NCBI RefSeq assembly: GCF_963921235.1
Contig: NC_086108.1
Span: 67,210,001-67,274,000, forward strand
Origin: Mobula hypostoma
Taxonomy: Eukaryota
DNA: 64,000 bases
Direction of reading: 5' to 3'
The translations under genes were made by a program, and so were the position numbers. The notes below the pieces were generated by a model that saw only the letters and a list, made by a program, of their open reading frames with translations, was not told the DNA's origin and did not search any database. Positions 1 through 64,000 of the stretch are shown one piece after another; the first letter of the stretch is position 1; each line of letters begins with the position of its first letter.

Positions 1-1160
1 ACCCCTCATTCTTCTGAATTCTAGTGAATACAGGCCCACAATTATCAAACACTTTTCAGATGACAAGCCATCCAATCCTGGAATCATTTTTGTGAACCTC
101 CTTTGACCCTCTTCTGTTTCAGCATATCCTTTCTCAGAGAAGGGGCCCAAAACTGTTCACAATATTCTAAGTAGTGCCTCAGTAGTGCTTTATAAACTCT
201 CAACATTACGGCCTTGCTTTTATATTCTAGTCCCCTTGTAATGAATGCTAATATTGCATTTGCCTTCTTCACCACAGTCTTTAGGGAGTCCTGCACAAGG
301 ACTCCCAAGGCCCTTTGCACCTCTCTTTTTTGTATTTTCTCTCCATTAAGAAAATAGTCAATCCTTTCATTTCTTCAACCTAAGTGCATGACCATACACC
401 TTCCAAAACTGCATTCCATCTGCCACTTCTTTGCCTATTCTCCTTATCTGTTTAAATCTTGCTGTAGCCACTCAACTGCCTCAAAACTACCTGCCCCTCC
501 ACCTATCTTCATACTGTCTGCAAATTTTGCAACACATCCATCAATTCCATCATCCAAAGCATTAACATATAACGTAAAAAGAATTGATCCCAATGCAGAT
601 CCCTGTGGAACACCACTAGACACCCCAACAGCTAACCCTTTATTCCCACTCTTCGCCCCCTGCCAATCAGCCAGTGCTTTATCCAGCTAGAATCTTTCCT
701 GTAATACCACGAGTTTGTAACTTGTTCAGCAGCCTCATGTGTGGCATCTTGCCAAAGTCCTTCTGAAAATCTAGGTACACAACAGCAACTGATTCTCCTT
801 TGTCTATCCTGCTTGTTATTTCTTCAGAGAATTCCAACAGATTTGTCAGGCAAGATTTTCCCTTGAGGAAACCACGCTGACTATGACCTAATCTATCATG
901 TGCCCCCAAGTATCCTGAGACCTCATCCTTAATATTCAGGTCCAACATCTTCCCAACCACTGAGGTCAGGCTAACTGGCCTACGGTTTCCTCTCTTCTGC
1001 TTCTTCACCTTCTTGAAGAGTGGAGTGATATTTGTAATTTTCCTGTCTTCCAGAACCATTCCAGAATCCAGCAATTTTTGAAAGGTCATTTCTAATGCCT
1101 CAACAATCTCTTCAGCCACCTCTTTGAGAACCCTGGGGTGTACACCATCTGGGCCAGGTG
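1..1160 (-). mobile_element. CR1 LINE fragment (RT and C-terminal region), disrupted
   Basis: ORF 679..1209 has SPGPDGVHPRVLKE, GNRRPVSLTSVVGKML, GKSCLTNLLEF and VYLDFQKDF. ORF 84..320 has YKALLRHYLEYCEQFWAP. Frameshifts and an internal deletion are present. Confidence 0.93.
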
Positions 1161-1169
1161 ACAGAAGAC

Positions 1170-1681
1170 TATATATATATGGGACTTTTCGCAGTACTGT
1201 ATTTGTCAACGTGGAACAGAGAACAAGTTTATAAATCGGGCAGGAACAACAGATGTTGGAAATGTTGAGTGTGGAGCACTGAGGGACTGATGTAGAACAG
1301 GTGGCAGAAAAGGAGTGACATGTGTGGGGGGTGGCAAATGTGGAGACACACCCAGGCCTTAGACACTAGGCAAGATCATTTGATTCCAAACAATTGCTTT
1401 ATTGATCATTTCAGAATGTGTCTCTGGTGCTTCCTGCTCCCTCCCCTCTCCCTTCCCCTTTGGCCAACCATGATTCACCTCTCCGTGCCCCCCTCCCACT
1501 CTCAGTCCACAATACAGATCCATTTCAGAATCAGGTTTATCATCACTCACCTATGCCATGAAATTTGTTTATCTTTTGTGGCAGCAGTACAGTGCAATAT
1601 ATAAAATTACTACAGTACTGGTCAAAAGTCTTAGGCACCCTAACTATATATATGTGCCTAAGGTTTTTGCACAGCACTGTA
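1170..1681. mobile_element. Composite non-autonomous DNA element with Tc1/mariner-type inverted repeats
   Basis: 28-bp imperfect inverted repeat TACAGTACTGGTCAAAAGTCTTAGGCAC (1611-1638) / GTGCCTAAGGTTTTTGCACAGCACTGTA (1654-1681), both ending in TA. A third partial copy GACTTTTCGCAGTACTGTA lies at 1183-1201. Confidence 0.6.
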
Positions 1682-2299
1682 CAGAAAACTGCAGGCCAAA
1701 AAATGTCTAGTATTTGTAAAGTGGAGATTGCAAGGTGGACAGATTCGAAAAGAGGAAGGGGTTAAAGAAAACGCATTTCACAAATCCCGGACTGCTTTAC
1801 AGTGAAAGCTTATAGACCTGAATGTTTGGTTTATATTAAATAAGATGCAGAATAAAGATCATACTCACAGGGGCCTGTTATTAAGGGACTGAGACAAATT
1901 GAATTGACCATAACAGACTATGATTCCACACTGAACAGCCAAATCCAAAACAGTTTGACACAAAATATGCTAGCTGATGTAGGTAATTGATCTATGAATA
2001 TTTATGAGTCCAGAGCACCCAGTGCTCAGATGACTTGGGAAAAGTATGTATAGTGGCTGTAACAAATTTTACTGAAGGGTCCATAGGATACTACTGAGAC
2101 TGCAAGTGTTGAACTGTGCTGACTCACTTCCAGGAGCTGTTTGGAGTTGAGAATCTGAATTCATTTTATTTCTACTCTTTTGAGTTAACTTCTATGATCA
2201 TTTTAATCTGTTATCTGTATATTCTGATGCAGGACCTGGCTAACCTCACAAGAGCAAAACAGTCAGCTGCGGAACTTTACAGTGACATTGGGGCCCTGA

Positions 2300-2960
2300 C
2301 CACATCCCACAGTTTTATGAACTGTGACCATGCACAGAAACAGCACACTTGGACCATTTCAGTCCTGCAGATATGAACAGCGCAGACAGGCATCAAATGT
2401 GGAGTCAATGGGAATAAGAAGAACATTGTAAAATAAGTTGGTCCATTCTTTGTTTCTGCTGGCAATTGAGGATGTTGCCGATTCAGTTTGCAACAGGATA
2501 TTTCCGTAGTGAATCTCCTCTGGGACATCATGAAGAGAACCACATGGTCTATAGATTCTGATGAAAAGACACCTCCTGGTTTATCTTCTTCTGTTTAGCC
2601 ATATCTTTATTCTGCTTCTTTTGTTTCGTCTCTGTCCTACCCCTGTTGCCTTTATCTTGAGGAAATCTATGAGCATGTCTCAAGTGAAGGGCTTTGTAAC
2701 AGTCTGTAAACAAATGATTCCCCTGTCTGAAATAATTGAGAGGCAATTTTTTCCACCAAAGTTTTTGCTAATCACTTCAGTCAAAGCTGATCCTTCAGAC
2801 AAAGCTGGCAGACAGTCAGAGTGTATAAGCTCTATCCTCTTTCAGGCCACAAAGTCTGTGGCTGTAAGTAAATCCAGTTTGACATCAAGCAGGCTTGAAT
2901 TTCTATTTGGTGAGCAACGTTTACAGATTGGAAGGAGATTGTCAACCTTAATAATAACCT
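2300..2960 (-). pseudogene. Highly degraded piggyBac-like transposase fossil (tentative)
   Basis: Hand translation across frameshifts gives motifs in piggyBac order: IKVDNLLPICKRCS, GNHLFTDCY, FLKIKATGVGQRRNKR, LFYN..IDSTFD..CAVHICRT..PSVLFLCM. Confidence 0.4.
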
Positions 2961-4029
2961 CTAGACTAAGACCAAGTATTTCTCATATGTCATAGTTGTG
3001 TATGGAGTGGATTGCACCCTCACCACACACATACTCACTCTCTCAGACACACACACGTAAGATATCCAGTCATTGAGGTATATACTGTATAAAAAAAAAC
3101 TAAATTCTGGAAATCCAATTACTGATAAAAGTATCTGACCAAGAATGGAGTGGGCTAGACTAGCGCAGAAATGCACAGATGGGTGAAATATGAATAAAGG
3201 AACAAGTCTTTGGAGAAACAGTGTTTATTTTCTACAGAACAAAAACTATAACTAATGTATGTTGTGCATCATTTCACTTCCTTTCCATTTGACTTTTCAA
3301 GTCAGTCACAGGTTTCATCAGTACTGATATACCAAATCTGTAACTGATGTTGGTGCTTCGTGAATCTCACATGAAGGTATCCCTATGATATTTGAGAGCA
3401 TTAAGAACTAGTTTTGTTTTCAAAGGTGGACACTGAACTATATAATTTGAAGCCTGTCTTAATAACTCCATGGGAAGTTAACTTGTTGAAGACAGACAGA
3501 TCATGTTTTGTACTAAGGTTGATCAGTGTGCCCTCCAGGGCCTGGGGGACACTGTCAACATCTTCAGTAAAAGCCTTATTAAGCATTACATCCTGCTTGC
3601 AACATCAATGAAAGTAATTCTATAGTGTTCTGGTTCATCTCAAATATAATAAAAATTTGTATTCTTTTTTGCACCTCCTATCTTTCAAATTTCTTGCCTG
3701 GTGGAGACTTAATGGCTGTCTGTGGTTAAAATGTCATCCTTAACCACAAGCTGTTCTTCAGAAAGGAATAATATTGAATAGAAAGCATTTTGTGGATGGT
3801 TATCAGCTAATAGATTCCAGTGTAGAGTTCACAGAGATTAGTAGGACTTCCTCTCAGATCTTGTAGCTCAAACAAAGTGGATTACTGGTATCATGTCTGT
3901 TTTAAAGTTTCAAACAAACAGCCAATGACTTCCCACCAAGGCAACATCTGATAGGGTTTGTAGACTCCACAACAGCAAAGTTAAATGAATTATCAGAAGA
4001 AATCTATAAAGACCAAAAGCCAAAGAATA

Positions 4030-4030
<1 letters not shown>

Positions 4031-4078
<48 letters not shown>

Positions 4079-4092
4079 TGCGTGCGCGCGTG
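4031..4092. repeat. (TG)n microsatellite grading into (CG)
   Basis: Directly visible alternating purine-pyrimidine run. Confidence 0.97.
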
Positions 4093-4227
4093 CTATGTGC
4101 AAATTCCCTGGTAATATTCAACTGGTAATTGGATTGGACGCTTCTAATCATGATGTACAATAGATTGTCAGCCAATTGACCAGCATCAGATACACATTTC
4201 CCAATTTCATCAGTTAAGTCCCAGAAG

Positions 4228-5279
4228 TTCAGCTTTCAACACCATAATTCCATTCAGGCTCGAAAGGCTGCTCAGAGACCTCAGCCTTGATCCTGCCTTG
4301 TGCAGCTAGATCCTGGACTTCCTGTCAGATCGCTGACAGGTGGTATGAGTGGGCTCTCTCACCTCCACCCCTCTGACTTTCAACACAGAAGCCCCTCAGG
4401 GCTGTGTACTAAGTCCCTTCCTTTACTCCCTGTATACCCATGACTGTGTCGCCACCCACAGCTCTAATCTGCTAATTAAATTTGTTGGTGATACTACATT
4501 GATTGGCCAAATCTCAAACAATAACGAGGTGGCCTACAGGAAGAAGTCATCACCCTGACACAGTGGTGTCAAAAAAACAACCTCTCACTCAATGTCACAA
4601 AATCAAAGGAGCTGGTTGTGGACTATGGGAGGAATGGAGATGGGTTAACCCCAATTGACATCAATGGATCTGTGGTTAAGAGGGTAAACAGCTTTAAGTT
4701 CCTCGGCATCCACATCACCAAGGACCTCATGTGGTCTGTACACACCAGCTGTGTGGTGAAAAAGGCACACCTCAGATGGTTGAGGAAGTTTGGTGTGACC
4801 CCCCAAATCTTAAGAACTTCCTACAGGAGCACAATTGAGAACACTCTGACTGGCTGTGTCACTGCCTGGTATGGGAACTGTATCTCCCTTAATCGCAGGG
4901 CTCTGCAGAGAGTGGTGCAGACAGCCCAGTTCATCTGTAGTTGTGAACTTCCCATTATTCAGGACATTTACAAAGACAGGTATGAAAAAAGGGCCCGAAG
5001 GATCATTGGGGACTTGAGTCACCCCAACCACAATCTATCCCAGCTGCTACCATCCGGGAAACGGTACCGCAGCATAAAACGGGCTCCAGGACAGCTTCCT
5101 CCACCAGGCCATCAGACTGATTAACTCACACTGATTTCAGTGTATTTCTGTGTTACATTGACTGTTCTATTTATTATAAATTATTATAAATTACTGTGAA
5201 TACACATTTAGACAGAGACATATGTAAAGATTTTTACTGCTCATGTATGTGAAGGATGTAAGAAATAAAGGCAATTCAA
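4228..5279 (+). mobile_element. Rex1/Babar LINE, 5'-truncated, with 3' UTR
   Basis: [44 protein letters not shown] and LLPSGKRYRS motifs. Ends AAGAAATAAAGGCAATTCAA. Confidence 0.9.
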
Positions 5280-5395
5280 AATGATATGGATTTTTGTTTT
5301 CAGATGGCACTGAGCTACAGTCTCTATTGAGATTATGGCTCAGACTTAGTTGATTTTTAAGTTTGTAGGGATGGTTTTGGGGACAGAGAAGAGGG

Positions 5396-5675
5396 TTTCA
5401 AAAGTTCATTTTATTATCAAAGTATGTATGCAAAATACAACTCTGAAACTTGTCTTCTCCAGAGAGCCGTAGACTACAGAAAGCCATGTTAAGTAGTTGA
5501 AAAAGAAATCAGTACTAACCCCCATGTGAAAGGAAAAAGAAACAAACAACTTACAAACCCCAAACATTCCCAACCCCTCTCTCACACAAAACTAACAGAT
5601 CACCCATACCCCCAGCCTACCAATCCACAGCAAGAAAGAATGGGCGGGAACACGAGAAAACATAGAACTGGAAGC
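5396..5675 (-). mobile_element. 3' end of a non-LTR element (related copy near 40940-41025)
   Basis: TTCATTTTATTATCAAAGTATGTATGCAAAATACAACTCTGAAA resembles the reverse-complemented tails of the other Rex-type LINEs in the window. Confidence 0.5.
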
Positions 5676-6034
5676 TTGGGGTTAGGTTAGTGGTTAAGGA
5701 TAGCAATTTTGGGAAAGTTAGAGAACAGATTAGGGTTTAGCGATGGGGCCGTAGAGGAGTCAGAGGTCAGTTCTCATCTTCGCACTCCACATTCAAAGTC
5801 CAGTTACGAGGCCAGATGACGAAGTGCATCCACAGTACTTATCCCCACTGCACTTTTGAAGTCCAGCAATGTGGAAGGGTGATCGAGGGCATCCACAGTC
5901 CAGGCCTCTGCTCTGTGCTCAAAGGTAAGCAACGTGGACAAGTGACAAAGGACATTCATGGATGTCTGGCTGTCCCAGTCGGTGTATTCCAGAATCAGAT
6001 ATCTGTGTGAGCAAGAGACATGAGGGCCAGTCAA

Positions 6035-6945
6035 TCAGTTGTGCCTGGAGTTTGGGGTCCTGCCATCGGCTAGTCTGGGAGTCAATACTGGAGTCTGAAG
6101 GTTGATCAATAGTCCAGAAGTTGAAGCCTGATGGCCAAAGCCTGGAGGCTGGAGTCCTGTCCTGATGTTGGCAGAATGTCTCTGTGCATGGGTGGGTGAG
6201 AGGGAGGGTGGCAGAAGGGAAAAGGGCTTATTTTGCTGTTGTTGTTTTGTTGTTTGTCGTGTTCTGCCAAGCACTGCAGCATGATACACTCAGTGGCCAC
6301 TTTATTAGCTATCTACTGTGTTTGATGGTTCGATGTGTTGTGCATTCAGAGATGCTGCTCTACACAGCACTGTTGTAACGTGCAGTTATCTGAGTTTCCG
6401 TCACCTTCAGTTTGAACCGGCCCGACCATTCTCCTCTAACCTCTCTCCTTAAAAAGCTGTTTTTGCTTATATAACTTCAGTTCACTGAATGTTTTTGTTC
6501 ATTGCACCATACTCTAGAGACTGCTGTGGGTGGACATCCGAGGTGATCAGCAGTTTCTGAAATACTCAAATCGCACCAACAATCATTCCACGGTTAAAGT
6601 CACTTAGATCACATTTCTTCCTCATTCCGTTGTTTGGTCTGAACATCAACTGAACCTCGTGACCATGTCTACATTTTTTCTGCATTGAGTTGCTGCTACA
6701 TGATTGGCTGATTAGATACTTGCAATAACGTGCAGTACTTAAAAAAGTGGCTGCCCTGGCTTGTGTGTGACCGCTAGGACGTAACATCCATGGTCAACCG
6801 TGACCAATGGAGGGCCATATTAAAAAAACAGCTATTGAGTGGCCCCAGCACATTCCTACGTTGTGTTGTTGTTAATGCAAATACCACATATATTTCATAT
6901 CACTGTATATTTCGATGTACATGTGATAAATAAATCTGTATTTCA
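6035..6945 (+). mobile_element. SINE-like 3' region interrupted by a Tc1 derivative and a fragment of the 39385-39717 repeat
   Basis: 6100-6284 and 6840-6940 match the reverse complement of 43575-43830. Ends GATGTACATGTGATAAATAAA. Confidence 0.55.
6287..6752 (-). mobile_element. Tc1-family internally deleted DNA transposon
   Basis: TA followed by CACTCAGTGGCCACTTTATTAG terminal repeat. Minus strand encodes MRKKCDLSDFNRGMIVGA, a Tc1 transposase N-terminus. The right TIR is degraded. Confidence 0.85.
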
Positions 6946-7534
6946 CTATGAGAGTCCCAAAACAGTGAAGTCTGCCGTTAACCTCTCCTCTCCCACAAAT
7001 CCATGACAGCATTTTCTACAGCTGATCTTTGGTGGGTGTGGAGAGGGCTCTTTAGGGATTGATCACCTTCCCACCAGGCAACACAGTAATGACACATTCA
7101 GTGCAAATTCTTCATGCAGGTGCTGCCTTGATCCAGGCAGATAAAGTTTTAACACATAATTACAGTGGAAGGCCCTCCCAACAATTTTAGTTAAAGATGA
7201 TTTTTTTGGCAAACCTCCCAAATTTTGTAAAGGTCACTTAACAGAATATTATCACTTTGCATGTTGCATACCTTCTATCATGGCAGGAGATGATAAAAAC
7301 AGGAAATTCAGCCACCTATGTTCAGACAGAAGGTGCACTTAGTCTCAAGAAGCATACAAGATTCTAGGTCAAATAAAGTACGTCACATCCTGATGAAGGG
7401 TGATGCATATGTTGCTCAAGATTTTCAGCACCTACAGAGGCTCTTGAGTCTCAGAGACAATGCATTGTCTATCATAATGGTTTATAATTAAAATTTCCTA
7501 TAGTTGTAGGTGAGTATGCAGGAAAACCAAGGAT

Positions 7535-8425
7535 TGGCTAAGAGAACAAGATATTGATTGAGCAGGTGTGCTTATGCCCAAGGAGGTAATCAATTCAAGG
7601 TATCGTTTAAGGCATCTGATACAGGTAGTGAAAGTATGATTTACATACATCTTGCAATTAAACGGAGCAATAAATTTCCAGTGACAGCTGCAGAAATCAA
7701 AGATCTTGAAACATACTATAGTTCAATCGCACATTGAAGTCGATGGTAAATTTCATCATTAATTTGCTGACAGGTAGCTCCCAAGATCTGAAAAGTGTCC
7801 ACATTTTCCCTGGTTTTGCCATAAACCTTTTCTTGGCCGAGGTCTGTGTTATACAGTCATACAGGTTGTTAGAGGACCTCAAATTTGTGTCTGCTGCTGA
7901 GTGTAAGAATTACTTCTCATATGCTTCAGTGAGCAGGATAATGATGGATTGGAGCTTGGCCTCTGAACACACACAAACAAAAATCCATCTGCTTAATGTA
8001 AGTCATTTGCTGAGGTTCGGTGACATTGATTCTGGCGAGTAGTTGCCATTAGTTGAACAATTTTAGATGAGTCCTGAAGATTATCTGCACTTCTTGAGAA
8101 ATTTCTTGGATGAGTGGTGCTAAAGATTGAAAAAAATATTGGATCAATTATGCAGTCATAGTTGATACTGGACTTCACTGAGAATGACTGTCATAAAATC
8201 TATTGTTCGAACATTGTCTTCATGAAACAAACATGAGATGTAGATGAACTGTGAATTAGATGATAGACTCAAAGCTTTAGTGAGATTAGAAAGGGCCACT
8301 GTTATTGGATGGTGGTAGTGTTTGCAATTTCTTTAGAGTTGTAGAATAACCTGGAGATGCCTCAACATGAACAGAGTCCACAGTGATTCAGGGAGCAACT
8401 CTTTAGCCACGGGGAAGGGCTTGGT
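7535..8425 (-). mobile_element. Ancient RTE-clade LINE RT fossil
   Basis: Minus-strand remnants LPVAKELLPES, AL.NLTKAL, CIIDPIFFSIF, SEAKLQSII.LLTEAYEK, ENVDTFQ.LGSYLS and INDEIYHRLQCA occur in the order expected for RTE reverse transcriptase. Confidence 0.65.
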
Positions 8426-8775
8426 TTGACTTTCTGTGAGGCAGAGAGCAGAAAAACCCCTCCATGGCTAATCAGGTCTTGCCTCTTTTCAAGTCAAGTA
8501 AAGTTGATTGTGACCTGCACAAGTATAGTGAGACTCTAGTATAATGGAAAACTTAACTGTAGCAACATCACAGCAACACACAGAGCATAAATTATACAAG
8601 ATACCGAGGAAAAAAGACGGTGCAGAACTAGAATTTCATCCAAAAGTAAGCACAATCAGAAACAGATCCATGATAGTGCAAAAGGTTCCATTGCTAAAAA
8701 TGGTTATTAATACACCATTTTAAGGTTTTGCATGTAATGGAAAAATATACAATTGATTTTTGCAATCTCAAATTA

Positions 8776-10440
8776 AAGTTCAAAGTAAATATATTATCAA
8801 GTACATATGCTGTATTCAACCCTGAAATCCATTTTCTTGCAGGCATGCTCAATAAATCCATGATAAGATAATAGCCATAATAGAATCAATGAAAGATCGC
8901 ATCAACTTGAGTGCTCAGCCAGTGTGCTATAGTCAATAAACTGTGCAAATGCAAAAAGAAAGAAACAATAATAAATAAATAAATAAATATTGGGAACAGG
9001 AGATGAAAAGTCCTTGAAAGTGAGTCCATAGGGTGTAGGAACATTTCAATGCTGGGACAAGTGAAGTTGAGTGAAGTTTTTCCCTTTGGTTCAAAAGCCT
9101 GATGGTAGAGGGGTAATAACTGTGTCTGAAACTGGAGGTGTGAATCCTGAGGCTCTTGAACCTTCTTCCCAATGGCAGCAGCGAGAAGGGAGCATGACCT
9201 CAGTGGTGGGGATCCCGGATGATGGATGCTGTTACTTTCCCGTTCATGCAGATGTGCTCAGTGGCGTGGAGGGCTTTACCCTTGATGGACTGGGCCATGT
9301 TCACTACTTTTTGTAGGATTTTCCATTCAAGGGCATTGGTGTTTCCATACCAGGTTGTGATGCAGCCAGTCAATGTATTCTCCAGCACATATCTGTAGAA
9401 GTTTGTCAAAGGTTTAGATGTCATGCTGAACCTTTGCAAAATTCCTAAGGAAATAGAGGTACTGCTGTGCTTTCTTCATAATTGCACTTACATGCTGGAC
9501 GCAGGACAGGTCCTCTGAAATGATAACACCAAGCAATTTAAAGCTGCTGACCCTCTCCACCTCTGATCCTCTGATGAGGACTGACTCATGGACCTCTGCT
9601 TTCCCTCTTAGATGAAGTCTATAATCAGCTCCTTGGTCTTGCCGACATTGAGTGAGAGGTTGTTGCTGTGGCACCACTCAGCCAGATTTTCAATCTCCTT
9701 CCTATATGCTGATTCATCACCACCTTTGATTTGGCCCATGACAGTGGTGTAGTTAATATGGCATTAACGCTGTGCTTTGCCACACAGTCATAAGTATAAA
9801 GTGAATCGAGCAGGGGCTAAGCACAGCTTTGTGGTGCTCCTGTGCTGATGGGGATCATGGAGGAGATGTTGTACCTAATATGAACTGACTGGGGTCTGCA
9901 AGTGAGGAAATTGAGGAACAAATCGCAAATGCAGGCACTGAGGCCACGGTCTTGAAGCTTATTGATTAGTTTTGAGGTGATGATGGTGTTGAATGCTGAG
10001 CTGTGGTTGATAAAGAGCATCCTGATGTATGCACCTTTGTTTTCCAGATGTTTCAGGGTTGAGTGAAGAGCCAATGAGAGGGCATCTGCTGTGGACTCAT
10101 TGCCCCGGTAGGTGAATTGGAATGGATCTAAGTCTCTTTCAAGCACTCTGGAAACACTTGTGGGTGTCAGTGCTACTGAATGATAGCTGCTGAGGCAGGT
10201 TACTACCTCCATCTCAGACTCCCGTAGAAGTGAAGTCTGTTTGAAGCAGTTGGATACCTCAACCTGTTGAAGTGAGAGGTTAAAGATTTCAGTGAACTCT
10301 CCGGTTCTTTCATACTTGGCCAGGCACCCCATCTGGGGCAGATACTTTTCATGGGTTCACCCTCCTGAGGGCTGCTTACCCATCGGCCTCAGAGACTCAA
10401 ATCACAGGATCATCAGGGGTGTGGGAGTTCATGATGGCGT
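8776..10440 (-). mobile_element. Rex1/Babar LINE, 5'-truncated and degraded
   Basis: ORFs 9817..10332 (LDPFQFTYR, AYIRMLFINHSSAFNTI, STGAPQ), 9414..9677 and 9200..9439. 3' tail near 8776. Confidence 0.9.
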
Positions 10441-10469
10441 AAGCCACTAGGTTTACTTTCTTGAGGACC

Positions 10470-12290
10470 TTGAAGAGTCCAGTGACCTTGGAAACCAACC
10501 TGTCTCCCCACAGTAATAGCAGCAGGCTTGACCCCGATGCTAAGACTTCTCACTGGCGGAGAGTCTTCTGCAAATAATCTGCATGGGCTCAACAGTATCC
10601 TGAACAGGTGATGGCCTGGTTATGGTCCAAGTTCGGGGGTGGAATTGCAATGGGTTGAGGCCAGGCTTGGGTTAGCCTTCTGCGACTTCTTGATGATAAT
10701 CGAGGCAGATGGATTGTTCAATCAGGACTTCTAAGTCTCCTGCTGGCTCTCCCAAGGAGACGGCATCCTTTACTTCATCCTGGAGTCTGTGGTGGTATTG
10801 TGATGCATATGTAAGGCTCCTTTTCATTGACTACAGCTCTGCCTTTAATACCATCATTCCAAATAAACTGATTCCTAAGCTCCGGAACCTGGGCCTTAGC
10901 ACTCAGATCTGCAGCTGGATCTTTAACTTCCTCACAGACAGGACCCAGGCTGTAAAAATAGGGGACGAGCCCTCCTCTACAATCACTCTGAGCACCGGTG
11001 CCCCACAAGGCTGTGTACTCAGCCCCCTGCTGTACTCACTGTACACCATGATTGTGTAGCCAAATTTCTATCGAACTCAATATATAAGTTTGCTGATGAC
11101 ACAACAATTGTAGGCCGTATCTCGGGTAATGATGAGTTTGAGTACAGAGAGGAAATTAAGAACCTGGTGGCATGGTGCAAAGACAATCACATATCCCTCA
11201 ACGTCAGCAAGACGAAGGAATTGGTTGTTGACTTCAGAAGGAGTAGCGGACCGCACGACCCAATTTACATCGGTGGTGCGCAAGTGGAACAGGTCAAAAG
11301 CTTTAAGTTCCTCGGGGTCAATATCACAAATGACCTGACTTGGTCCAACCAAGCAGAGTCCACTGCCAAGAAGGCCCACCAGCGCCTTTATTTCCTGAGA
11401 AAGCTAAAGAAATTTGGCCTGTTCCCTAAAACCCTCACTAATTTTTATAGATGCACCATAGAAAGCATTCTTCTAGGGTGCATCACAACCTGGTACGGAA
11501 GTTGTCCTGTCCAAGACCGAAAGAAGCTGCAGAAGATCGTGAACACGGCGCAACACATCACACAAACCAATCTTCCGTCCTTGGACTCACTTTACACCGC
11601 ACGCTGTTGGAGCAGTGCTGCCATGATAATCAAGGACACGACCCACCCAGCCAACACACTTTTTATCCCTCTTCCCTCTGGGAGAAGGCTCAGGAGCTTG
11701 AAGACTCATACGGCCAGATTTGGGAACAGCTTCTTTCCAACTGTGATAAGACTGCTGAACGGATCCTGGCCGGCATCTGGGCCGTACCCTCCAAATATCT
11801 GGACCTGCCTCTCGGTTTTTTTGCACTACCTTACTTTCCCTTTTCTATTTTCTATTTATGATAAATAATTTAAATTTTTAATATTTACTATCGATTTGTA
11901 CTCCAGGGAGCACAAAGCGCAGAATTAAATATTGCTGTGATGATTGTACGCTCTAGCATCAATTGTTTGGCATAATAAAGTAAAGTAAGTAAGTAAGGCT
12001 TCCTCATTCCAGCCACTCTCTTGGGCAAAAGTCTTTAACTCAATAGCGTGGTCAGCCACTGACCGACGGCCCTGACTCACCTTCATCAAAGCTCTCCAGG
12101 GTCGGAAGATGTACTGGCTCCACAGAGTGACCAACAGGCTCACCCAAGCGACTCTGGTTCCCTCCTTATGAAAGTTGACACACGGCGTCGTAGAAGTCAT
12201 ATATCTCCAGGCTCTGTCAAGAAATCTTCTTGCTGTGGCCAAGTGGACGAAAGATTCTGATACCCCACTGGGTTGATGTTGGCTCAATCG
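10470..12290 (-). mobile_element. Gypsy/Ty3 (sushi-like) gag remnant split by a Rex1 insertion
   Basis: 12290-11992 encodes QGRRSVADHAIELKTFAQESGWNEEALLT. Beyond the insertion, 10797-10480 continues [42 protein letters not shown], a decayed zinc knuckle. Confidence 0.82.
10802..11991 (+). mobile_element. Young Rex1/Babar LINE, 5'-truncated
   Basis: [37 protein letters not shown] and KFADDTT motifs. 233-aa ORF 11167..11868. Tail AATAAAGTAAAGTAAGTAAG. Confidence 0.95.
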
Positions 12291-12586
12291 TGACAAGAGA
12301 CCTTGACGAGGATGGTTAGGACCCAAGTGCTGGAGTATCCGAGGCTGGAATCGAGACATGGTACCAAGACTGAAATGAGAACTGAGCACTGAACAAGACG
12401 CTGTACGATAACTCACTTTGAGCTCACGTCCAGGTTCTCTTTGAATACTAAAATATTGGCAGCCAATTAGCGGGATGGTCCTGAACCCTTAAAGGGGCTG
12501 CAACAGCTAGCCGTACTCCGGAGAGCATCGAAATTCTCCGATTGCGTCGAAATTCCAGAAGCTGGCACGGTTTGGTGTATATCATA
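12291..12586 (-). mobile_element. Putative 5' LTR of the Gypsy element
   Basis: Lies immediately upstream of the gag remnant and ends ...TGTCA on the minus strand. No second LTR is seen to confirm it. Confidence 0.35.
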
Positions 12587-12594
12587 AGAGTAAG

Positions 12595-12967
12595 AGGCTG
12601 TAGTAGGTTACAGACTCAGTCAGTTTCGTCACGGGCACAATCCTCCTCATCATTAAGGACATCCTCAAGCTGCAGTGCCTCAGGAAAATGGCATCCACAT
12701 TTAAGAAACCTCACATGTGGGACATGCACTCTTCCCACTGTTACCATCAGCGAGGAGGTACAGGAGCCTGGAGATCCACATCCAGCAATTCAGAAACCTC
12801 TTCTCCCCTCCGCCATCAGATTTGTGAACAGTCTGTGGCCCCATGAACACTACCTCCTTATTCCTTTTTCATGCACAATCTATTTGCTTTTGTAACGTAT
12901 ACAATTTTTACGTACCGTTGCTGCATCACGTCATTTAAGCCATTGCTAATAAACTGAATCTGATTCT
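12595..12967 (+). mobile_element. Rex1/Babar-like 3' fragment
   Basis: CTCTTCCCACTGTTACCATCAG and CCCTCCGCCATCAGATTT remnants. Tail AATAAACTGAATCTGATTCTG. Confidence 0.7.
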
Positions 12968-14789
12968 GGTTCACTGACTTCTAATTAGAGTATTCCAAAT
13001 TCAATTATAAATCATCATTGAGATTGCGGCTTATTGAAATATCATATAACTCCACACTCGACCACAGGGCTCACTCCGAGAGATGCAGGTAAAGCAAATG
13101 AAGCAAAAGAAAAATCATGATTTGTATTTGAGTGTCAGTGAGAAGCATTTCAGAGAGAGCTAATATAATACATAGAAAATATTTTACTTAGAAAGTAAAT
13201 GATATAAAAATTGGAGAAGTCAGAAATATCAATTTGATCAAATGGCTGAAGCAAGAGATATATAGCCCATTGTGAAGAAATATTTGATAGTGTATTTATT
13301 TCTGAAGGGAATAAGGAACTAGGTATTGAAGATAAAACATAGGTCAATAGTAATTTAAATTAGCATATTACATGTTCATCAGAAAACTTCAGAATAAAGG
13401 ATTTCCACTGTAGACAGAGATAAAGTGGAATTTCTTCTTTCACAAACCTTTGAAATCCTTTCACCAAGAGAGTTGTGAGGGCTGAGCAAGATAGACCCCC
13501 GGACTGTGCAGAAATCAACTATGGTAGCCATGGATCAGATGGGAAAGTAGAGTTGACACCAAGACCAGCAGAATTTTATTTATTAATGGAGCAGGTTCAT
13601 GAGATTTTATGGTCTTTTCCTGCTCTTATTTCTTATGTGGGAGAGAGTCAAGTGTGTGACTATCTCACATTGTCAGTGCTCCAGATGTATAATTTCTAAA
13701 ACTAATAAAGTACATAAGCAGAACCACAAAAAAAACTTAAGAATCCAGAAATCTGAAGTTACTCAGAATATCAGGAAGCACGTATAGGAAGTTAACCTTT
13801 CAAGTTAATGATCTTGCATCACAGTGTGTGTTAACCTTAATGATTCTAGATATTCAAGGATGTTGGTATACTGGCCCTTTCTTCAATAAAAGAATAAATG
13901 TGAATGCAAATCCTTTCCTTTTTACATGAAGTTAGCATATTAATATTTTTCCCACACAAACTGTCATCTTTCATGATCACTTAATTAAGAAGAATAGTCT
14001 TATAGGTCATCAAATAGCATGATAGGCTAGAGAAGCAAATCTACAGGGAAATTAGAGAGGTGAAAGAATTCTCGAGTTCTTCAATATTGATTGGGATAAT
14101 GCTAGTATAAAGAGCAAAGGAGGGGGTAATTTCAGTAACTTACGCAGGGGAATATACAAACACATGAAATAGGTGCAGGAATAGGCTTCATAAGCCTGTT
14201 CTGCCATTTAATAAGATCATCACTAATCTAAAAGTAACCACAAACTCTGCATTTCTGTTTACTCCTGGTAATCTTTCACCCCTTCGCTTATTAAGTGCTT
14301 TTCTATCTCTGTCTTAAAAATACTCAGATTCTGCTTTCACTTCACTTAGATAAAGTGGGTTCTAAGGACTCAAGATTGTCTGAGAGAGAGAAAAAAAATC
14401 ATCCAAGCTATTTTAAATGGAAAACAATGATTTTTTTCCCTGAAAAGACCCTGCTTCTACAGGATGCATTTTCCTTGTGTATGAGAACCACAGAGACCCT
14501 CAAGACTTATGGCCAAGTGCTGCGAGAAGATGGGATGGATGAGTGCAATAAGAACAAAGGCAGTTTCCATACGGAGGATCTGGAGAAGCCTGTAGTGCAG
14601 AAAAATATCTTTGGTCATTCTCCTTAACTTTGTGCACTAAGGGAAGAGTAGCTGAAGTCTTCTCCGTGAGTATGGAGTTTGGGTGATCACTCCAATACAG
14701 CAGTGAACAGCAAACCATGAGATGTGGGAGAGCTGCAGAGGGGCAGCAAATGTAGTACATTAATTCAAGAAAGCTGTATGGATAAGCGA

Positions 14790-15005
14790 GCTAAATGCAG
14801 GCAATTGAATCAAACATAATAGGTGGGGAGATACGAGAAAAGAATCTAAGGAAAGGTTAGTCGTCACTTGGAGCTGCAGGGATTGAACACATTAACATAT
14901 GGTTTTATTAACGTGTGATCCTGCCTGACTAATTTGTGTTTTTTTGTGAGGATGTAAGTAAGTGCTGCAATGTGGGTAGTCTAGTTGACGCAGTCCATTC
15001 CGATT
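14790..15005 (+). mobile_element. Old CR1 RT fragment
   Basis: CATATGGTTTT...TCCTGCCTGACTAATTTG...GAGGATGTAA...GTTGACGCAGTC corresponds to the QHGF..SCLTNL..FFEDV..VDAV region. Confidence 0.6.
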
Positions 15006-15024
15006 TCTTTTTTATTTACTTTTG

Positions 15025-16040
15025 TAATCTGGACATTGCTTGAAGACCAACATTAATTGCCCATCCCTCTGCTGATGGAACTCTGATAGAGTTGAGTGGA
15101 GAGTATTCCCAGGATTTAAACCAATGAGGATAAAGGAGCAGAAATATATTTAAAACCATGATGGTACATCATCTTGATGGTGTTGCCTCGAGCCTACTAC
15201 TTTTGTCTTTCACAGTGGTAGAGGAGCTGTTGGTGATGCACTTAACTAAATTGTGCTTCTGTCCATTCACCTGTAGATGATGGAAAAGCATTGGAATGTC
15301 AGGAAGCAAATTACTCCCTGCATGAATCATGACAACTAATCTGCTCTTGTAACAATGAAGCTGGTCCCATTGAGATTTTGCTCAATGGGGATCTTTAAGA
15401 TTTTGATGATGAAAGACTCAGAGATGATCATGCGTTTGAGTGTCATGAATTGCCTCTCTCTTGTTGGAGTTGGCCTTTGTCTAGTTCTTTTGTGCTTTCA
15501 CTTACCAGCTGATGGGTGAACATTGTCTAAGTTCTGCTGCATGTACATATGACTTGCTTGATTTGTTGAAAAGGTGCAGGTGGACCTGAGCATTGTGAAC
15601 TCACCTGTGAACATCACAACTTCTGACCTAATAATGGAGGAAATTGATAAAGATGGCTAGAATTAGGACACTGCTCTAAGGAATGTCTGCAGTGATGTCC
15701 AGTGTCACAGACAGTCACTTGCACTTCACCTCTGGAGGTCAGTTGTTTGCGCCATGTTTGGGACTGGGTGGTCCAAGGGAAACTCACATAGACCATCAGT
15801 GAGGAGACCACCGATGAGGTGAGTAAATGTTTTTGGAGGGCACTTCTGGTGATGTCTAATGGCATCCTTCATGGAAAGTAGACTGAGAAGTATTTCAACA
15901 AATTGTTGCTTTCCTGTATTTTGTGACCAGGACGTACCCAGGCAATTTTCCAGGTAGCTGCCAATGTTGTAACTGTATTGAAACGGCTTGGCTAGAGGTG
16001 CAGTTAGTTCTGAAACACAATTCTCAGCATTCACTATTAA
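15025..16040 (-). mobile_element. Old L2/CR1-clade LINE RT fragment
   Basis: ORF 15726..16034 has CVSELTAPLAKPFQYSYNIG and ORF 15614..15865 has QTWRKQLTSRGEVQVTVCD. Homologous to 17790-18250 on the opposite strand. Confidence 0.65.
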
Positions 16041-17789
16041 AGGGAAACTACTCTAGTAGGTTGAGTCATGCCTGGACAAGTGTAACGCCAACAAAACTCT
16101 GGATGCTTGACACCACTCAGGACAAAGCAGCAGATTCACCACTCTAAACATACACCCCTCCACCAGCAATTCATCGTGACTGAAGTGTGTACCAGTTTAT
16201 ACAATACGCTCCAGTAACTTGTCAAGTTTATCATCTGCACCTCCCAAATCCCTGACATCAAACACCTTGAAAAGCAAGAGCTGCAGATGTATGGGAATCT
16301 GACCACCTCCTTGTTCCCTATTTATACACACATTATCTTGACTTGAAAAAATATCACTGATATTTCCAAACAAACAAAGGTATCACATGCATGGTAGAAC
16401 ACACTAATTGACCACCAAGTAAGTATAATAAACAAGGTAATATTCATGTTTCTGTTCAGTGAATTATTTTTAATCTTTAAATGTGCAGAATAATCCCAAG
16501 AAATAACTTTTATTTTTATAGAACTGTCATCAAACAACATCATATTGCCTGTTTATAAAATATTCTTAGCCTATCTACAGAAAGTTAGAGAAAGATAAAC
16601 TTGTGCAAGTTTTTCATTACTTTATGAGTGCCACAGTGGATGATAGGTTGATGGACTGGGAGAGGGTGACAAAAAAAGAGTAAAAGACAAGCACTTTATA
16701 TGATCACAGGATCATATTAAAAGAAGTCTCACACTTGCTCACTTGAATAATCTTTATCTCATTTTGTTTTCTGTGCTTAGATAGGAAAAGCTGAACAATA
16801 TGGAGCAGAACCTGATAAATACTGCTATATTATTTACTTCATAAATAATACAATTCAAATTTAATACAAAACATCCTTGAAAGATTAAAATTATTAAGTA
16901 CAGTATTACCTCATGCAAACTTCCCAAATAAAATCGGTCAGTAAGTGTTCAGAGCTTGGAGCCCCAATATTCCTTGGAATTGAATTATTATTTGATAGTT
17001 TTCTTTGCATTACCAGAACTAAGAATAATAATTAACTAGAATGTTCTGACAATTTCCAACAACTCTCTCCAGATTTTATCACTCACCTACATGCTTGGAG
17101 CAATTTTCAATGGCCAAATAACCCATTTTTCAAATACACTTTTAGTGTTTGTATAATAATAAATTCCAGCAATTTCTTATTACTGATGTCAGACTAACAG
17201 GTCTATGTATTTCTTTATTTTCATGCCCCTTTTATAATCCTATGTAGCAAGTTTAATCGTGAGGTCATACCTGTTACATTTCCATTTATGAGAATCATTC
17301 TATTACGACTAGTGAAGCCATTGTCTCCACTTCCATCTCTTTTAAAACTTTGGGATGCTTCTGAGAATATTACCCTTTCCCCTCCCATTAATATCTCCAA
17401 TATGAGCTTTTAACCAATGTTAACTTTATTGAATTTATCATTTAATCCAGATTTGTGATTTCAATGGAAATAATAACCTGATACAAGACGATAAATTTAT
17501 CATCGTCTTTTTGCTTAGTCTAAGTCTAAGTTATTCACAAAAGGTAGGAAATAAGTTGCTTATATTGAAAATTATAATTTTCTTTGCCTTACAACCATTA
17601 TAATAGTGAGTACTGGAAAAGCTGCAGATCCATAAGAGTCCGCAGGAGTCACTGCACTAATAAACTTATGAGGATGCTTACAGAGCCTTATCCTCAGAGA
17701 GAGAAGTTTGCCAGTCTTCCCTAAACAGAATTTAGTTGAATATTTACCATGAATACTTGTTTCTATTAAAAAAAGTATTGCATCATAGC

Positions 17790-19800
17790 ATGAATCTAAT
17801 CAGCTAATTAATGTCCAACCAATCCATTACTGATTATCAGCAAAGTGATGGAACGTGTCACTGACAGTGTTATCAAAGGCCAGTTACTAGCCAGTGACCT
17901 ACTTACCCATAGCCAGTTTGGGTTTTGTCAGCATCACTCAACTCCAAACCTCAACATAGTCTTGGTCTAAACATGGACCAAAGAGCTGAATTCTGGAGGT
18001 GAGGTAAGAAGGACTACTTATGACTTTAAGGCAGATTTTGACAGAGCAATATATCAAAGAAACCCTGCTAAAACTAAATCAAAGTGCATCAAGGAAGTAC
18101 ACACGAATGGCTGAAGTCTTGCCTTGTACAAAGGAAGTCACTCATCCTATCCACAGGACATTGTCACATGAGTTCCTTAGGCCAGTGTCTCAGACTCAAC
18201 CATCTTCAGTGCCTCCATTAATAATCTTCCTTTCACTTTTCTCCCCTACAATCCAGTGACAGATCCTTACTTATGGTCTCACCACTCCATACCCTTTTCC
18301 TCCAGTTTAAAACTTGATTTGTTTCTAAATTTTACAGTTCTTTTCAGTGACATGAATGCTTAACTGTGTCTCCCTTCTCTCAATGGATTTAAAAGTCACT
18401 GTGTGCATGTTAGATTGCAGCAATGATCGATCCCAGTTTGGCCCTAAACTAGAATCTTAAATATTTACACAGGGTACTATGGAATCATGAGAGGAGAGCA
18501 GGTTATGGCTGTTTGAGAAAGGACATTCAACAGTTTAACAGGGGGACAAGTAATAGTTAACATTTAAGAAAAGAATGCATACATGGCCTGGTGTACATAT
18601 CTAGGCTTTTCTGTTTAAAAATTTCAGTAGTGGGATGTTCAGTGACGATTGAACAATGTTCAATTTCATATGCAAATCTCCAGATATGACACAGTTTATG
18701 CTTACATGCAGCAGGTTCTAGCCAGTATTCCAGACAATTGGCTGATAAGTGGCAAATAATATTCTTGCTACCAAAGTACCAGCCAGTGATTACCTTTAAC
18801 ATAAAATGTTAAAGCAAGGATGTAATGTTGATACTTTATAAAGCACTGGTGAGGCCTCATTTGGAGTATTGTGAGCAATTTTGTGCCCCTTATCTAAGAA
18901 AGGATGTGTTGACTTTGGAAAGGGTTCAAAGGAGATTCACGAAAATGATTCCAGTATTGAACGGCTTGTCATATGAGGAACATTTGATGGCTCTGGTCCT
19001 CTACTCACTGCAATTCAAAAGAATGAGGGGCAAACTCATTGAAACCTATCGTATATTGAAAGGCCCAGATAGAGTGGATGTGGAGAGGATGTTTCCTATA
19101 GTCAGGGAGTCTAAGACCAGAGGATACAGCCTCAGAATAGGGAGGTGTCCTTTTAACCAGAGAGAGAGGAATCTGTGGAATTCATTGCCACAAGCGACTG
19201 TGGAGGCCAAGTCTTATATTAAAGGCAGAGGTTGATAGATTCTTGATTAGTCAAGGCAGGAAGAAATACGTGGGGGAAGGCAGGAGAGGGAAATGGATCA
19301 GCCATGATGAAATGGTGGAGTAGGTTCGATGGACCAAATAGCCTGATTCAGCTTGTATATCTTATGGTCTAACAAAAAGAGCCCTACGTACCAAGACATG
19401 ACATTCATTACCATTGTCATTGCTGAGACCTGAGAAATACTTACCATTTCCCCAATGCATGGCAGACCTTTGATTTGCATCCCAGTCACTACACTGACCA
19501 TTGATTCTTTCCACCATTGTCAGACAGCAGCCGCAGTGCAGTTACCCAACTTTGTTTTTCTATTAGCCGGTCTAAAAGGTGTTATATCTGCGACAAAGAA
19601 CAATGGCAACAGGCACATTGCAACCCCACCAACTGCAGGTTCCTTTTTAAAACACACACTACCCTGACTGAGAAATATGTTGCTGTTCCTTCAACTTCCT
19701 TCCCAGTTGTGTCGTGCAAGTAACGTCATCATTAAGAAGCAGCAGTTCATTCAGATGGCTCACCACCACTTACTCAAGGACAACCAGGGATGGGCACGGA
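17790..19800 (+). mobile_element. Old L2/CR1-clade LINE in pieces (17790-18250, 18690-18800, 19372-19800), interrupted by CR1 fragments
   Basis: SQFGFCQHHSTPNL..VLV*TWTKELNSGGEVRRT remnant, GCTGATAAGTGGCAAATAATATT, and 3' end GGCTCACCACCACTTACTCAAGGACAACCAGGGATGGGCA. Confidence 0.6.
18805..19371 (+). mobile_element. CR1 3' fragment
   Basis: ORF 18825..19235 LYKALVRPHLEYCEQF..LERVQRRFTKMIP. Tail TATCTTATGGTCT. Confidence 0.92.
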
Positions 19801-19925
19801 ACAGAAACATAAGCAATATAATGCAGTACTTGCAGAGGTTGTCAACAATAAAGGATGATTTTTCTGGAAATAGAAACCATTTCCATAAACTTTTAACATG
19901 TTATTTGTTCTTAAAAGTCATCGTT

Positions 19926-20620
19926 TTCATGTTAGATTGCACAAATAATCACTTAGAGACTGAAGTGACCTAGAACTCGAATCTTAAATCTTGACACAGG
20001 GAACTATGAAGTTATGAGGGGAGAGGATGCTGTGGCTGATTGGGAAAAGACATTCAACAGTTTGATAGCAGACAGACAATGGTTAGTATTTAAGAAAGTA
20101 GTACACATGTACCAAAAAAATCCTTTAGGGTATAATTAACCAAAACAAAAAATGATTTATGCATGGCTGACAAGAGAAATTAAAGATGGCATTAAATCAA
20201 AGGAAGAGGCTTATAAAGATGTGAGAAATACCAGTAGCCCTGAGGATTGGGAGTGTTTTAGAGAACTAAAAAGTAAATGCAGGGAAGAACATAAGCATGC
20301 ATAGGCAAGAACGTAAAAAGTGATTTTAAGAGCTTCTATAGGTATCTAATAAGGTAAGGATGTGAGGGCAAATCTAGATTCCGTACAAACAGAGCCAGAG
20401 ACAATTACAATGAGGAGTAAGCAATTGTCAGGGGAATTAAGCACCTGCTTCATGTCTATCTCCATACAAAAGCTGATGAATATATTGGAGAACCAGAAGT
20501 CTACCGGTAAAGGAGAACTGAAGGAAATAAGTACTAGCTACAAAAGAAGTACTTGAGAAAAGTTGGTGGGCTTGAAAGCTGACAAGTCCTCAGAACCTAA
20601 TGATCTACATGTCAGAGTTT
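19926..20620 (+). mobile_element. Old CR1 fragment (linker between endonuclease and RT)
   Basis: TRILNL.TGNYEVMRGE.AVADWEK, WLTREIKDGIKSKEEAYK and GLKADKSSEPNDLH remnants. A shorter related piece lies at 18405-18595. Confidence 0.7.
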
Positions 20621-20634
20621 TTTTTTAAAGTACA

Positions 20635-20885
20635 GAAAAAGCTGTAAGCACTCAGCAGGTCAGATAGCATCCATGGAAAGAGAAACAATTAATATTTCAG
20701 GACCAGGACCCTTCATTAAAACTGAAAAAGATAACTTTGATATCACCCTATTGTAAAAATTTTCACATGTTTTTCCACCACTATCCATTTTTGGACACAT
20801 GTTTTCTCTTTTTTTTTCGCCAGTCTGAGGAAGAATTATTTACCTGAAACATTAATCTGTTGTTCTCTCCACAGGTGCTGCCTGA
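20635..20885. mobile_element. Old inverted pair of Penelope-like terminal repeats with degenerate hammerhead cores
   Basis: Minus strand TTAATGAAGGGTCCTGGTCCTGAAATATTAA. Plus strand CTGAGGAAG...CCTGAAACATTAA...CTCCACAGGTGCTGCCTGA. Confidence 0.55.
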
Positions 20886-22150
20886 TAAACATCTTCGGCT
20901 TTACTACTGAACCATGAGTGAGTGTAATGGTTTCAATGTCTTGTTTATAGTTCTACCTGTGTTTATTGCTTTATTCAAGTGAAAACATAAATGAACCAAT
21001 ATACATCACAACAGGAAAAGAAAGTTAACCTGAAAATAATTTTGAAAAATGTCCCCTTGGGCTTTGAATAAAATGCAACCAACCAGCTATCTGCTATTCT
21101 TATTTTTATTGGAAGTAAAATGGATTTGTTGAAGATGTATCAGGTTACAAGGATCAATCAACAGCAGGTCAAACAGACTGGCAAAAAACGCATGTTGGAA
21201 CATAAGGGAAATCAGCTAATGAAATAGTGCTAAAACTACTGAGAATTCCAACTTTCAGGAGGGTCTCCTGCCACACTAGTAAAATTCATTTTTTTAAAAA
21301 AGCCTGTTTGTTACGAACTGGCTCAAATTCCAAGTACAGAAAGTATTTAGTTTTACACAAAACTATAAAAATAAATTCTTAAGACACAAGCTGAGGCTTC
21401 AGCCATCTCATGTTGAGTTCCAACTGCATAAATTGAATAACCTGGGTCTCCTTTCCTTACAAATGTCTACTATGTTTAACTTGTAACATTGTTCACTTCA
21501 AGTGCTGAATGAGAGATGGTTTACAAAAATTTTGTCTGAGAGCCAACCAGTGTTAATAATGAGCTGATATTACATATCAGTGAGGTAGTTTAGTATATAT
21601 ATATATCTAAAATATAACTTCTGTCATAATCTGATTAGGCCTTTCTTTTAGACAACTATTTTTAATGTTCTGAATGGCTTTTGTTACTGGATATATTTCA
21701 GAGTGTCTTAGCTATCAAGAAAGATAGGCAACAACATGATTACCATTTTCCATTAAGTGCTATAACTCACGTGAAAATGGATTTTGTTACATCTAGTGTG
21801 ATATAATACATATAATTATATTCCTACATACTTTTTGAATTTTTTTGTTCAAATATTTAATACTAACACTTTTTCAGTCTTTTTTCTCTCCAGAGTGAAG
21901 CATGGTAGCTTACTTTTGGGTTATTTGAACCTCTCAAAACAACAGTTCCACTCCTTTCCTGACGACAGTCACAGTTTGCTCCATCTCCCCACACCCCTCA
22001 TCACCTCCACCGATCACCATAAAACCTCTCCCCAAGGACCAAGGCTCTTGAGTTTCTCCCCACCACTCCCTGACCATAGCACCGATCTGGCTGGTCAATG
22101 GCCCTGGTGCTCCTGATTCAGCACATGCCCCTAGACCCCATTGAATCTTA

Positions 22151-24602
22151 AGACCATAAGACCATAAGACAAAGGAGCAGAAGTTGGCCATTCGGCCCAT
22201 CGAGGCTGCTCTGCTATTTCATCATGAGCTGATCCATTCTCCCATTTAGTCCCACTCCCCCGCCTTCTCACCATAACCTTTGATGCCCTGGCTACTCAGA
22301 TACCTATCAGTCTCTGCCTTAAATACACCAATGACTTGATCTCCAGTGCTGCCCGTGGCAACAAATTCCATAGATTCACCACCCTCTGACTAAAAAAATT
22401 TCTTTGCATCTCTGTTCTGAATGGGCGCCCTTCAATCCTTAAGTCATATCCTCTCGTACTAGACTCCCCCATCATGGGAAACAACTTTGCCACATTCACT
22501 CTGTCCATGCCTTTCAACATTCGAAGCGTTTCTATGAGGTCTCCCCTCATTCTTCTGAACTCCAAGGAATACAGTCCAAGAGCGGACAAACATTCCTCAT
22601 ATGTTAACCCTCTCGTTCCCGGAATCATTCTAGTGAATCTTCTCTGTACCCTCTCCAATGTCAGCACATCTTTTCTTAAATAAGGAGACCAAAACTGCCC
22701 ACAGTACTCCAAGTGAGGTCTTACCAGCGCCTTATAGAGCCTCAACATCACATCCCTGCTCCGATACTCTATTCCTCTAGAAATGAATGCCAACATTGCA
22801 TTCGCATTCTTCACCACCGACTCAACCTGGAGATTAACCTTAAGGATATCCTGCACAAGGACTCCCAAGTCCCGATGCATCTCTCTCCATTTAAATAATA
22901 GTCTGCCCGTTTACTTCTTCTGCCAAAGTGCATAACCATACACTTTCCAACATTGTATTTCATTTGCCACTTCTTTGCTCATTCTTCCTATATATCCAAC
23001 TCTCTCTGCAGACTCTCTGTTTCCTCAGCACTACCAGCCCCTCCACTTATCTTTGTATCATCAGCAAGCTTAGCCACAAAGCCATCTATTCCATAATCCA
23101 AATCGTTGATGTACAACGTAAAAAGAAGCTGCCCCAACATGGACCCCTGTGGAACACCACTGGTAACCGGCAGCCAACCAGAATAGAACCCCTTTATTCC
23201 TACTCTCTGCTTCCTGTCTTTCAGCCAACACCCTATCCACGTATGTAACTTTCCCGTAATTCCATGGGCTCTTATCTTGTTAAGCAGTCTCATGTGTGGC
23301 ACCTTGTCAAAGGCCTTCTGAAAATCCAAATATACAACATCCACTGCATCTCCTTTGTCTAGCCTACTTGTAATTTCCTCAAAAAATTGCAATAGGTTTG
23401 TCAGGCAGGATTTTCCTTTAAGGAATCCATGCTGAGTTCTGCCTATCTTGTCATATGCCTCCTGGTACTCCGTAACCTCATCCTTGACAATCGACTCCAA
23501 CAACTTCCCAACCACCAATGCCAAGCTAACAGGTCTATAATTTCCTTTTTGCTTCCTTGCCCCCTTCTTAAAATAGCGGAATGACATTTGCAATCTTCTA
23601 GTCCTCCGGAACCATGCCAGAATCTATCAACTTTTGAAAGATCATCGCTAATGCCTCCGCAATCTCCACAGCTACTTCCTTCAGAACACGAGGGTGCATT
23701 CCATCTGGTCCGGGAGATTTATCTACCTTTAGACTATTCAGCTTCCTGACTACTTTCTCTGTTGTAATTGTGACTGCGCACACTTCTCTTCCCTGCCACC
23801 CTTGAGTGTCCGGTATACTGCTGATGTCTTCCTCAGTGAAGGCTGATGCAAAATACTCATTCAGTTCCTCCGCCATCTCCTTATCTCCCATTACAATTTC
23901 TCCAGCATCATTTTCTATCAGTCCTATATCTACTCCCACCTTTCTTTTACTCTTTATATACTTGAAGGAGTTTAGTATCCTGTTTGATATTATTTGCTGG
24001 CTTCATTTCAGAGTCAATCTTTTCCCTCTTAATGACCTTCTTAGTTTCCTTTTGTAAGCTTTTAAAAACTTCCCAATCCTCTGTCTTCCCACTAATTTTT
24101 GCTTCCTTGTATGCCCTCCCCTTTGCTTTAACTTTGGCTTTGACTTCTCCTGTCAGCCACAGTTGCATCCTTTTTCCATTCAAAAATTTCTTCTGTTTTG
24201 GAATATACCTGTCTTGCACCTTCCTCACTTTTCGCATAAACTCCAGCCAGTGCTGCTCTGCCGTCCTTCCCGCCAGTGCCCCTTTCCAGTCAAATTTGGC
24301 CAGTTCCTCTCTCATGACACTATAATTTCCTTTACTCCACTGAAATACCGACAGATCAGATTTCGGCTTCTCTTTTTCAAATTTCACAGTGAACTCAATC
24401 ATGTGATGATCACTGCCTCCTAAGGGTTCCTTCACCTCAATCTCTCTAATCACCTCCGGTTCATTACACAATACCCAATCCAGTATAGCCGATCCCCTAG
24501 TGGGCTCAACAACAAGCTGTTCTAAAAAGCCATCTCGCAGACATTCTACAAATTCTCTCTCTTGAGATCCAGTGCCAACCTGATTTTCCCAATCCACTCG
24601 CA
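22151..24602 (-). mobile_element. CR1 LINE, about 2.45 kb (end of endonuclease, RT, 3' UTR), frameshifted
   Basis: Four consecutive minus ORFs (23947..24603, 23598..23939, 22988..23593, 22296..22880) with LGGSDH, SPGPDG, NYRPVSL, SGVPQGS and KLADDTK. Tandem tail (GACCATAA)n at 22152-22170. Confidence 0.96.
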
Positions 24603-24831
24603 TCTTGTCTCATACATCCCTTGACCAGAGTTTGTGACGATTGTCTGGAACGATGAATGTTACCATGCTGCAGCAATCCAGCACACCTTTGCAGACCACT
24701 AGAAATATTGGGCCTCTACTTTCTTTTCCCCCTTCATACCCAATAGTGGTCTCTCTCTTTTTCCCTGCTATATGTGCTTTCCATCCACTTTTGAGTTTCA
24801 TTTTCATTACACACATTTCTCTTTTTTTTAA

Positions 24832-24972
24832 AGTTATAGAGTCATAGAAAAGTACAGCATAAAAACAGGCCATTAAGTCCATAAGTCCTTCTAGTCTGTG
24901 AAAACCATTTAAACTGCCTACTCTCATTGAACTGCACTGGGACCATAGCTCTCCATACCCCTACCATCCATG
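24832..24972 (-). mobile_element. CR1-type 3' tail fragment
   Basis: ATAGAGTCATAGAAAAGTACAGCAT..AAACAGGCC; similar to the plus-strand copy at 59040-59125. Confidence 0.65.
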
Positions 24973-26014
24973 TATGGGTCTTTGTTCCTACTTTTCTATT
25001 TCTTCTCTGTTGTCCTATTCCTGTCTCTTCTCTTGTCTCTCTGTTTCTCCTGCTTCTCTTTGTTCTCAGTGATTGATATTCATCTTATTTGTTTACTTCT
25101 GTCCCCATTTCTCTCATTTTGATGGTTTCTTTCTGTCTCCGTTTCTCTCGTTCATTGCTGTCAGTCTCTTGAGAAATCTGAGGAGGTGGCATGCTGGTGT
25201 TTGGACACAGAATTATTTGATTTTGCTTCCCTAACATCTGGCATGACTCTGTGTAAAATCAAGCACAGAGAATAGACTGGTCCACAATTCTCAGGACTTC
25301 CCACTAAAAAGGAATTTCCATATGCAATGGGAGTGGAGCAGGGACCAGCTGATATTGTATGCATGCAGAAACTCAAGCTACTTTGGATCTCTACCACCTC
25401 TATATTCTAACCAGTTAGAAACACTCCATCCTACCCTTTTTTAAGCATCACACTTGTCACTTCGAGGTCTATTTGCCATCCTTTTTATCCATTTGTTGTA
25501 CTTATTAGTAGCTTGTTTATATTCATTTGTAAGATGTGAATAATAGTGGCAGGTTATCATTTATTGCCTATCCCTCAATGAGAAGTTGCTGGTGAACCAC
25601 TGCAGTGTTTCTGCTTATTCTACTTGACAGGAGTTCATTGATGGCCCAAGTACGGAAGCAAAGACACAGACACAGAGTGGACAGTTTACTGTGTTTAATT
25701 AAGAACCATACAGAATTAAGGAAAATAATAGATGATTGGCCAACAGAGCCACTAACTAAAAAGTCTCAAATTAACTGAAAAACTAATGCCATCACTGCAA
25801 CTCAAAAGCAGTAACCTAGAACTTAATTAATACCGCTCCTTTAACAGCATCTATTTAAGTCACTAATCTTCTTTCCCAGAACGTGGACTAAGGTAAGCAA
25901 GGACTGTTGTTGTCACTGTGCTTCGATCAAAACTTGACAAGACTGAAATAAAAGAAAAAGTTCAATGCAGTTAGAAAGAAACCCCAATTGGCTGGAATGA
26001 GTGATTAAAGTGGG

Positions 26015-26505
26015 AAGAGTGCAGAATAGAGTTACAAGTATATTGCCAGGACTAGAGGGCCTTTACTTATTAGGGAAAGATTGGCCAGGCCAGGTCCTTA
26101 TTCCTTGGAATATAGGAGAAAGAGGAGTGATCCTATAGAAATGTTTAAAATTATGAGGGGCATAGGTAAGGTAGATGGTAACAGACTTTTCTGCAGGGCA
26201 GGGGTGTCCAAAACGAGGAGACATAAATTTAGGGTGTGGCAAAAGGTTTGAAAGGGGCCTGAAAAGCATCTTTTGCATGCAGTGGGTTGTGAGTATATTG
26301 AACAAGTTGCCTGAGGAAGTGGCTGAGACAGGTACAGTGGGTTCATTTACGAAGCCAGGACAGGAACATACAGAGGTGCGACTAAGAGGGATATGGGCTG
26401 AACTGAGGAAATTGGGACTAATTGGGTGGGCAGTGGTCAGCATGGACTCGATTGGCTGAAGGGTCTGAATCTATGCTGTATTGCTCTAATACTCAATGAC
26501 TCTCT
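26015..26505 (+). mobile_element. CR1 3' fragment
   Basis: WVVSILNKLPEEVAETGT remnant and CR1 3' UTR GGCTGAAGGGTCTGAATCTATGCTGTATTGCTCTAA. Confidence 0.8.
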
Positions 26506-28597
26506 AAAACATTTCAAATCATGTACGAGTTCAAATCCACATCAGGGCACAGGTGCAGCAATGGGACATACACCTGTGCTTTATAGATAAAGAAAGCACA
26601 TTCTGGGAAATGTGTAATGTTGGGAAGTCTAAGCAATTCACCGGTCCATGTGGCAAATTTTACCATCCATATCAATAATCATCTTTACACATATGCTTGT
26701 GTGCATGTATATCATTCATGATTATTTAAAATTAATTTGTCATCTCTAAGTACTTGACACAAAGATGTAATTTTTCAACTCAAAGGCAAATTGCATCTGG
26801 GTACTAAAGTCTCTGGGATCACATTTACACATGCACCAAGGGAAATTAAAGTAAAAATGATTGGCATATTGGTGAATAAGGGATAGGGGTGGTGAAGTTA
26901 GAGGATGACCTCAGGTCAAAAATGAAACGATGATTTAATTTGTAAGCAGATACAAAAATTGTTGAGGTGGGAGACTGAATTCCTGTGCAAGATCTCAAGT
27001 AATGCAAACCATCTGCTCCAAAGAGTTCAGTGATTTCCCAAACACCTCCACATTCTTAGCAAGTTACAAATTTTGACTAGTTTTTCAGTTTCAGGTGTTT
27101 GTTCTACATTGATAACAAAACTTAAGTTTCATGGACAAAATATTAATTCAAGCCCCTCTTCTGTAGCGTTATCATTTGATTTGTAAAGGTTATATAATTG
27201 GGAAGTTTTGCTGAAACCTGTGAATCAAGTAGAATTTCTTTGTTATTTTTACGCAATAGAAATTCTTAAAGGAAGGTTCTTGGCCCATAATTTCAAATGT
27301 GAAGCTGTGCATTATATTTGTTCTAATTGCTGATGACATCATTATAAGTAATATGCTGAAATGTTAATAAGCCAACTTTAAAAGGGGCTAAATCAATATG
27401 CAAACAATGTTGATGAACCATTAACAGAATTACTTCCACAGATGTTAATCTCCTGGGCCATCAAAATCAATATGGTGGTCTTAAAATGGTATATAGCCAG
27501 TCAGCTTTAGGAATAATTCTCCCATGATCTATACTTCCCCTCACTCTCACATGCATAGATTTTGTTTGAAAACTCTCACTCTAGAATTGATGGTATTTTA
27601 AATTTCATTCATTCTAGAGGTATGAAGTAGAACACTGCTGTAGGATATATAGCACCCTATGTGTCATTATGGTGGTTTGACTTGCGGTAGTGTTCCTCAA
27701 TGCCACTAGGTTATCACACAGTGTATCATCACCATGAAGTTGCATAAATGTGAGGTCAGGCACATATTTCTGTTTTTTGGTACAAGGAGGAGAATATAAA
27801 TTAGAAAGTAAGTATTCTAAAGTGAGAAAGGGTTTTACAAATTAAGATATTGTGACACTGAAAGAACACTCCAATGATTTGATCATTATAGGACTTTGTT
27901 TCGATATCCATCAACATTGTCTCACCATTTGTCATAACATGTTAAGTGTTTCTGACCAATGTAACCATTAAAGAACTCACTGAAGTTCATGTATCACTTT
28001 ATGGTCAAGACCCTGCAACTCAACACATGAAGTAAGTTTATGGGTAAGCTACTAGAAACTGAGATGAGGATCACCTAGCACACCTTCAAAGATAAATAGT
28101 GTGTTATTATTTGAGAGCTTCAGTCTATTTTTCCCCATTTGAAAATTCTATGTAAAATTCTTATCAGCCCCTTTTTCAATGTCCCCAGTGTTGCTGTTAG
28201 GCGAATACTTATTGCTTTATTGGAAAATTAGACTGCAAATAACTTTTTGATTTAAATGTTGTGATTTATTATAACCATTAACCAAAATATTATTTGACTT
28301 TGGTACAGTGGTAGGACTATGACCATTCAACGTATTTCTGTACTATTTGAAAATCTGCTTGGTGCCCAAAGGCCTAGGGTATGAGATATGAAAGCTGCAG
28401 CAAAACACTGTTTTCCTTGAGTTGGAGATAACCTTTACTCAATATACTCACTTCTTTTTAAACACCCGTTCCAACAGTTCACCTTCTGAGGCATTGGATC
28501 TCCCTGTCGCAGCTTCATAGCAGCCAACAGTTTTGTGGAGAGCAGCTCCATGCTGCTAACATGAGGAGAAACTCTTCCTGAGGATCAGCCAAGGTAT

Positions 28598-30420
28598 GGA
28601 ATTGGAATTGGTTTATTATTGTCACATACACCAAGATACAGTGAAAAGCTTGTCTTGCACGTTGTTCATGTAGATCGGATCTTTACACAGTGCATTGAGG
28701 TAGAACAAGGTAAAACAATAACGGAATGCAGAATAAAGTGCAACAGTTAAAGAGAAAGTGCATTGCAGGTAACCAATAAGGTGCAAGATAATAATGAGGT
28801 AGATTGTGAAGACAAGGATACATCTTATTATACTAGGGGATCCTTTAATAGATTTATAACAGTGGGGAACACGCTGTCTTTGATCCTGGTGGTACATGCT
28901 TTCTGATGTCCGTATCTTCCACCTGATGGGAGGGGGAGAAGATTTCTGGGTAGGGTCTTTGATTATGCTGTCTACTTTACTGAGACAGCAGGAAGTATAG
29001 ACAGAGTTCATGGAGGGGAGGCTGGTTCCTATACAAGAGAAAATCTGCAGATACTGGAAATCCGAACAACACGCACAAAATGCTAGAGGAGCTCAGCAGG
29101 CCAGGCAGCATCTATGGAAAAGAGAACAGTCAATGTTTCAGGCCGAAACCCTTCAGCAGGACTGGACTGGAGAAAAAAAAAGGCTGGTTCCCATGATGGG
29201 CTGAACTGTGCCCTTAGCTCTCTGTGGTTTCTTGTGGCCAAGTGCAGAGCAACTGCCATACCAAGACATTATCCATCCAGACAGAATGCTTTCTTAGATG
29301 CAGATATAAAAATTGGTAATAGTTGATAGATTATGCCAAATTCCTTAGCCTCCTGAGGAAGCAGAGGCATTGGTGAGCTTTCTTGGCCGTGGCATCAACC
29401 TGGTTGGACCAGGATAGGCTATTGGTGATGTTTATTCTGAGAAACTTGAAGCTCTCTGTCCTGTTAACCTCAACACGTTGATGAGGACAGGAGTATGTGT
29501 AACAGCCTTTTTCTGAAATCATTGACCAGCTCTTCCATTTTGCTGAGATTGATGGAAACATTGTTGATATGACACCATTACTAAGCTCTCCATCTCCTTT
29601 CTATATTCTGAGTCAGTAAGAGTAGAGATGGGGACTGAGGATGCAACCTTATAAAGCTTAGAATAATCATGGCAGAGGTGTTGTTGTCTATCCTTATTGA
29701 TTGTGGTTAGTTGGTCAAGAAGTCAAGGATACAGTTGTAGAAAGAGGTGTTGAGACCCAGGGTCTGGAGTTAGTGATGAGTTTGTTTGGAATAATGGTAT
29801 CAAAGGCCGAGTTGTAATCAATAAACAATAGGCTGATGTATTGTACACATCTTTGCAGTCCAGTACAGATGCTCAAGCCTGGGAAATGGCAGTAGCCAAA
29901 TTACAGTGGGTGAAGGTTGTCTGGAAGGATGGATTTGATGTGTGCCATGACCTGCCTCTCAAAGCACTTAAAGATGGCAGATGTCAGAGCCACTAGGCAG
30001 TAGTCATTAAGGCATGTTATTTTGTTTATCTTAGGTACCCAGATGATAGTGGTATTCTTAAAGCAGGTGGGAACCACAGATTGAAGCAGACAGAAGCTAA
30101 AAATCTCTACAAATACCCTGCCTAGTGATCTGCACAAAATCTAAGGGCATAGCCAGGGACAACATCTGGGCCTAATGCTTTCTGAGGGTCCACTCTCTGG
30201 AAATCTGGTCTTTTGTCTGCAGTGGTGATTGTGGGTTCAGGAGCACTGGAGGCTGTCAGTGTGGTATACCCATTCCCCTCTGCTCAAAACATGCACAGAA
30301 GATGTGATGCTCATCAAAAGGGGATTTTCTGTTGTCAGCAATGCTACCGCCTTCGTTTTGTTACTTATAGAATGTAAGCCCTGCCACAACTGATAACTGT
30401 ATTAGATTAGGATTCACTTT
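28598..30420 (-). mobile_element. Rex1/Babar LINE, degraded, containing a Penelope-like insert
   Basis: ORFs 29901..30137 (VPTCFKNTTI, LNDYCLVALTSAIFKCFER) and 29331..29561 (ESFKFLRINITNSLSW). Tail (GGAATT)n at 28598. Confidence 0.88.
29033..29180 (-). mobile_element. Penelope-like short insert with a minimal hammerhead motif
   Basis: Flanked by AGGCTGGTTCC(T/C)AT at 29019-29032 and 29181-29194. Minus strand 29164-29127 reads CAGTC CTGCTGA AGGGTTTCGGCCT GAAA CATT GACTG. Confidence 0.8.
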
Positions 30421-30549
30421 AACAGCAACTGTAATAAAATAACTTATACAATCAAAAACTTTCTGATCCCTGATGGATCAAGTCATATATCCTTCAGTCC
30501 ATTTGATAATTTTCTATATACATCTTATAATCCTTCTAACACTAATCAT

Positions 30550-30795
30550 CCTAGGTTGATTTAGAGAGGACCTGAGGAGGATATTATTTCACTCAGTGCT
30601 TGAAGTCAGGAGTGTACTGCCTCGGATGGTGGAAGCAGAGATTCTTACAACATTTAAGAATCATAAAGGCAGAGAAGGCTATGGAAAGGGTGCTACTAAG
30701 TAGAAGTTTTACGGAGGGTATTTGATCATCAGCGTAGAAACGATAGCCGAAGGACCTGTTTCCATATCACCTAACTCCATTATGATGACTATGAG
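30550..30795 (+). mobile_element. Old CR1 3' fragment
   Basis: TTTAGAGAGGACCTGAGG..TTTCACTCAG and GCCGAAGGACCTGTTTCC 3' UTR remnants. Confidence 0.65.
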
Positions 30796-31208
30796 TCTCC
30801 ACGTGATTTGCAATCAGCCATTCAGTGCTTTGACGAGGAATAGCCAACTGTTTAGAGCTCTCAGATGTTCAGGGTAAGGTTTGCAGATGCTGATGCTCCT
30901 GGCACTTTTCCCAGCATGTTCAGGGTTGAACGCTCCGCTGGTATGCTGGTATCTAGATGAGAGGTTGCCTCCAGCCCTTTTACCCATAAGCTGGAAGTGG
31001 CTATAGGGAATTCCCATTTGTGAATGTATTGGGAATCCTAGTGTATTTTTCCTCTGCTGACAGGAATTTTGCCTTTCTTGGTGTCAAGTCAGCTACTCTG
31101 GATTACTGAAAAGCTTGGCTCCTGCCCCATCATAATAATACTGTTCACAAATGCCAGAAGAAATTTCAGTCCAAATATCATAGGTGAAAGAAATATGTTA
31201 AATAAGTA

Positions 31209-31397
31209 AACAACAGGAATTCTGCAGATGCTGGAAATTCAAGCAACACACATAAAAGTTGCTGGTGAACGCAGCAGGCCAGGCAGCATCTCTAGGAAGA
31301 GGTGCAGTCGACGTTTCAGGCCGAGACCCTTCGTCGACACCTCTTCCTAGAGATGCTGCCTGGTCTGCTGCGTTCACCAGCAACTTTTATGTGTGTT
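31209..31397. mobile_element. Young Penelope-like fold-back insert with a hammerhead-like loop
   Basis: 60-bp inverted arms 31245-31304 / 31338-31397 with one mismatch. Exact 13-bp direct repeat TGTTAAATAAGTA at 31196-31208 and 31394-31406. Confidence 0.88.
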
Positions 31398-31712
31398 AAA
31401 TAAGTACATCAGTAGTTCAAAGCTAGCTGAGCTTTAACATTTTTCGCTGGTGGAGAATTAAACGGGCTTGGCTCCTCAAGGAGAATGTGAAAATGTCCCA
31501 CCACAGGTTTGCCCACTTAGCTCATGAAAATTGCTCTCAGTGGCTTCCTAAACGCAGAAAACGTTCATGCCCCTGTGGGTTCCTATTCAACACTGAATTA
31601 ATATGCAGAGTTTGCAGGCTCATATGCAGGAAGCGGGGAGAACTCTCCAGAGAGTCTGGTTTATTCAAGTGTTTATGCACACAACAAGCACATGATCAAA
31701 CAAAGATTTATG

Positions 31713-32254
31713 CACTCAGTGGCCACTTTATTAGGTACCTCTTATACCTAATAAAATAGCCACTAAGTGTACGTTCGTGGTCTTCTACTGCTGTAGCCCA
31801 CACACTTCAAGGTTCAACATATTGTCTATTCAGAGATGGCTTCTGCACATCACTGTTCTAACAAGTGGTTATTTAAATTACTGTTGCTTTCCTGTCAGCT
31901 TGAACTAGTCTGGCCGTTCTCCTCTGACCTCTCGCATAAGGCTTTTCCAACCATAGAACTCGTGCTCATTTTTTTTTACTTACTCTGTAAACTCTAGAGA
32001 CTGCTGTGTGTGAAAATCCGAGGAGATCTGCAGTTTCTGAGATACTCAATCCACCCTGTCAGGCACCAACTCGCATTCCACAGTCAAAGTCACTTCGGTC
32101 ACATATCTTCCCCATTCTGATGTTTGGTCTGAACAACAACGTGACTATATCTGCATGCTTTTATGCATTGAGTTGCTGCCACGTGATTGGCTGATTAGAT
32201 ACTTACATTAACAAGCAGGTGTACAGGTGTATTGAATAAAGTGACTCCTGAATG
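31713..32254 (-). mobile_element. Tc1-family internally deleted DNA transposon
   Basis: TIRs CACTCAGTGGCCACTTTATT ... AATAAAGTGACTCCTGAATG followed by TA. Internal sequence is homologous to 6287-6752 and 53966-54506. Confidence 0.88.
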
Positions 32255-33769
32255 TAGATGCCACAGATTGGCATCGACTCCCAGGAACTGCAATATCTAC
32301 CAGCATCCACCTGCAGTCAAGAAGCTAATTGGAGGGTCTGCACAGGAAACGTAAATGTTGTGGTCAGCCAGCACCAAGGTTAATGGCTAAAAACATCAGA
32401 CAGGAATGAGTTCAGAAAATGCCATCTTCTCTCCCTTATGAAAGTGTTGGTTAATTTACCTGTGATTCTCTTTAGAAGTCACATTACCTACATATAGTCT
32501 ACGCATTCACATATATGTATGTCTTTAACATGGCTATTGTTAAGTGAGGAACCTGTGCCCCTTCTGGCCACTGCTCATATTCTTTCACCGCTTTCCACCC
32601 ACCCGCACCCCTCCCCCACCACCCCCACCACTTAACATTTGTCAAAACTATTTCAACACTTATTGACTTAGTTTTGTTCATGAACTATCTGTAGAAGTTT
32701 TCCTGTGGGAGTAGGATGGAGCGGGAAGGAGATGAAAGGTTTATTAAAGCAAATAGTGAGTTGGGTCAATTGGAGGCCTTAGCTTAAATGGATCCAGTTA
32801 GCACTAAATCAAAGCAGCCTTTGCTGGCTATCACTTGTACAGCTTTGAAGTCTCCTCCTTGTGCAATCAAAATTGTTGCATGTGGTTAACATGCCGTGAT
32901 CACCACACTGCCAAAGATTGTAATGTCCTTTTGTTTCTTCTGAGAACGAGGCTGTAACGCCAGAATTATAAAATGAAAAAGGTTTATGGCTAGAGATTTT
33001 CTAGAAAAAAAATTGTTCCATACCCAGTTCCCAAATCTCATCTCAATATCATTAGTTTTCCAGTACAAATGAATGGAGGTATTTATCCTCATCCTTTTAA
33101 ATAAACTTCATCAAATTTTATATCTACAAGATTAGATAAGCAAATGGCTATCCATGAAACACTTTTTGTAAGCTGTCCTGATATATTAACGGTTGTGCTA
33201 TTGGTAAAAAAAACATTGCAAGTAGAAAAATATGATGGCGCTGAAAATGATAAATAGAAAACTCATAAAATTGCCATCTGGAACTGTATCACTTGTCTTT
33301 ATGATGTAGAAAAATCTGGCAGCCTTTCGATTTCATGTCTAGAACAAGAGTAATTCAGTGTGTGCAGGGGATGGAAAACATGATGCTAACAAGATGCAAA
33401 ACAATTGCAAATGGTAACTTTGTTCTTGTCTGAAGATACTGAGTGAGTTAGTTTGATGCACAGAGGGAAACCGGAATTGGTATGCACCATCAAGGAAAAA
33501 TATAGAGGGAAACAAATAGAAGAAATATTCGTCACTGCAAATATATTATCAGCAATTTAGTGAAAGTGATCTGTTACGACAGGTAGATTTTGTCCATAAA
33601 ATGGACAGTAGCTTATCCAGGTAAGAGGACAATTTTCTCACCTTGTCCTGAACCTTAATAGGAAAAACAGAGAAATGTCATGTTACAATCGAGATTACAT
33701 AATGATGCAATGTTATCAGCATTAATCAAATTACCATATAGTAGCCAGCAGGACCTTCAGTAATTAATT

Positions 33770-34051
33770 CCATGTACATTGAAGCATACAATGAAATGTT
33801 TCGTTTGTATCATGGTTAACAATATGCTGGGGTTAGCACTCAAGTGCTGCCACACTTGCAGTGCCAACATAGGATGCCCTCTAACGCTAACCATACATCT
33901 TTGGGATGTGGAAGGAAATGGGAGCTCCCGAAGGAAACCAGCACGATCATGAATATATCAGCTCCTTATAGACAGTGGCGGGAATTGAAAAATCAGCAAA
34001 AGCAAAGCAGGCGCTCTAAAGCAATTGTGTTAACCATGATGCTACCATGCC
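33770..34051 (-). mobile_element. tRNA-derived SINE (V-SINE/HE1-like central domain)
   Basis: Minus strand starts GGCATGGTAGCATCATGGTTAAC (A-box-like). The plus strand shows the central TTTGGGATGTGGAAGGAAA..GAGCTCCCGAAGGAAACC and GACAGTGGCGGGAATTGAA. It has a LINE-like 3' tail. Confidence 0.7.
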
Positions 34052-34869
34052 CAACAGCTCTACTGTTCATTGTGCATCACCTCCACTCACACTCAAGGTT
34101 ACTCCAACCTCAGTTATTAAGCTCAGACACCACATATACATGTGCTCAGTTAAGGAGGTTGAGCAGATGCCAAGAAGGTGCTTGACCTTTCCTAAATAAC
34201 ATTTGATTAGCGCAGACAAAGGCATCAGTCCTTCCATCTGGAAATAATGGAAGTACCGAAAAGGAGTAAGAAGTCAAGGTAATGTTGCCCCATTGATTCA
34301 CCAACTCCATCCACCTGCATTGTCACTCAACATTAAAAAATACATCAAAATAAGGACCAATACAATTTATCTGTCACACAAATTTGGTCAAAAGCAGTGG
34401 TACTAAACAGGCCAATAGCAAATCAGGCAACCATTTACATCATGTAAGTTTGTGGAACAACACCTTATCTTCCATCAGTTACAGTTTGCAGGACTCAGTA
34501 TCAATTTGGCAGCATTCTGTAGCTCCATTGTGCTATGGGTTCAAAAGTGCCATCTGATTCTACCTGGATAAGTGCAACTCACATTGTGTCTGAGTAATTC
34601 AGGGAACAAGATCAAGGCATAAACCTTACATCAACCAGAGAGACATGAATGGGCTTCCATTTCTCCTTCTCCCTCCATTATCATTCTTCTTTTTGTGATA
34701 TCCATCTGAAACCGTGGAAGGACATATTGATGATGATTCACTCAGTGGTAGCAGAATCATAGTCGGCCAGCTCCTGTTACCATGAGATGGATGAACCTGC
34801 TGCTCATTGTCAACACACACAGTAAGGGTGATGCCTCCAAAGGTCAAAAAAAGCTGTAAACACTAGACA

Positions 34870-35037
34870 TCAGAAATAAAAACACAAAATGCAAGAGACA
34901 TTCAGCAGGAGGTCAAGCAGCTTCTGCGGAAAGATAAACAGATTTAACATTCCAGGTTGGAGTCCTTTTGTTTGACTCTACTTTATTTCTACAGATACTA
35001 CCTGATCTGAGACTTGCCAGCATTTCCTGACTTTATT
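34870..35037. mobile_element. Old Penelope-like inverted repeat pair
   Basis: AATAAAAACACAAAATGC..CAGCAGG..TCAAGCAGCTTCTG is mirrored by CAGATACTACCTGATCTGAG..GCCAGCATTT..TTTATT. Confidence 0.55.
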
Positions 35038-35162
35038 CTATGAAACAGGATTACTTAAGTAATGAATCAGTCATTTAGCACAAACACACATGTCGATACT
35101 TATAATTCACATGAACCTCCTCTTCTTTCCCTAACCCAATTAACATGTCTCTCTCTTTAAAC

Positions 35163-38100
35163 CGCATGGATTGTTGCCTCCCGGGTGCCAGGGTCAGGGA
35201 TGTCTCTGACTGTGTGCATGACATCCTGGTATGAGAGGGAAAGCAACCAGAAGACGTGATACATGTTGGGACCAACAACATAGGCAGGAAGAGGGATGAG
35301 GTCCTGAAGTGTGAGTTTCGGGAACTAGGCAGAAGGTTGAAGAACAGGACCTCAAGGGTGGCGTTCTCAGGATTGCTGCCAGTGCTATGTGATAGTGATG
35401 GTAGAATTGGAGGAGATGGCAGTTGAATGCGTGGCTGAGGAGTTGGTGCAGGGAGCAAGGTTTTAGATTTTTGGATCATTGGGATCTCTTCTGGGGAAGG
35501 TGGGACCTGTACAGATTGGATGGGCTGCACCTGAACTCGAGGGGGAGCAATATCCTTGCAGGTAGGTTTGCTAGCATGGTTCGGGAGGGTTTAAACTATT
35601 TTGCAAGGGGGATGGGACCCAGAGCGATAGAGCAGTGAAAGAAGTGCATGGAGTAAAGCCAGATCTAACATATAGAGAGGCTTTGAGGAAAGAGAAGCAG
35701 AATAAACGGTGTAAAGACAGTAAGGTAGAAGGGCTGAAATGTGTGTACCTCAATGCAAGAAGCATCAAGAACAAAGGTGATGAACTGAGAGCTTGGATAC
35801 ATACATGGAATTATGATGTAGTGGCCATTACAGAGACTTGGCTGGCACCAGGGCAGGAATGGATTCTCAATTTTCCTGGATTTCAGTGCTTTAAAAAGGA
35901 TAGAGAGGGCGGAAAAAAGGGAGGAGGGGTGGCATTACTGGTTAGGGATACTATTACAGCTACACAAACGGTGGGTAATGTAGCAGGATCCTCTTCTGAG
36001 TCAGTATGGGTGGAAGTCAGGAACAGGAAGGGAGCAGTTACTCTATTGGGGGTATTCTATAGGCCCCCTGGTAGCAGCAGAGATACAGAGCAGCAGATTG
36101 GGAGGCAGATTTTGGAAAGGTGCAAAAATAACAGGGTTGTTATCATGGGTGACTTTAACGTCCTAATATTGATTGGCACCTGATTAGTTTCAAGGGTTTA
36201 GATGGGGCAGAGTTTGTTAAGTGTGTCCAGGATGGATTCTTGTCACAGTATGTGGACAGGCCAACTAGGGGGAATGCCAGACTAGATCTAGTACAGTACT
36301 AGGTAATGAACCGGGTCAGGTCACAGATCTCTCAGTGGGTGAGCATCTGGGGGACAGTGACCACCACTCCCTGGACTTTAGCATTATCATGGAAAAGGAT
36401 AGAATCAGAGAGGACAGGAAAATTTCCAATTGGGGAAGGGCAAATTATGAGGCTATAAGGCTAGAACTTGCAGGTGTGAATTGAGATGATGTTTCTGCAG
36501 GGAAATGTACTATGGACATGTGGTTGATGTTTAGAGATGTCTTGCAGGATGTTAGGGATAAATTTGTCCCAGTGAGGAAGATAAAGAATGGTAGGGTGAA
36601 AGAACCATGGGTGACAAGTGAGGTGGAAAATCTAGTCAGGTGGAAGAAGGCAGCATACACGAGGTTTAGGAAGCAAGGATCAAATGGATCTATTGAGGAA
36701 TATAGGGAAGCAAGAAAGGAGTTTAAGAAGGAGCTGAGAAGAGCAAGAAGGGGGCATGAGAAGGCCTTGGCGAGTAGGGTAAAGGAAAACCCCAAGGCAT
36801 TCTTCAATTATGTGAAGAAAAAAGGGATGACAGGAGTGAAGGTAGGACAAATTAGAGATAAATGTGGGAAGATGTGCCTGGAGGCTGTGGAAGTGAGCGA
36901 GGTCCTCAATGAATACTTCTCTTCAGTATTCACCAATGAGAGGGAACTTGATGATGATGAGGACAATATGAGTAAGGTTGATGATCTGGAGCATGTTGAT
37001 ATTAAGGGAGAGGAGGTGTTGGAGTGGCTAGGATCTTTATGTCCTCATTGTCCATGGGAATGGTACCGGAGGATTGGAGGGAGGTGAATGTTGTCCCCTT
37101 GTTCAAAAAAGGTAGTAGGGATAGTTCGGGTAATTATAGACCAGTGAGCTTTATGTCTGTGGTGGGAAAGCTGTTGGAAAAGATTCTTAGAGATAGGATC
37201 TCTGGGCATTTAGAGAATTATCGTCTGCTCAGGGACTGTCAGCATGGCTTTGTGAAGGGAAGATCGTGTCTAACAAGCCTGATAGAGTTCTTTGAGGAGG
37301 TGACCAGGCACATAGATGAGGGTAGTGCAGTGGATGTGATCTATATGGATTTTAGTAAGGCATTTGACAAGATTCCACACGGTAGGCTTATTCAGAAAGT
37401 CAGAAGGCATGGGATCCAGGGAAGTTTGGCCAGGAGGATTCAGGATTGGCTTGCCTGCAGAAGGCAAAGGGTCGTGGTGGAGGGAGTACATTCAGATTGG
37501 AGGATTGTGACTAGTGGTGTCCCACAAGGATCTGTTCTGGGACCTCTACTTCTCATGATTTTTATTAACGACCTGGATGTGGGGGTAGAAGGGTGGGTTG
37601 GCAAGTTTGCAGACAACATAAAGGTTGGTAGTGTTGTAGATAGTGTAGAGGATTGTCAAAGATTGCAGAGAGCCATTGATAGGATGCAGAAGTGGGCTGA
37701 GAAGTGGCAGATGGAGTTCAACCTGGAGAAGTGTGAGGGGGTACACTTTGGAAGGACAAACTCCAAGGCAGAGTACAAAGTAAATGGCAGGATACTTGGT
37801 AGTGTGGAGGAGCAGAGGGATCTGGCGGTACATGTCCACAGATCCCTGAAAGTTGCCTCACAGGTGGATAGGGTAGTTAAGAAAGCTTATGGGGCGTTAG
37901 CTTTCATAGGTCAAGGGATAGTGTTTAAGAGTCGCGATGTAATGATGCAGCTCTATAAAACTCTGGTTAGGCCACACTTGGAGTACTGTGTCCAGTTCTG
38001 GTCACCTCACTATAGGAAGGATGTGGAAGCATTGGAAAGGGTACAGAGGAGATTTACCAGGATGCTGCCTGGTTTAGAGAGTATGCATTATGATCAGAGA

Positions 38101-38499
38101 TTAAGGGAGCTAGGGCTTTACTCTTTGGAGAGAAGGAGGATGAGAGGAGACATGATAGAGATGTACAAGATAATAAGAGGAATAGATAGAGTGGATAGCC
38201 AGCACCTCTTCCCCAGGGCACCACTGCTCAATACAAAAGGACATGGCTTTAAGGTACGGGGTGGGAAGTTCAAGGCGGATATTAGAGGAAGGTTTTTTAC
38301 TCAGAGAGTGGTTGGTGCGTGGAATGCACTGCCTGAGTCAGTGGTGGAGGCAGATACACTCGTGAAGTTTAAGAGACTACTAGGCAGGTATATGGAGGAA
38401 TTTAAGGTGCCGGGTTATATGGGAGGCAGGGTTTGAGGGTCAGCACAACATTATGGGCCAAAGGGCCTGTACTGTGCTGTACTATTCTATGTTCTATGT
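35163..38499 (+). mobile_element. CR1 LINE, about 3.3 kb: ORF1 SGNH-esterase remnant plus ORF2 endonuclease and RT, inactive
   Basis: CCLPGARVRDVS, HVGTNNI and LYRLDGLHLN (esterase). YLNARSIKNK, AITETWL, GGGVALLV and MGDFN (APE endonuclease). 470-aa RT ORF 37024..38436 has FADN in place of FADD. Tail (TTCTATG)n. Confidence 0.96.
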
Positions 38500-39384
38500 T
38501 TATCTCACCTTCCTTTCCCCGTAATGCTTAATGATATTATCCATGAATTCTCCTATCAGTGGTCTGCATTTCCAATCCCCTCTCTGGGTGAAAAAAAAGC
38601 TTTTGAATTCCCTATGGATTTATTGGCAAAGATCTTTTACTTTAGGGTCCTCATACAGGTCCCTTGTGGGTGAAAATATCTTCTCATTATTTATAGTGTT
38701 ACACCACAGACATTCTGTTGTAACCATTTGAAAGTGAACAGAATTTTCTTTATCATGACCTTATTAACCCATAAGGTTACTTTTCTGACTTGAAATTCTG
38801 CTCCCTTGTCCATTTGGTTAGCTACTTCCCAAAGAAAATGTGACCTCATTATTCTGCTATGTACGCTATACCATCTCACCCTTAACTGTATTGAGATTCT
38901 TTAGACAGCTGCATGATCATTGGGAAGTATGCCCATTAGCACTGGGTGCTAAATTTCTCATTAGCTCGTGGGGTCAGTACTAATCAGCGTGAAAGAAATC
39001 TGGCATCATTGAACTGCCATTGGTGATTTACTTCCCAGTATTGTTTATAAATAAAAATGATTTAAATATTTGGACAATGACTTTATAATCTGTTTAGATG
39101 TCATTTAACATTCAGATGCTGTAAAGTTTTCAGCTGTTCATTGACCTGCATATTGTAGCTTATTTTAATAGACTGCTATCCTTTGTTAGCCATCACCAGT
39201 ACATCTTGTAAATTATGTTTAAGTCCACAGCTTTGCCAAGTATCTTTATGGATCTAACAAAGAGAAATAAGGTGTGGCTTTTAAAGATTACTACCAATGA
39301 TCTATAACTGCCAAGTGGGTTTTCAAGAAAAGTGAGTCACATGTAGTTCCTTACTGTTGTCATTGCTGCAGGGGGTGGGGGTGG

Positions 39385-39717
39385 GGGGGGTAGTGGACTA
39401 AGCTCCCACTAGCTATTAAATGCTTCCAAATGCTTCCAATGATGTAGCCTCTAACAACCAATTCCAGCTTCTGGACTTTACGTGTGGCTTGAGGAAAATC
39501 TGGAGCTGAAGTCCCTAAGGCAGTCCTATGTTGAGTTCAACGCTGATTGACAACCCCTGCCGAACTCTATTATCAGTCTCTGCCATTCCTTTGGATTCAT
39601 CATGGAGAGAGGGAGTCTGCTGCATGGGCAACAGCTCACTCTCCACCTCGTACTGCCCTGGCTTGCATATCAAACAGCTAGAACGCGACATCTATGGTTG
39701 ACCCTGACCAGAGGCCT
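39385..39717 (+). mobile_element. Unclassified dispersed repeat (possibly RTE-associated non-autonomous element)
   Basis: 3' end CTGCCCTGGCTTG..CATCTATGGTTGACCCTGACCA..GAGGCC recurs at 6751-6816. Confidence 0.4.
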
Positions 39718-40348
39718 CAAGGGCTCAGGGTTGTTATCATTGTCTTTTATACTTTGCAATAATAACACTTTCAGCCTGCTTCTTTCAATGCGATTGGGTA
39801 TTAGGAAAGCCAAAGGTTTGTGTGGAATACATTTGGGAGCTGGTACCAATATCAACATTACATTATTTAGAGACATAGACTAGCTTCTGGGAAAATTATA
39901 TATACAATAATTCAAAGGCATCAATCCTCTGTTTTATCAAAGAGAAAATCTAAACTATGAAATGTTTTTTTTATTACTGTATAATTGTGAAATCTAAACA
40001 GCAGCTATGCTAAATAACAAATAGAACTGTTAAAAGCTGACTCATGAAGCTCTCTGGGGATCTTTCATTTAAACCATTTTACCAGATAGGAGAACAGAGA
40101 CTCTTTTAGATGCTAAATAATATTGGTGGTTTCTAATACAGTCCAGATAGATTGTAACAGTTAGATTCAAGGGAATACAGCAGGCATCATGAGTTCAGGT
40201 GCTCAAAAGTGGCAGATTGCGGAGTACATACTCTTGCGGTTTTAAGTATGTGCTTTTTAACTAGTACCCGTCTTTTATATTTTGCGTAGTGTGGGAATTA
40301 GTGTGGAGATATTTCAGGGAGAGGTTTTATCCAAATATATCTGTCAGG

Positions 40349-40900
40349 ATGGCATCTATTGAGATCAAGCAATGTCAGGTTGAGAACCCTGATGATCCCA
40401 CCCAGCCCCTAACTCTGATTAAGACCACTCATAAGCCCTTCACCCAAGGGAGAACAGAGCATTTTGTCAGAGTTGCCCTCACTTAAAGGCGCATGTGGGA
40501 ATTTGGAATTCTGGCACAAGCTGGAGGAATGATTGAAATTCACCAGATGCACCCTAAAGTTATAACATGTTGGTAAAAGTGAAGATCCTGTGGAATAAGT
40601 GGGACTGTATGGCTCAGGAAGTGTACATGGGCAACTACCGGGAATACCAATAATGAAGAAAGGTATCGCTGTTTTAAAGGGGGAGTGAGGCAATAACTGG
40701 GGGGAGGCGAAAGTAACTGGGAAACAAAAAAGGCAGACTCAGAAAGATTGCACACGGCATCTGAAGGCAGTCACCCCCAGCCTGAATGGGAAGTGAATAC
40801 AAATGAGCTGGGCCCTTTCAGCAGTCCAGCCAGCGATTGACTGGACAGTTCAGAAGGGGATGCCACCAGGGAGAGGTCCTTGCAGTCATTCATATAGAGA
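40349..40900 (+). pseudogene. Degraded retroviral/LTR gag-like fragment (tentative)
   Basis: Translation across frameshifts: LIKTTHKPFTQG/EQSILSELPSLKGACGNLEFWHKLEE*/IHQMHPK/MLVKVKILWNKW..FKGGVRQ*LGGGESNWE. This resembles a helical capsid N-terminal region. Confidence 0.35.
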
Positions 40901-41199
40901 CCACCCCATCCCCTTCCTGTACATCAATGAGAAGGCATGTGAAATGTTCATTTATTATCAAATATACAACTCTGAAATTCTTCAATTCTACAAGTAGCCA
41001 TGAAACCAAGAAAGAAAACCAAATTGATAGTGAATCTCTGGATAGAAAGAAACATAGTGTTCTTCTTCCTAAGGTATAGTTCTCTTAGTGATCAGTCTTG
41101 CATTAGCTGATCTCAACTCAGGTGTTGGTCAAGTTATGACAAATGATATTACAGGCCCATGTTAACAAGGACTAATTCCTGTTTCTGTCTGATATCCTT

Positions 41200-41640
41200 A
41201 AGGTTGATTGAGCTAGGGCTTTTCACTTTGCAGTGAAGGAGAATGAGATGTGACTTGACAGAGGTAGATAAGAGTTAGCGTGGGTAGCCATCGATTTTTC
41301 CCAGGATGGAAATGGCTAATATGAGAGGGCATAATTTTAAGGTGATTGGAGGAAAGCAGCGGGGGCAGTTGGGCGGGGGGGGGGTATTGAAGAGGTAGAG
41401 TTTTTACATTGAGAGTGGCAAGTGTGTGGAATGCAGTACCAAGCGTGCTGGTAGGTGTGGATACAATAGTGAGATTTAAGAGACTCCTAAATAGGCACTG
41501 GATGAAAGAAAAATGGAGGGCCGGGAAGAGTTTGATTGATCTTGGAGCAGGTTAAGATGTTCGCACAACATCATGGGCCGAAGGGCCTGTGCTGTGCAGT
41601 ACTGCTCTACAGAGTATATTACGGTCTATGTTCTACGTTT
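41200..41640 (+). mobile_element. CR1 3' fragment
   Basis: GAGCTAGGGCTTTTCACTTTG..AGGAGAATGAGA and GCACAACATCATGGGCCGAAGGGCCTGTGCTGTGC match the 3' end of the 35163-38499 family. Confidence 0.82.
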
Positions 41641-42339
41641 TAAAAAATGTGTATGTCAATTAAGCACAGAACTATGCTGGCTGTAATGTTCCCCTGAACG
41701 GAGTATCTGTCACTTTTTATTGGGCACATTTAATACTAACCAAACTAAACAAAAATTTATAATGAAGCACTGAAGGGCACGGTGACCAAAATTTTGGTTA
41801 AAATGGATTTAAGGAATGTCTAAGAGAAATAGGTGTGAAAAGTTTACACAACTAACTTCCAAAGTTACAATGCACAGCTGGTAGTGGCATATGAGTTACA
41901 AGGGAGCAGAAATGGAGGACCAAACTGTGTTAGAGAAATGGTAGAGATCACAGACATTGAAGGGAATGAGGTTATGGAGGGGTATGAACAAGGAGATAAA
42001 AGCTCCAAAACTGTGGTGTTAATGAACTCGGAGCCAACACAGGATAACAAGCTGAGTAATCAGGGCTCAGTGCAAAACTGGGATTCAAGAAAGAGAGCTA
42101 TAGCTGAAGTAACATAAGATGGAGATTTAAGCAGCAGATGGAGGTGATAAATGATATTGCAGAGGAGCAAAATGGGCAACCTTTGTGCTACACGAAGTCA
42201 GAGGCACAAATACTGTATGGGAAATGCAAGAAATCTGATTCAGCCAGGAAAGCAATGGAATTTGTGGCTTAGAAATGGAGTCTGTATAAAAAACTGAAGA
42301 CAACGTTTAACAAGGATCTACATTGGAAAACAAGTTGTA

Positions 42340-42870
42340 AGTAAAGATTGGATAAGTTGGGGGTCACAGTCTAGGGGAGTCTAAAACTAGAGGGCATAGG
42401 TTTAACATGAGAGAAGAAAGATTTGAAGGGGACCTGAGAGGCAGGTTTTTCCACACAGAGAGTGGTGGGTATACAGAACTAGTTGCCAGAGGAGGTCATA
42501 AACACAAGGGATCCTGCAGATGCTGGAAATCTTGAACAACACACACAAAATGCTGGAGAAACTAAGTAAGTCAGGCAGCATCTACAGAGAAGAATAAACA
42601 GCCAACATTTCAGATAAAACATTAACTGCTTATTCCCCTCCATAGATGCTGCCTGAATTGTTGAGTTCCTCCAGCATTTTGTATGTGTTGCCAGAGGCAG
42701 TGGTAGAGTAAGGCACAATTGCAATATTTAAAAGATATTTGGGCAGGTGCACGTTTAGAGGGATCTGAGCCAAATGTAGGCAAAGGGGACTAGTTTAGAT
42801 AAGCATCTTGATTAAGTTGGGCCAAAGTGCCTGTTTCTGTGTTTTACAGCTCTAAAATTCTATGACTCAA
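42340..42870 (+). mobile_element. CR1 3' fragment interrupted by a Penelope-like fold-back insert
   Basis: GGGGAGTCTAAAACTAGAGGGCATAGGTTTAA and TTTTTCCACACAGAGAGTGGTG. Tail TTCTATGACTC. Confidence 0.8.
42501..42690. mobile_element. Penelope-like fold-back insert
   Basis: Inverted arms CAACACACACAAAATGCTGGAG.. / ..CTCCAGCATTTTGTATGTGTTG. Direct repeat GTTGCCAGAGG at 42482-42492 and 42687-42697. Confidence 0.78.
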
Positions 42871-43574
42871 TGCTTGAACAAGTAGTCTAGCAACACAGTA
42901 GAAATGGAGGGAAAATGCCAGGTCAACTTTTGCATTGCAAAACCATCACTCCATTCAGAAAATCTGCAAATGTTCATAATGCAAAACATTCATGATGCTA
43001 TTTTGATACCATTTACATTATGTAAGTGTTGAGGAAATTTAAACACATATTGCAGCTTCTTTGTAGGCACTGACAAGAGACTCTTAGACATTGTCCTTCC
43101 CAATAGACCCTTTGTGGCGGCTGTACCATGCCTCACTACGCTTCTTAGCCCTAGAATGTGTCATTCTGCCGCAACCGAATGTGGATAACTCCGTGAGTTT
43201 CTGGAGACTGGAAGATATATTTCAGAGAATCGATGGTCTTCCAAAAGCAGTTACTGTTTGCCTTCATGTGCATCTTTGTATGCTCTGCAGCTGTTCCAGC
43301 TGAATCTTGCCAAAAGCTCAGCAACTCATTCCAGACCTTTGGCAAACACACATTTGAGATGATGATGGATGGCAGCCTCTTTCCCAGCACAGCCATAACA
43401 ATGAGTGAATGTGTATGTCACTGGCTTGAAGTGTTAGCTCTTCAATGCACCTTCTTAATGCCAGCTTGCTAAATATACACAAAAAATATCAGCAGCATTT
43501 GCTGTTTATTGCCCACTGATCGGCAGAGCAAAGTGCTAATACTTGAATCAATGTTAAAAACAGCAAGGTTCAAT

Positions 43575-44220
43575 ACTCAGGAGTCGAATTTATTTATCAT
43601 GTGCTCATCGAAACATGTGGCATTTTCATTAACATCCAACACACCTGAGGGTGTACTGGGGGCAGCCATAAGTGTCGCCACACGTTCCAGCACCAATATA
43701 GCATGCCCACAGTGCTTCGCAGAACACAACAAGTGACAGAACAGAGGCAGCAAATCCAGTCCTGGTCCTCCCTCCCACCCACCCACATATACAGTCCTCC
43801 AAATCCAGGATAGGCCACCTTCGGCCTCCAGCAGACTCGGGTTTCCATTTCCATAGCAGGCTCACAGAGGTTTGCAGTCTTGTATTTCTGGCGTGATGCA
43901 GAGTTTGCGCCTTCTCCATGTAACTGCATGGGTTTTATCTGCATGTTCCAGCTTCCTCTTACACCCCAAATCTCATGGCTTAGTAGTTAAAGATTAGCTT
44001 TAGTTGTCACACATACGTCGAACCATGCAGTGGAGAGCGTCAATTGTGCCCGATCGAAGAGTGCTGGGTGGCTCACAATTGTTGCTGTGCCTCTGGTGCC
44101 AACGTAGCATGCCCACAACGCACGAACCCTTACCCGACATGGTTGAAATGTGAGGGGGAACCAGAGCACTCACGTGGTCCCAGGGAGAAAGTACAAGCTC
44201 CTTACAGCTGGCGGCAGAAA
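43575..44220. mobile_element. Cluster of three SINE fragments (minus, plus, minus)
   Basis: Two minus-strand tails share CCAA..TAGCATGCCCACA. A plus-strand SINE core reads GAGTTTGCGCCTTCTCCATGTAACTGCATGGGTTT. Confidence 0.65.
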
Positions 44221-44439
44221 CACTGGTCTCTACAATTTACCTCGTAATGACCCTTGCACCTTAATATCTGCCCGAAATGCATGTTCTCTGTAGCTGCAAG
44301 TGTAAAGCTATATTCCATTTTCTGTTATAGTTTTTCCCTCATACTCCTTCAAAATACTTATGATTTGAAATAATCTGCGAAGATAGCATGCAAAACTAAG
44401 TCTTCTGGACTATGGTGCACCTACAACACACATATCACA

Positions 44440-45478
44440 TACAGCAGGTAAAGCAAAATATTACCACAGATAAGTTAATAAAATATAATTGTACGTGAAG
44501 TGCATAGCACAGGTAAATAGTAAATAGTAAACAGCTCACCGCCCTGGTGACAAGATCTTGGTGGTGACAGGGCATTCATTAGTCTCACCGCCTGGGGGAA
44601 GGAACTGTTACTCAAGGTGGCAGTCCTAGTCCTGGTGCTCCTATACCTCCTCCCTGAATGTAGTGGGTCAAAGAGATTATGGGATACATGACAGGGATCC
44701 TCAGTAATGCTTTGGACCCTTCATATACAACATTCCTGGTAAACATCTCAGAAATAAGGGGGGGGGATGTGGAGGAGGAGGGAGACCTCAGTGATCCTCT
44801 CGGTGGTTTTTACTATCCTCTGCAGTGTCTTGCAGCCTGATGCTTTGCAGCTGCGGTGCTCCACAATGATGCAGCCGGGCTGGTGCTCCTGCAGAACGGG
44901 GTCGAGGAGCCCTGCATGTCTCAAGCTCCTCAGGAAGTGCAGCCACTACTGTGCTTTCTTGACTAGTGAGGAGGAGTTGTGGGTCCAGGTTAGATCATCT
45001 GCAATGTGCACACCCAGGGACTTAGTGCTCTTCACTCTTTCTATGGCAGAGACATTGATGTGCTAGAGAGAGTGGGTCGACCTGTGCCTTCCTGAAATCC
45101 ACAATCGTATTTTTGTCTTGTCCATGTTGAGACTCAGGTTGTTATTCTCACACCATTTGGTGAACCTCTCTACTTCCTCTCTGTTTGCTGACTCGTCATT
45201 ATTGCCGATGAGGCCAACCACTACTGTATCGCCACATCACCAGCGAACTTAATGACGCAGTTTGAGCTGAGGCAGCAGCAGGCTGAGCCCACCGCCTGGG
45301 TGATGGGGGGTGTGTTCACCAGTGCTCGGCGTAATGAAGCTTGACAGACTGAGTCTTTCCGTCAAGAAGTGAAAGAGAAGGGTGTTCAGTCCCAATGCAG
45401 ACAATTTACCCACCAGCCTCTGGGGAATAATGAAGTTAAATAGTGAGCTGAAGTCAATGAAAAACACCCTGGCAGATA
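44440..45478 (-). mobile_element. Rex1/Babar LINE fragment, degraded
   Basis: ORF 45249..45482 [25 protein letters not shown]. Similar to 63160-64000. Confidence 0.8.
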
Positions 45479-46245
45479 TCAACAGTGGACTTCTGGAACT
45501 GTTATGAGGTTGGCAAGTTAAGAGTGACCTTTACAGATGGACCAGTCCAGGTGCAAGAATGTGGCCAGAAGATAACAAGCAAAATGTCACCTGCCTTTTA
45601 AAGACAGCCCTCAAAGCATGACTCTGTGTACACTTTGATCCTCTGAGTGACTCTAGGTGGGATCTTGAAATCACAGTGGCTGGTATCTTCACAAATTTGT
45701 TTTCGCTTCTTCTTGCCCTACTGTCCCCAAGCCTCCTCATTACCTGTAATGCCTAGCCTAAATCTTTCACTGGAAAATTGTTATTAGCAGTATGTGTCAC
45801 GCTGTGTGCTGGCAATATTAGAAGCCAAGTGTGGAGGAACTACAGATTCCGATGTAGAGACTGTGATGAGAGCTTATTCATAATAATTCCAAAATAGTAT
45901 CAGTGGCTCAGCCAAGCGAGCCACTAGATTAGTGTTAATCAGGCATCTGTTTAAATAGTATAAATGACACAGAATTTCAGAGCCTATCAAAATGAACTTA
46001 ACAAGCTTAAACAGAAAACACCAGGAGACTGCATTAAAACAACAAGTCACTCCAGAAAAACACAAAGAACACCAAACAATTATTGACTCTCATTAGACAA
46101 TTAACCAGTTTAGGTGGTCTGAAAACCTTGGGGCCCAACGCTCTCCAGCACCTCACACAGGTCAGAAGAGCTCATTACAGAATGACCATTGAGGTACCAA
46201 CCAAATGAGTTCTTCAGCTGTAAAATGCTGCACCTTGGGAGCACT

Positions 46246-47138
46246 TCAAAGCTCAAAGTGAAATTTATTCTCAGAGTGCATGTATGTCACCACATACAAC
46301 CCTGAGATTATTTTTCCAGTGGGCATACTTTGCAAATCTATAGAACAGTAACTGTAAACAGGATCATGGAACAAACTGTACAAATGCAAATATAAATAAA
46401 AAGCAATAAATAACCAGAGCATGAAATAACAAAATAAAGAGTCCAAAAAGTGAAACCATCGGTTGTGGGAACCACGAGAAATAGAATGAGTGTAGTTATC
46501 CTCTATTGTTCGAGAGCCTGAGTTGAGTGGTAGTAACTGTTCTTGAACTTGCTGGTGCAAGTCCTGAGGTGCTTGACCGTCTACCCGATGGCAGCAGCAA
46601 GAAAAGAGCATGGCCTGGGTGGTGAGGATCTTTGATGATGAATGCTGCTTTTCTATGGCAACGTTTCATGTAGACGTGCTCAGTGGTTGTGTGGGCTTTA
46701 CCTGTGATGTACTGGGCTGAATCCACTACTGTACCTTTTGTAGGATTTTCCATCAAAGGCACAGGTGTTCCCATACCAGTCCGTAATGCAGGTCTTTCCA
46801 CCAGACATCTATAGAAGTTTGTCGTGGTTTTTGAAAACATGCCGAATCTCTGAAGACTCCTGAGGAAATAGAGGTGCTGTCATGCTTTCTTTGCAATTAC
46901 ATCTACATGATGTATCCAGGACAGGTCCTCTGAGATGGTGACACCCAGGAATTTAAAGTTAACTGACCCTCTCCACTGCTGAAACTCTGATGAGTACTGG
47001 CTCATGGACCTCTGGTTTCCCTCTCCAGAAGTCTACAATCAGTTCCTTGCTCTTGTTGACATTGAATGAGAGGTTGTTGTTATTACACCACTCAGCCAAA
47101 TTTTCAAACTCCCTCATGTGTCCCGTTTCATCATCACC
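46246..47138 (-). mobile_element. Rex1/Babar LINE 3' fragment
   Basis: ORF 46496..46840 IIKDPHHPGHALFLLLPSGRR. Same family as 8776-9730. Confidence 0.88.
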
Positions 47139-48876
47139 ATAGAGCGCTTAGAGCGCTTTGGGAGATGTTTCAGCAGTTTTCAGTGAAACCTGTAACTGAT
47201 CTGTGAAGTAAATAACATCTAAGTGAAGACACAAGAGATTCTAGTGACTGGGCCTAGGGCAGAGTTTCAATCCAAAAGATTGTCAATTCCTTTCCTCCCA
47301 CAGATGCTGCTCAACCCACTGAGGCCTAGGCAGTTGAAGGAATTCTTGTCACGGGTGGAATTATTAAACTTGGGAATGACAAAAATGTCGGAGTTGAAAA
47401 ATTGTAGATACCTCACGGGATTATGCGGCTGAAAGATACGGAAGGAGTTGGGAAAGAAAAGCAACAGATTGTTTATTGCATCATCCACATGAAAATTGTG
47501 GTGAAAGTGAAATGGAGCACCTGTACCCTTTGCTTTCCTCTGACTGTTCAACGATGGCTTTTTGCTAGAGCTTGTACAAAAGCTCCAGTTTAGGTCCAAT
47601 GAATCAAAGCAGGTGATGCACGGTGATCGACATCATTAGATACGTGTCTGATGCTGAGAAAATGTCAAACACATGAATGTATCTTATGGCTGGAAATGTC
47701 TATTCCAATTTCACAAGAGTTCATCAGAAATGGTTGCTCTTGTTTGCTACAATTAAACTGATATTAAATTGAACTGCACCGAAAATGGCATCTCCTAAAC
47801 ATTCTACTGTGTTAGCAAATATCTTAAAGCTCTGAGAGACAACAAAATCATTTCAACACAAACACAAGCATAATATCAGAATGTGTGCCCATGCAGTAAT
47901 CCCTTGATACAAGTCAACATGTAAAGTTCCCTTTTAAGACTTGAATATTAACATATTTTTTAAAAGTTCTTTTTGAATTTCACTGTGCTGGAAATGGTGG
48001 AAATTATCTCCCAAATGGCTCAAAATTAAGTTAAGCAAGTTCAAAATATTTGATTTAGGTTGTTTGTATTTCATCGATCTCGGGTCAGTTTTGCCTGTGG
48101 TATTTATGATTTATGGGGTTAGTGTCACTTAGGGCTCTTTTTCTGCCAAACACTGATCTCCATTGCTGATTTACTGCAGGGGAAGTTCTGTGAAACCCCT
48201 CAACACCACTTTTCAATGGAAAGTGAAAACTCGCAGTCAGTAAGCTCACAGTTTTCTGATGTATTTTAGCTGTGTGTGGCTCCACTAACAGCATGGGGGA
48301 CTCACAAACGCTAGTCTTCCTACTGTGCAACTGTTGATCATTATTCATTAATTCCTGACCAAAGACATATTTATGCATCCGTGCTGTATGCGGTCATTGA
48401 TATCCAAGGTGCGTCTAATATCTATAATAAGTAAAATACAACTACAAATCCTTTTGACTGCAGCAAATATTACAGAAATGAATTGATACCTTTGAAGTTC
48501 TACAGTAAGTTACCTCCAATCAAATGTTCAAGCCATTCCAGAGCTGTTCACAAGTTTTCAATTATTCTGAACTATAATGCAATTATTCCCTGTAAATGTT
48601 CCATGATGCCTTGTATATCCAACCATTTCACAAACAGTTTCTGGTATGTGAACTGATACTACATGCCCAAAATTATTTTCAGAGAAAATGAAATGAAAAA
48701 AAATCACCAATAGGATGAGCAGAGAGACAGCCTTCGTGTATCTTCAGTTGTTTTGGTGATGGTTGGTAATAGATGAGAAAAAGCAGAACATACAGTAATT
48801 CTTTGAATTATTTATAGTAGAGTTGGTTATTTCTGTGACTGTATTAAAATGTTAAAAAGAATATGTCTGGACAGTA

Positions 48877-49080
48877 AACACAAAATACTCTGCAGATGCT
48901 GGGGTCAAAGCAACACTTACAATACGCTGGAGGAACTCAGCAACTCGGGCAGCATCTGTGGAAATGATCAGTCAGTGTTTCGGGCCGGAACCCTACGTCA
49001 GGACTGGCGAAGGGTTCTGGCCCGTAACGTTGACTGATCGTTTCCACGGATGCTGCCCGGCCTGCTGAGTTCCTCCAGCG
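48877..49080. mobile_element. Penelope-like fold-back insert with two opposed hammerhead motifs
   Basis: Exact 15-bp direct repeat TATGTCTGGACAGTA at 48862-48876 and 49081-49095. Minus-strand motif at 49006-48969 and plus-strand motif at 49004-49036. Confidence 0.88.
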
Positions 49081-49504
49081 TATGTCTGGACAGTAGTTTG
49101 TTCAAGATCTGCTGATTGTGCTTTCTTTGTGTGTAAGTAGGCATTTGCAGTATGCCAGTATGGAATACTCTGTCGTTCGATGGTGGCATATCTTACCTAT
49201 TGCTCTGCCCCTGAGTTCATAGCTGGGTCCAAGTGTGCTTCCTGTTCAAAAAGGCTTTATATACATTGTATTTGGACCTTCAGATCCATATTCATTTCTA
49301 TTTAGCCACCAACTTTCATTTAAAAGGTAAACAAAATCCTACGTTTTTGCTTATTTTCCTTTATTTTGATTCATATTACTGTGTTTCAGTAATTTAAAGA
49401 CCACTAAAGCAAAGAGCCATTGAGATAATATAGAGATATGGCCTTAGAATCTTCTGCCTGATGTCAAGTTGTGGCAGGACAGCTAGGTTCTTATTTAGTA
49501 AGGA

Positions 49505-49618
49505 TGTTAAAGGTTAAGGGCAGATGGCAGGAGAATGAGGTTGAAAGGGCAAATTAATCAGCCATGAACTTGATGGGCTGAATGGCCTAATTCTGCTCCT
49601 ATGTCTTATGGTCCTATG
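49505..49618 (+). mobile_element. CR1 3' tail
   Basis: GGCAGGAGAATGAGGTTGA..ATCAGCCATGA..GGGCTGAATGGCCTAATTCTGCTCCTATGTCTTATGG. Confidence 0.8.
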
Positions 49619-51114
49619 GACAGCTTGGTGACAGGACTCTGAGATCACAGGAGCTGCTTGGCCACAATAGTTAAGTGTGGTGTGGGAAGAGTGTGGGAAG
49701 CACACTTGAAGCATCAGCCATTTCAAATATGATTCAGCCCATTGGCTGAAAGTCAGAGGGCCTCTTTCCCTACCTTGCAATGTTGTAAATCTTTAGGGTA
49801 AAATTACTTTCACAAGTGTAATCAACTGTTTTCAAATGCGTCAAACCGAATCACTTTATAATGTGAAGGGAAATGTTCGCTCTTGAATCATGTGATATCA
49901 TGGATCCCAATGGAATCTATGAAGCTGCCAAGCAATCACAAATAAAATGATCACAGTCAATAAATAATACACTTGGTAGATAGCCTAAACTCAACTTCCT
50001 GCTTCAGACCCGTAGTTTTGTGCAAAACAGGAAATTCTGCTCCCCAATTTGTTATTTTTAATACAAATTTTTTGATGGACATTCCTGGCACCAAAAGCAT
50101 AAAGTGGAAAACCCCAGCCCAATGTTTCTTACTGTATGTGTATTCACCTGTTAAAGTATTTCCCAAGAGTTTCCCCTATGACTTAGTAAATGAGTGTGCT
50201 GTACGGGACAGAATTAATGTGTTGTGATCAGAAAGGTTACATACTGAATCTCTGGTGTATGCTGATCCACATGAAGGTAACTGACCTGAACCAGGCTGTT
50301 GGTTGGAAGGTCTATAAAGCTTTCAGCAGAGGAAAATGGCATAAAATGATTCTTGTTTTCTGCTTGCTATCCAGTTACCCATAATGAATATTGAAAAAGT
50401 GCAGTCTTGATAATCACCAAGTTTAAATTGTCAGACATTTATTATCATAAATATTTCAAATAAAAAAAGGGGCTAATTTTAAAGCAAGCATTTAACGCCT
50501 TAAAAAGTGGAGAGAGGAAACATTTCTGGGAAGAAATGTTTAACCAGAGTTCGGATAGACACATTAGCACTGATGTCTGTTTTCTCTAGGACTTTGATAC
50601 AAAAATAAATAAATCTTTTGCTGCAACAGTCACGGAGGGTTCGATGCACTACATGAGTCTATGGAATTTCCAGCATAAACACGCACTGTGTCATGGGAAA
50701 ATATGTAATTACTTTGAAAGAATTCACAGCCTGTACATTCACAAAAATGCAATGGGTACTGTGAACACAGATGAAAAATATTTCAGATTTTACCACTAAA
50801 AGCATTGATTGATCAGGTATTAATGTTATTTTAGAGTAAATAATATGGCACTAGATGTAGAAAAAAAAATCCCAAATTCCTAATATATGACTATTCATTT
50901 GTATTTCTATAAAAGTAGCCTGACCCTGGCGTTGCTAAAATAAAAAGATCCTGGAAGCACTCAGCAGATCAAGCAGTATCTATGGTTAGGGAAGCAGATT
51001 TAACAATTCAGCTTGAAGATCCTTCCTCAAAACTGGGAAAGATAGAAAACTGAATAGTTGTAGAAAGGATGGGGGTAGGATGGTTCCAACAATGAGAATA
51101 TCGCTGATAGAGTA

Positions 51115-51462
51115 AGGAGCGTTAGGTCCTACACCACTGGGCTCAGGAATAGTTATCCTTCAACCGTCAGGCATCTGAACCAGCATGGGTAACTTCAGTC
51201 AATGCAACACTGACATGATTCTACAATTTATTACAATTTCAAGAACTCTACAACTCATACTTTCAGCATTATTTATTTATCGCATTTGTAGTTTGTCTTT
51301 TTTTGTGCGTTGATTGATTGTCAGTCTTTGTGTGTAGTTTTTTGTTGATTCTGTTGTATGTGTAATTTTTTTCTGTTCTACTATGAATGCCTGCAAGAAA
51401 ATTAGTTTCAGGGTGTAGGTGACTCACACATACTTTGATAATAAATCTACTTTGAACTTTGA
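51115..51462 (+). mobile_element. Rex1/Babar 3' tail
   Basis: CACCACTGGGCTCAGGAATAGTTATCCTTCAACCGTCAGG ... ACTTTGATAATAAATCTACTTTGAACTTTGA. Confidence 0.8.
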
Positions 51463-51656
51463 AGATCACTATTAGTATAAACTGTTGTGTTAATCTGGTT
51501 GACAGGTTTACGAGAACAATTATAGAGAAGAAAGATGAAATGAAAAAGTTGCACGTGGAACCAAGGGTTGTAAAAGATGAGAAATGCAGAGCTGTGTTAA
51601 ATGCTATGGATGTCAGATCATGATAATGGAGATAGGCAAAGCTGGGGGTGGCGGGG

Positions 51657-51678
51657 GAAGAGAAAAGAGAGAGAGAAA

Positions 51679-51743
<65 letters not shown>
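51657..51743. repeat. (GA)n microsatellite / polypurine tract
   Basis: Directly visible. Confidence 0.97.
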
Positions 51744-51746
<3 letters not shown>

Positions 51747-52755
51747 AAAATAATTGTAATTAAATCATCCTGTTGAAGGTTTCAATAAATATGCTAATAC
51801 ACATAAGATCTGAACTATTCACATCACTAGAAAGGCCTAGTTAAGCAACAGGTTTGAGCTTTTTATACAATATCCTATGGACCAAGACCCACTAAACACT
51901 ACGGATACACTACGGATACACTGTTGATACATTTCAAACCTACCTCTCTCTGCTATGTGAAAGGCTTAATGATGTTGTCAATGGTGTCCTTTCCTCAAAG
52001 TCCATTACCAATTATCCTTACAAATTGCTATATGACATCCATCTCAATAATTTCAACCATGGGAATTCTTTCTCTAGATTTTGCCCCACAAAACACCATC
52101 TATATGATCAGCTTTACACCTCTCCATACAATGCTTCACCAACTTTGAGAACATAACATCTCCTCTGATACACTAGTGATTATTTAATGCCTATACCTAA
52201 TGAAGAAGTGTCTTCCAGCGAAACAGTTAAAAGATAAAATTGATCCTCTCCACCTCCAGCCTAACATTAGTATTTGATTCAGTTTACCTCTCCCCCATTT
52301 CTCATTTGGATCAAATTCTATATTATACAGTTTCTGTATCCTGATTGACCCCGAACAGAGCTTCAAACCCCATATGATTTCCATCACCAAGATCATTTAT
52401 TTTAACTTCTTTGCTATTGTATACTTTGGCATACCTCAGTAATACTCTGAGCTGCATGTTTTGCCCTTTGACTTCTTTTGCTGAATCAAATATCTGGAGA
52501 TATATAAATTCATAAGGCCTTGAACAATATAGTCAGCTCCAAATAAAATCAATGTAAAATGCTAAATGAAATTTACAGACACTTGCAAAGAACAGAAAAT
52601 CTGCAGCAACTTGAAGTCAAAATGATATTATTACCTCAGTTTTAAGTCAAATATCATGAAACACAGAATGGCAACTTTTTTTTAAAGTTCTTTAATTATA
52701 AAAATAATTGCATGTGTGTTATCTGTTTCATTGCACTAAAAAGGGGACAAAAGTT

Positions 52756-52851
52756 TTGCTGAAGGGTATTGGCCTGAAATGTTGACTATTCTCTTTTCCA
52801 TAGCTGCCGCCTGGCCTGCTGAGTTCCTCCAGCATTTTGTGTGAGTTGCTA
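52756..52851 (+). mobile_element. Penelope-like monomeric insert with a degenerate hammerhead motif
   Basis: TTGCTGA AGGGTATTGGCCT GAAA TGTT GACT. Exact direct repeat GGACAAAAGTT at 52745-52755 and 52852-52862. Confidence 0.8.
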
Positions 52852-53559
52852 GGACAAAAGTTGGTTTCTGTTTTCAGGTGAGCATACAACAGTGGAGAAA
52901 AGTATAATATCAAATTTATAGTCCTGCAAGCTGTAAGCAATCTGTTAATATGATGAAGCTGTTGAAATAGCCAAATGCCCCATTAACCTGTACAAATAGA
53001 GTCCTTCGAGGTTAAAGACACCTTGAAGCAATTTTTAAAAACCAATGGACAGAAATAGCAACTATAAATATTATAGAAAAATGAAACTCATCTATGAAAT
53101 ATTGGTAATGCCTTTGCTGCATTCCATAGGGCAGGTAATAATAGAGATATTGAGTTATACAGCAATTGGTCTGCTAAGGAGAGACCTGTAAAGGACCTAC
53201 ATTTTTACTTGAAAGCAGGTTCTGGCAAATTGCTGCTCACCAGTCTAAGATGAGGGGCAGCTTGAAAGGCACATTTGCTATGGTTGGTAGACAACAGCAG
53301 CCACCTTCCCTTCATCAGCAATCACCTGCTTTCTGATCTTATGATAGAATGAAGATCATTACTGAAGCAGATAAAGATGGTTGTGTCTGGAACACTGACC
53401 CAAAGAACTCCTGAGGTATAGCAGATGATTGATCTGAAATGCCATGGAGTCATGGGAGAGATACAGAATGAAAATAGCTGACTCCATGCTAGTCATCAAA
53501 CACCCATCTCCAACAATCGCATCATATTCTCCCCACAATGTGATCAACTTCCCTCCCAC

Positions 53560-53745
53560 CCCAAATCAATGTATCATCCTGCATATTTTTGGAATATGGA
53601 TGGAAATAGGAGCAGCAATGGAGAAGATCCACATGGTCACAAGAAAAAACATGCAAATCCACACAGATAACAACAATGGTCAGGATTGAACTTGGGCTGC
53701 TGGAGACGTAAGGCAGCAGCCCAGCAAGCTGTACCACTGTACCAC
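53560..53745 (-). mobile_element. tRNA-derived SINE 5' part
   Basis: Minus strand GGTACAGTGGTACAGCTTG (A-box-like) and AAGTTCAATCCTGACC (B-box-like), followed by the V-SINE-like core. Confidence 0.7.
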
Positions 53746-53965
53746 ATTTTCTCTTTCAGTGAAATACAGTATGGCTCCAAATGGTGGAGAAATTTCCCTA
53801 TGGTTCCACTTATTTTTAGCTTTACCATAGAGTTATTTTGCTCAATCACCAAGTTACCCCTGCTGGTGAGATATTATGGCAGCTCTAAAGAGACATGGAG
53901 AACTGTGCATGTAATCTGAAATAACACAGAGTTTACAACAAGAATAAATATTAACAGAGATAATG

Positions 53966-54506
53966 CACTCAGTGGCCGCTTTATTAGGTGCGCTTGTATA
54001 CCTACTCGTTAATGCAAATATCTAATCAGCCAATCATGCAGCAGCAATTCAATGCATAAAAACACACAGACATGGTCAAGAGGTTCAGTTGTTGTTCCGA
54101 CCATACATCAGAATGGGAAAAAAATGTGATCTAAGTGACTTTGACCTTGGGATGATTTTTGGTGCTAGATGGGGTGATTTGAGTATATCAGAAACTGCTG
54201 ATTTTCACAGACAATGGTCTCTAGAGCTTATGGAGAATGGTGTGATAAACAACAAAAAAATCTAGAGAGCATGCAGTTCTGTGGATGAAAATGCCTTGTT
54301 AATGAGAGAGGTCAGAGGCAAATGACCAGACTTGTTTAAAGCGGCAGGAAGGCGACAGTAACTCAAATAACCATGTGTTTCAACAGTGACATGCATAAGA
54401 GCATCTGTGAAAGTACAACACATTGAACCTTGAAATGGGACGGGCTACATTAGTTAAAGAGCACACCAGATTCCACTCCTATAACAAACAAGGTAGCCGC
54501 TGAGTA
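53966..54506 (+). mobile_element. Tc1-family internally deleted DNA transposon
   Basis: TIR CACTCAGTGGCCGCTTTATTAGG ... GTAGCCGCTGAGTA. Encodes decayed MGKKCDLSDFDLGMIFGARWGDLSISETAD and LVNERGQRQMTRLV. Confidence 0.88.
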
Positions 54507-57500
54507 TATTTGACACAGAAAGTGTGTGCCTTCAATAGTATTCATTGTGCTGGGAAATTAAAATATATGTTCCTCTTTGTCAATTGTTTGAGGCCACTGT
54601 CAATTGTCATACTTTGTATTGTCATTTTAATGATGGCAATGGTAAAAACATGCCTTATGCAGGAATATTTAGTGAACTGGCTGTTAATATGTTCAGTACC
54701 TTGCTGTTTAGTTTAAATGGTGCATCATGGAATGTTGGGAATGTGACCATTTCTCTGCAGTTAGTGATACATCCTCCTGTTGCCACAGATATGCTCCAGG
54801 TTTGCATGAACTATTTCCTCCTGAAGCAGAATTTCTGAATAGAAGCCTGGATTGATATATTCTTGGGAATGGATATTGCTGGGACGATTCTCTGATGCTG
54901 CCTGACTAATTTGCCTTTCTTTCCAGCAATCTCACTGTGAAATCCATTTTGCTACTTTTGAATCTCTCATTTTGCGAGTCTCTAATTCTCTTTCAATTTG
55001 ATTAATTGCACATTTCCAGAGTTCATACAACAGGACTAATCTCTTTCAGATATTTGCAGTCAAATGCAAGGCACAGGCAGAAGTGTCCAGTTTGTTTTCT
55101 TCAACTGTTTCCATTTAAGCAGGGCCTTCAGCTTTGCTGAAGCATTCCCAGCATACTGTTATTTCTAACTGCGGCACATGTCCCAAGGACACGTGGAACT
55201 GTAACTTAGATCAGGCAATATCATTCTAAATAACATTCTTCCTTACTTATAGCTGACAGCAAAGGAAGATGCTTCTTGAGAAAAGTCTGGCTCAGGATGA
55301 AATTAACCATAGGAAATTTGTAGGGAGCATCTCAGTTAAATTGTCCCTCCAGAGAGATGCAAATGTGCCCTCACTTCATTTCTTACTCTAGGTATCATTA
55401 TTTTTGAAAGACATTTGCAAAGAGAAAACTCTCAGATTAGGTAAATAGAACACCATCTGAGTACTTTCTCAGGTCAAACATTTATGAACAACAGGGACCA
55501 CATTGTCAGTGTCAGTGAGAAGTAGCAAACTGTGAGTTTAAGATTAAAATGTCATGAGGTCGTAACTCTGCCCTTAGTATGTGTGTATAAAGAAAGCAGA
55601 CGGTTAGCATACAAATTACAAGGAAACGTGAGAAGAGGTTATTAGCGTTTTTCAGTAGAAGTGAGAGTTCACCTCTGACCCTCCATTTAGATATAATGGA
55701 AAACATTTATATTTATATGTGGTAAAATAAATGTGTCAACTCCTGACTTTTCACAGTTTCTTTACTGTCTGCCAAGAACAAAATGCTCAAACTGTTTTTG
55801 TGTCCTTCCCCAATTTCATATCCATCAAGAGTGATCTAAAGGGATTGGTGACAACTGAAAGTTATGTGAGATTGCTATTACAAATACCAACAATGAAATA
55901 AATTACATATTATATATTTAATTCTTCAGAGAAACCTAATCAATAATGTTTGATAGAAACAATTCATTTCTCTCCAACTGGATATTTAGCATTACAGTCT
56001 AGTCAGGATTTCCAGAGGTCAAACAATGTGAATCATTAGTCAGTACTAGTGTGCTCTAAATTGAAATTACGCACACTGTACCCAAGTAGAGTAATGAATC
56101 CTAACCAGAGGCCCAGGAAGCTATTCAGCAGGAAACAATTTAACTTCAAACAACGAGAAGGTTTGCGTCAATTTCAAGCCCAGTGGGATTTCTCCCAGCA
56201 TGCCACTGGCTCACTATGCCCCAGGGCTACCTACAATCCACGTTGTGCATTCTTAGTGCTTGAAAATATAAATTGCCATAAATCTGAGTAAAAAGAATGA
56301 AGAAAAGGGCAAGATTTTCCATAAGATATGTCTGTCACCTCTGTGTAAAGGTATATTTTACTGTAATAACAGTCTGTGGAATCCACCTTTAAGATGAAAT
56401 ATAGGACTTGAAACTAGACATTAATGTTCAAGATTAACTGAAAAATGGGGGTAAGACTTTACTTGTAAATGTGAAACTTACAGATCCTTTTTAAATGAAT
56501 ATGTGTAACAAATATTTTAAAGCTTTTCTAAATATTTTTCTAATGTATTTTGGCACAGTTCCAGGCAGTGTCTCCTGGCAGCTTGTAAGGTTTTTCTTCT
56601 TACCGTTTAAGTAAATCCAGTATCTTGTTTGTACTTTTCAAAAGTTTACAGCTCTGAAATGGACCAAGAATGAAGAGTTTCTCCACTTCTATGATTAGAA
56701 GCACTTGTAGTAGGTCATTCATTTGTCTGTATTTTAATTCCCCTGGCAACAGTTAGAGTTAATTCAGCGACATAAAATAACAGTCGATAAAAGGAGAGCA
56801 GCCACTGGTGATTAATAGCTGAGGATGTAATGCTTGACTGCACATCAAAAATTTAAACAGATTAAGAAATAATTACCATTATGCTTCTGGTGAACCAAAC
56901 CTTTTCAAATAAATAATTTGATGATGTCCTTCTTATTTAGCAGAGCACAAATTCTACAAAAGGAGCTTTATATAGTTGTGAACCTCTCACCTAATACTAA
57001 AGACAAAGTAACCACTTTAACTTTAGAGTTATCAGTTAGATCATGCTTATCATTTCAGTCACTTTCTCTTTTTTCTCACTTCATTATGTTATCTCAACTG
57101 TTTTTCTTCCTGTAACTGAGATTTCCCAATCTCAGTTCAACATTCTTACCATTGTTACCAATGTTTCAGCCATTTAGTTTTCCTGGTTAAAGGTACATAC
57201 TGTTTGACTCACTGATCACAAACACTGCAGAAGACCTGTTACACTCATTGCTCCATTATCAACTTGTGCTTCTAGAAAATTTACAAGCATAGGAGGCTAA
57301 AATCTTACAAAAGTGACTGCGAGTCTAATAGGAGGATGCTGTGAGATGAACCTCTCCTTAAAATCTGGCTCAGCAGCTTTATAATACTGCAGTCCATCAG
57401 TGCTGGACAAAATTGTTAGCTTGGATAATGTGCTGGAATATGGCTTAAAGCCAAAAAATCAATCTATGTTTTTAAAACTGTGTGGAGAGATCATAGGTTC

Positions 57501-57948
57501 ACTGTAGCAGAACCCGAAAGCTCAAGGTGGTGGATGACACTGTTTGCCCTTTGCACACTTTTCTTTTGTAATTTTTTTTATTGAAGTTCATCATCAAACA
57601 AAACTTTACATAAGATGTACTTCAGATACTCTACATATATATCATATAGTCATATTTGTCACAAATCTCCACATAATATTTATCCACTTCATATCTTAGG
57701 AAGGAAAATTCAGCAAGTCAGAGTCTTGGGCTGAGTGCATGTGGTGGAATCTGTGGGGTGGGAGGGAGTGATGGAGGGGTGGAGCTGGTGGCCAGTGGAT
57801 TGATCAGGAATGACAGGTCAGCATGGACTAGATAGGCTGAAGTACCTGCTTCTGTGCTGTAGTGCTCTGCAACTCTATCACTCTATGATCTCCTTGTTGG
57901 GGAATAGTGTTGACTCAATAGTGAGATCTTGGTAGAATATGGAGTTTG

Positions 57949-58460
57949 TGGAATTGGAATTGGTTTATTCTTGTCACGTACTGAGACTGAGTGAAAAGCT
58001 TATTTTACATACGTTTCATACAGATCAGATGCATTGAGGTGGTACAAGGTAAAACAATAACAATACAGAATAAAGTGCAATAGCTACAGAGAAAGTGCAG
58101 TGCAGAATAACATGCAAGATCATAATGAGGTGATTGTGAGGTCAAGAGTCCATCTTATCGTACGAGGGAACCATTTAATAATCTTTTTACAGTGGGGTAG
58201 AATCTGTCCTTGAGTTTCATGCTTTCTGGATTTTGCATCTTCTGCCTGATGTGAGAAGGGAGAAGAAAGAATGCCCCAGATGGGTGTGGTCTTTGATTAT
58301 GCAGGCTGTTTTACTGAGGCAGCGATAAGTAGACAGAGTCCATGGAGAGGGTGGGCTGGTTTCTGTGATGTGCTGAGCTGTGTCCACAACTCTCTGCAGT
58401 TTCTTGCAGCCACATGCAGAGCTCTTGCCATAAAAAAGCATCCAGACAGGATGCTTTTGA
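57949..58460 (-). mobile_element. Rex1/Babar 3' fragment
   Basis: ORF 58217..58441 KKLQRVVDTAQHITET..IIKDHTHLGHSFFSLLTSGRR. Same (GGAATT)n tail as 28598. Confidence 0.88.
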
Positions 58461-58537
58461 GATCAGAGCCCCCGTCCAATGAACAGTATTCACACACATG
58501 ATCCAAAGGTTTGTGAATCAGTTAGCACAGCTGGGGA

Positions 58538-58684
58538 CACAAGAGATTCTGCAGATGCTGGAAATCTGGATCACCACATGAAAAATGCAGGAGTAACCCA
58601 AGGGTCTTGACCCAAAACATCAACTGTTCTTTCTCTCCTAGGTGCTGCCTGATTTGCTGCGTTCCTCCAGTATGTTTTGTATGT
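58538..58684. mobile_element. Penelope-like insert, partially inverted
   Basis: ACAAGAGATTCTGCAGATGCTGGAAATC followed by AAGGGTCTTGACCCAAAACATCAACTG. Imperfect direct repeat GT(T/C)AGCACAGC..GGGA at 58521-58537 and 58685-58701. Confidence 0.7.
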
Positions 58685-58895
58685 GTCAGCACAGCCAGGG
58701 AGCAGCACTGCCAAGGGATGCAAAGTAATTACGAAAAAAATATTAAATGAAACAACTGGGTCAGGTCGCTGAAACCGAGCTGAAAGTGGACAATATGGTG
58801 CCTGTTAAGTTCTCTCGTTGCAGTTCATTCTGCGCTGTGAAAGTATGATTGCTCCAAGAGTGACCACTTACGGGCTCCTATGAATATCATGAACT

Positions 58896-59328
58896 AATCA
58901 GAATCAGAATTAGATTTAATATCATTGACACATGTTGGGAAATTTGTTCTTTAGTGGCTGCATTACAGTTCAAAACCTAACATATACTGTACTATAAATT
59001 ACAATCAGAAATGCATACTAAAAATTAAATTAAATAAGTCGATGGGAGTAGGCAGTTTAAATGGGTTGGCTGACTAGGTGAGCTGAAGGGCTTGTTTCTG
59101 TGCTGTACTTTTCTATGACTCCATGAGAAAATTCTAAATAATGCAAAGAGAGCAAAATATAGGGAGGTAGTTTTCATAGGATGGTTCATTGTCCATTCAG
59201 AGATCTGATGGCAGAGGGGAAGAGTCTGTTCCGAAAGTGTTGAGTGTGTATCTTCAGGTACCTCCTCTCTGATGGTAGTAATAAGAAGAGAGCATGTTCT
59301 GGGTGATAGGGGTCCTTAATAACGGATT
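58896..59328 (-). mobile_element. Rex-type LINE 3' end containing a short plus-strand CR1 tail (59040-59125)
   Basis: (AATCAG)n tail. CTGATGGCAGAGGGGAAGA..CTGTTCC and CTGATGGTAGTAATAAGAAGAGAGCATG remnants. Confidence 0.7.
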
Positions 59329-59394
59329 CCGGAAAACTCTTGGTTGCACCTGGAATGATTTCATCTTATGCTTGACTCATTAAAGATATGCCAG

Positions 59395-59850
59395 TTTATA
59401 CTTTATTGTCGCCAAACAATTGATACTAGAACGTACAATCATCACAGCGATATTTGATTCTGCGCTTCGCACTCCCTGGATTACAAATCAATAGTATATA
59501 TTAAAAATTTAAATTATAGATCATAAATAGAAAATAGAAAATGGAAAGTAAGGTAGTGCAAAAAAAACTGAGAGGCAGGTCCAGATATTTGGAGGGTACG
59601 GCCCAGATCCAGGTCAGGATCCGTTCAGCAGTCTTGTCACAGTTGGAAAGAAGCTGTTCCCAAATCTGGCCGTATGAGTCTTCAAGCTTCTGAGCCTTCT
59701 CCTGGAAGGAAGAGGGACGAACAGTATGTTGGCTGGGTGGGTCGTGTCCTTGATTATCCTGGCAGCACTGCTCCAACAGCGTGCGGTGTAAAGTGAGTCC
59801 AAGGACGGAAGATTGGTTTGTGTGATGTGCTGCGCCGTGTTCACGATCTT
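59395..59850 (-). mobile_element. Young Rex1/Babar 3' fragment, same subfamily as 10802-11991
   Basis: ORF 59614..59844 is nearly identical to the C-terminus of ORF 11167..11868, and the 3' UTR also matches. Confidence 0.95.
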
Positions 59851-61076
59851 ACAAGGGTACTTTGACAGCAGAAGCCCCCAAAGTGACAGAATTCACTTAG
59901 CTGTTATCACAATTGTTATCCTACTTTAGAAATAGCCAGTTAATAGACACAGTTTAAGGAAAATAAACTAGATCAATATTTCAAACATTAAAGGTCTTTT
60001 GTTTAATAGGCACTGTATCAGCACATTGTTAACCAAACACTAGAGGGCCACTGATGTTGCAGTTACACTCCAAGATCTCTATTGCAATATCAATGAATAA
60101 TTTGGAAGTGTTGTTCATTATTTTTTGATCATTTACTTACACATAAAAGAAAGCACATCATTAAGAAGATTTAATATTAAATGTCTTTGCTCAAGTTGTG
60201 GTCCCATGATACTTATTTTTTCAAAAAAAAGTGTCATTTTTAGTTGTAACAAAGAGTACTGAATAGATTTAAGCTGACCTGAAGATGCAGAGAGTTTATT
60301 TTATTTTGCATATAATAAATCTGTGTTGTATTCCAGCCTGAAGCAGATCAAAACATTAAATGCAAACCTGCAACATTTACATTGATTGAATCTGATTGCT
60401 CCTTCCCGATCCATTACCAAAACATACAAATAATTGATCCAACTGATCTAAGTATGTGGGAATCTGATGCCATTCATTGTAGCAAACCATTTAACTAGAG
60501 GAAGCAAAAATGATGATGAAAATCTTTCTTAATTGATAGCAGAGCTACAAAAAAAAAGGTTGGGAACTTTGGTAGGTTCCTTGATTACATCTTAAGCGAT
60601 TGCATTCTCTGCAATTTGACAGAAACATTGATTCAGAGGAAATAGTTGGCAAAAGACAGATTAATGTCTGCTACAGCTCTCAAAATAGCAGTTGTATCCA
60701 GACTCTGCTCGTGAGTTCCATGGTGCAAGTCAATCAGCCCCAGTGTGAACAGACCCACTCAATCATGAAGGAGGTACTGCAACCAATATTTTTTTTTTAA
60801 GTTAAATGTTGTAACTATACAGAAACAGGCTACTGTTAATTGGTGCCCAAAGCTAGTAACTACTGCTGATTGAGGACACGGAGAATCAAAGAAAACTTTG
60901 ACACCACAACATGATGAGGAATAATTGAAAGAAAGGCAACAAAAAAGTTTATTCCCAAATGGAGGCAGAAACAGTCTGATGGATGAACAAGGAAGATGCC
61001 TTCTTGCAAATTGCATAATTTATGACATTGTAGACCCAGCCTGGATAAAATTAAATTGGGTTTCAACTCAATGGCA

Positions 61077-62595
61077 CAGGTGTCCCCCGCTTTTCGATCG
61101 TTCGCTTTACGAAACCTCACTGTTACAAAAGACCTACATTAGTTCCCTGTTTTCACTAACAGAAGGTGTTTTCACTGTTATGAAAAAAGCAGCACGCGAT
61201 AAAAGGCAGTGCACGAAAAAATCAGCGCGCGCCCCGAGCAGCCTCTCTCCCCCAGATTCGGAACTGCATTCTCGCCGGCATTGCTTAAACACGTGCCTGT
61301 GAGCAGCCGTTAGCAAGATGAGTTCTAAGGTATCGGAAAAGCCTGAAAGAGCTTATAAGGGTGTTGCATTTAGTGTAAAACTAGACATAATTAAGCGTTT
61401 CGATTGTGGTGAACAAAGTAAGGACAAAGTGAGTTTGGCTTGTGGAAGTTGACAAAGATGATGTTGAAGAGGTTTTGGCATCCCATGACCAAGAACTGAT
61501 AGATGAAGAGCTGTTGCAATTGGAAGAGGAAAGGATAACAATCAAAACCGAATGCAGTAGCGAACGGACCGAAAGTGAAGTCGTCCAGCAACTGTGTGAG
61601 ATTTTCACTGCAATGATAAAGTACAACTTTAATTTTGAAAGGTACGTCGGTTTAGGGCATATTTTCAAGATGGTTTGAGTGCTTACAAAGAACTGTATGA
61701 TAGAAAAATGCGCGAGGCTAGCAGTCAAGCATACCGTGGTTTTTCAAGCCTTCCACATCAGCCACAGCAAACGACGAACCTCAACCTTCGACATCGAGGC
61801 AGGCAGACATAGAAGATGATGACCTGCCTGCCCTGATCGATGATGAGATGACATCCCCGTGTCCCACCACCCCAGTGGTCCCAACCTCCGGGCCGTGGAC
61901 AGATACTGATTTGCGGAGAATACAGCGGTAGCCGGGAGGCACCCAGCATGTCTTTAAGAAAAAAGCCGAAATAAACAAGCTAATTAATTAGGTGCCGCCC
62001 AGCTGCTAATTAATTAGCTTGCGCTGGGTGCGTCCCGGCAACCGCTGTACCCCTGCGTGCTTCACGGATCAGTATCAGTTCACTGCCTGGAGGGTGGGGG
62101 CCATTACACCACCCCAACCTCCGACGACTCAGCCTAACACACCATCATCGTTATGCTCGATGTCTTCCCGATTCCCGTAAGTGATAATACACTGTACATA
62201 CATTATTTCTACTTTATATAGGCTGTGTATTTTTATGTGTTATTTGGTATGATTTGGCAGCTTCATAGCTTAAAGGTTACTGGAGAGAATGTTTTGCCAA
62301 GAGCACTTGCATGAGATTTTCGCTACGGAGAACAGTGCAGGCAATCGTTGTAGAGAAGTATTTCTAATTTATATAGCCTGTGTATTTATCATATTATTCC
62401 TGCTTTTATTATATGTTACTGTTATTTTAGGTTTTATGTGTTATTTGGCATGATTTGGTAGGTTATTTTTTGGGTCTGCTAACACTCTCAAATTTTCTCA
62501 TATAAATAAATGGTAATTGCTTCTTCGCTTTACGACATTCTGGCTTACGAACCGGTTCATAGGAACGCTCTACCTTTGGATGGCGGGGAAACCTG
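61077..62595 (+). mobile_element. Tigger/pogo-family internally deleted DNA transposon
   Basis: Ends CAGGTGTCCCCCGC ... GCGGGGAAACCTG followed by TA. From 61318 it encodes MSSKVSEKPERAYKGVAFSVKLDIIKRFDCGE (CENP-B-type HTH), joined to an acidic C-terminus EVDKDDVEEVLASHDQELIDEELLQLEE. No catalytic domain is present. Confidence 0.88.
61873..62106. mobile_element. hAT (Charlie-like) MITE nested in the Tigger element
   Basis: Ends CAGTGGTCCCAACC / GGGTGGGGGCCATTA. Exact 8-bp TSD CACCACCC at 61865-61872 and 62107-62114. The whole body is an imperfect palindrome. Confidence 0.8.
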
Positions 62596-63164
62596 TAATT
62601 GTTATGGCATTGAAAGCCTTTATCGGGAAATTTCCAATAAAAAGATGGAAACTTACTCCTGATACAGATTGCAAGTGCTAATGAAATTTTGTATTGAAGT
62701 AAGGACTAAAATCAGAGAAAACAACTTAGAAGTGACTTTATTTCTCAATTAGAATGAGGTCCTGCTCTCAGAGGGGTGACTGAGTGCAAGATGGAATCAC
62801 AGGATTTTCATCAGTTTCTAACCATTGACTAGCCAGGGTCTCTGCAGATGGAATTTCTTGGGAATCTGAAATGTTTTGAATCTTATAGACCAGAGGAGAT
62901 CAACGGATAAGAGGAAAGGATTACTGATGAATTTACCATTATCTTCAGTTGCATCCAGTCCACAACTCACCATGAGTTATGTGGCAAACAAGTCCATCAT
63001 TGTCAGCACTCTTTCCTTATCTTTTCTTTTCTATGGTTATTGCAGAAGTCCCCACCAACCAGCAGCTGCAGTTAACAATTGCAACATACTTTCCACAGTT
63101 AAAGGGAAAGAGTTAGAACGAGGACTGGGTGAGAAAGAAAAAGAGAGTTATCTCAGTCATTACC

Positions 63165-64000
63165 TGTGTTATGTGCCTGACATGGTTGCATGTCAACCTT
63201 CTCACATCAGTCTCCTCAGGAAATGGAGGCACTGCTACGCTTTGATGTCGAGGGACCAGGCGAGATTATCCGTGATGTGCACTCTAAGAACTGGTGCTCC
63301 TGACTCTCCATGGAGGAGCCATTGATGTGCGGTAGAGAGTGGTCAAACCTGCACCATCCTGAAGTCCACCATCATCTCTTTAGTTTTTCTACATTGAGAC
63401 TCATCGTTGTGTTTGCACCAGTCCACACACCACTCTACTTCCCCTCTGTGTGCTGACTCATCATTGTTGCTGATGAGGCCAACCACTGTTGTGTCATCAG
63501 TGAACTTAATCATGTGATTGAGCTGGATCGAGCAGTGCAGTCGTGCATCAGTAGTGTGAGCAGTAACAGGCTGAGCATGCAGCCCAGGAGTGGGGGGACG
63601 GGGGTGCTGGTGCTCAGTGTGATGGAGCTAGAGATGGTGCTGACAACATGGACTGTCTGAGGCCTCTCCGTGAAAAAGTCCAGCATCCACTTACAGAGGG
63701 AGGTGTTGAGGCGCAGCAAGGACAGTTCACCCACCAGCTTCTGAGGAATGATCGTATTGAATGCCGAAATGAAACTGATGAACAGCATTCTGACGTAGGA
63801 GACCATTCTCCAGGTTGGACAGGGCGGAGTAGAGGGCAGAGGCTATTGCATCATTGCTGGACCAATTTGGGCAATATGCAAAGTGGAGGGGTCCAATGTA
63901 GTGGCAAAGCAGGATTAAATACAGTTCATGACCAGCAGCCAAAGGCATTTCATTTTTGTTGAGGTTGAGGTAGTTTTTAAAGCAGGTTACTGTTGGCCTC
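63165..64000 (-). mobile_element. Rex1/Babar LINE RT fragment running off the window
   Basis: ORF 63510..63806 [26 protein letters not shown] 63727..63948 [20 protein letters not shown]. Confidence 0.88.

Follow-up and report, generated by a model that had tools for sequence, protein, structure and literature searches.

Hammerhead-bearing short inserts in a ray genome are very probably extremely 5'-truncated Penelope-like retrotransposons

A 64-kb stretch of the Mobula hypostoma genome, analysed here in full and called the window, is strewn with short inserts of 100-210 bp that share one sequence and have no ORF left, which raises the question of what kind of element left them behind. The first-pass annotation had seen in them a non-autonomous ribozyme-repeat system mobilised in trans. 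We find that an endonuclease-bearing Penelope-like retrotransposon (PLE) very probably left them as copies that were dead on arrival, with extreme 5' truncation, and that they likely consist of the last 90-150 bases of the PLE terminal repeat, which holds a minimal hammerhead motif. As a kind, this truncated, inverted anatomy is known, having already been described for the PLE class.

We built a profile from nine arms in the window and searched the window with it, finding 15 arms at 10 loci at E ≤ 2.3e-4 (nine of the 15 being the training arms themselves) and a 16th arm at E 0.06; the best match in the reversed window had E 0.86. This corresponds to roughly one locus per 6 kb. All six main inserts (29033, 31209, 42501, 48877, 52756 and 58538) were recovered and form one family, as annotated, and the high copy number and long activity claimed for it are likewise supported. 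Among the proposed older relics, those at 20635, 34870, 47228 and 50940 were profile matches, but the one at 7389 gave no match at E ≤ 10 and stays unconfirmed, as its alignment score of 34, set against 400 random pieces, ranks only at the 95th percentile; if this doubtful relic is real, it has an internal deletion. All coordinates are collected in Table 1.

Table 1. Inserts and relics of the hammerhead-bearing family in the 64-kb window (TSD, target-site duplication).
Feature	Position	Strand	Remarks
Single tailed arm (29033)	29033-29180 within 29019..29191	-	profile, TSD, folding; upstream T-tract present; host site an older LINE piece
29033 hammerhead region	29127-29164	-	A6, G16.2, C17 changed
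29033 TSD	29019-29029 / 29181-29191		11 bp
Youngest two-armed insert (31209)	31196..31406	both	arms 59/60 identical
31209 tailed arm	31209-31335	-	cut inside CUGA; 36 nt tail
31209 tail-less arm	31336-31397	+	
31209 TSD	31196-31208 / 31394-31406		13 bp
Two-armed insert in CR1-type LINE piece (42501)	42482..42697	both	arms 59/74 identical
42501 tailed arm	42501-42615	-	cut in stem II; 36 nt tail
42501 tail-less arm	42616-42690	+	cut in stem II
42501 TSD			11 bp perfect; ~19 bp with mismatches by eye
Two-armed insert, one hammerhead per arm (48877)	48862..49095	both	arms 69/80 identical; 15 bp TSD; head-to-head junction through 3 nt overlap; 45 nt tail
48877 hammerheads	48969-49006; about 49004-49036	-; +	
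Single tail-less arm (52756)	52756-52854 within 52745..52862	+	starts at first core base; 11 bp TSD
Two-armed insert (58538)	58521..58701	both	short tailed arm 58538-58599 (-)
58538 tail-less arm	58600-58686	+	starts at about A9
58538 TSD			11 bp with 1 mismatch; ~17 bp by eye
Old two-armed relic	20632..20885	both	20632-20734 (-), about 20810-20885 (+); pyrimidine tract upstream of stem I kept in both arms
Old two-armed relic	34847..35038	both	34847-34967 (-), 34972-35038 (+)
Old relic	47227..47335		14 nt tail end, then arm 47259-47323 (+); E 2.3e-4
Old single-arm relic	50912..51049	-	reaches upstream of hammerhead
Doubtful relic	7389..7446	+	12 nt like core start, then tail-like stretch

The inserts turned out to be more elaborate than first described: four of the six main ones consist of two head-to-head arms, one of them tailed, and inverted arm pairs also occur in three of the four confirmed relics. 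In three inserts a tail of 36, 36 or 45 nt is present on one arm only, and the tail-less ends of four inserts have, by reading, 3-4 nt in common with the TSD. Arm 5' ends range from about -50 to about +60 around the hammerhead core. Eight of the 18 arms start within -6 to +7 of the core, which is the ribozyme's upstream edge and not its cut site, while the other ten are scattered over the whole range; two of the 18 start near the cut site. Four arms retain 13-50 nt of upstream sequence.

That these are retro-insertions with TSDs, as previously proposed, is borne out by both the duplications and the empty sites. With search windows set by hand at the element ends, perfect TSDs were found at five of the six main inserts (11, 13, 11, 15 and 11 bp), and at 58538 an 11-bp TSD with one mismatch. 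In a control with 150 random pairs of positions the best score was 8, and 11 was never reached. None of the five relics has a TSD, their scores being 2-4. In a sequencing run from a related species (X9), record 25 joins 31195 to 31394: its positions 177-343 and 344-489 are contiguous, lacking the 31209 element and one TSD copy. The 31209 element is thus a proved insertion, with an empty site holding one TSD copy in a related species. Both of its junctions are present in contigs of runs X1 and X5. Within the window, a paralogue of the 29033 locus lies at 58207-58467, and since both flanks overlap there by 11 nt, it represents the empty site of the 29033 insert.

In the family majority, CUGANGA, GAAA and NUH stand in order around stems I and II, which agrees with the minimal type I hammerhead first proposed. 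A descriptor of the intact hammerhead had no match in the window or in 300 shuffles of it, so the window contains no intact copy; the earlier statement that every copy has a mutated core is right to this extent, but the 31209 copy, instead of carrying a mutation, is truncated within CUGA. The two complete minus-strand motifs (in the 29033 and 48877 inserts) fold with stems I and II and without stem III, and are no more stable than shuffles (z -0.7 and -0.8). Across 10 window arms stem II is 87.5% paired, none of its four pairs shows a two-sided change, and covariation does not exceed that of shuffles; stem changes are one-sided only (G-U/G-C, U-G/U-A). Searching Rfam to E 1 returned six matches, none to a hammerhead and none at the gathering score. 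By reading, the two arms of the 48877 insert show six differences over 33 hammerhead positions and five over 47 body positions, which gives no hint that the ribozyme was under selection once inserted.

Other genomic copies were followed in contigs of sequencing runs, in tables restricted to copies at least 80% alike, and all tallies below are among the matches listed. Summed contig depth is about 1e7 on the repeat and about 10 on the flanks, to be read as very high copy and not as a copy number. Loose ends before 31208 occur in 691 contigs of X1, 625 of X5, 168 of X9 and 77 of X17, and those before 31241-31243 in 190 plus 175 contigs of X1, 206 of X5 and 20 of X17, so that there are two preferred clusters of 3' ends, 33-35 nt apart. 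The A-rich consensus at the loose ends was rejected as a target preference, because A is the commonest base anyway. In all four runs (212, 157, 37 and 35 contigs), copies continue upstream behind 31335, restoring CUGA and stem I; this continuation is visible over 30 letters only, with an agreement of 0.49-0.62. Most genomic copies carry an intact minimal hammerhead core. Among the variants listed, four of 31 positions of the hammerhead (31305-31335) vary at 5% or more, and one variant converts the G-U pair at 10.1-11.1 to G-C. Run X17, presumably RNA, contains the family sequence but not the flanks of the 31209 locus; its contigs are silent on ends, strand and level.

The Penelope-like origin already suspected is supported by the inverted arms, the one-sided tail, the TSDs and variable 5' truncation, the last being seen as variable arm starts in a unit that continues upstream for the visible 30 letters. 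The PLE literature describes the same anatomy: an insertion unit that includes an inverted 5'-truncated copy and ends on one side in a tail of 30-40 bp (PMC8557442), and inverted pLTRs with a 31 bp tail, an 8-10 bp TSD and palindromic junctions (PMC3846280). Head-to-head inverted arms with a tail on one arm (36-45 nt here), 5' truncation, TSDs and palindromic or microhomology junctions are shared with the EN+ PLEs Penelope/Poseidon, Neptune and Nematis (PMC3846280, PMC8557442, PMC8969392). Unlike EN+ PLE units, however, the window inserts are ORF-less and tiny at their high density, and their TSDs are 11-19 bp compared with the shorter ones of rotifer PLEs (PMC3846280).

The ribozyme points the same way. 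Minimal hammerheads are described as mostly single motifs and probably truncated PLEs (PMC4209133), and the ray motif resembles those of metazoan PLEs in being type I with a 5 bp stem I, an extra base between 9 and 10.1, a G10.1 pair, a palindromic 15.2-16.2, no loop III and single dispersed motifs (PMC4209133). It differs in its stem II, which has 4 bp instead of the 7-8 in Schistosoma and is closed by G-U in the main ray subfamily, in contrast to metazoan PLE hammerheads (PMC4209133). Two supplement files to that study by Cervera and de la Pena (2014) contain no shark, skate or Callorhinchus entry. As in PAc (Poseidon of Anolis carolinensis; Frangieh et al. 2024, PMC11167929), two 3' ends lie about 90-130 nt beyond the hammerhead on its downstream side, separated by the length of one tail, although the PAc ORF begins in stem II, whereas the ray arm opens no long reading frame. 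Ribozyme cleavage is reported as not needed for PLE insertion in vitro, which fits the amplification of core-defective ray copies, and the tail as the stretch between two RT start sites, with both target strands cut and extended (PMC11167929).

From the Anolis PLE in vitro (PMC11167929), we infer that a GIY-YIG domain would make a staggered target cut of about 9-19 bp, giving the TSD; that RT would begin at either of two internal positions of the RNA, corresponding to the tail end and the tail-less end; and that RT would copy towards the RNA 5' end, mostly halting after 60-150 bases. Where both cut strands prime, one per site, two short cDNAs would result; we consider this two-strand priming step somewhat more likely than not. 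The cDNAs would then be joined head to head via a few bases of microhomology, which would account for inverted arms of which only one is tailed. A role for the ribozyme would be confined to the parent RNA, where it would act as a dimer or be assisted by protein; in the inserts it decays.

The eight arms at the ribozyme's upstream edge may mark a discrete RNA 5' end. A tentative, rather unlikely extension is that the inserts are run-off ("strong-stop"-like) cDNAs: RT would begin at its internal tail site, close to where the element RNA starts, and run off a discrete 5' end of that RNA, situated in the first bases of stem I and not at the cut site. Such an end would be either a 3' splice site or the start of transcription at an initiator-like pyrimidine-AGTCC. 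If true, tens of thousands of copies would form a fossil map of an uncleaved RNA template, and two-strand priming would be recorded in the two arms of every foldback.

The same clustering of arm starts would also suit a separate non-autonomous family, in which a short ribozyme RNA from its own source copies is mobilised in trans by a PLE protein; the window holds only short copies, pLTR sequences are reported to suffice for trans mobilisation in rotifers (PMC3846280), and non-autonomous PLE derivatives exist (PMC8557442; bioRxiv 2026.07.22.740005). We nevertheless consider this improbable. The other ten arms start anywhere, the copies are of several diverged types with no fixed internal structure, and no source copy was seen. 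Other genomic copies run on upstream, and the inserts are therefore most likely heavily truncated PLEs and not a separate non-autonomous or retrozyme family. A trans-mobilised ribozyme system is unneeded and unsupported given these variable 5' ends and the upstream continuation; moreover, the window cores are all broken or truncated, and inverted inserts place their ribozymes on opposite strands.

A retrozyme-like origin, the other suggestion of the first-pass annotation, is very improbable. Non-LTR retrozymes would pass from tandem ribozyme units through circular RNA to reverse transcription and insertion, and those of animals, which are reported in the one chondrichthyan sampled, resemble the ray family in being non-coding and pLTR-related with a type I hammerhead (bioRxiv 10.64898/2026.07.22.740005). 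Some contig joints from 31335 to about 31303 could also be short tandem units, their orientation not being given. However, what defines a retrozyme is a tandem array of units in which two or more ribozymes are intact (same source), whereas the window units are single or inverted with none intact, and none of the 13 tandem repeats in the window covers the family. The pairs are inverted, so that each transcript holds only one sense ribozyme, they fold as long hairpins (z -17, for the 48877 insert, and -20), and the copy ends, with so few arms starting near the cut site, do not fit a cut-to-cut unit.

Least probable of all is a MITE or ordinary SINE with a chance likeness to a hammerhead, for although two-armed inserts resemble foldback elements and neither Rfam nor covariation marks the motif, the window inserts lack the symmetric terminal inverted repeats, fixed short TSD and uniform size of MITEs (their repeats lack symmetry, no two copies have the same centre, some consist of one arm only and TSD length varies), have no tRNA-like head or poly(A) tail, and belong to a family whose majority fits the full descriptor, for which 19.2 Mb of shuffled sequence gave no match. 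An A-run at 29172-29181 was rejected as a poly(A) tail because it is the element's own pyrimidine tract, also present at 20810.

The family, a very abundant group of ray PLEs with short foldback copies that invite misannotation as MITEs or microRNA hairpins, makes questions of PLE transposition countable through its huge copy number: at which points cDNAs begin and end, whether the template is ever cleaved RNA, and whether a subfamily keeps spreading once its ribozyme is dead. Polymorphic insertions could also be used as lineage markers. The family may belong to the Neptune clade of PLEs. Among the shark and ray papers listed, Penelope receives only passing mentions, in whale shark listings, and none in the ray papers; Repbase or Dfam may already name the family.

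The window was said to have no GIY-YIG ORF, and Pfam agrees, with no such match among the 282 ORFs of at least 60 aa (of 757 of at least 40 aa), a range that shorter or decayed PLE fragments would escape; this absence is as expected for truncated copies. The matches comprised eight RVT_1, four ALKBH8_N, one AP endonuclease, one GDSL and one weak PHD, from ORFs that by our reading are probably LINE-type. Pattern scans of viral contigs, metagenome contigs and prokaryote genomes, and blastn of plasmids, gave no family match, and no autonomous partner with RT and GIY-YIG was retrieved. Peptide searches with the arms gave two matches from 59 candidates and, in a second search, seven; none of these proteins linked an RT or endonuclease fusion to the repeat, and five matches look like composition noise. 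Three distinct matched proteins are Mobula gene models that absorbed the repeat, which is occasionally used as exons in ray gene models.

The window is animal DNA (about 41% GC) crowded with broken LINE pieces. A profile built from nine arms (an arm being one copy of the repeat carrying the hammerhead region) recovered 15 arms, spread over 10 loci, at E <= 2.3e-4, whereas the reversed window gave no hit better than E 0.86. This bears out the dispersed family of related inserts described in the first-pass annotation. The relic placed at 7389 was confirmed by neither the profile search nor the arm alignment. Arm-to-arm identity ranges from 59/60 (insert 31209) through 69/80 and 59/74 down to 54/74 (relic 20635), and insertion therefore continued over a long time, as had been proposed.

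Features of the window (inserts and relics are named by their start)
Position	Strand	Feature	Remarks
29033, 31209, 42501, 48877, 52756, 58538		Main inserts	
7389, 20635, 34870, 47228, 50940		Older relics	7389 doubtful
11533-11971, 59411-59850		Two young LINE 3' parts, inverted	92-95% alike; frame matches Pfam ALKBH8_N
20735-20810		About 75 nt between the two arms of 20635	May be further upstream terminal-repeat sequence
29153-29159	-	C at core position A6	
52756-52762	+	C at core position A6	
31708-31774		67 nt palindrome, probably a small DNA-transposon relic	mir-9256, 44.7 bits, far under gathering score (80)
35405-38436	+	Near full-length, frameshifted CR1-type LINE	GDSL esterase piece, AP endonuclease, RT
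42571-42656		Foldback of insert 42501	Weak mir-2131 match, 39.6 bits (gathering 92)
58207-58467		Paralogous LINE piece	Empty site for 29033; matches both flanks, overlapping 11 nt

Four of the six main inserts, and three relics, consist of same-sequence arms paired head to head. Counted in ribozyme sense from the first core base, one arm reaches about +127 and the other ends at about +82 to +93, so that one arm alone has a tail (36, 36 and 45 nt). The two single-arm inserts each have one of these two 3' ends, and the same ends recur genome-wide: in contigs of sequencing runs compared with the 31209 locus and the repeat family, loose ends cluster before 31208 and before 31241-31243. Opposite-strand joints of the tail end 31208 with 31241 were seen in three contigs of run X1 and seven of X5. 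Foldback inserts such as 42501 can mimic microRNA hairpins.

The direct repeats reported around the six main inserts held up as target-site duplications (TSDs): five are perfect, at 11-15 bp, and the remaining one has a single mismatch in 11 bp. Of 150 random pairs, one reached the score of the mismatched TSD and none that of the five. Two TSDs are supported by empty sites (31209 and 29033). Contig 25 of run X9 comes from another species, whose flanks differ at 9 of 313 letters. It joins 31195 directly to 31394, so that the element is missing and the 13-mer occurs once; this joint was taken from the table of pieces and is absent among the 15 joint rows listed. Both 31209 junctions are present in X1 and X5.

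Excerpts of earlier work describe this layout in Penelope-like elements (PLEs). PLE insertions are strongly truncated on the 5' side and in many cases show an inverted, truncated copy there plus a tail of 30-40 bp at one end (Craig et al., PMC8557442). Arkhipova et al. (PMC3846280) show inverted terminal repeats with palindromic junctions, TSDs of 8-10 bp and a tail of 31 bp. In vitro, a PLE protein cut the two strands of the target and extended them; it began reverse transcription at two internal RNA sites, spaced by the length of the tail, and had no need of ribozyme cleavage (Frangieh et al., PMC11167929, in part). The one-sided tail and inverted second arm of EN+ PLE insertions are both present here; together, this anatomy and the in vitro work would cover every feature of our inserts. 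Given the match in inverted arms, one-sided tail, truncation and TSDs, the suggested Penelope-related origin is very likely right: a known kind of element in a known layout. As previously noted, an ORF domain search of the window found no PLE reverse transcriptase with GIY-YIG endonuclease, and searches of viral, metagenome, prokaryote and plasmid DNA, and of proteins with the arm peptide, returned no such partner. The literature consulted does not describe the ray family; Repbase, Dfam and some supplements (PMC4209133, a 2026 preprint) may contain it.

The 5' ends vary among arms. Behind 31335, the flip point of the window copy, contigs of all four runs (X1, X5, X9, X17) share upstream sequence in which CUGA and the 5' stem I strand are whole again; in the window, pyrimidine-rich sequence of 13-50 nt remains upstream in four arms. 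The inserts are therefore truncated copies of a longer unit. Other genomic copies show recurrent joints from 31335 to 31303/31304 with 5-7 letters between, which could be foldbacks or else short hammerhead units in tandem. A stand-alone non-autonomous family of little more than the ribozyme repeat, the model first put forward, predicts a fixed short unit, but arm ends vary and the sequence continues upstream; we consider it improbable. The alternative of a non-LTR retrozyme, for which part of a preprint (bioRxiv 2026.07.22.740005) sets two intact ribozymes in tandem units as a requirement, fares much worse, as a tandem-repeat check of the window found no such units. A MITE, with symmetric ends and a fixed TSD, is the least credible reading given asymmetric arms and TSDs of 11-15 bp.

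For the truncated Penelope-related insertions, the likely sequence of events would be a staggered target cut, priming from one or both cut strands at two internal RNA sites, an early halt of reverse transcription, and head-to-head joining through microhomology. The 48877 arm junction has a 3 nt overlap, and four tail-less ends share 3-4 nt with the TSD (by eye). In a small sample hand-called from alignments and junction reading, with no proper null, 8 of 18 arms (one being the doubtful 7389) start within -6 to +7 of the first core base; two start near the cut site (+27 to +34), two in stem II, four upstream and two far downstream. Tentatively, the template RNA may begin at this upstream edge of the ribozyme, though we would not favour it. 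The spot fits an initiator-like motif, and a 3' splice site would fit there as well. The Penelope intron of Drosophila virilis ends at helix I; that point lies 46 + 75 nt past the start site (PMC2377424, excerpt). Should such a discrete 5' end exist, the inserts would be run-off products of uncleaved RNA.

The proposed type I hammerhead stands at the level of the family majority: between the two strands of a 5 bp stem I lie CUGANGA, one additional base, a stem II of 4 bp, GAAA, C and GUC. This equals the minimal hammerhead in the consulted part of Cervera and de la Pena (PMC4209133), including the dimer-permitting palindromic 15.2-16.2 stretch. Across 77,270, 49,095, 12,821 and 4,366 contigs of the four runs, only 4 of 31 positions vary at >=5%, namely two positions at a CpG in the loop, G16.2 (9% in X1) and 11.1, where G-U becomes G-C (10% in X1, 67% in X9); the tables skip differences near contig ends and copies <80% alike, and therefore overstate conservation. 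Against this, within the window ten arms show no two-sided covariation in the stems, the motifs have no unusual fold stability, Rfam gave no hammerhead match and, as the first-pass annotation had it, no copy is intact. Insert 48877, alone in having the ribozyme on both arms, is as diverged there (6/33) as in its body (5/47), and its transcript is predicted to fold as one long hairpin. From the two A6C copies, a ribozyme-defective subfamily may have spread.

Gene models of Mobula hypostoma (at 97% over about 32 aa) and of M. birostris match the translated arm, and on these matches the host is likely a ray. The peptide VSPDEGSRPET, which the intact motif would encode, occurs independently in ray gene models. 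Three Mobula models have taken in the repeat as coding sequence: a STARD3NL isoform, CoA synthase and an uncharacterised protein (P0001, P0002 and P0003). Judged from the proteins, P0001 is ambiguous on a splice-type junction; in P0003, host sequence gives way to the repeat at the codon expected for a splice acceptor immediately ahead of stem I.
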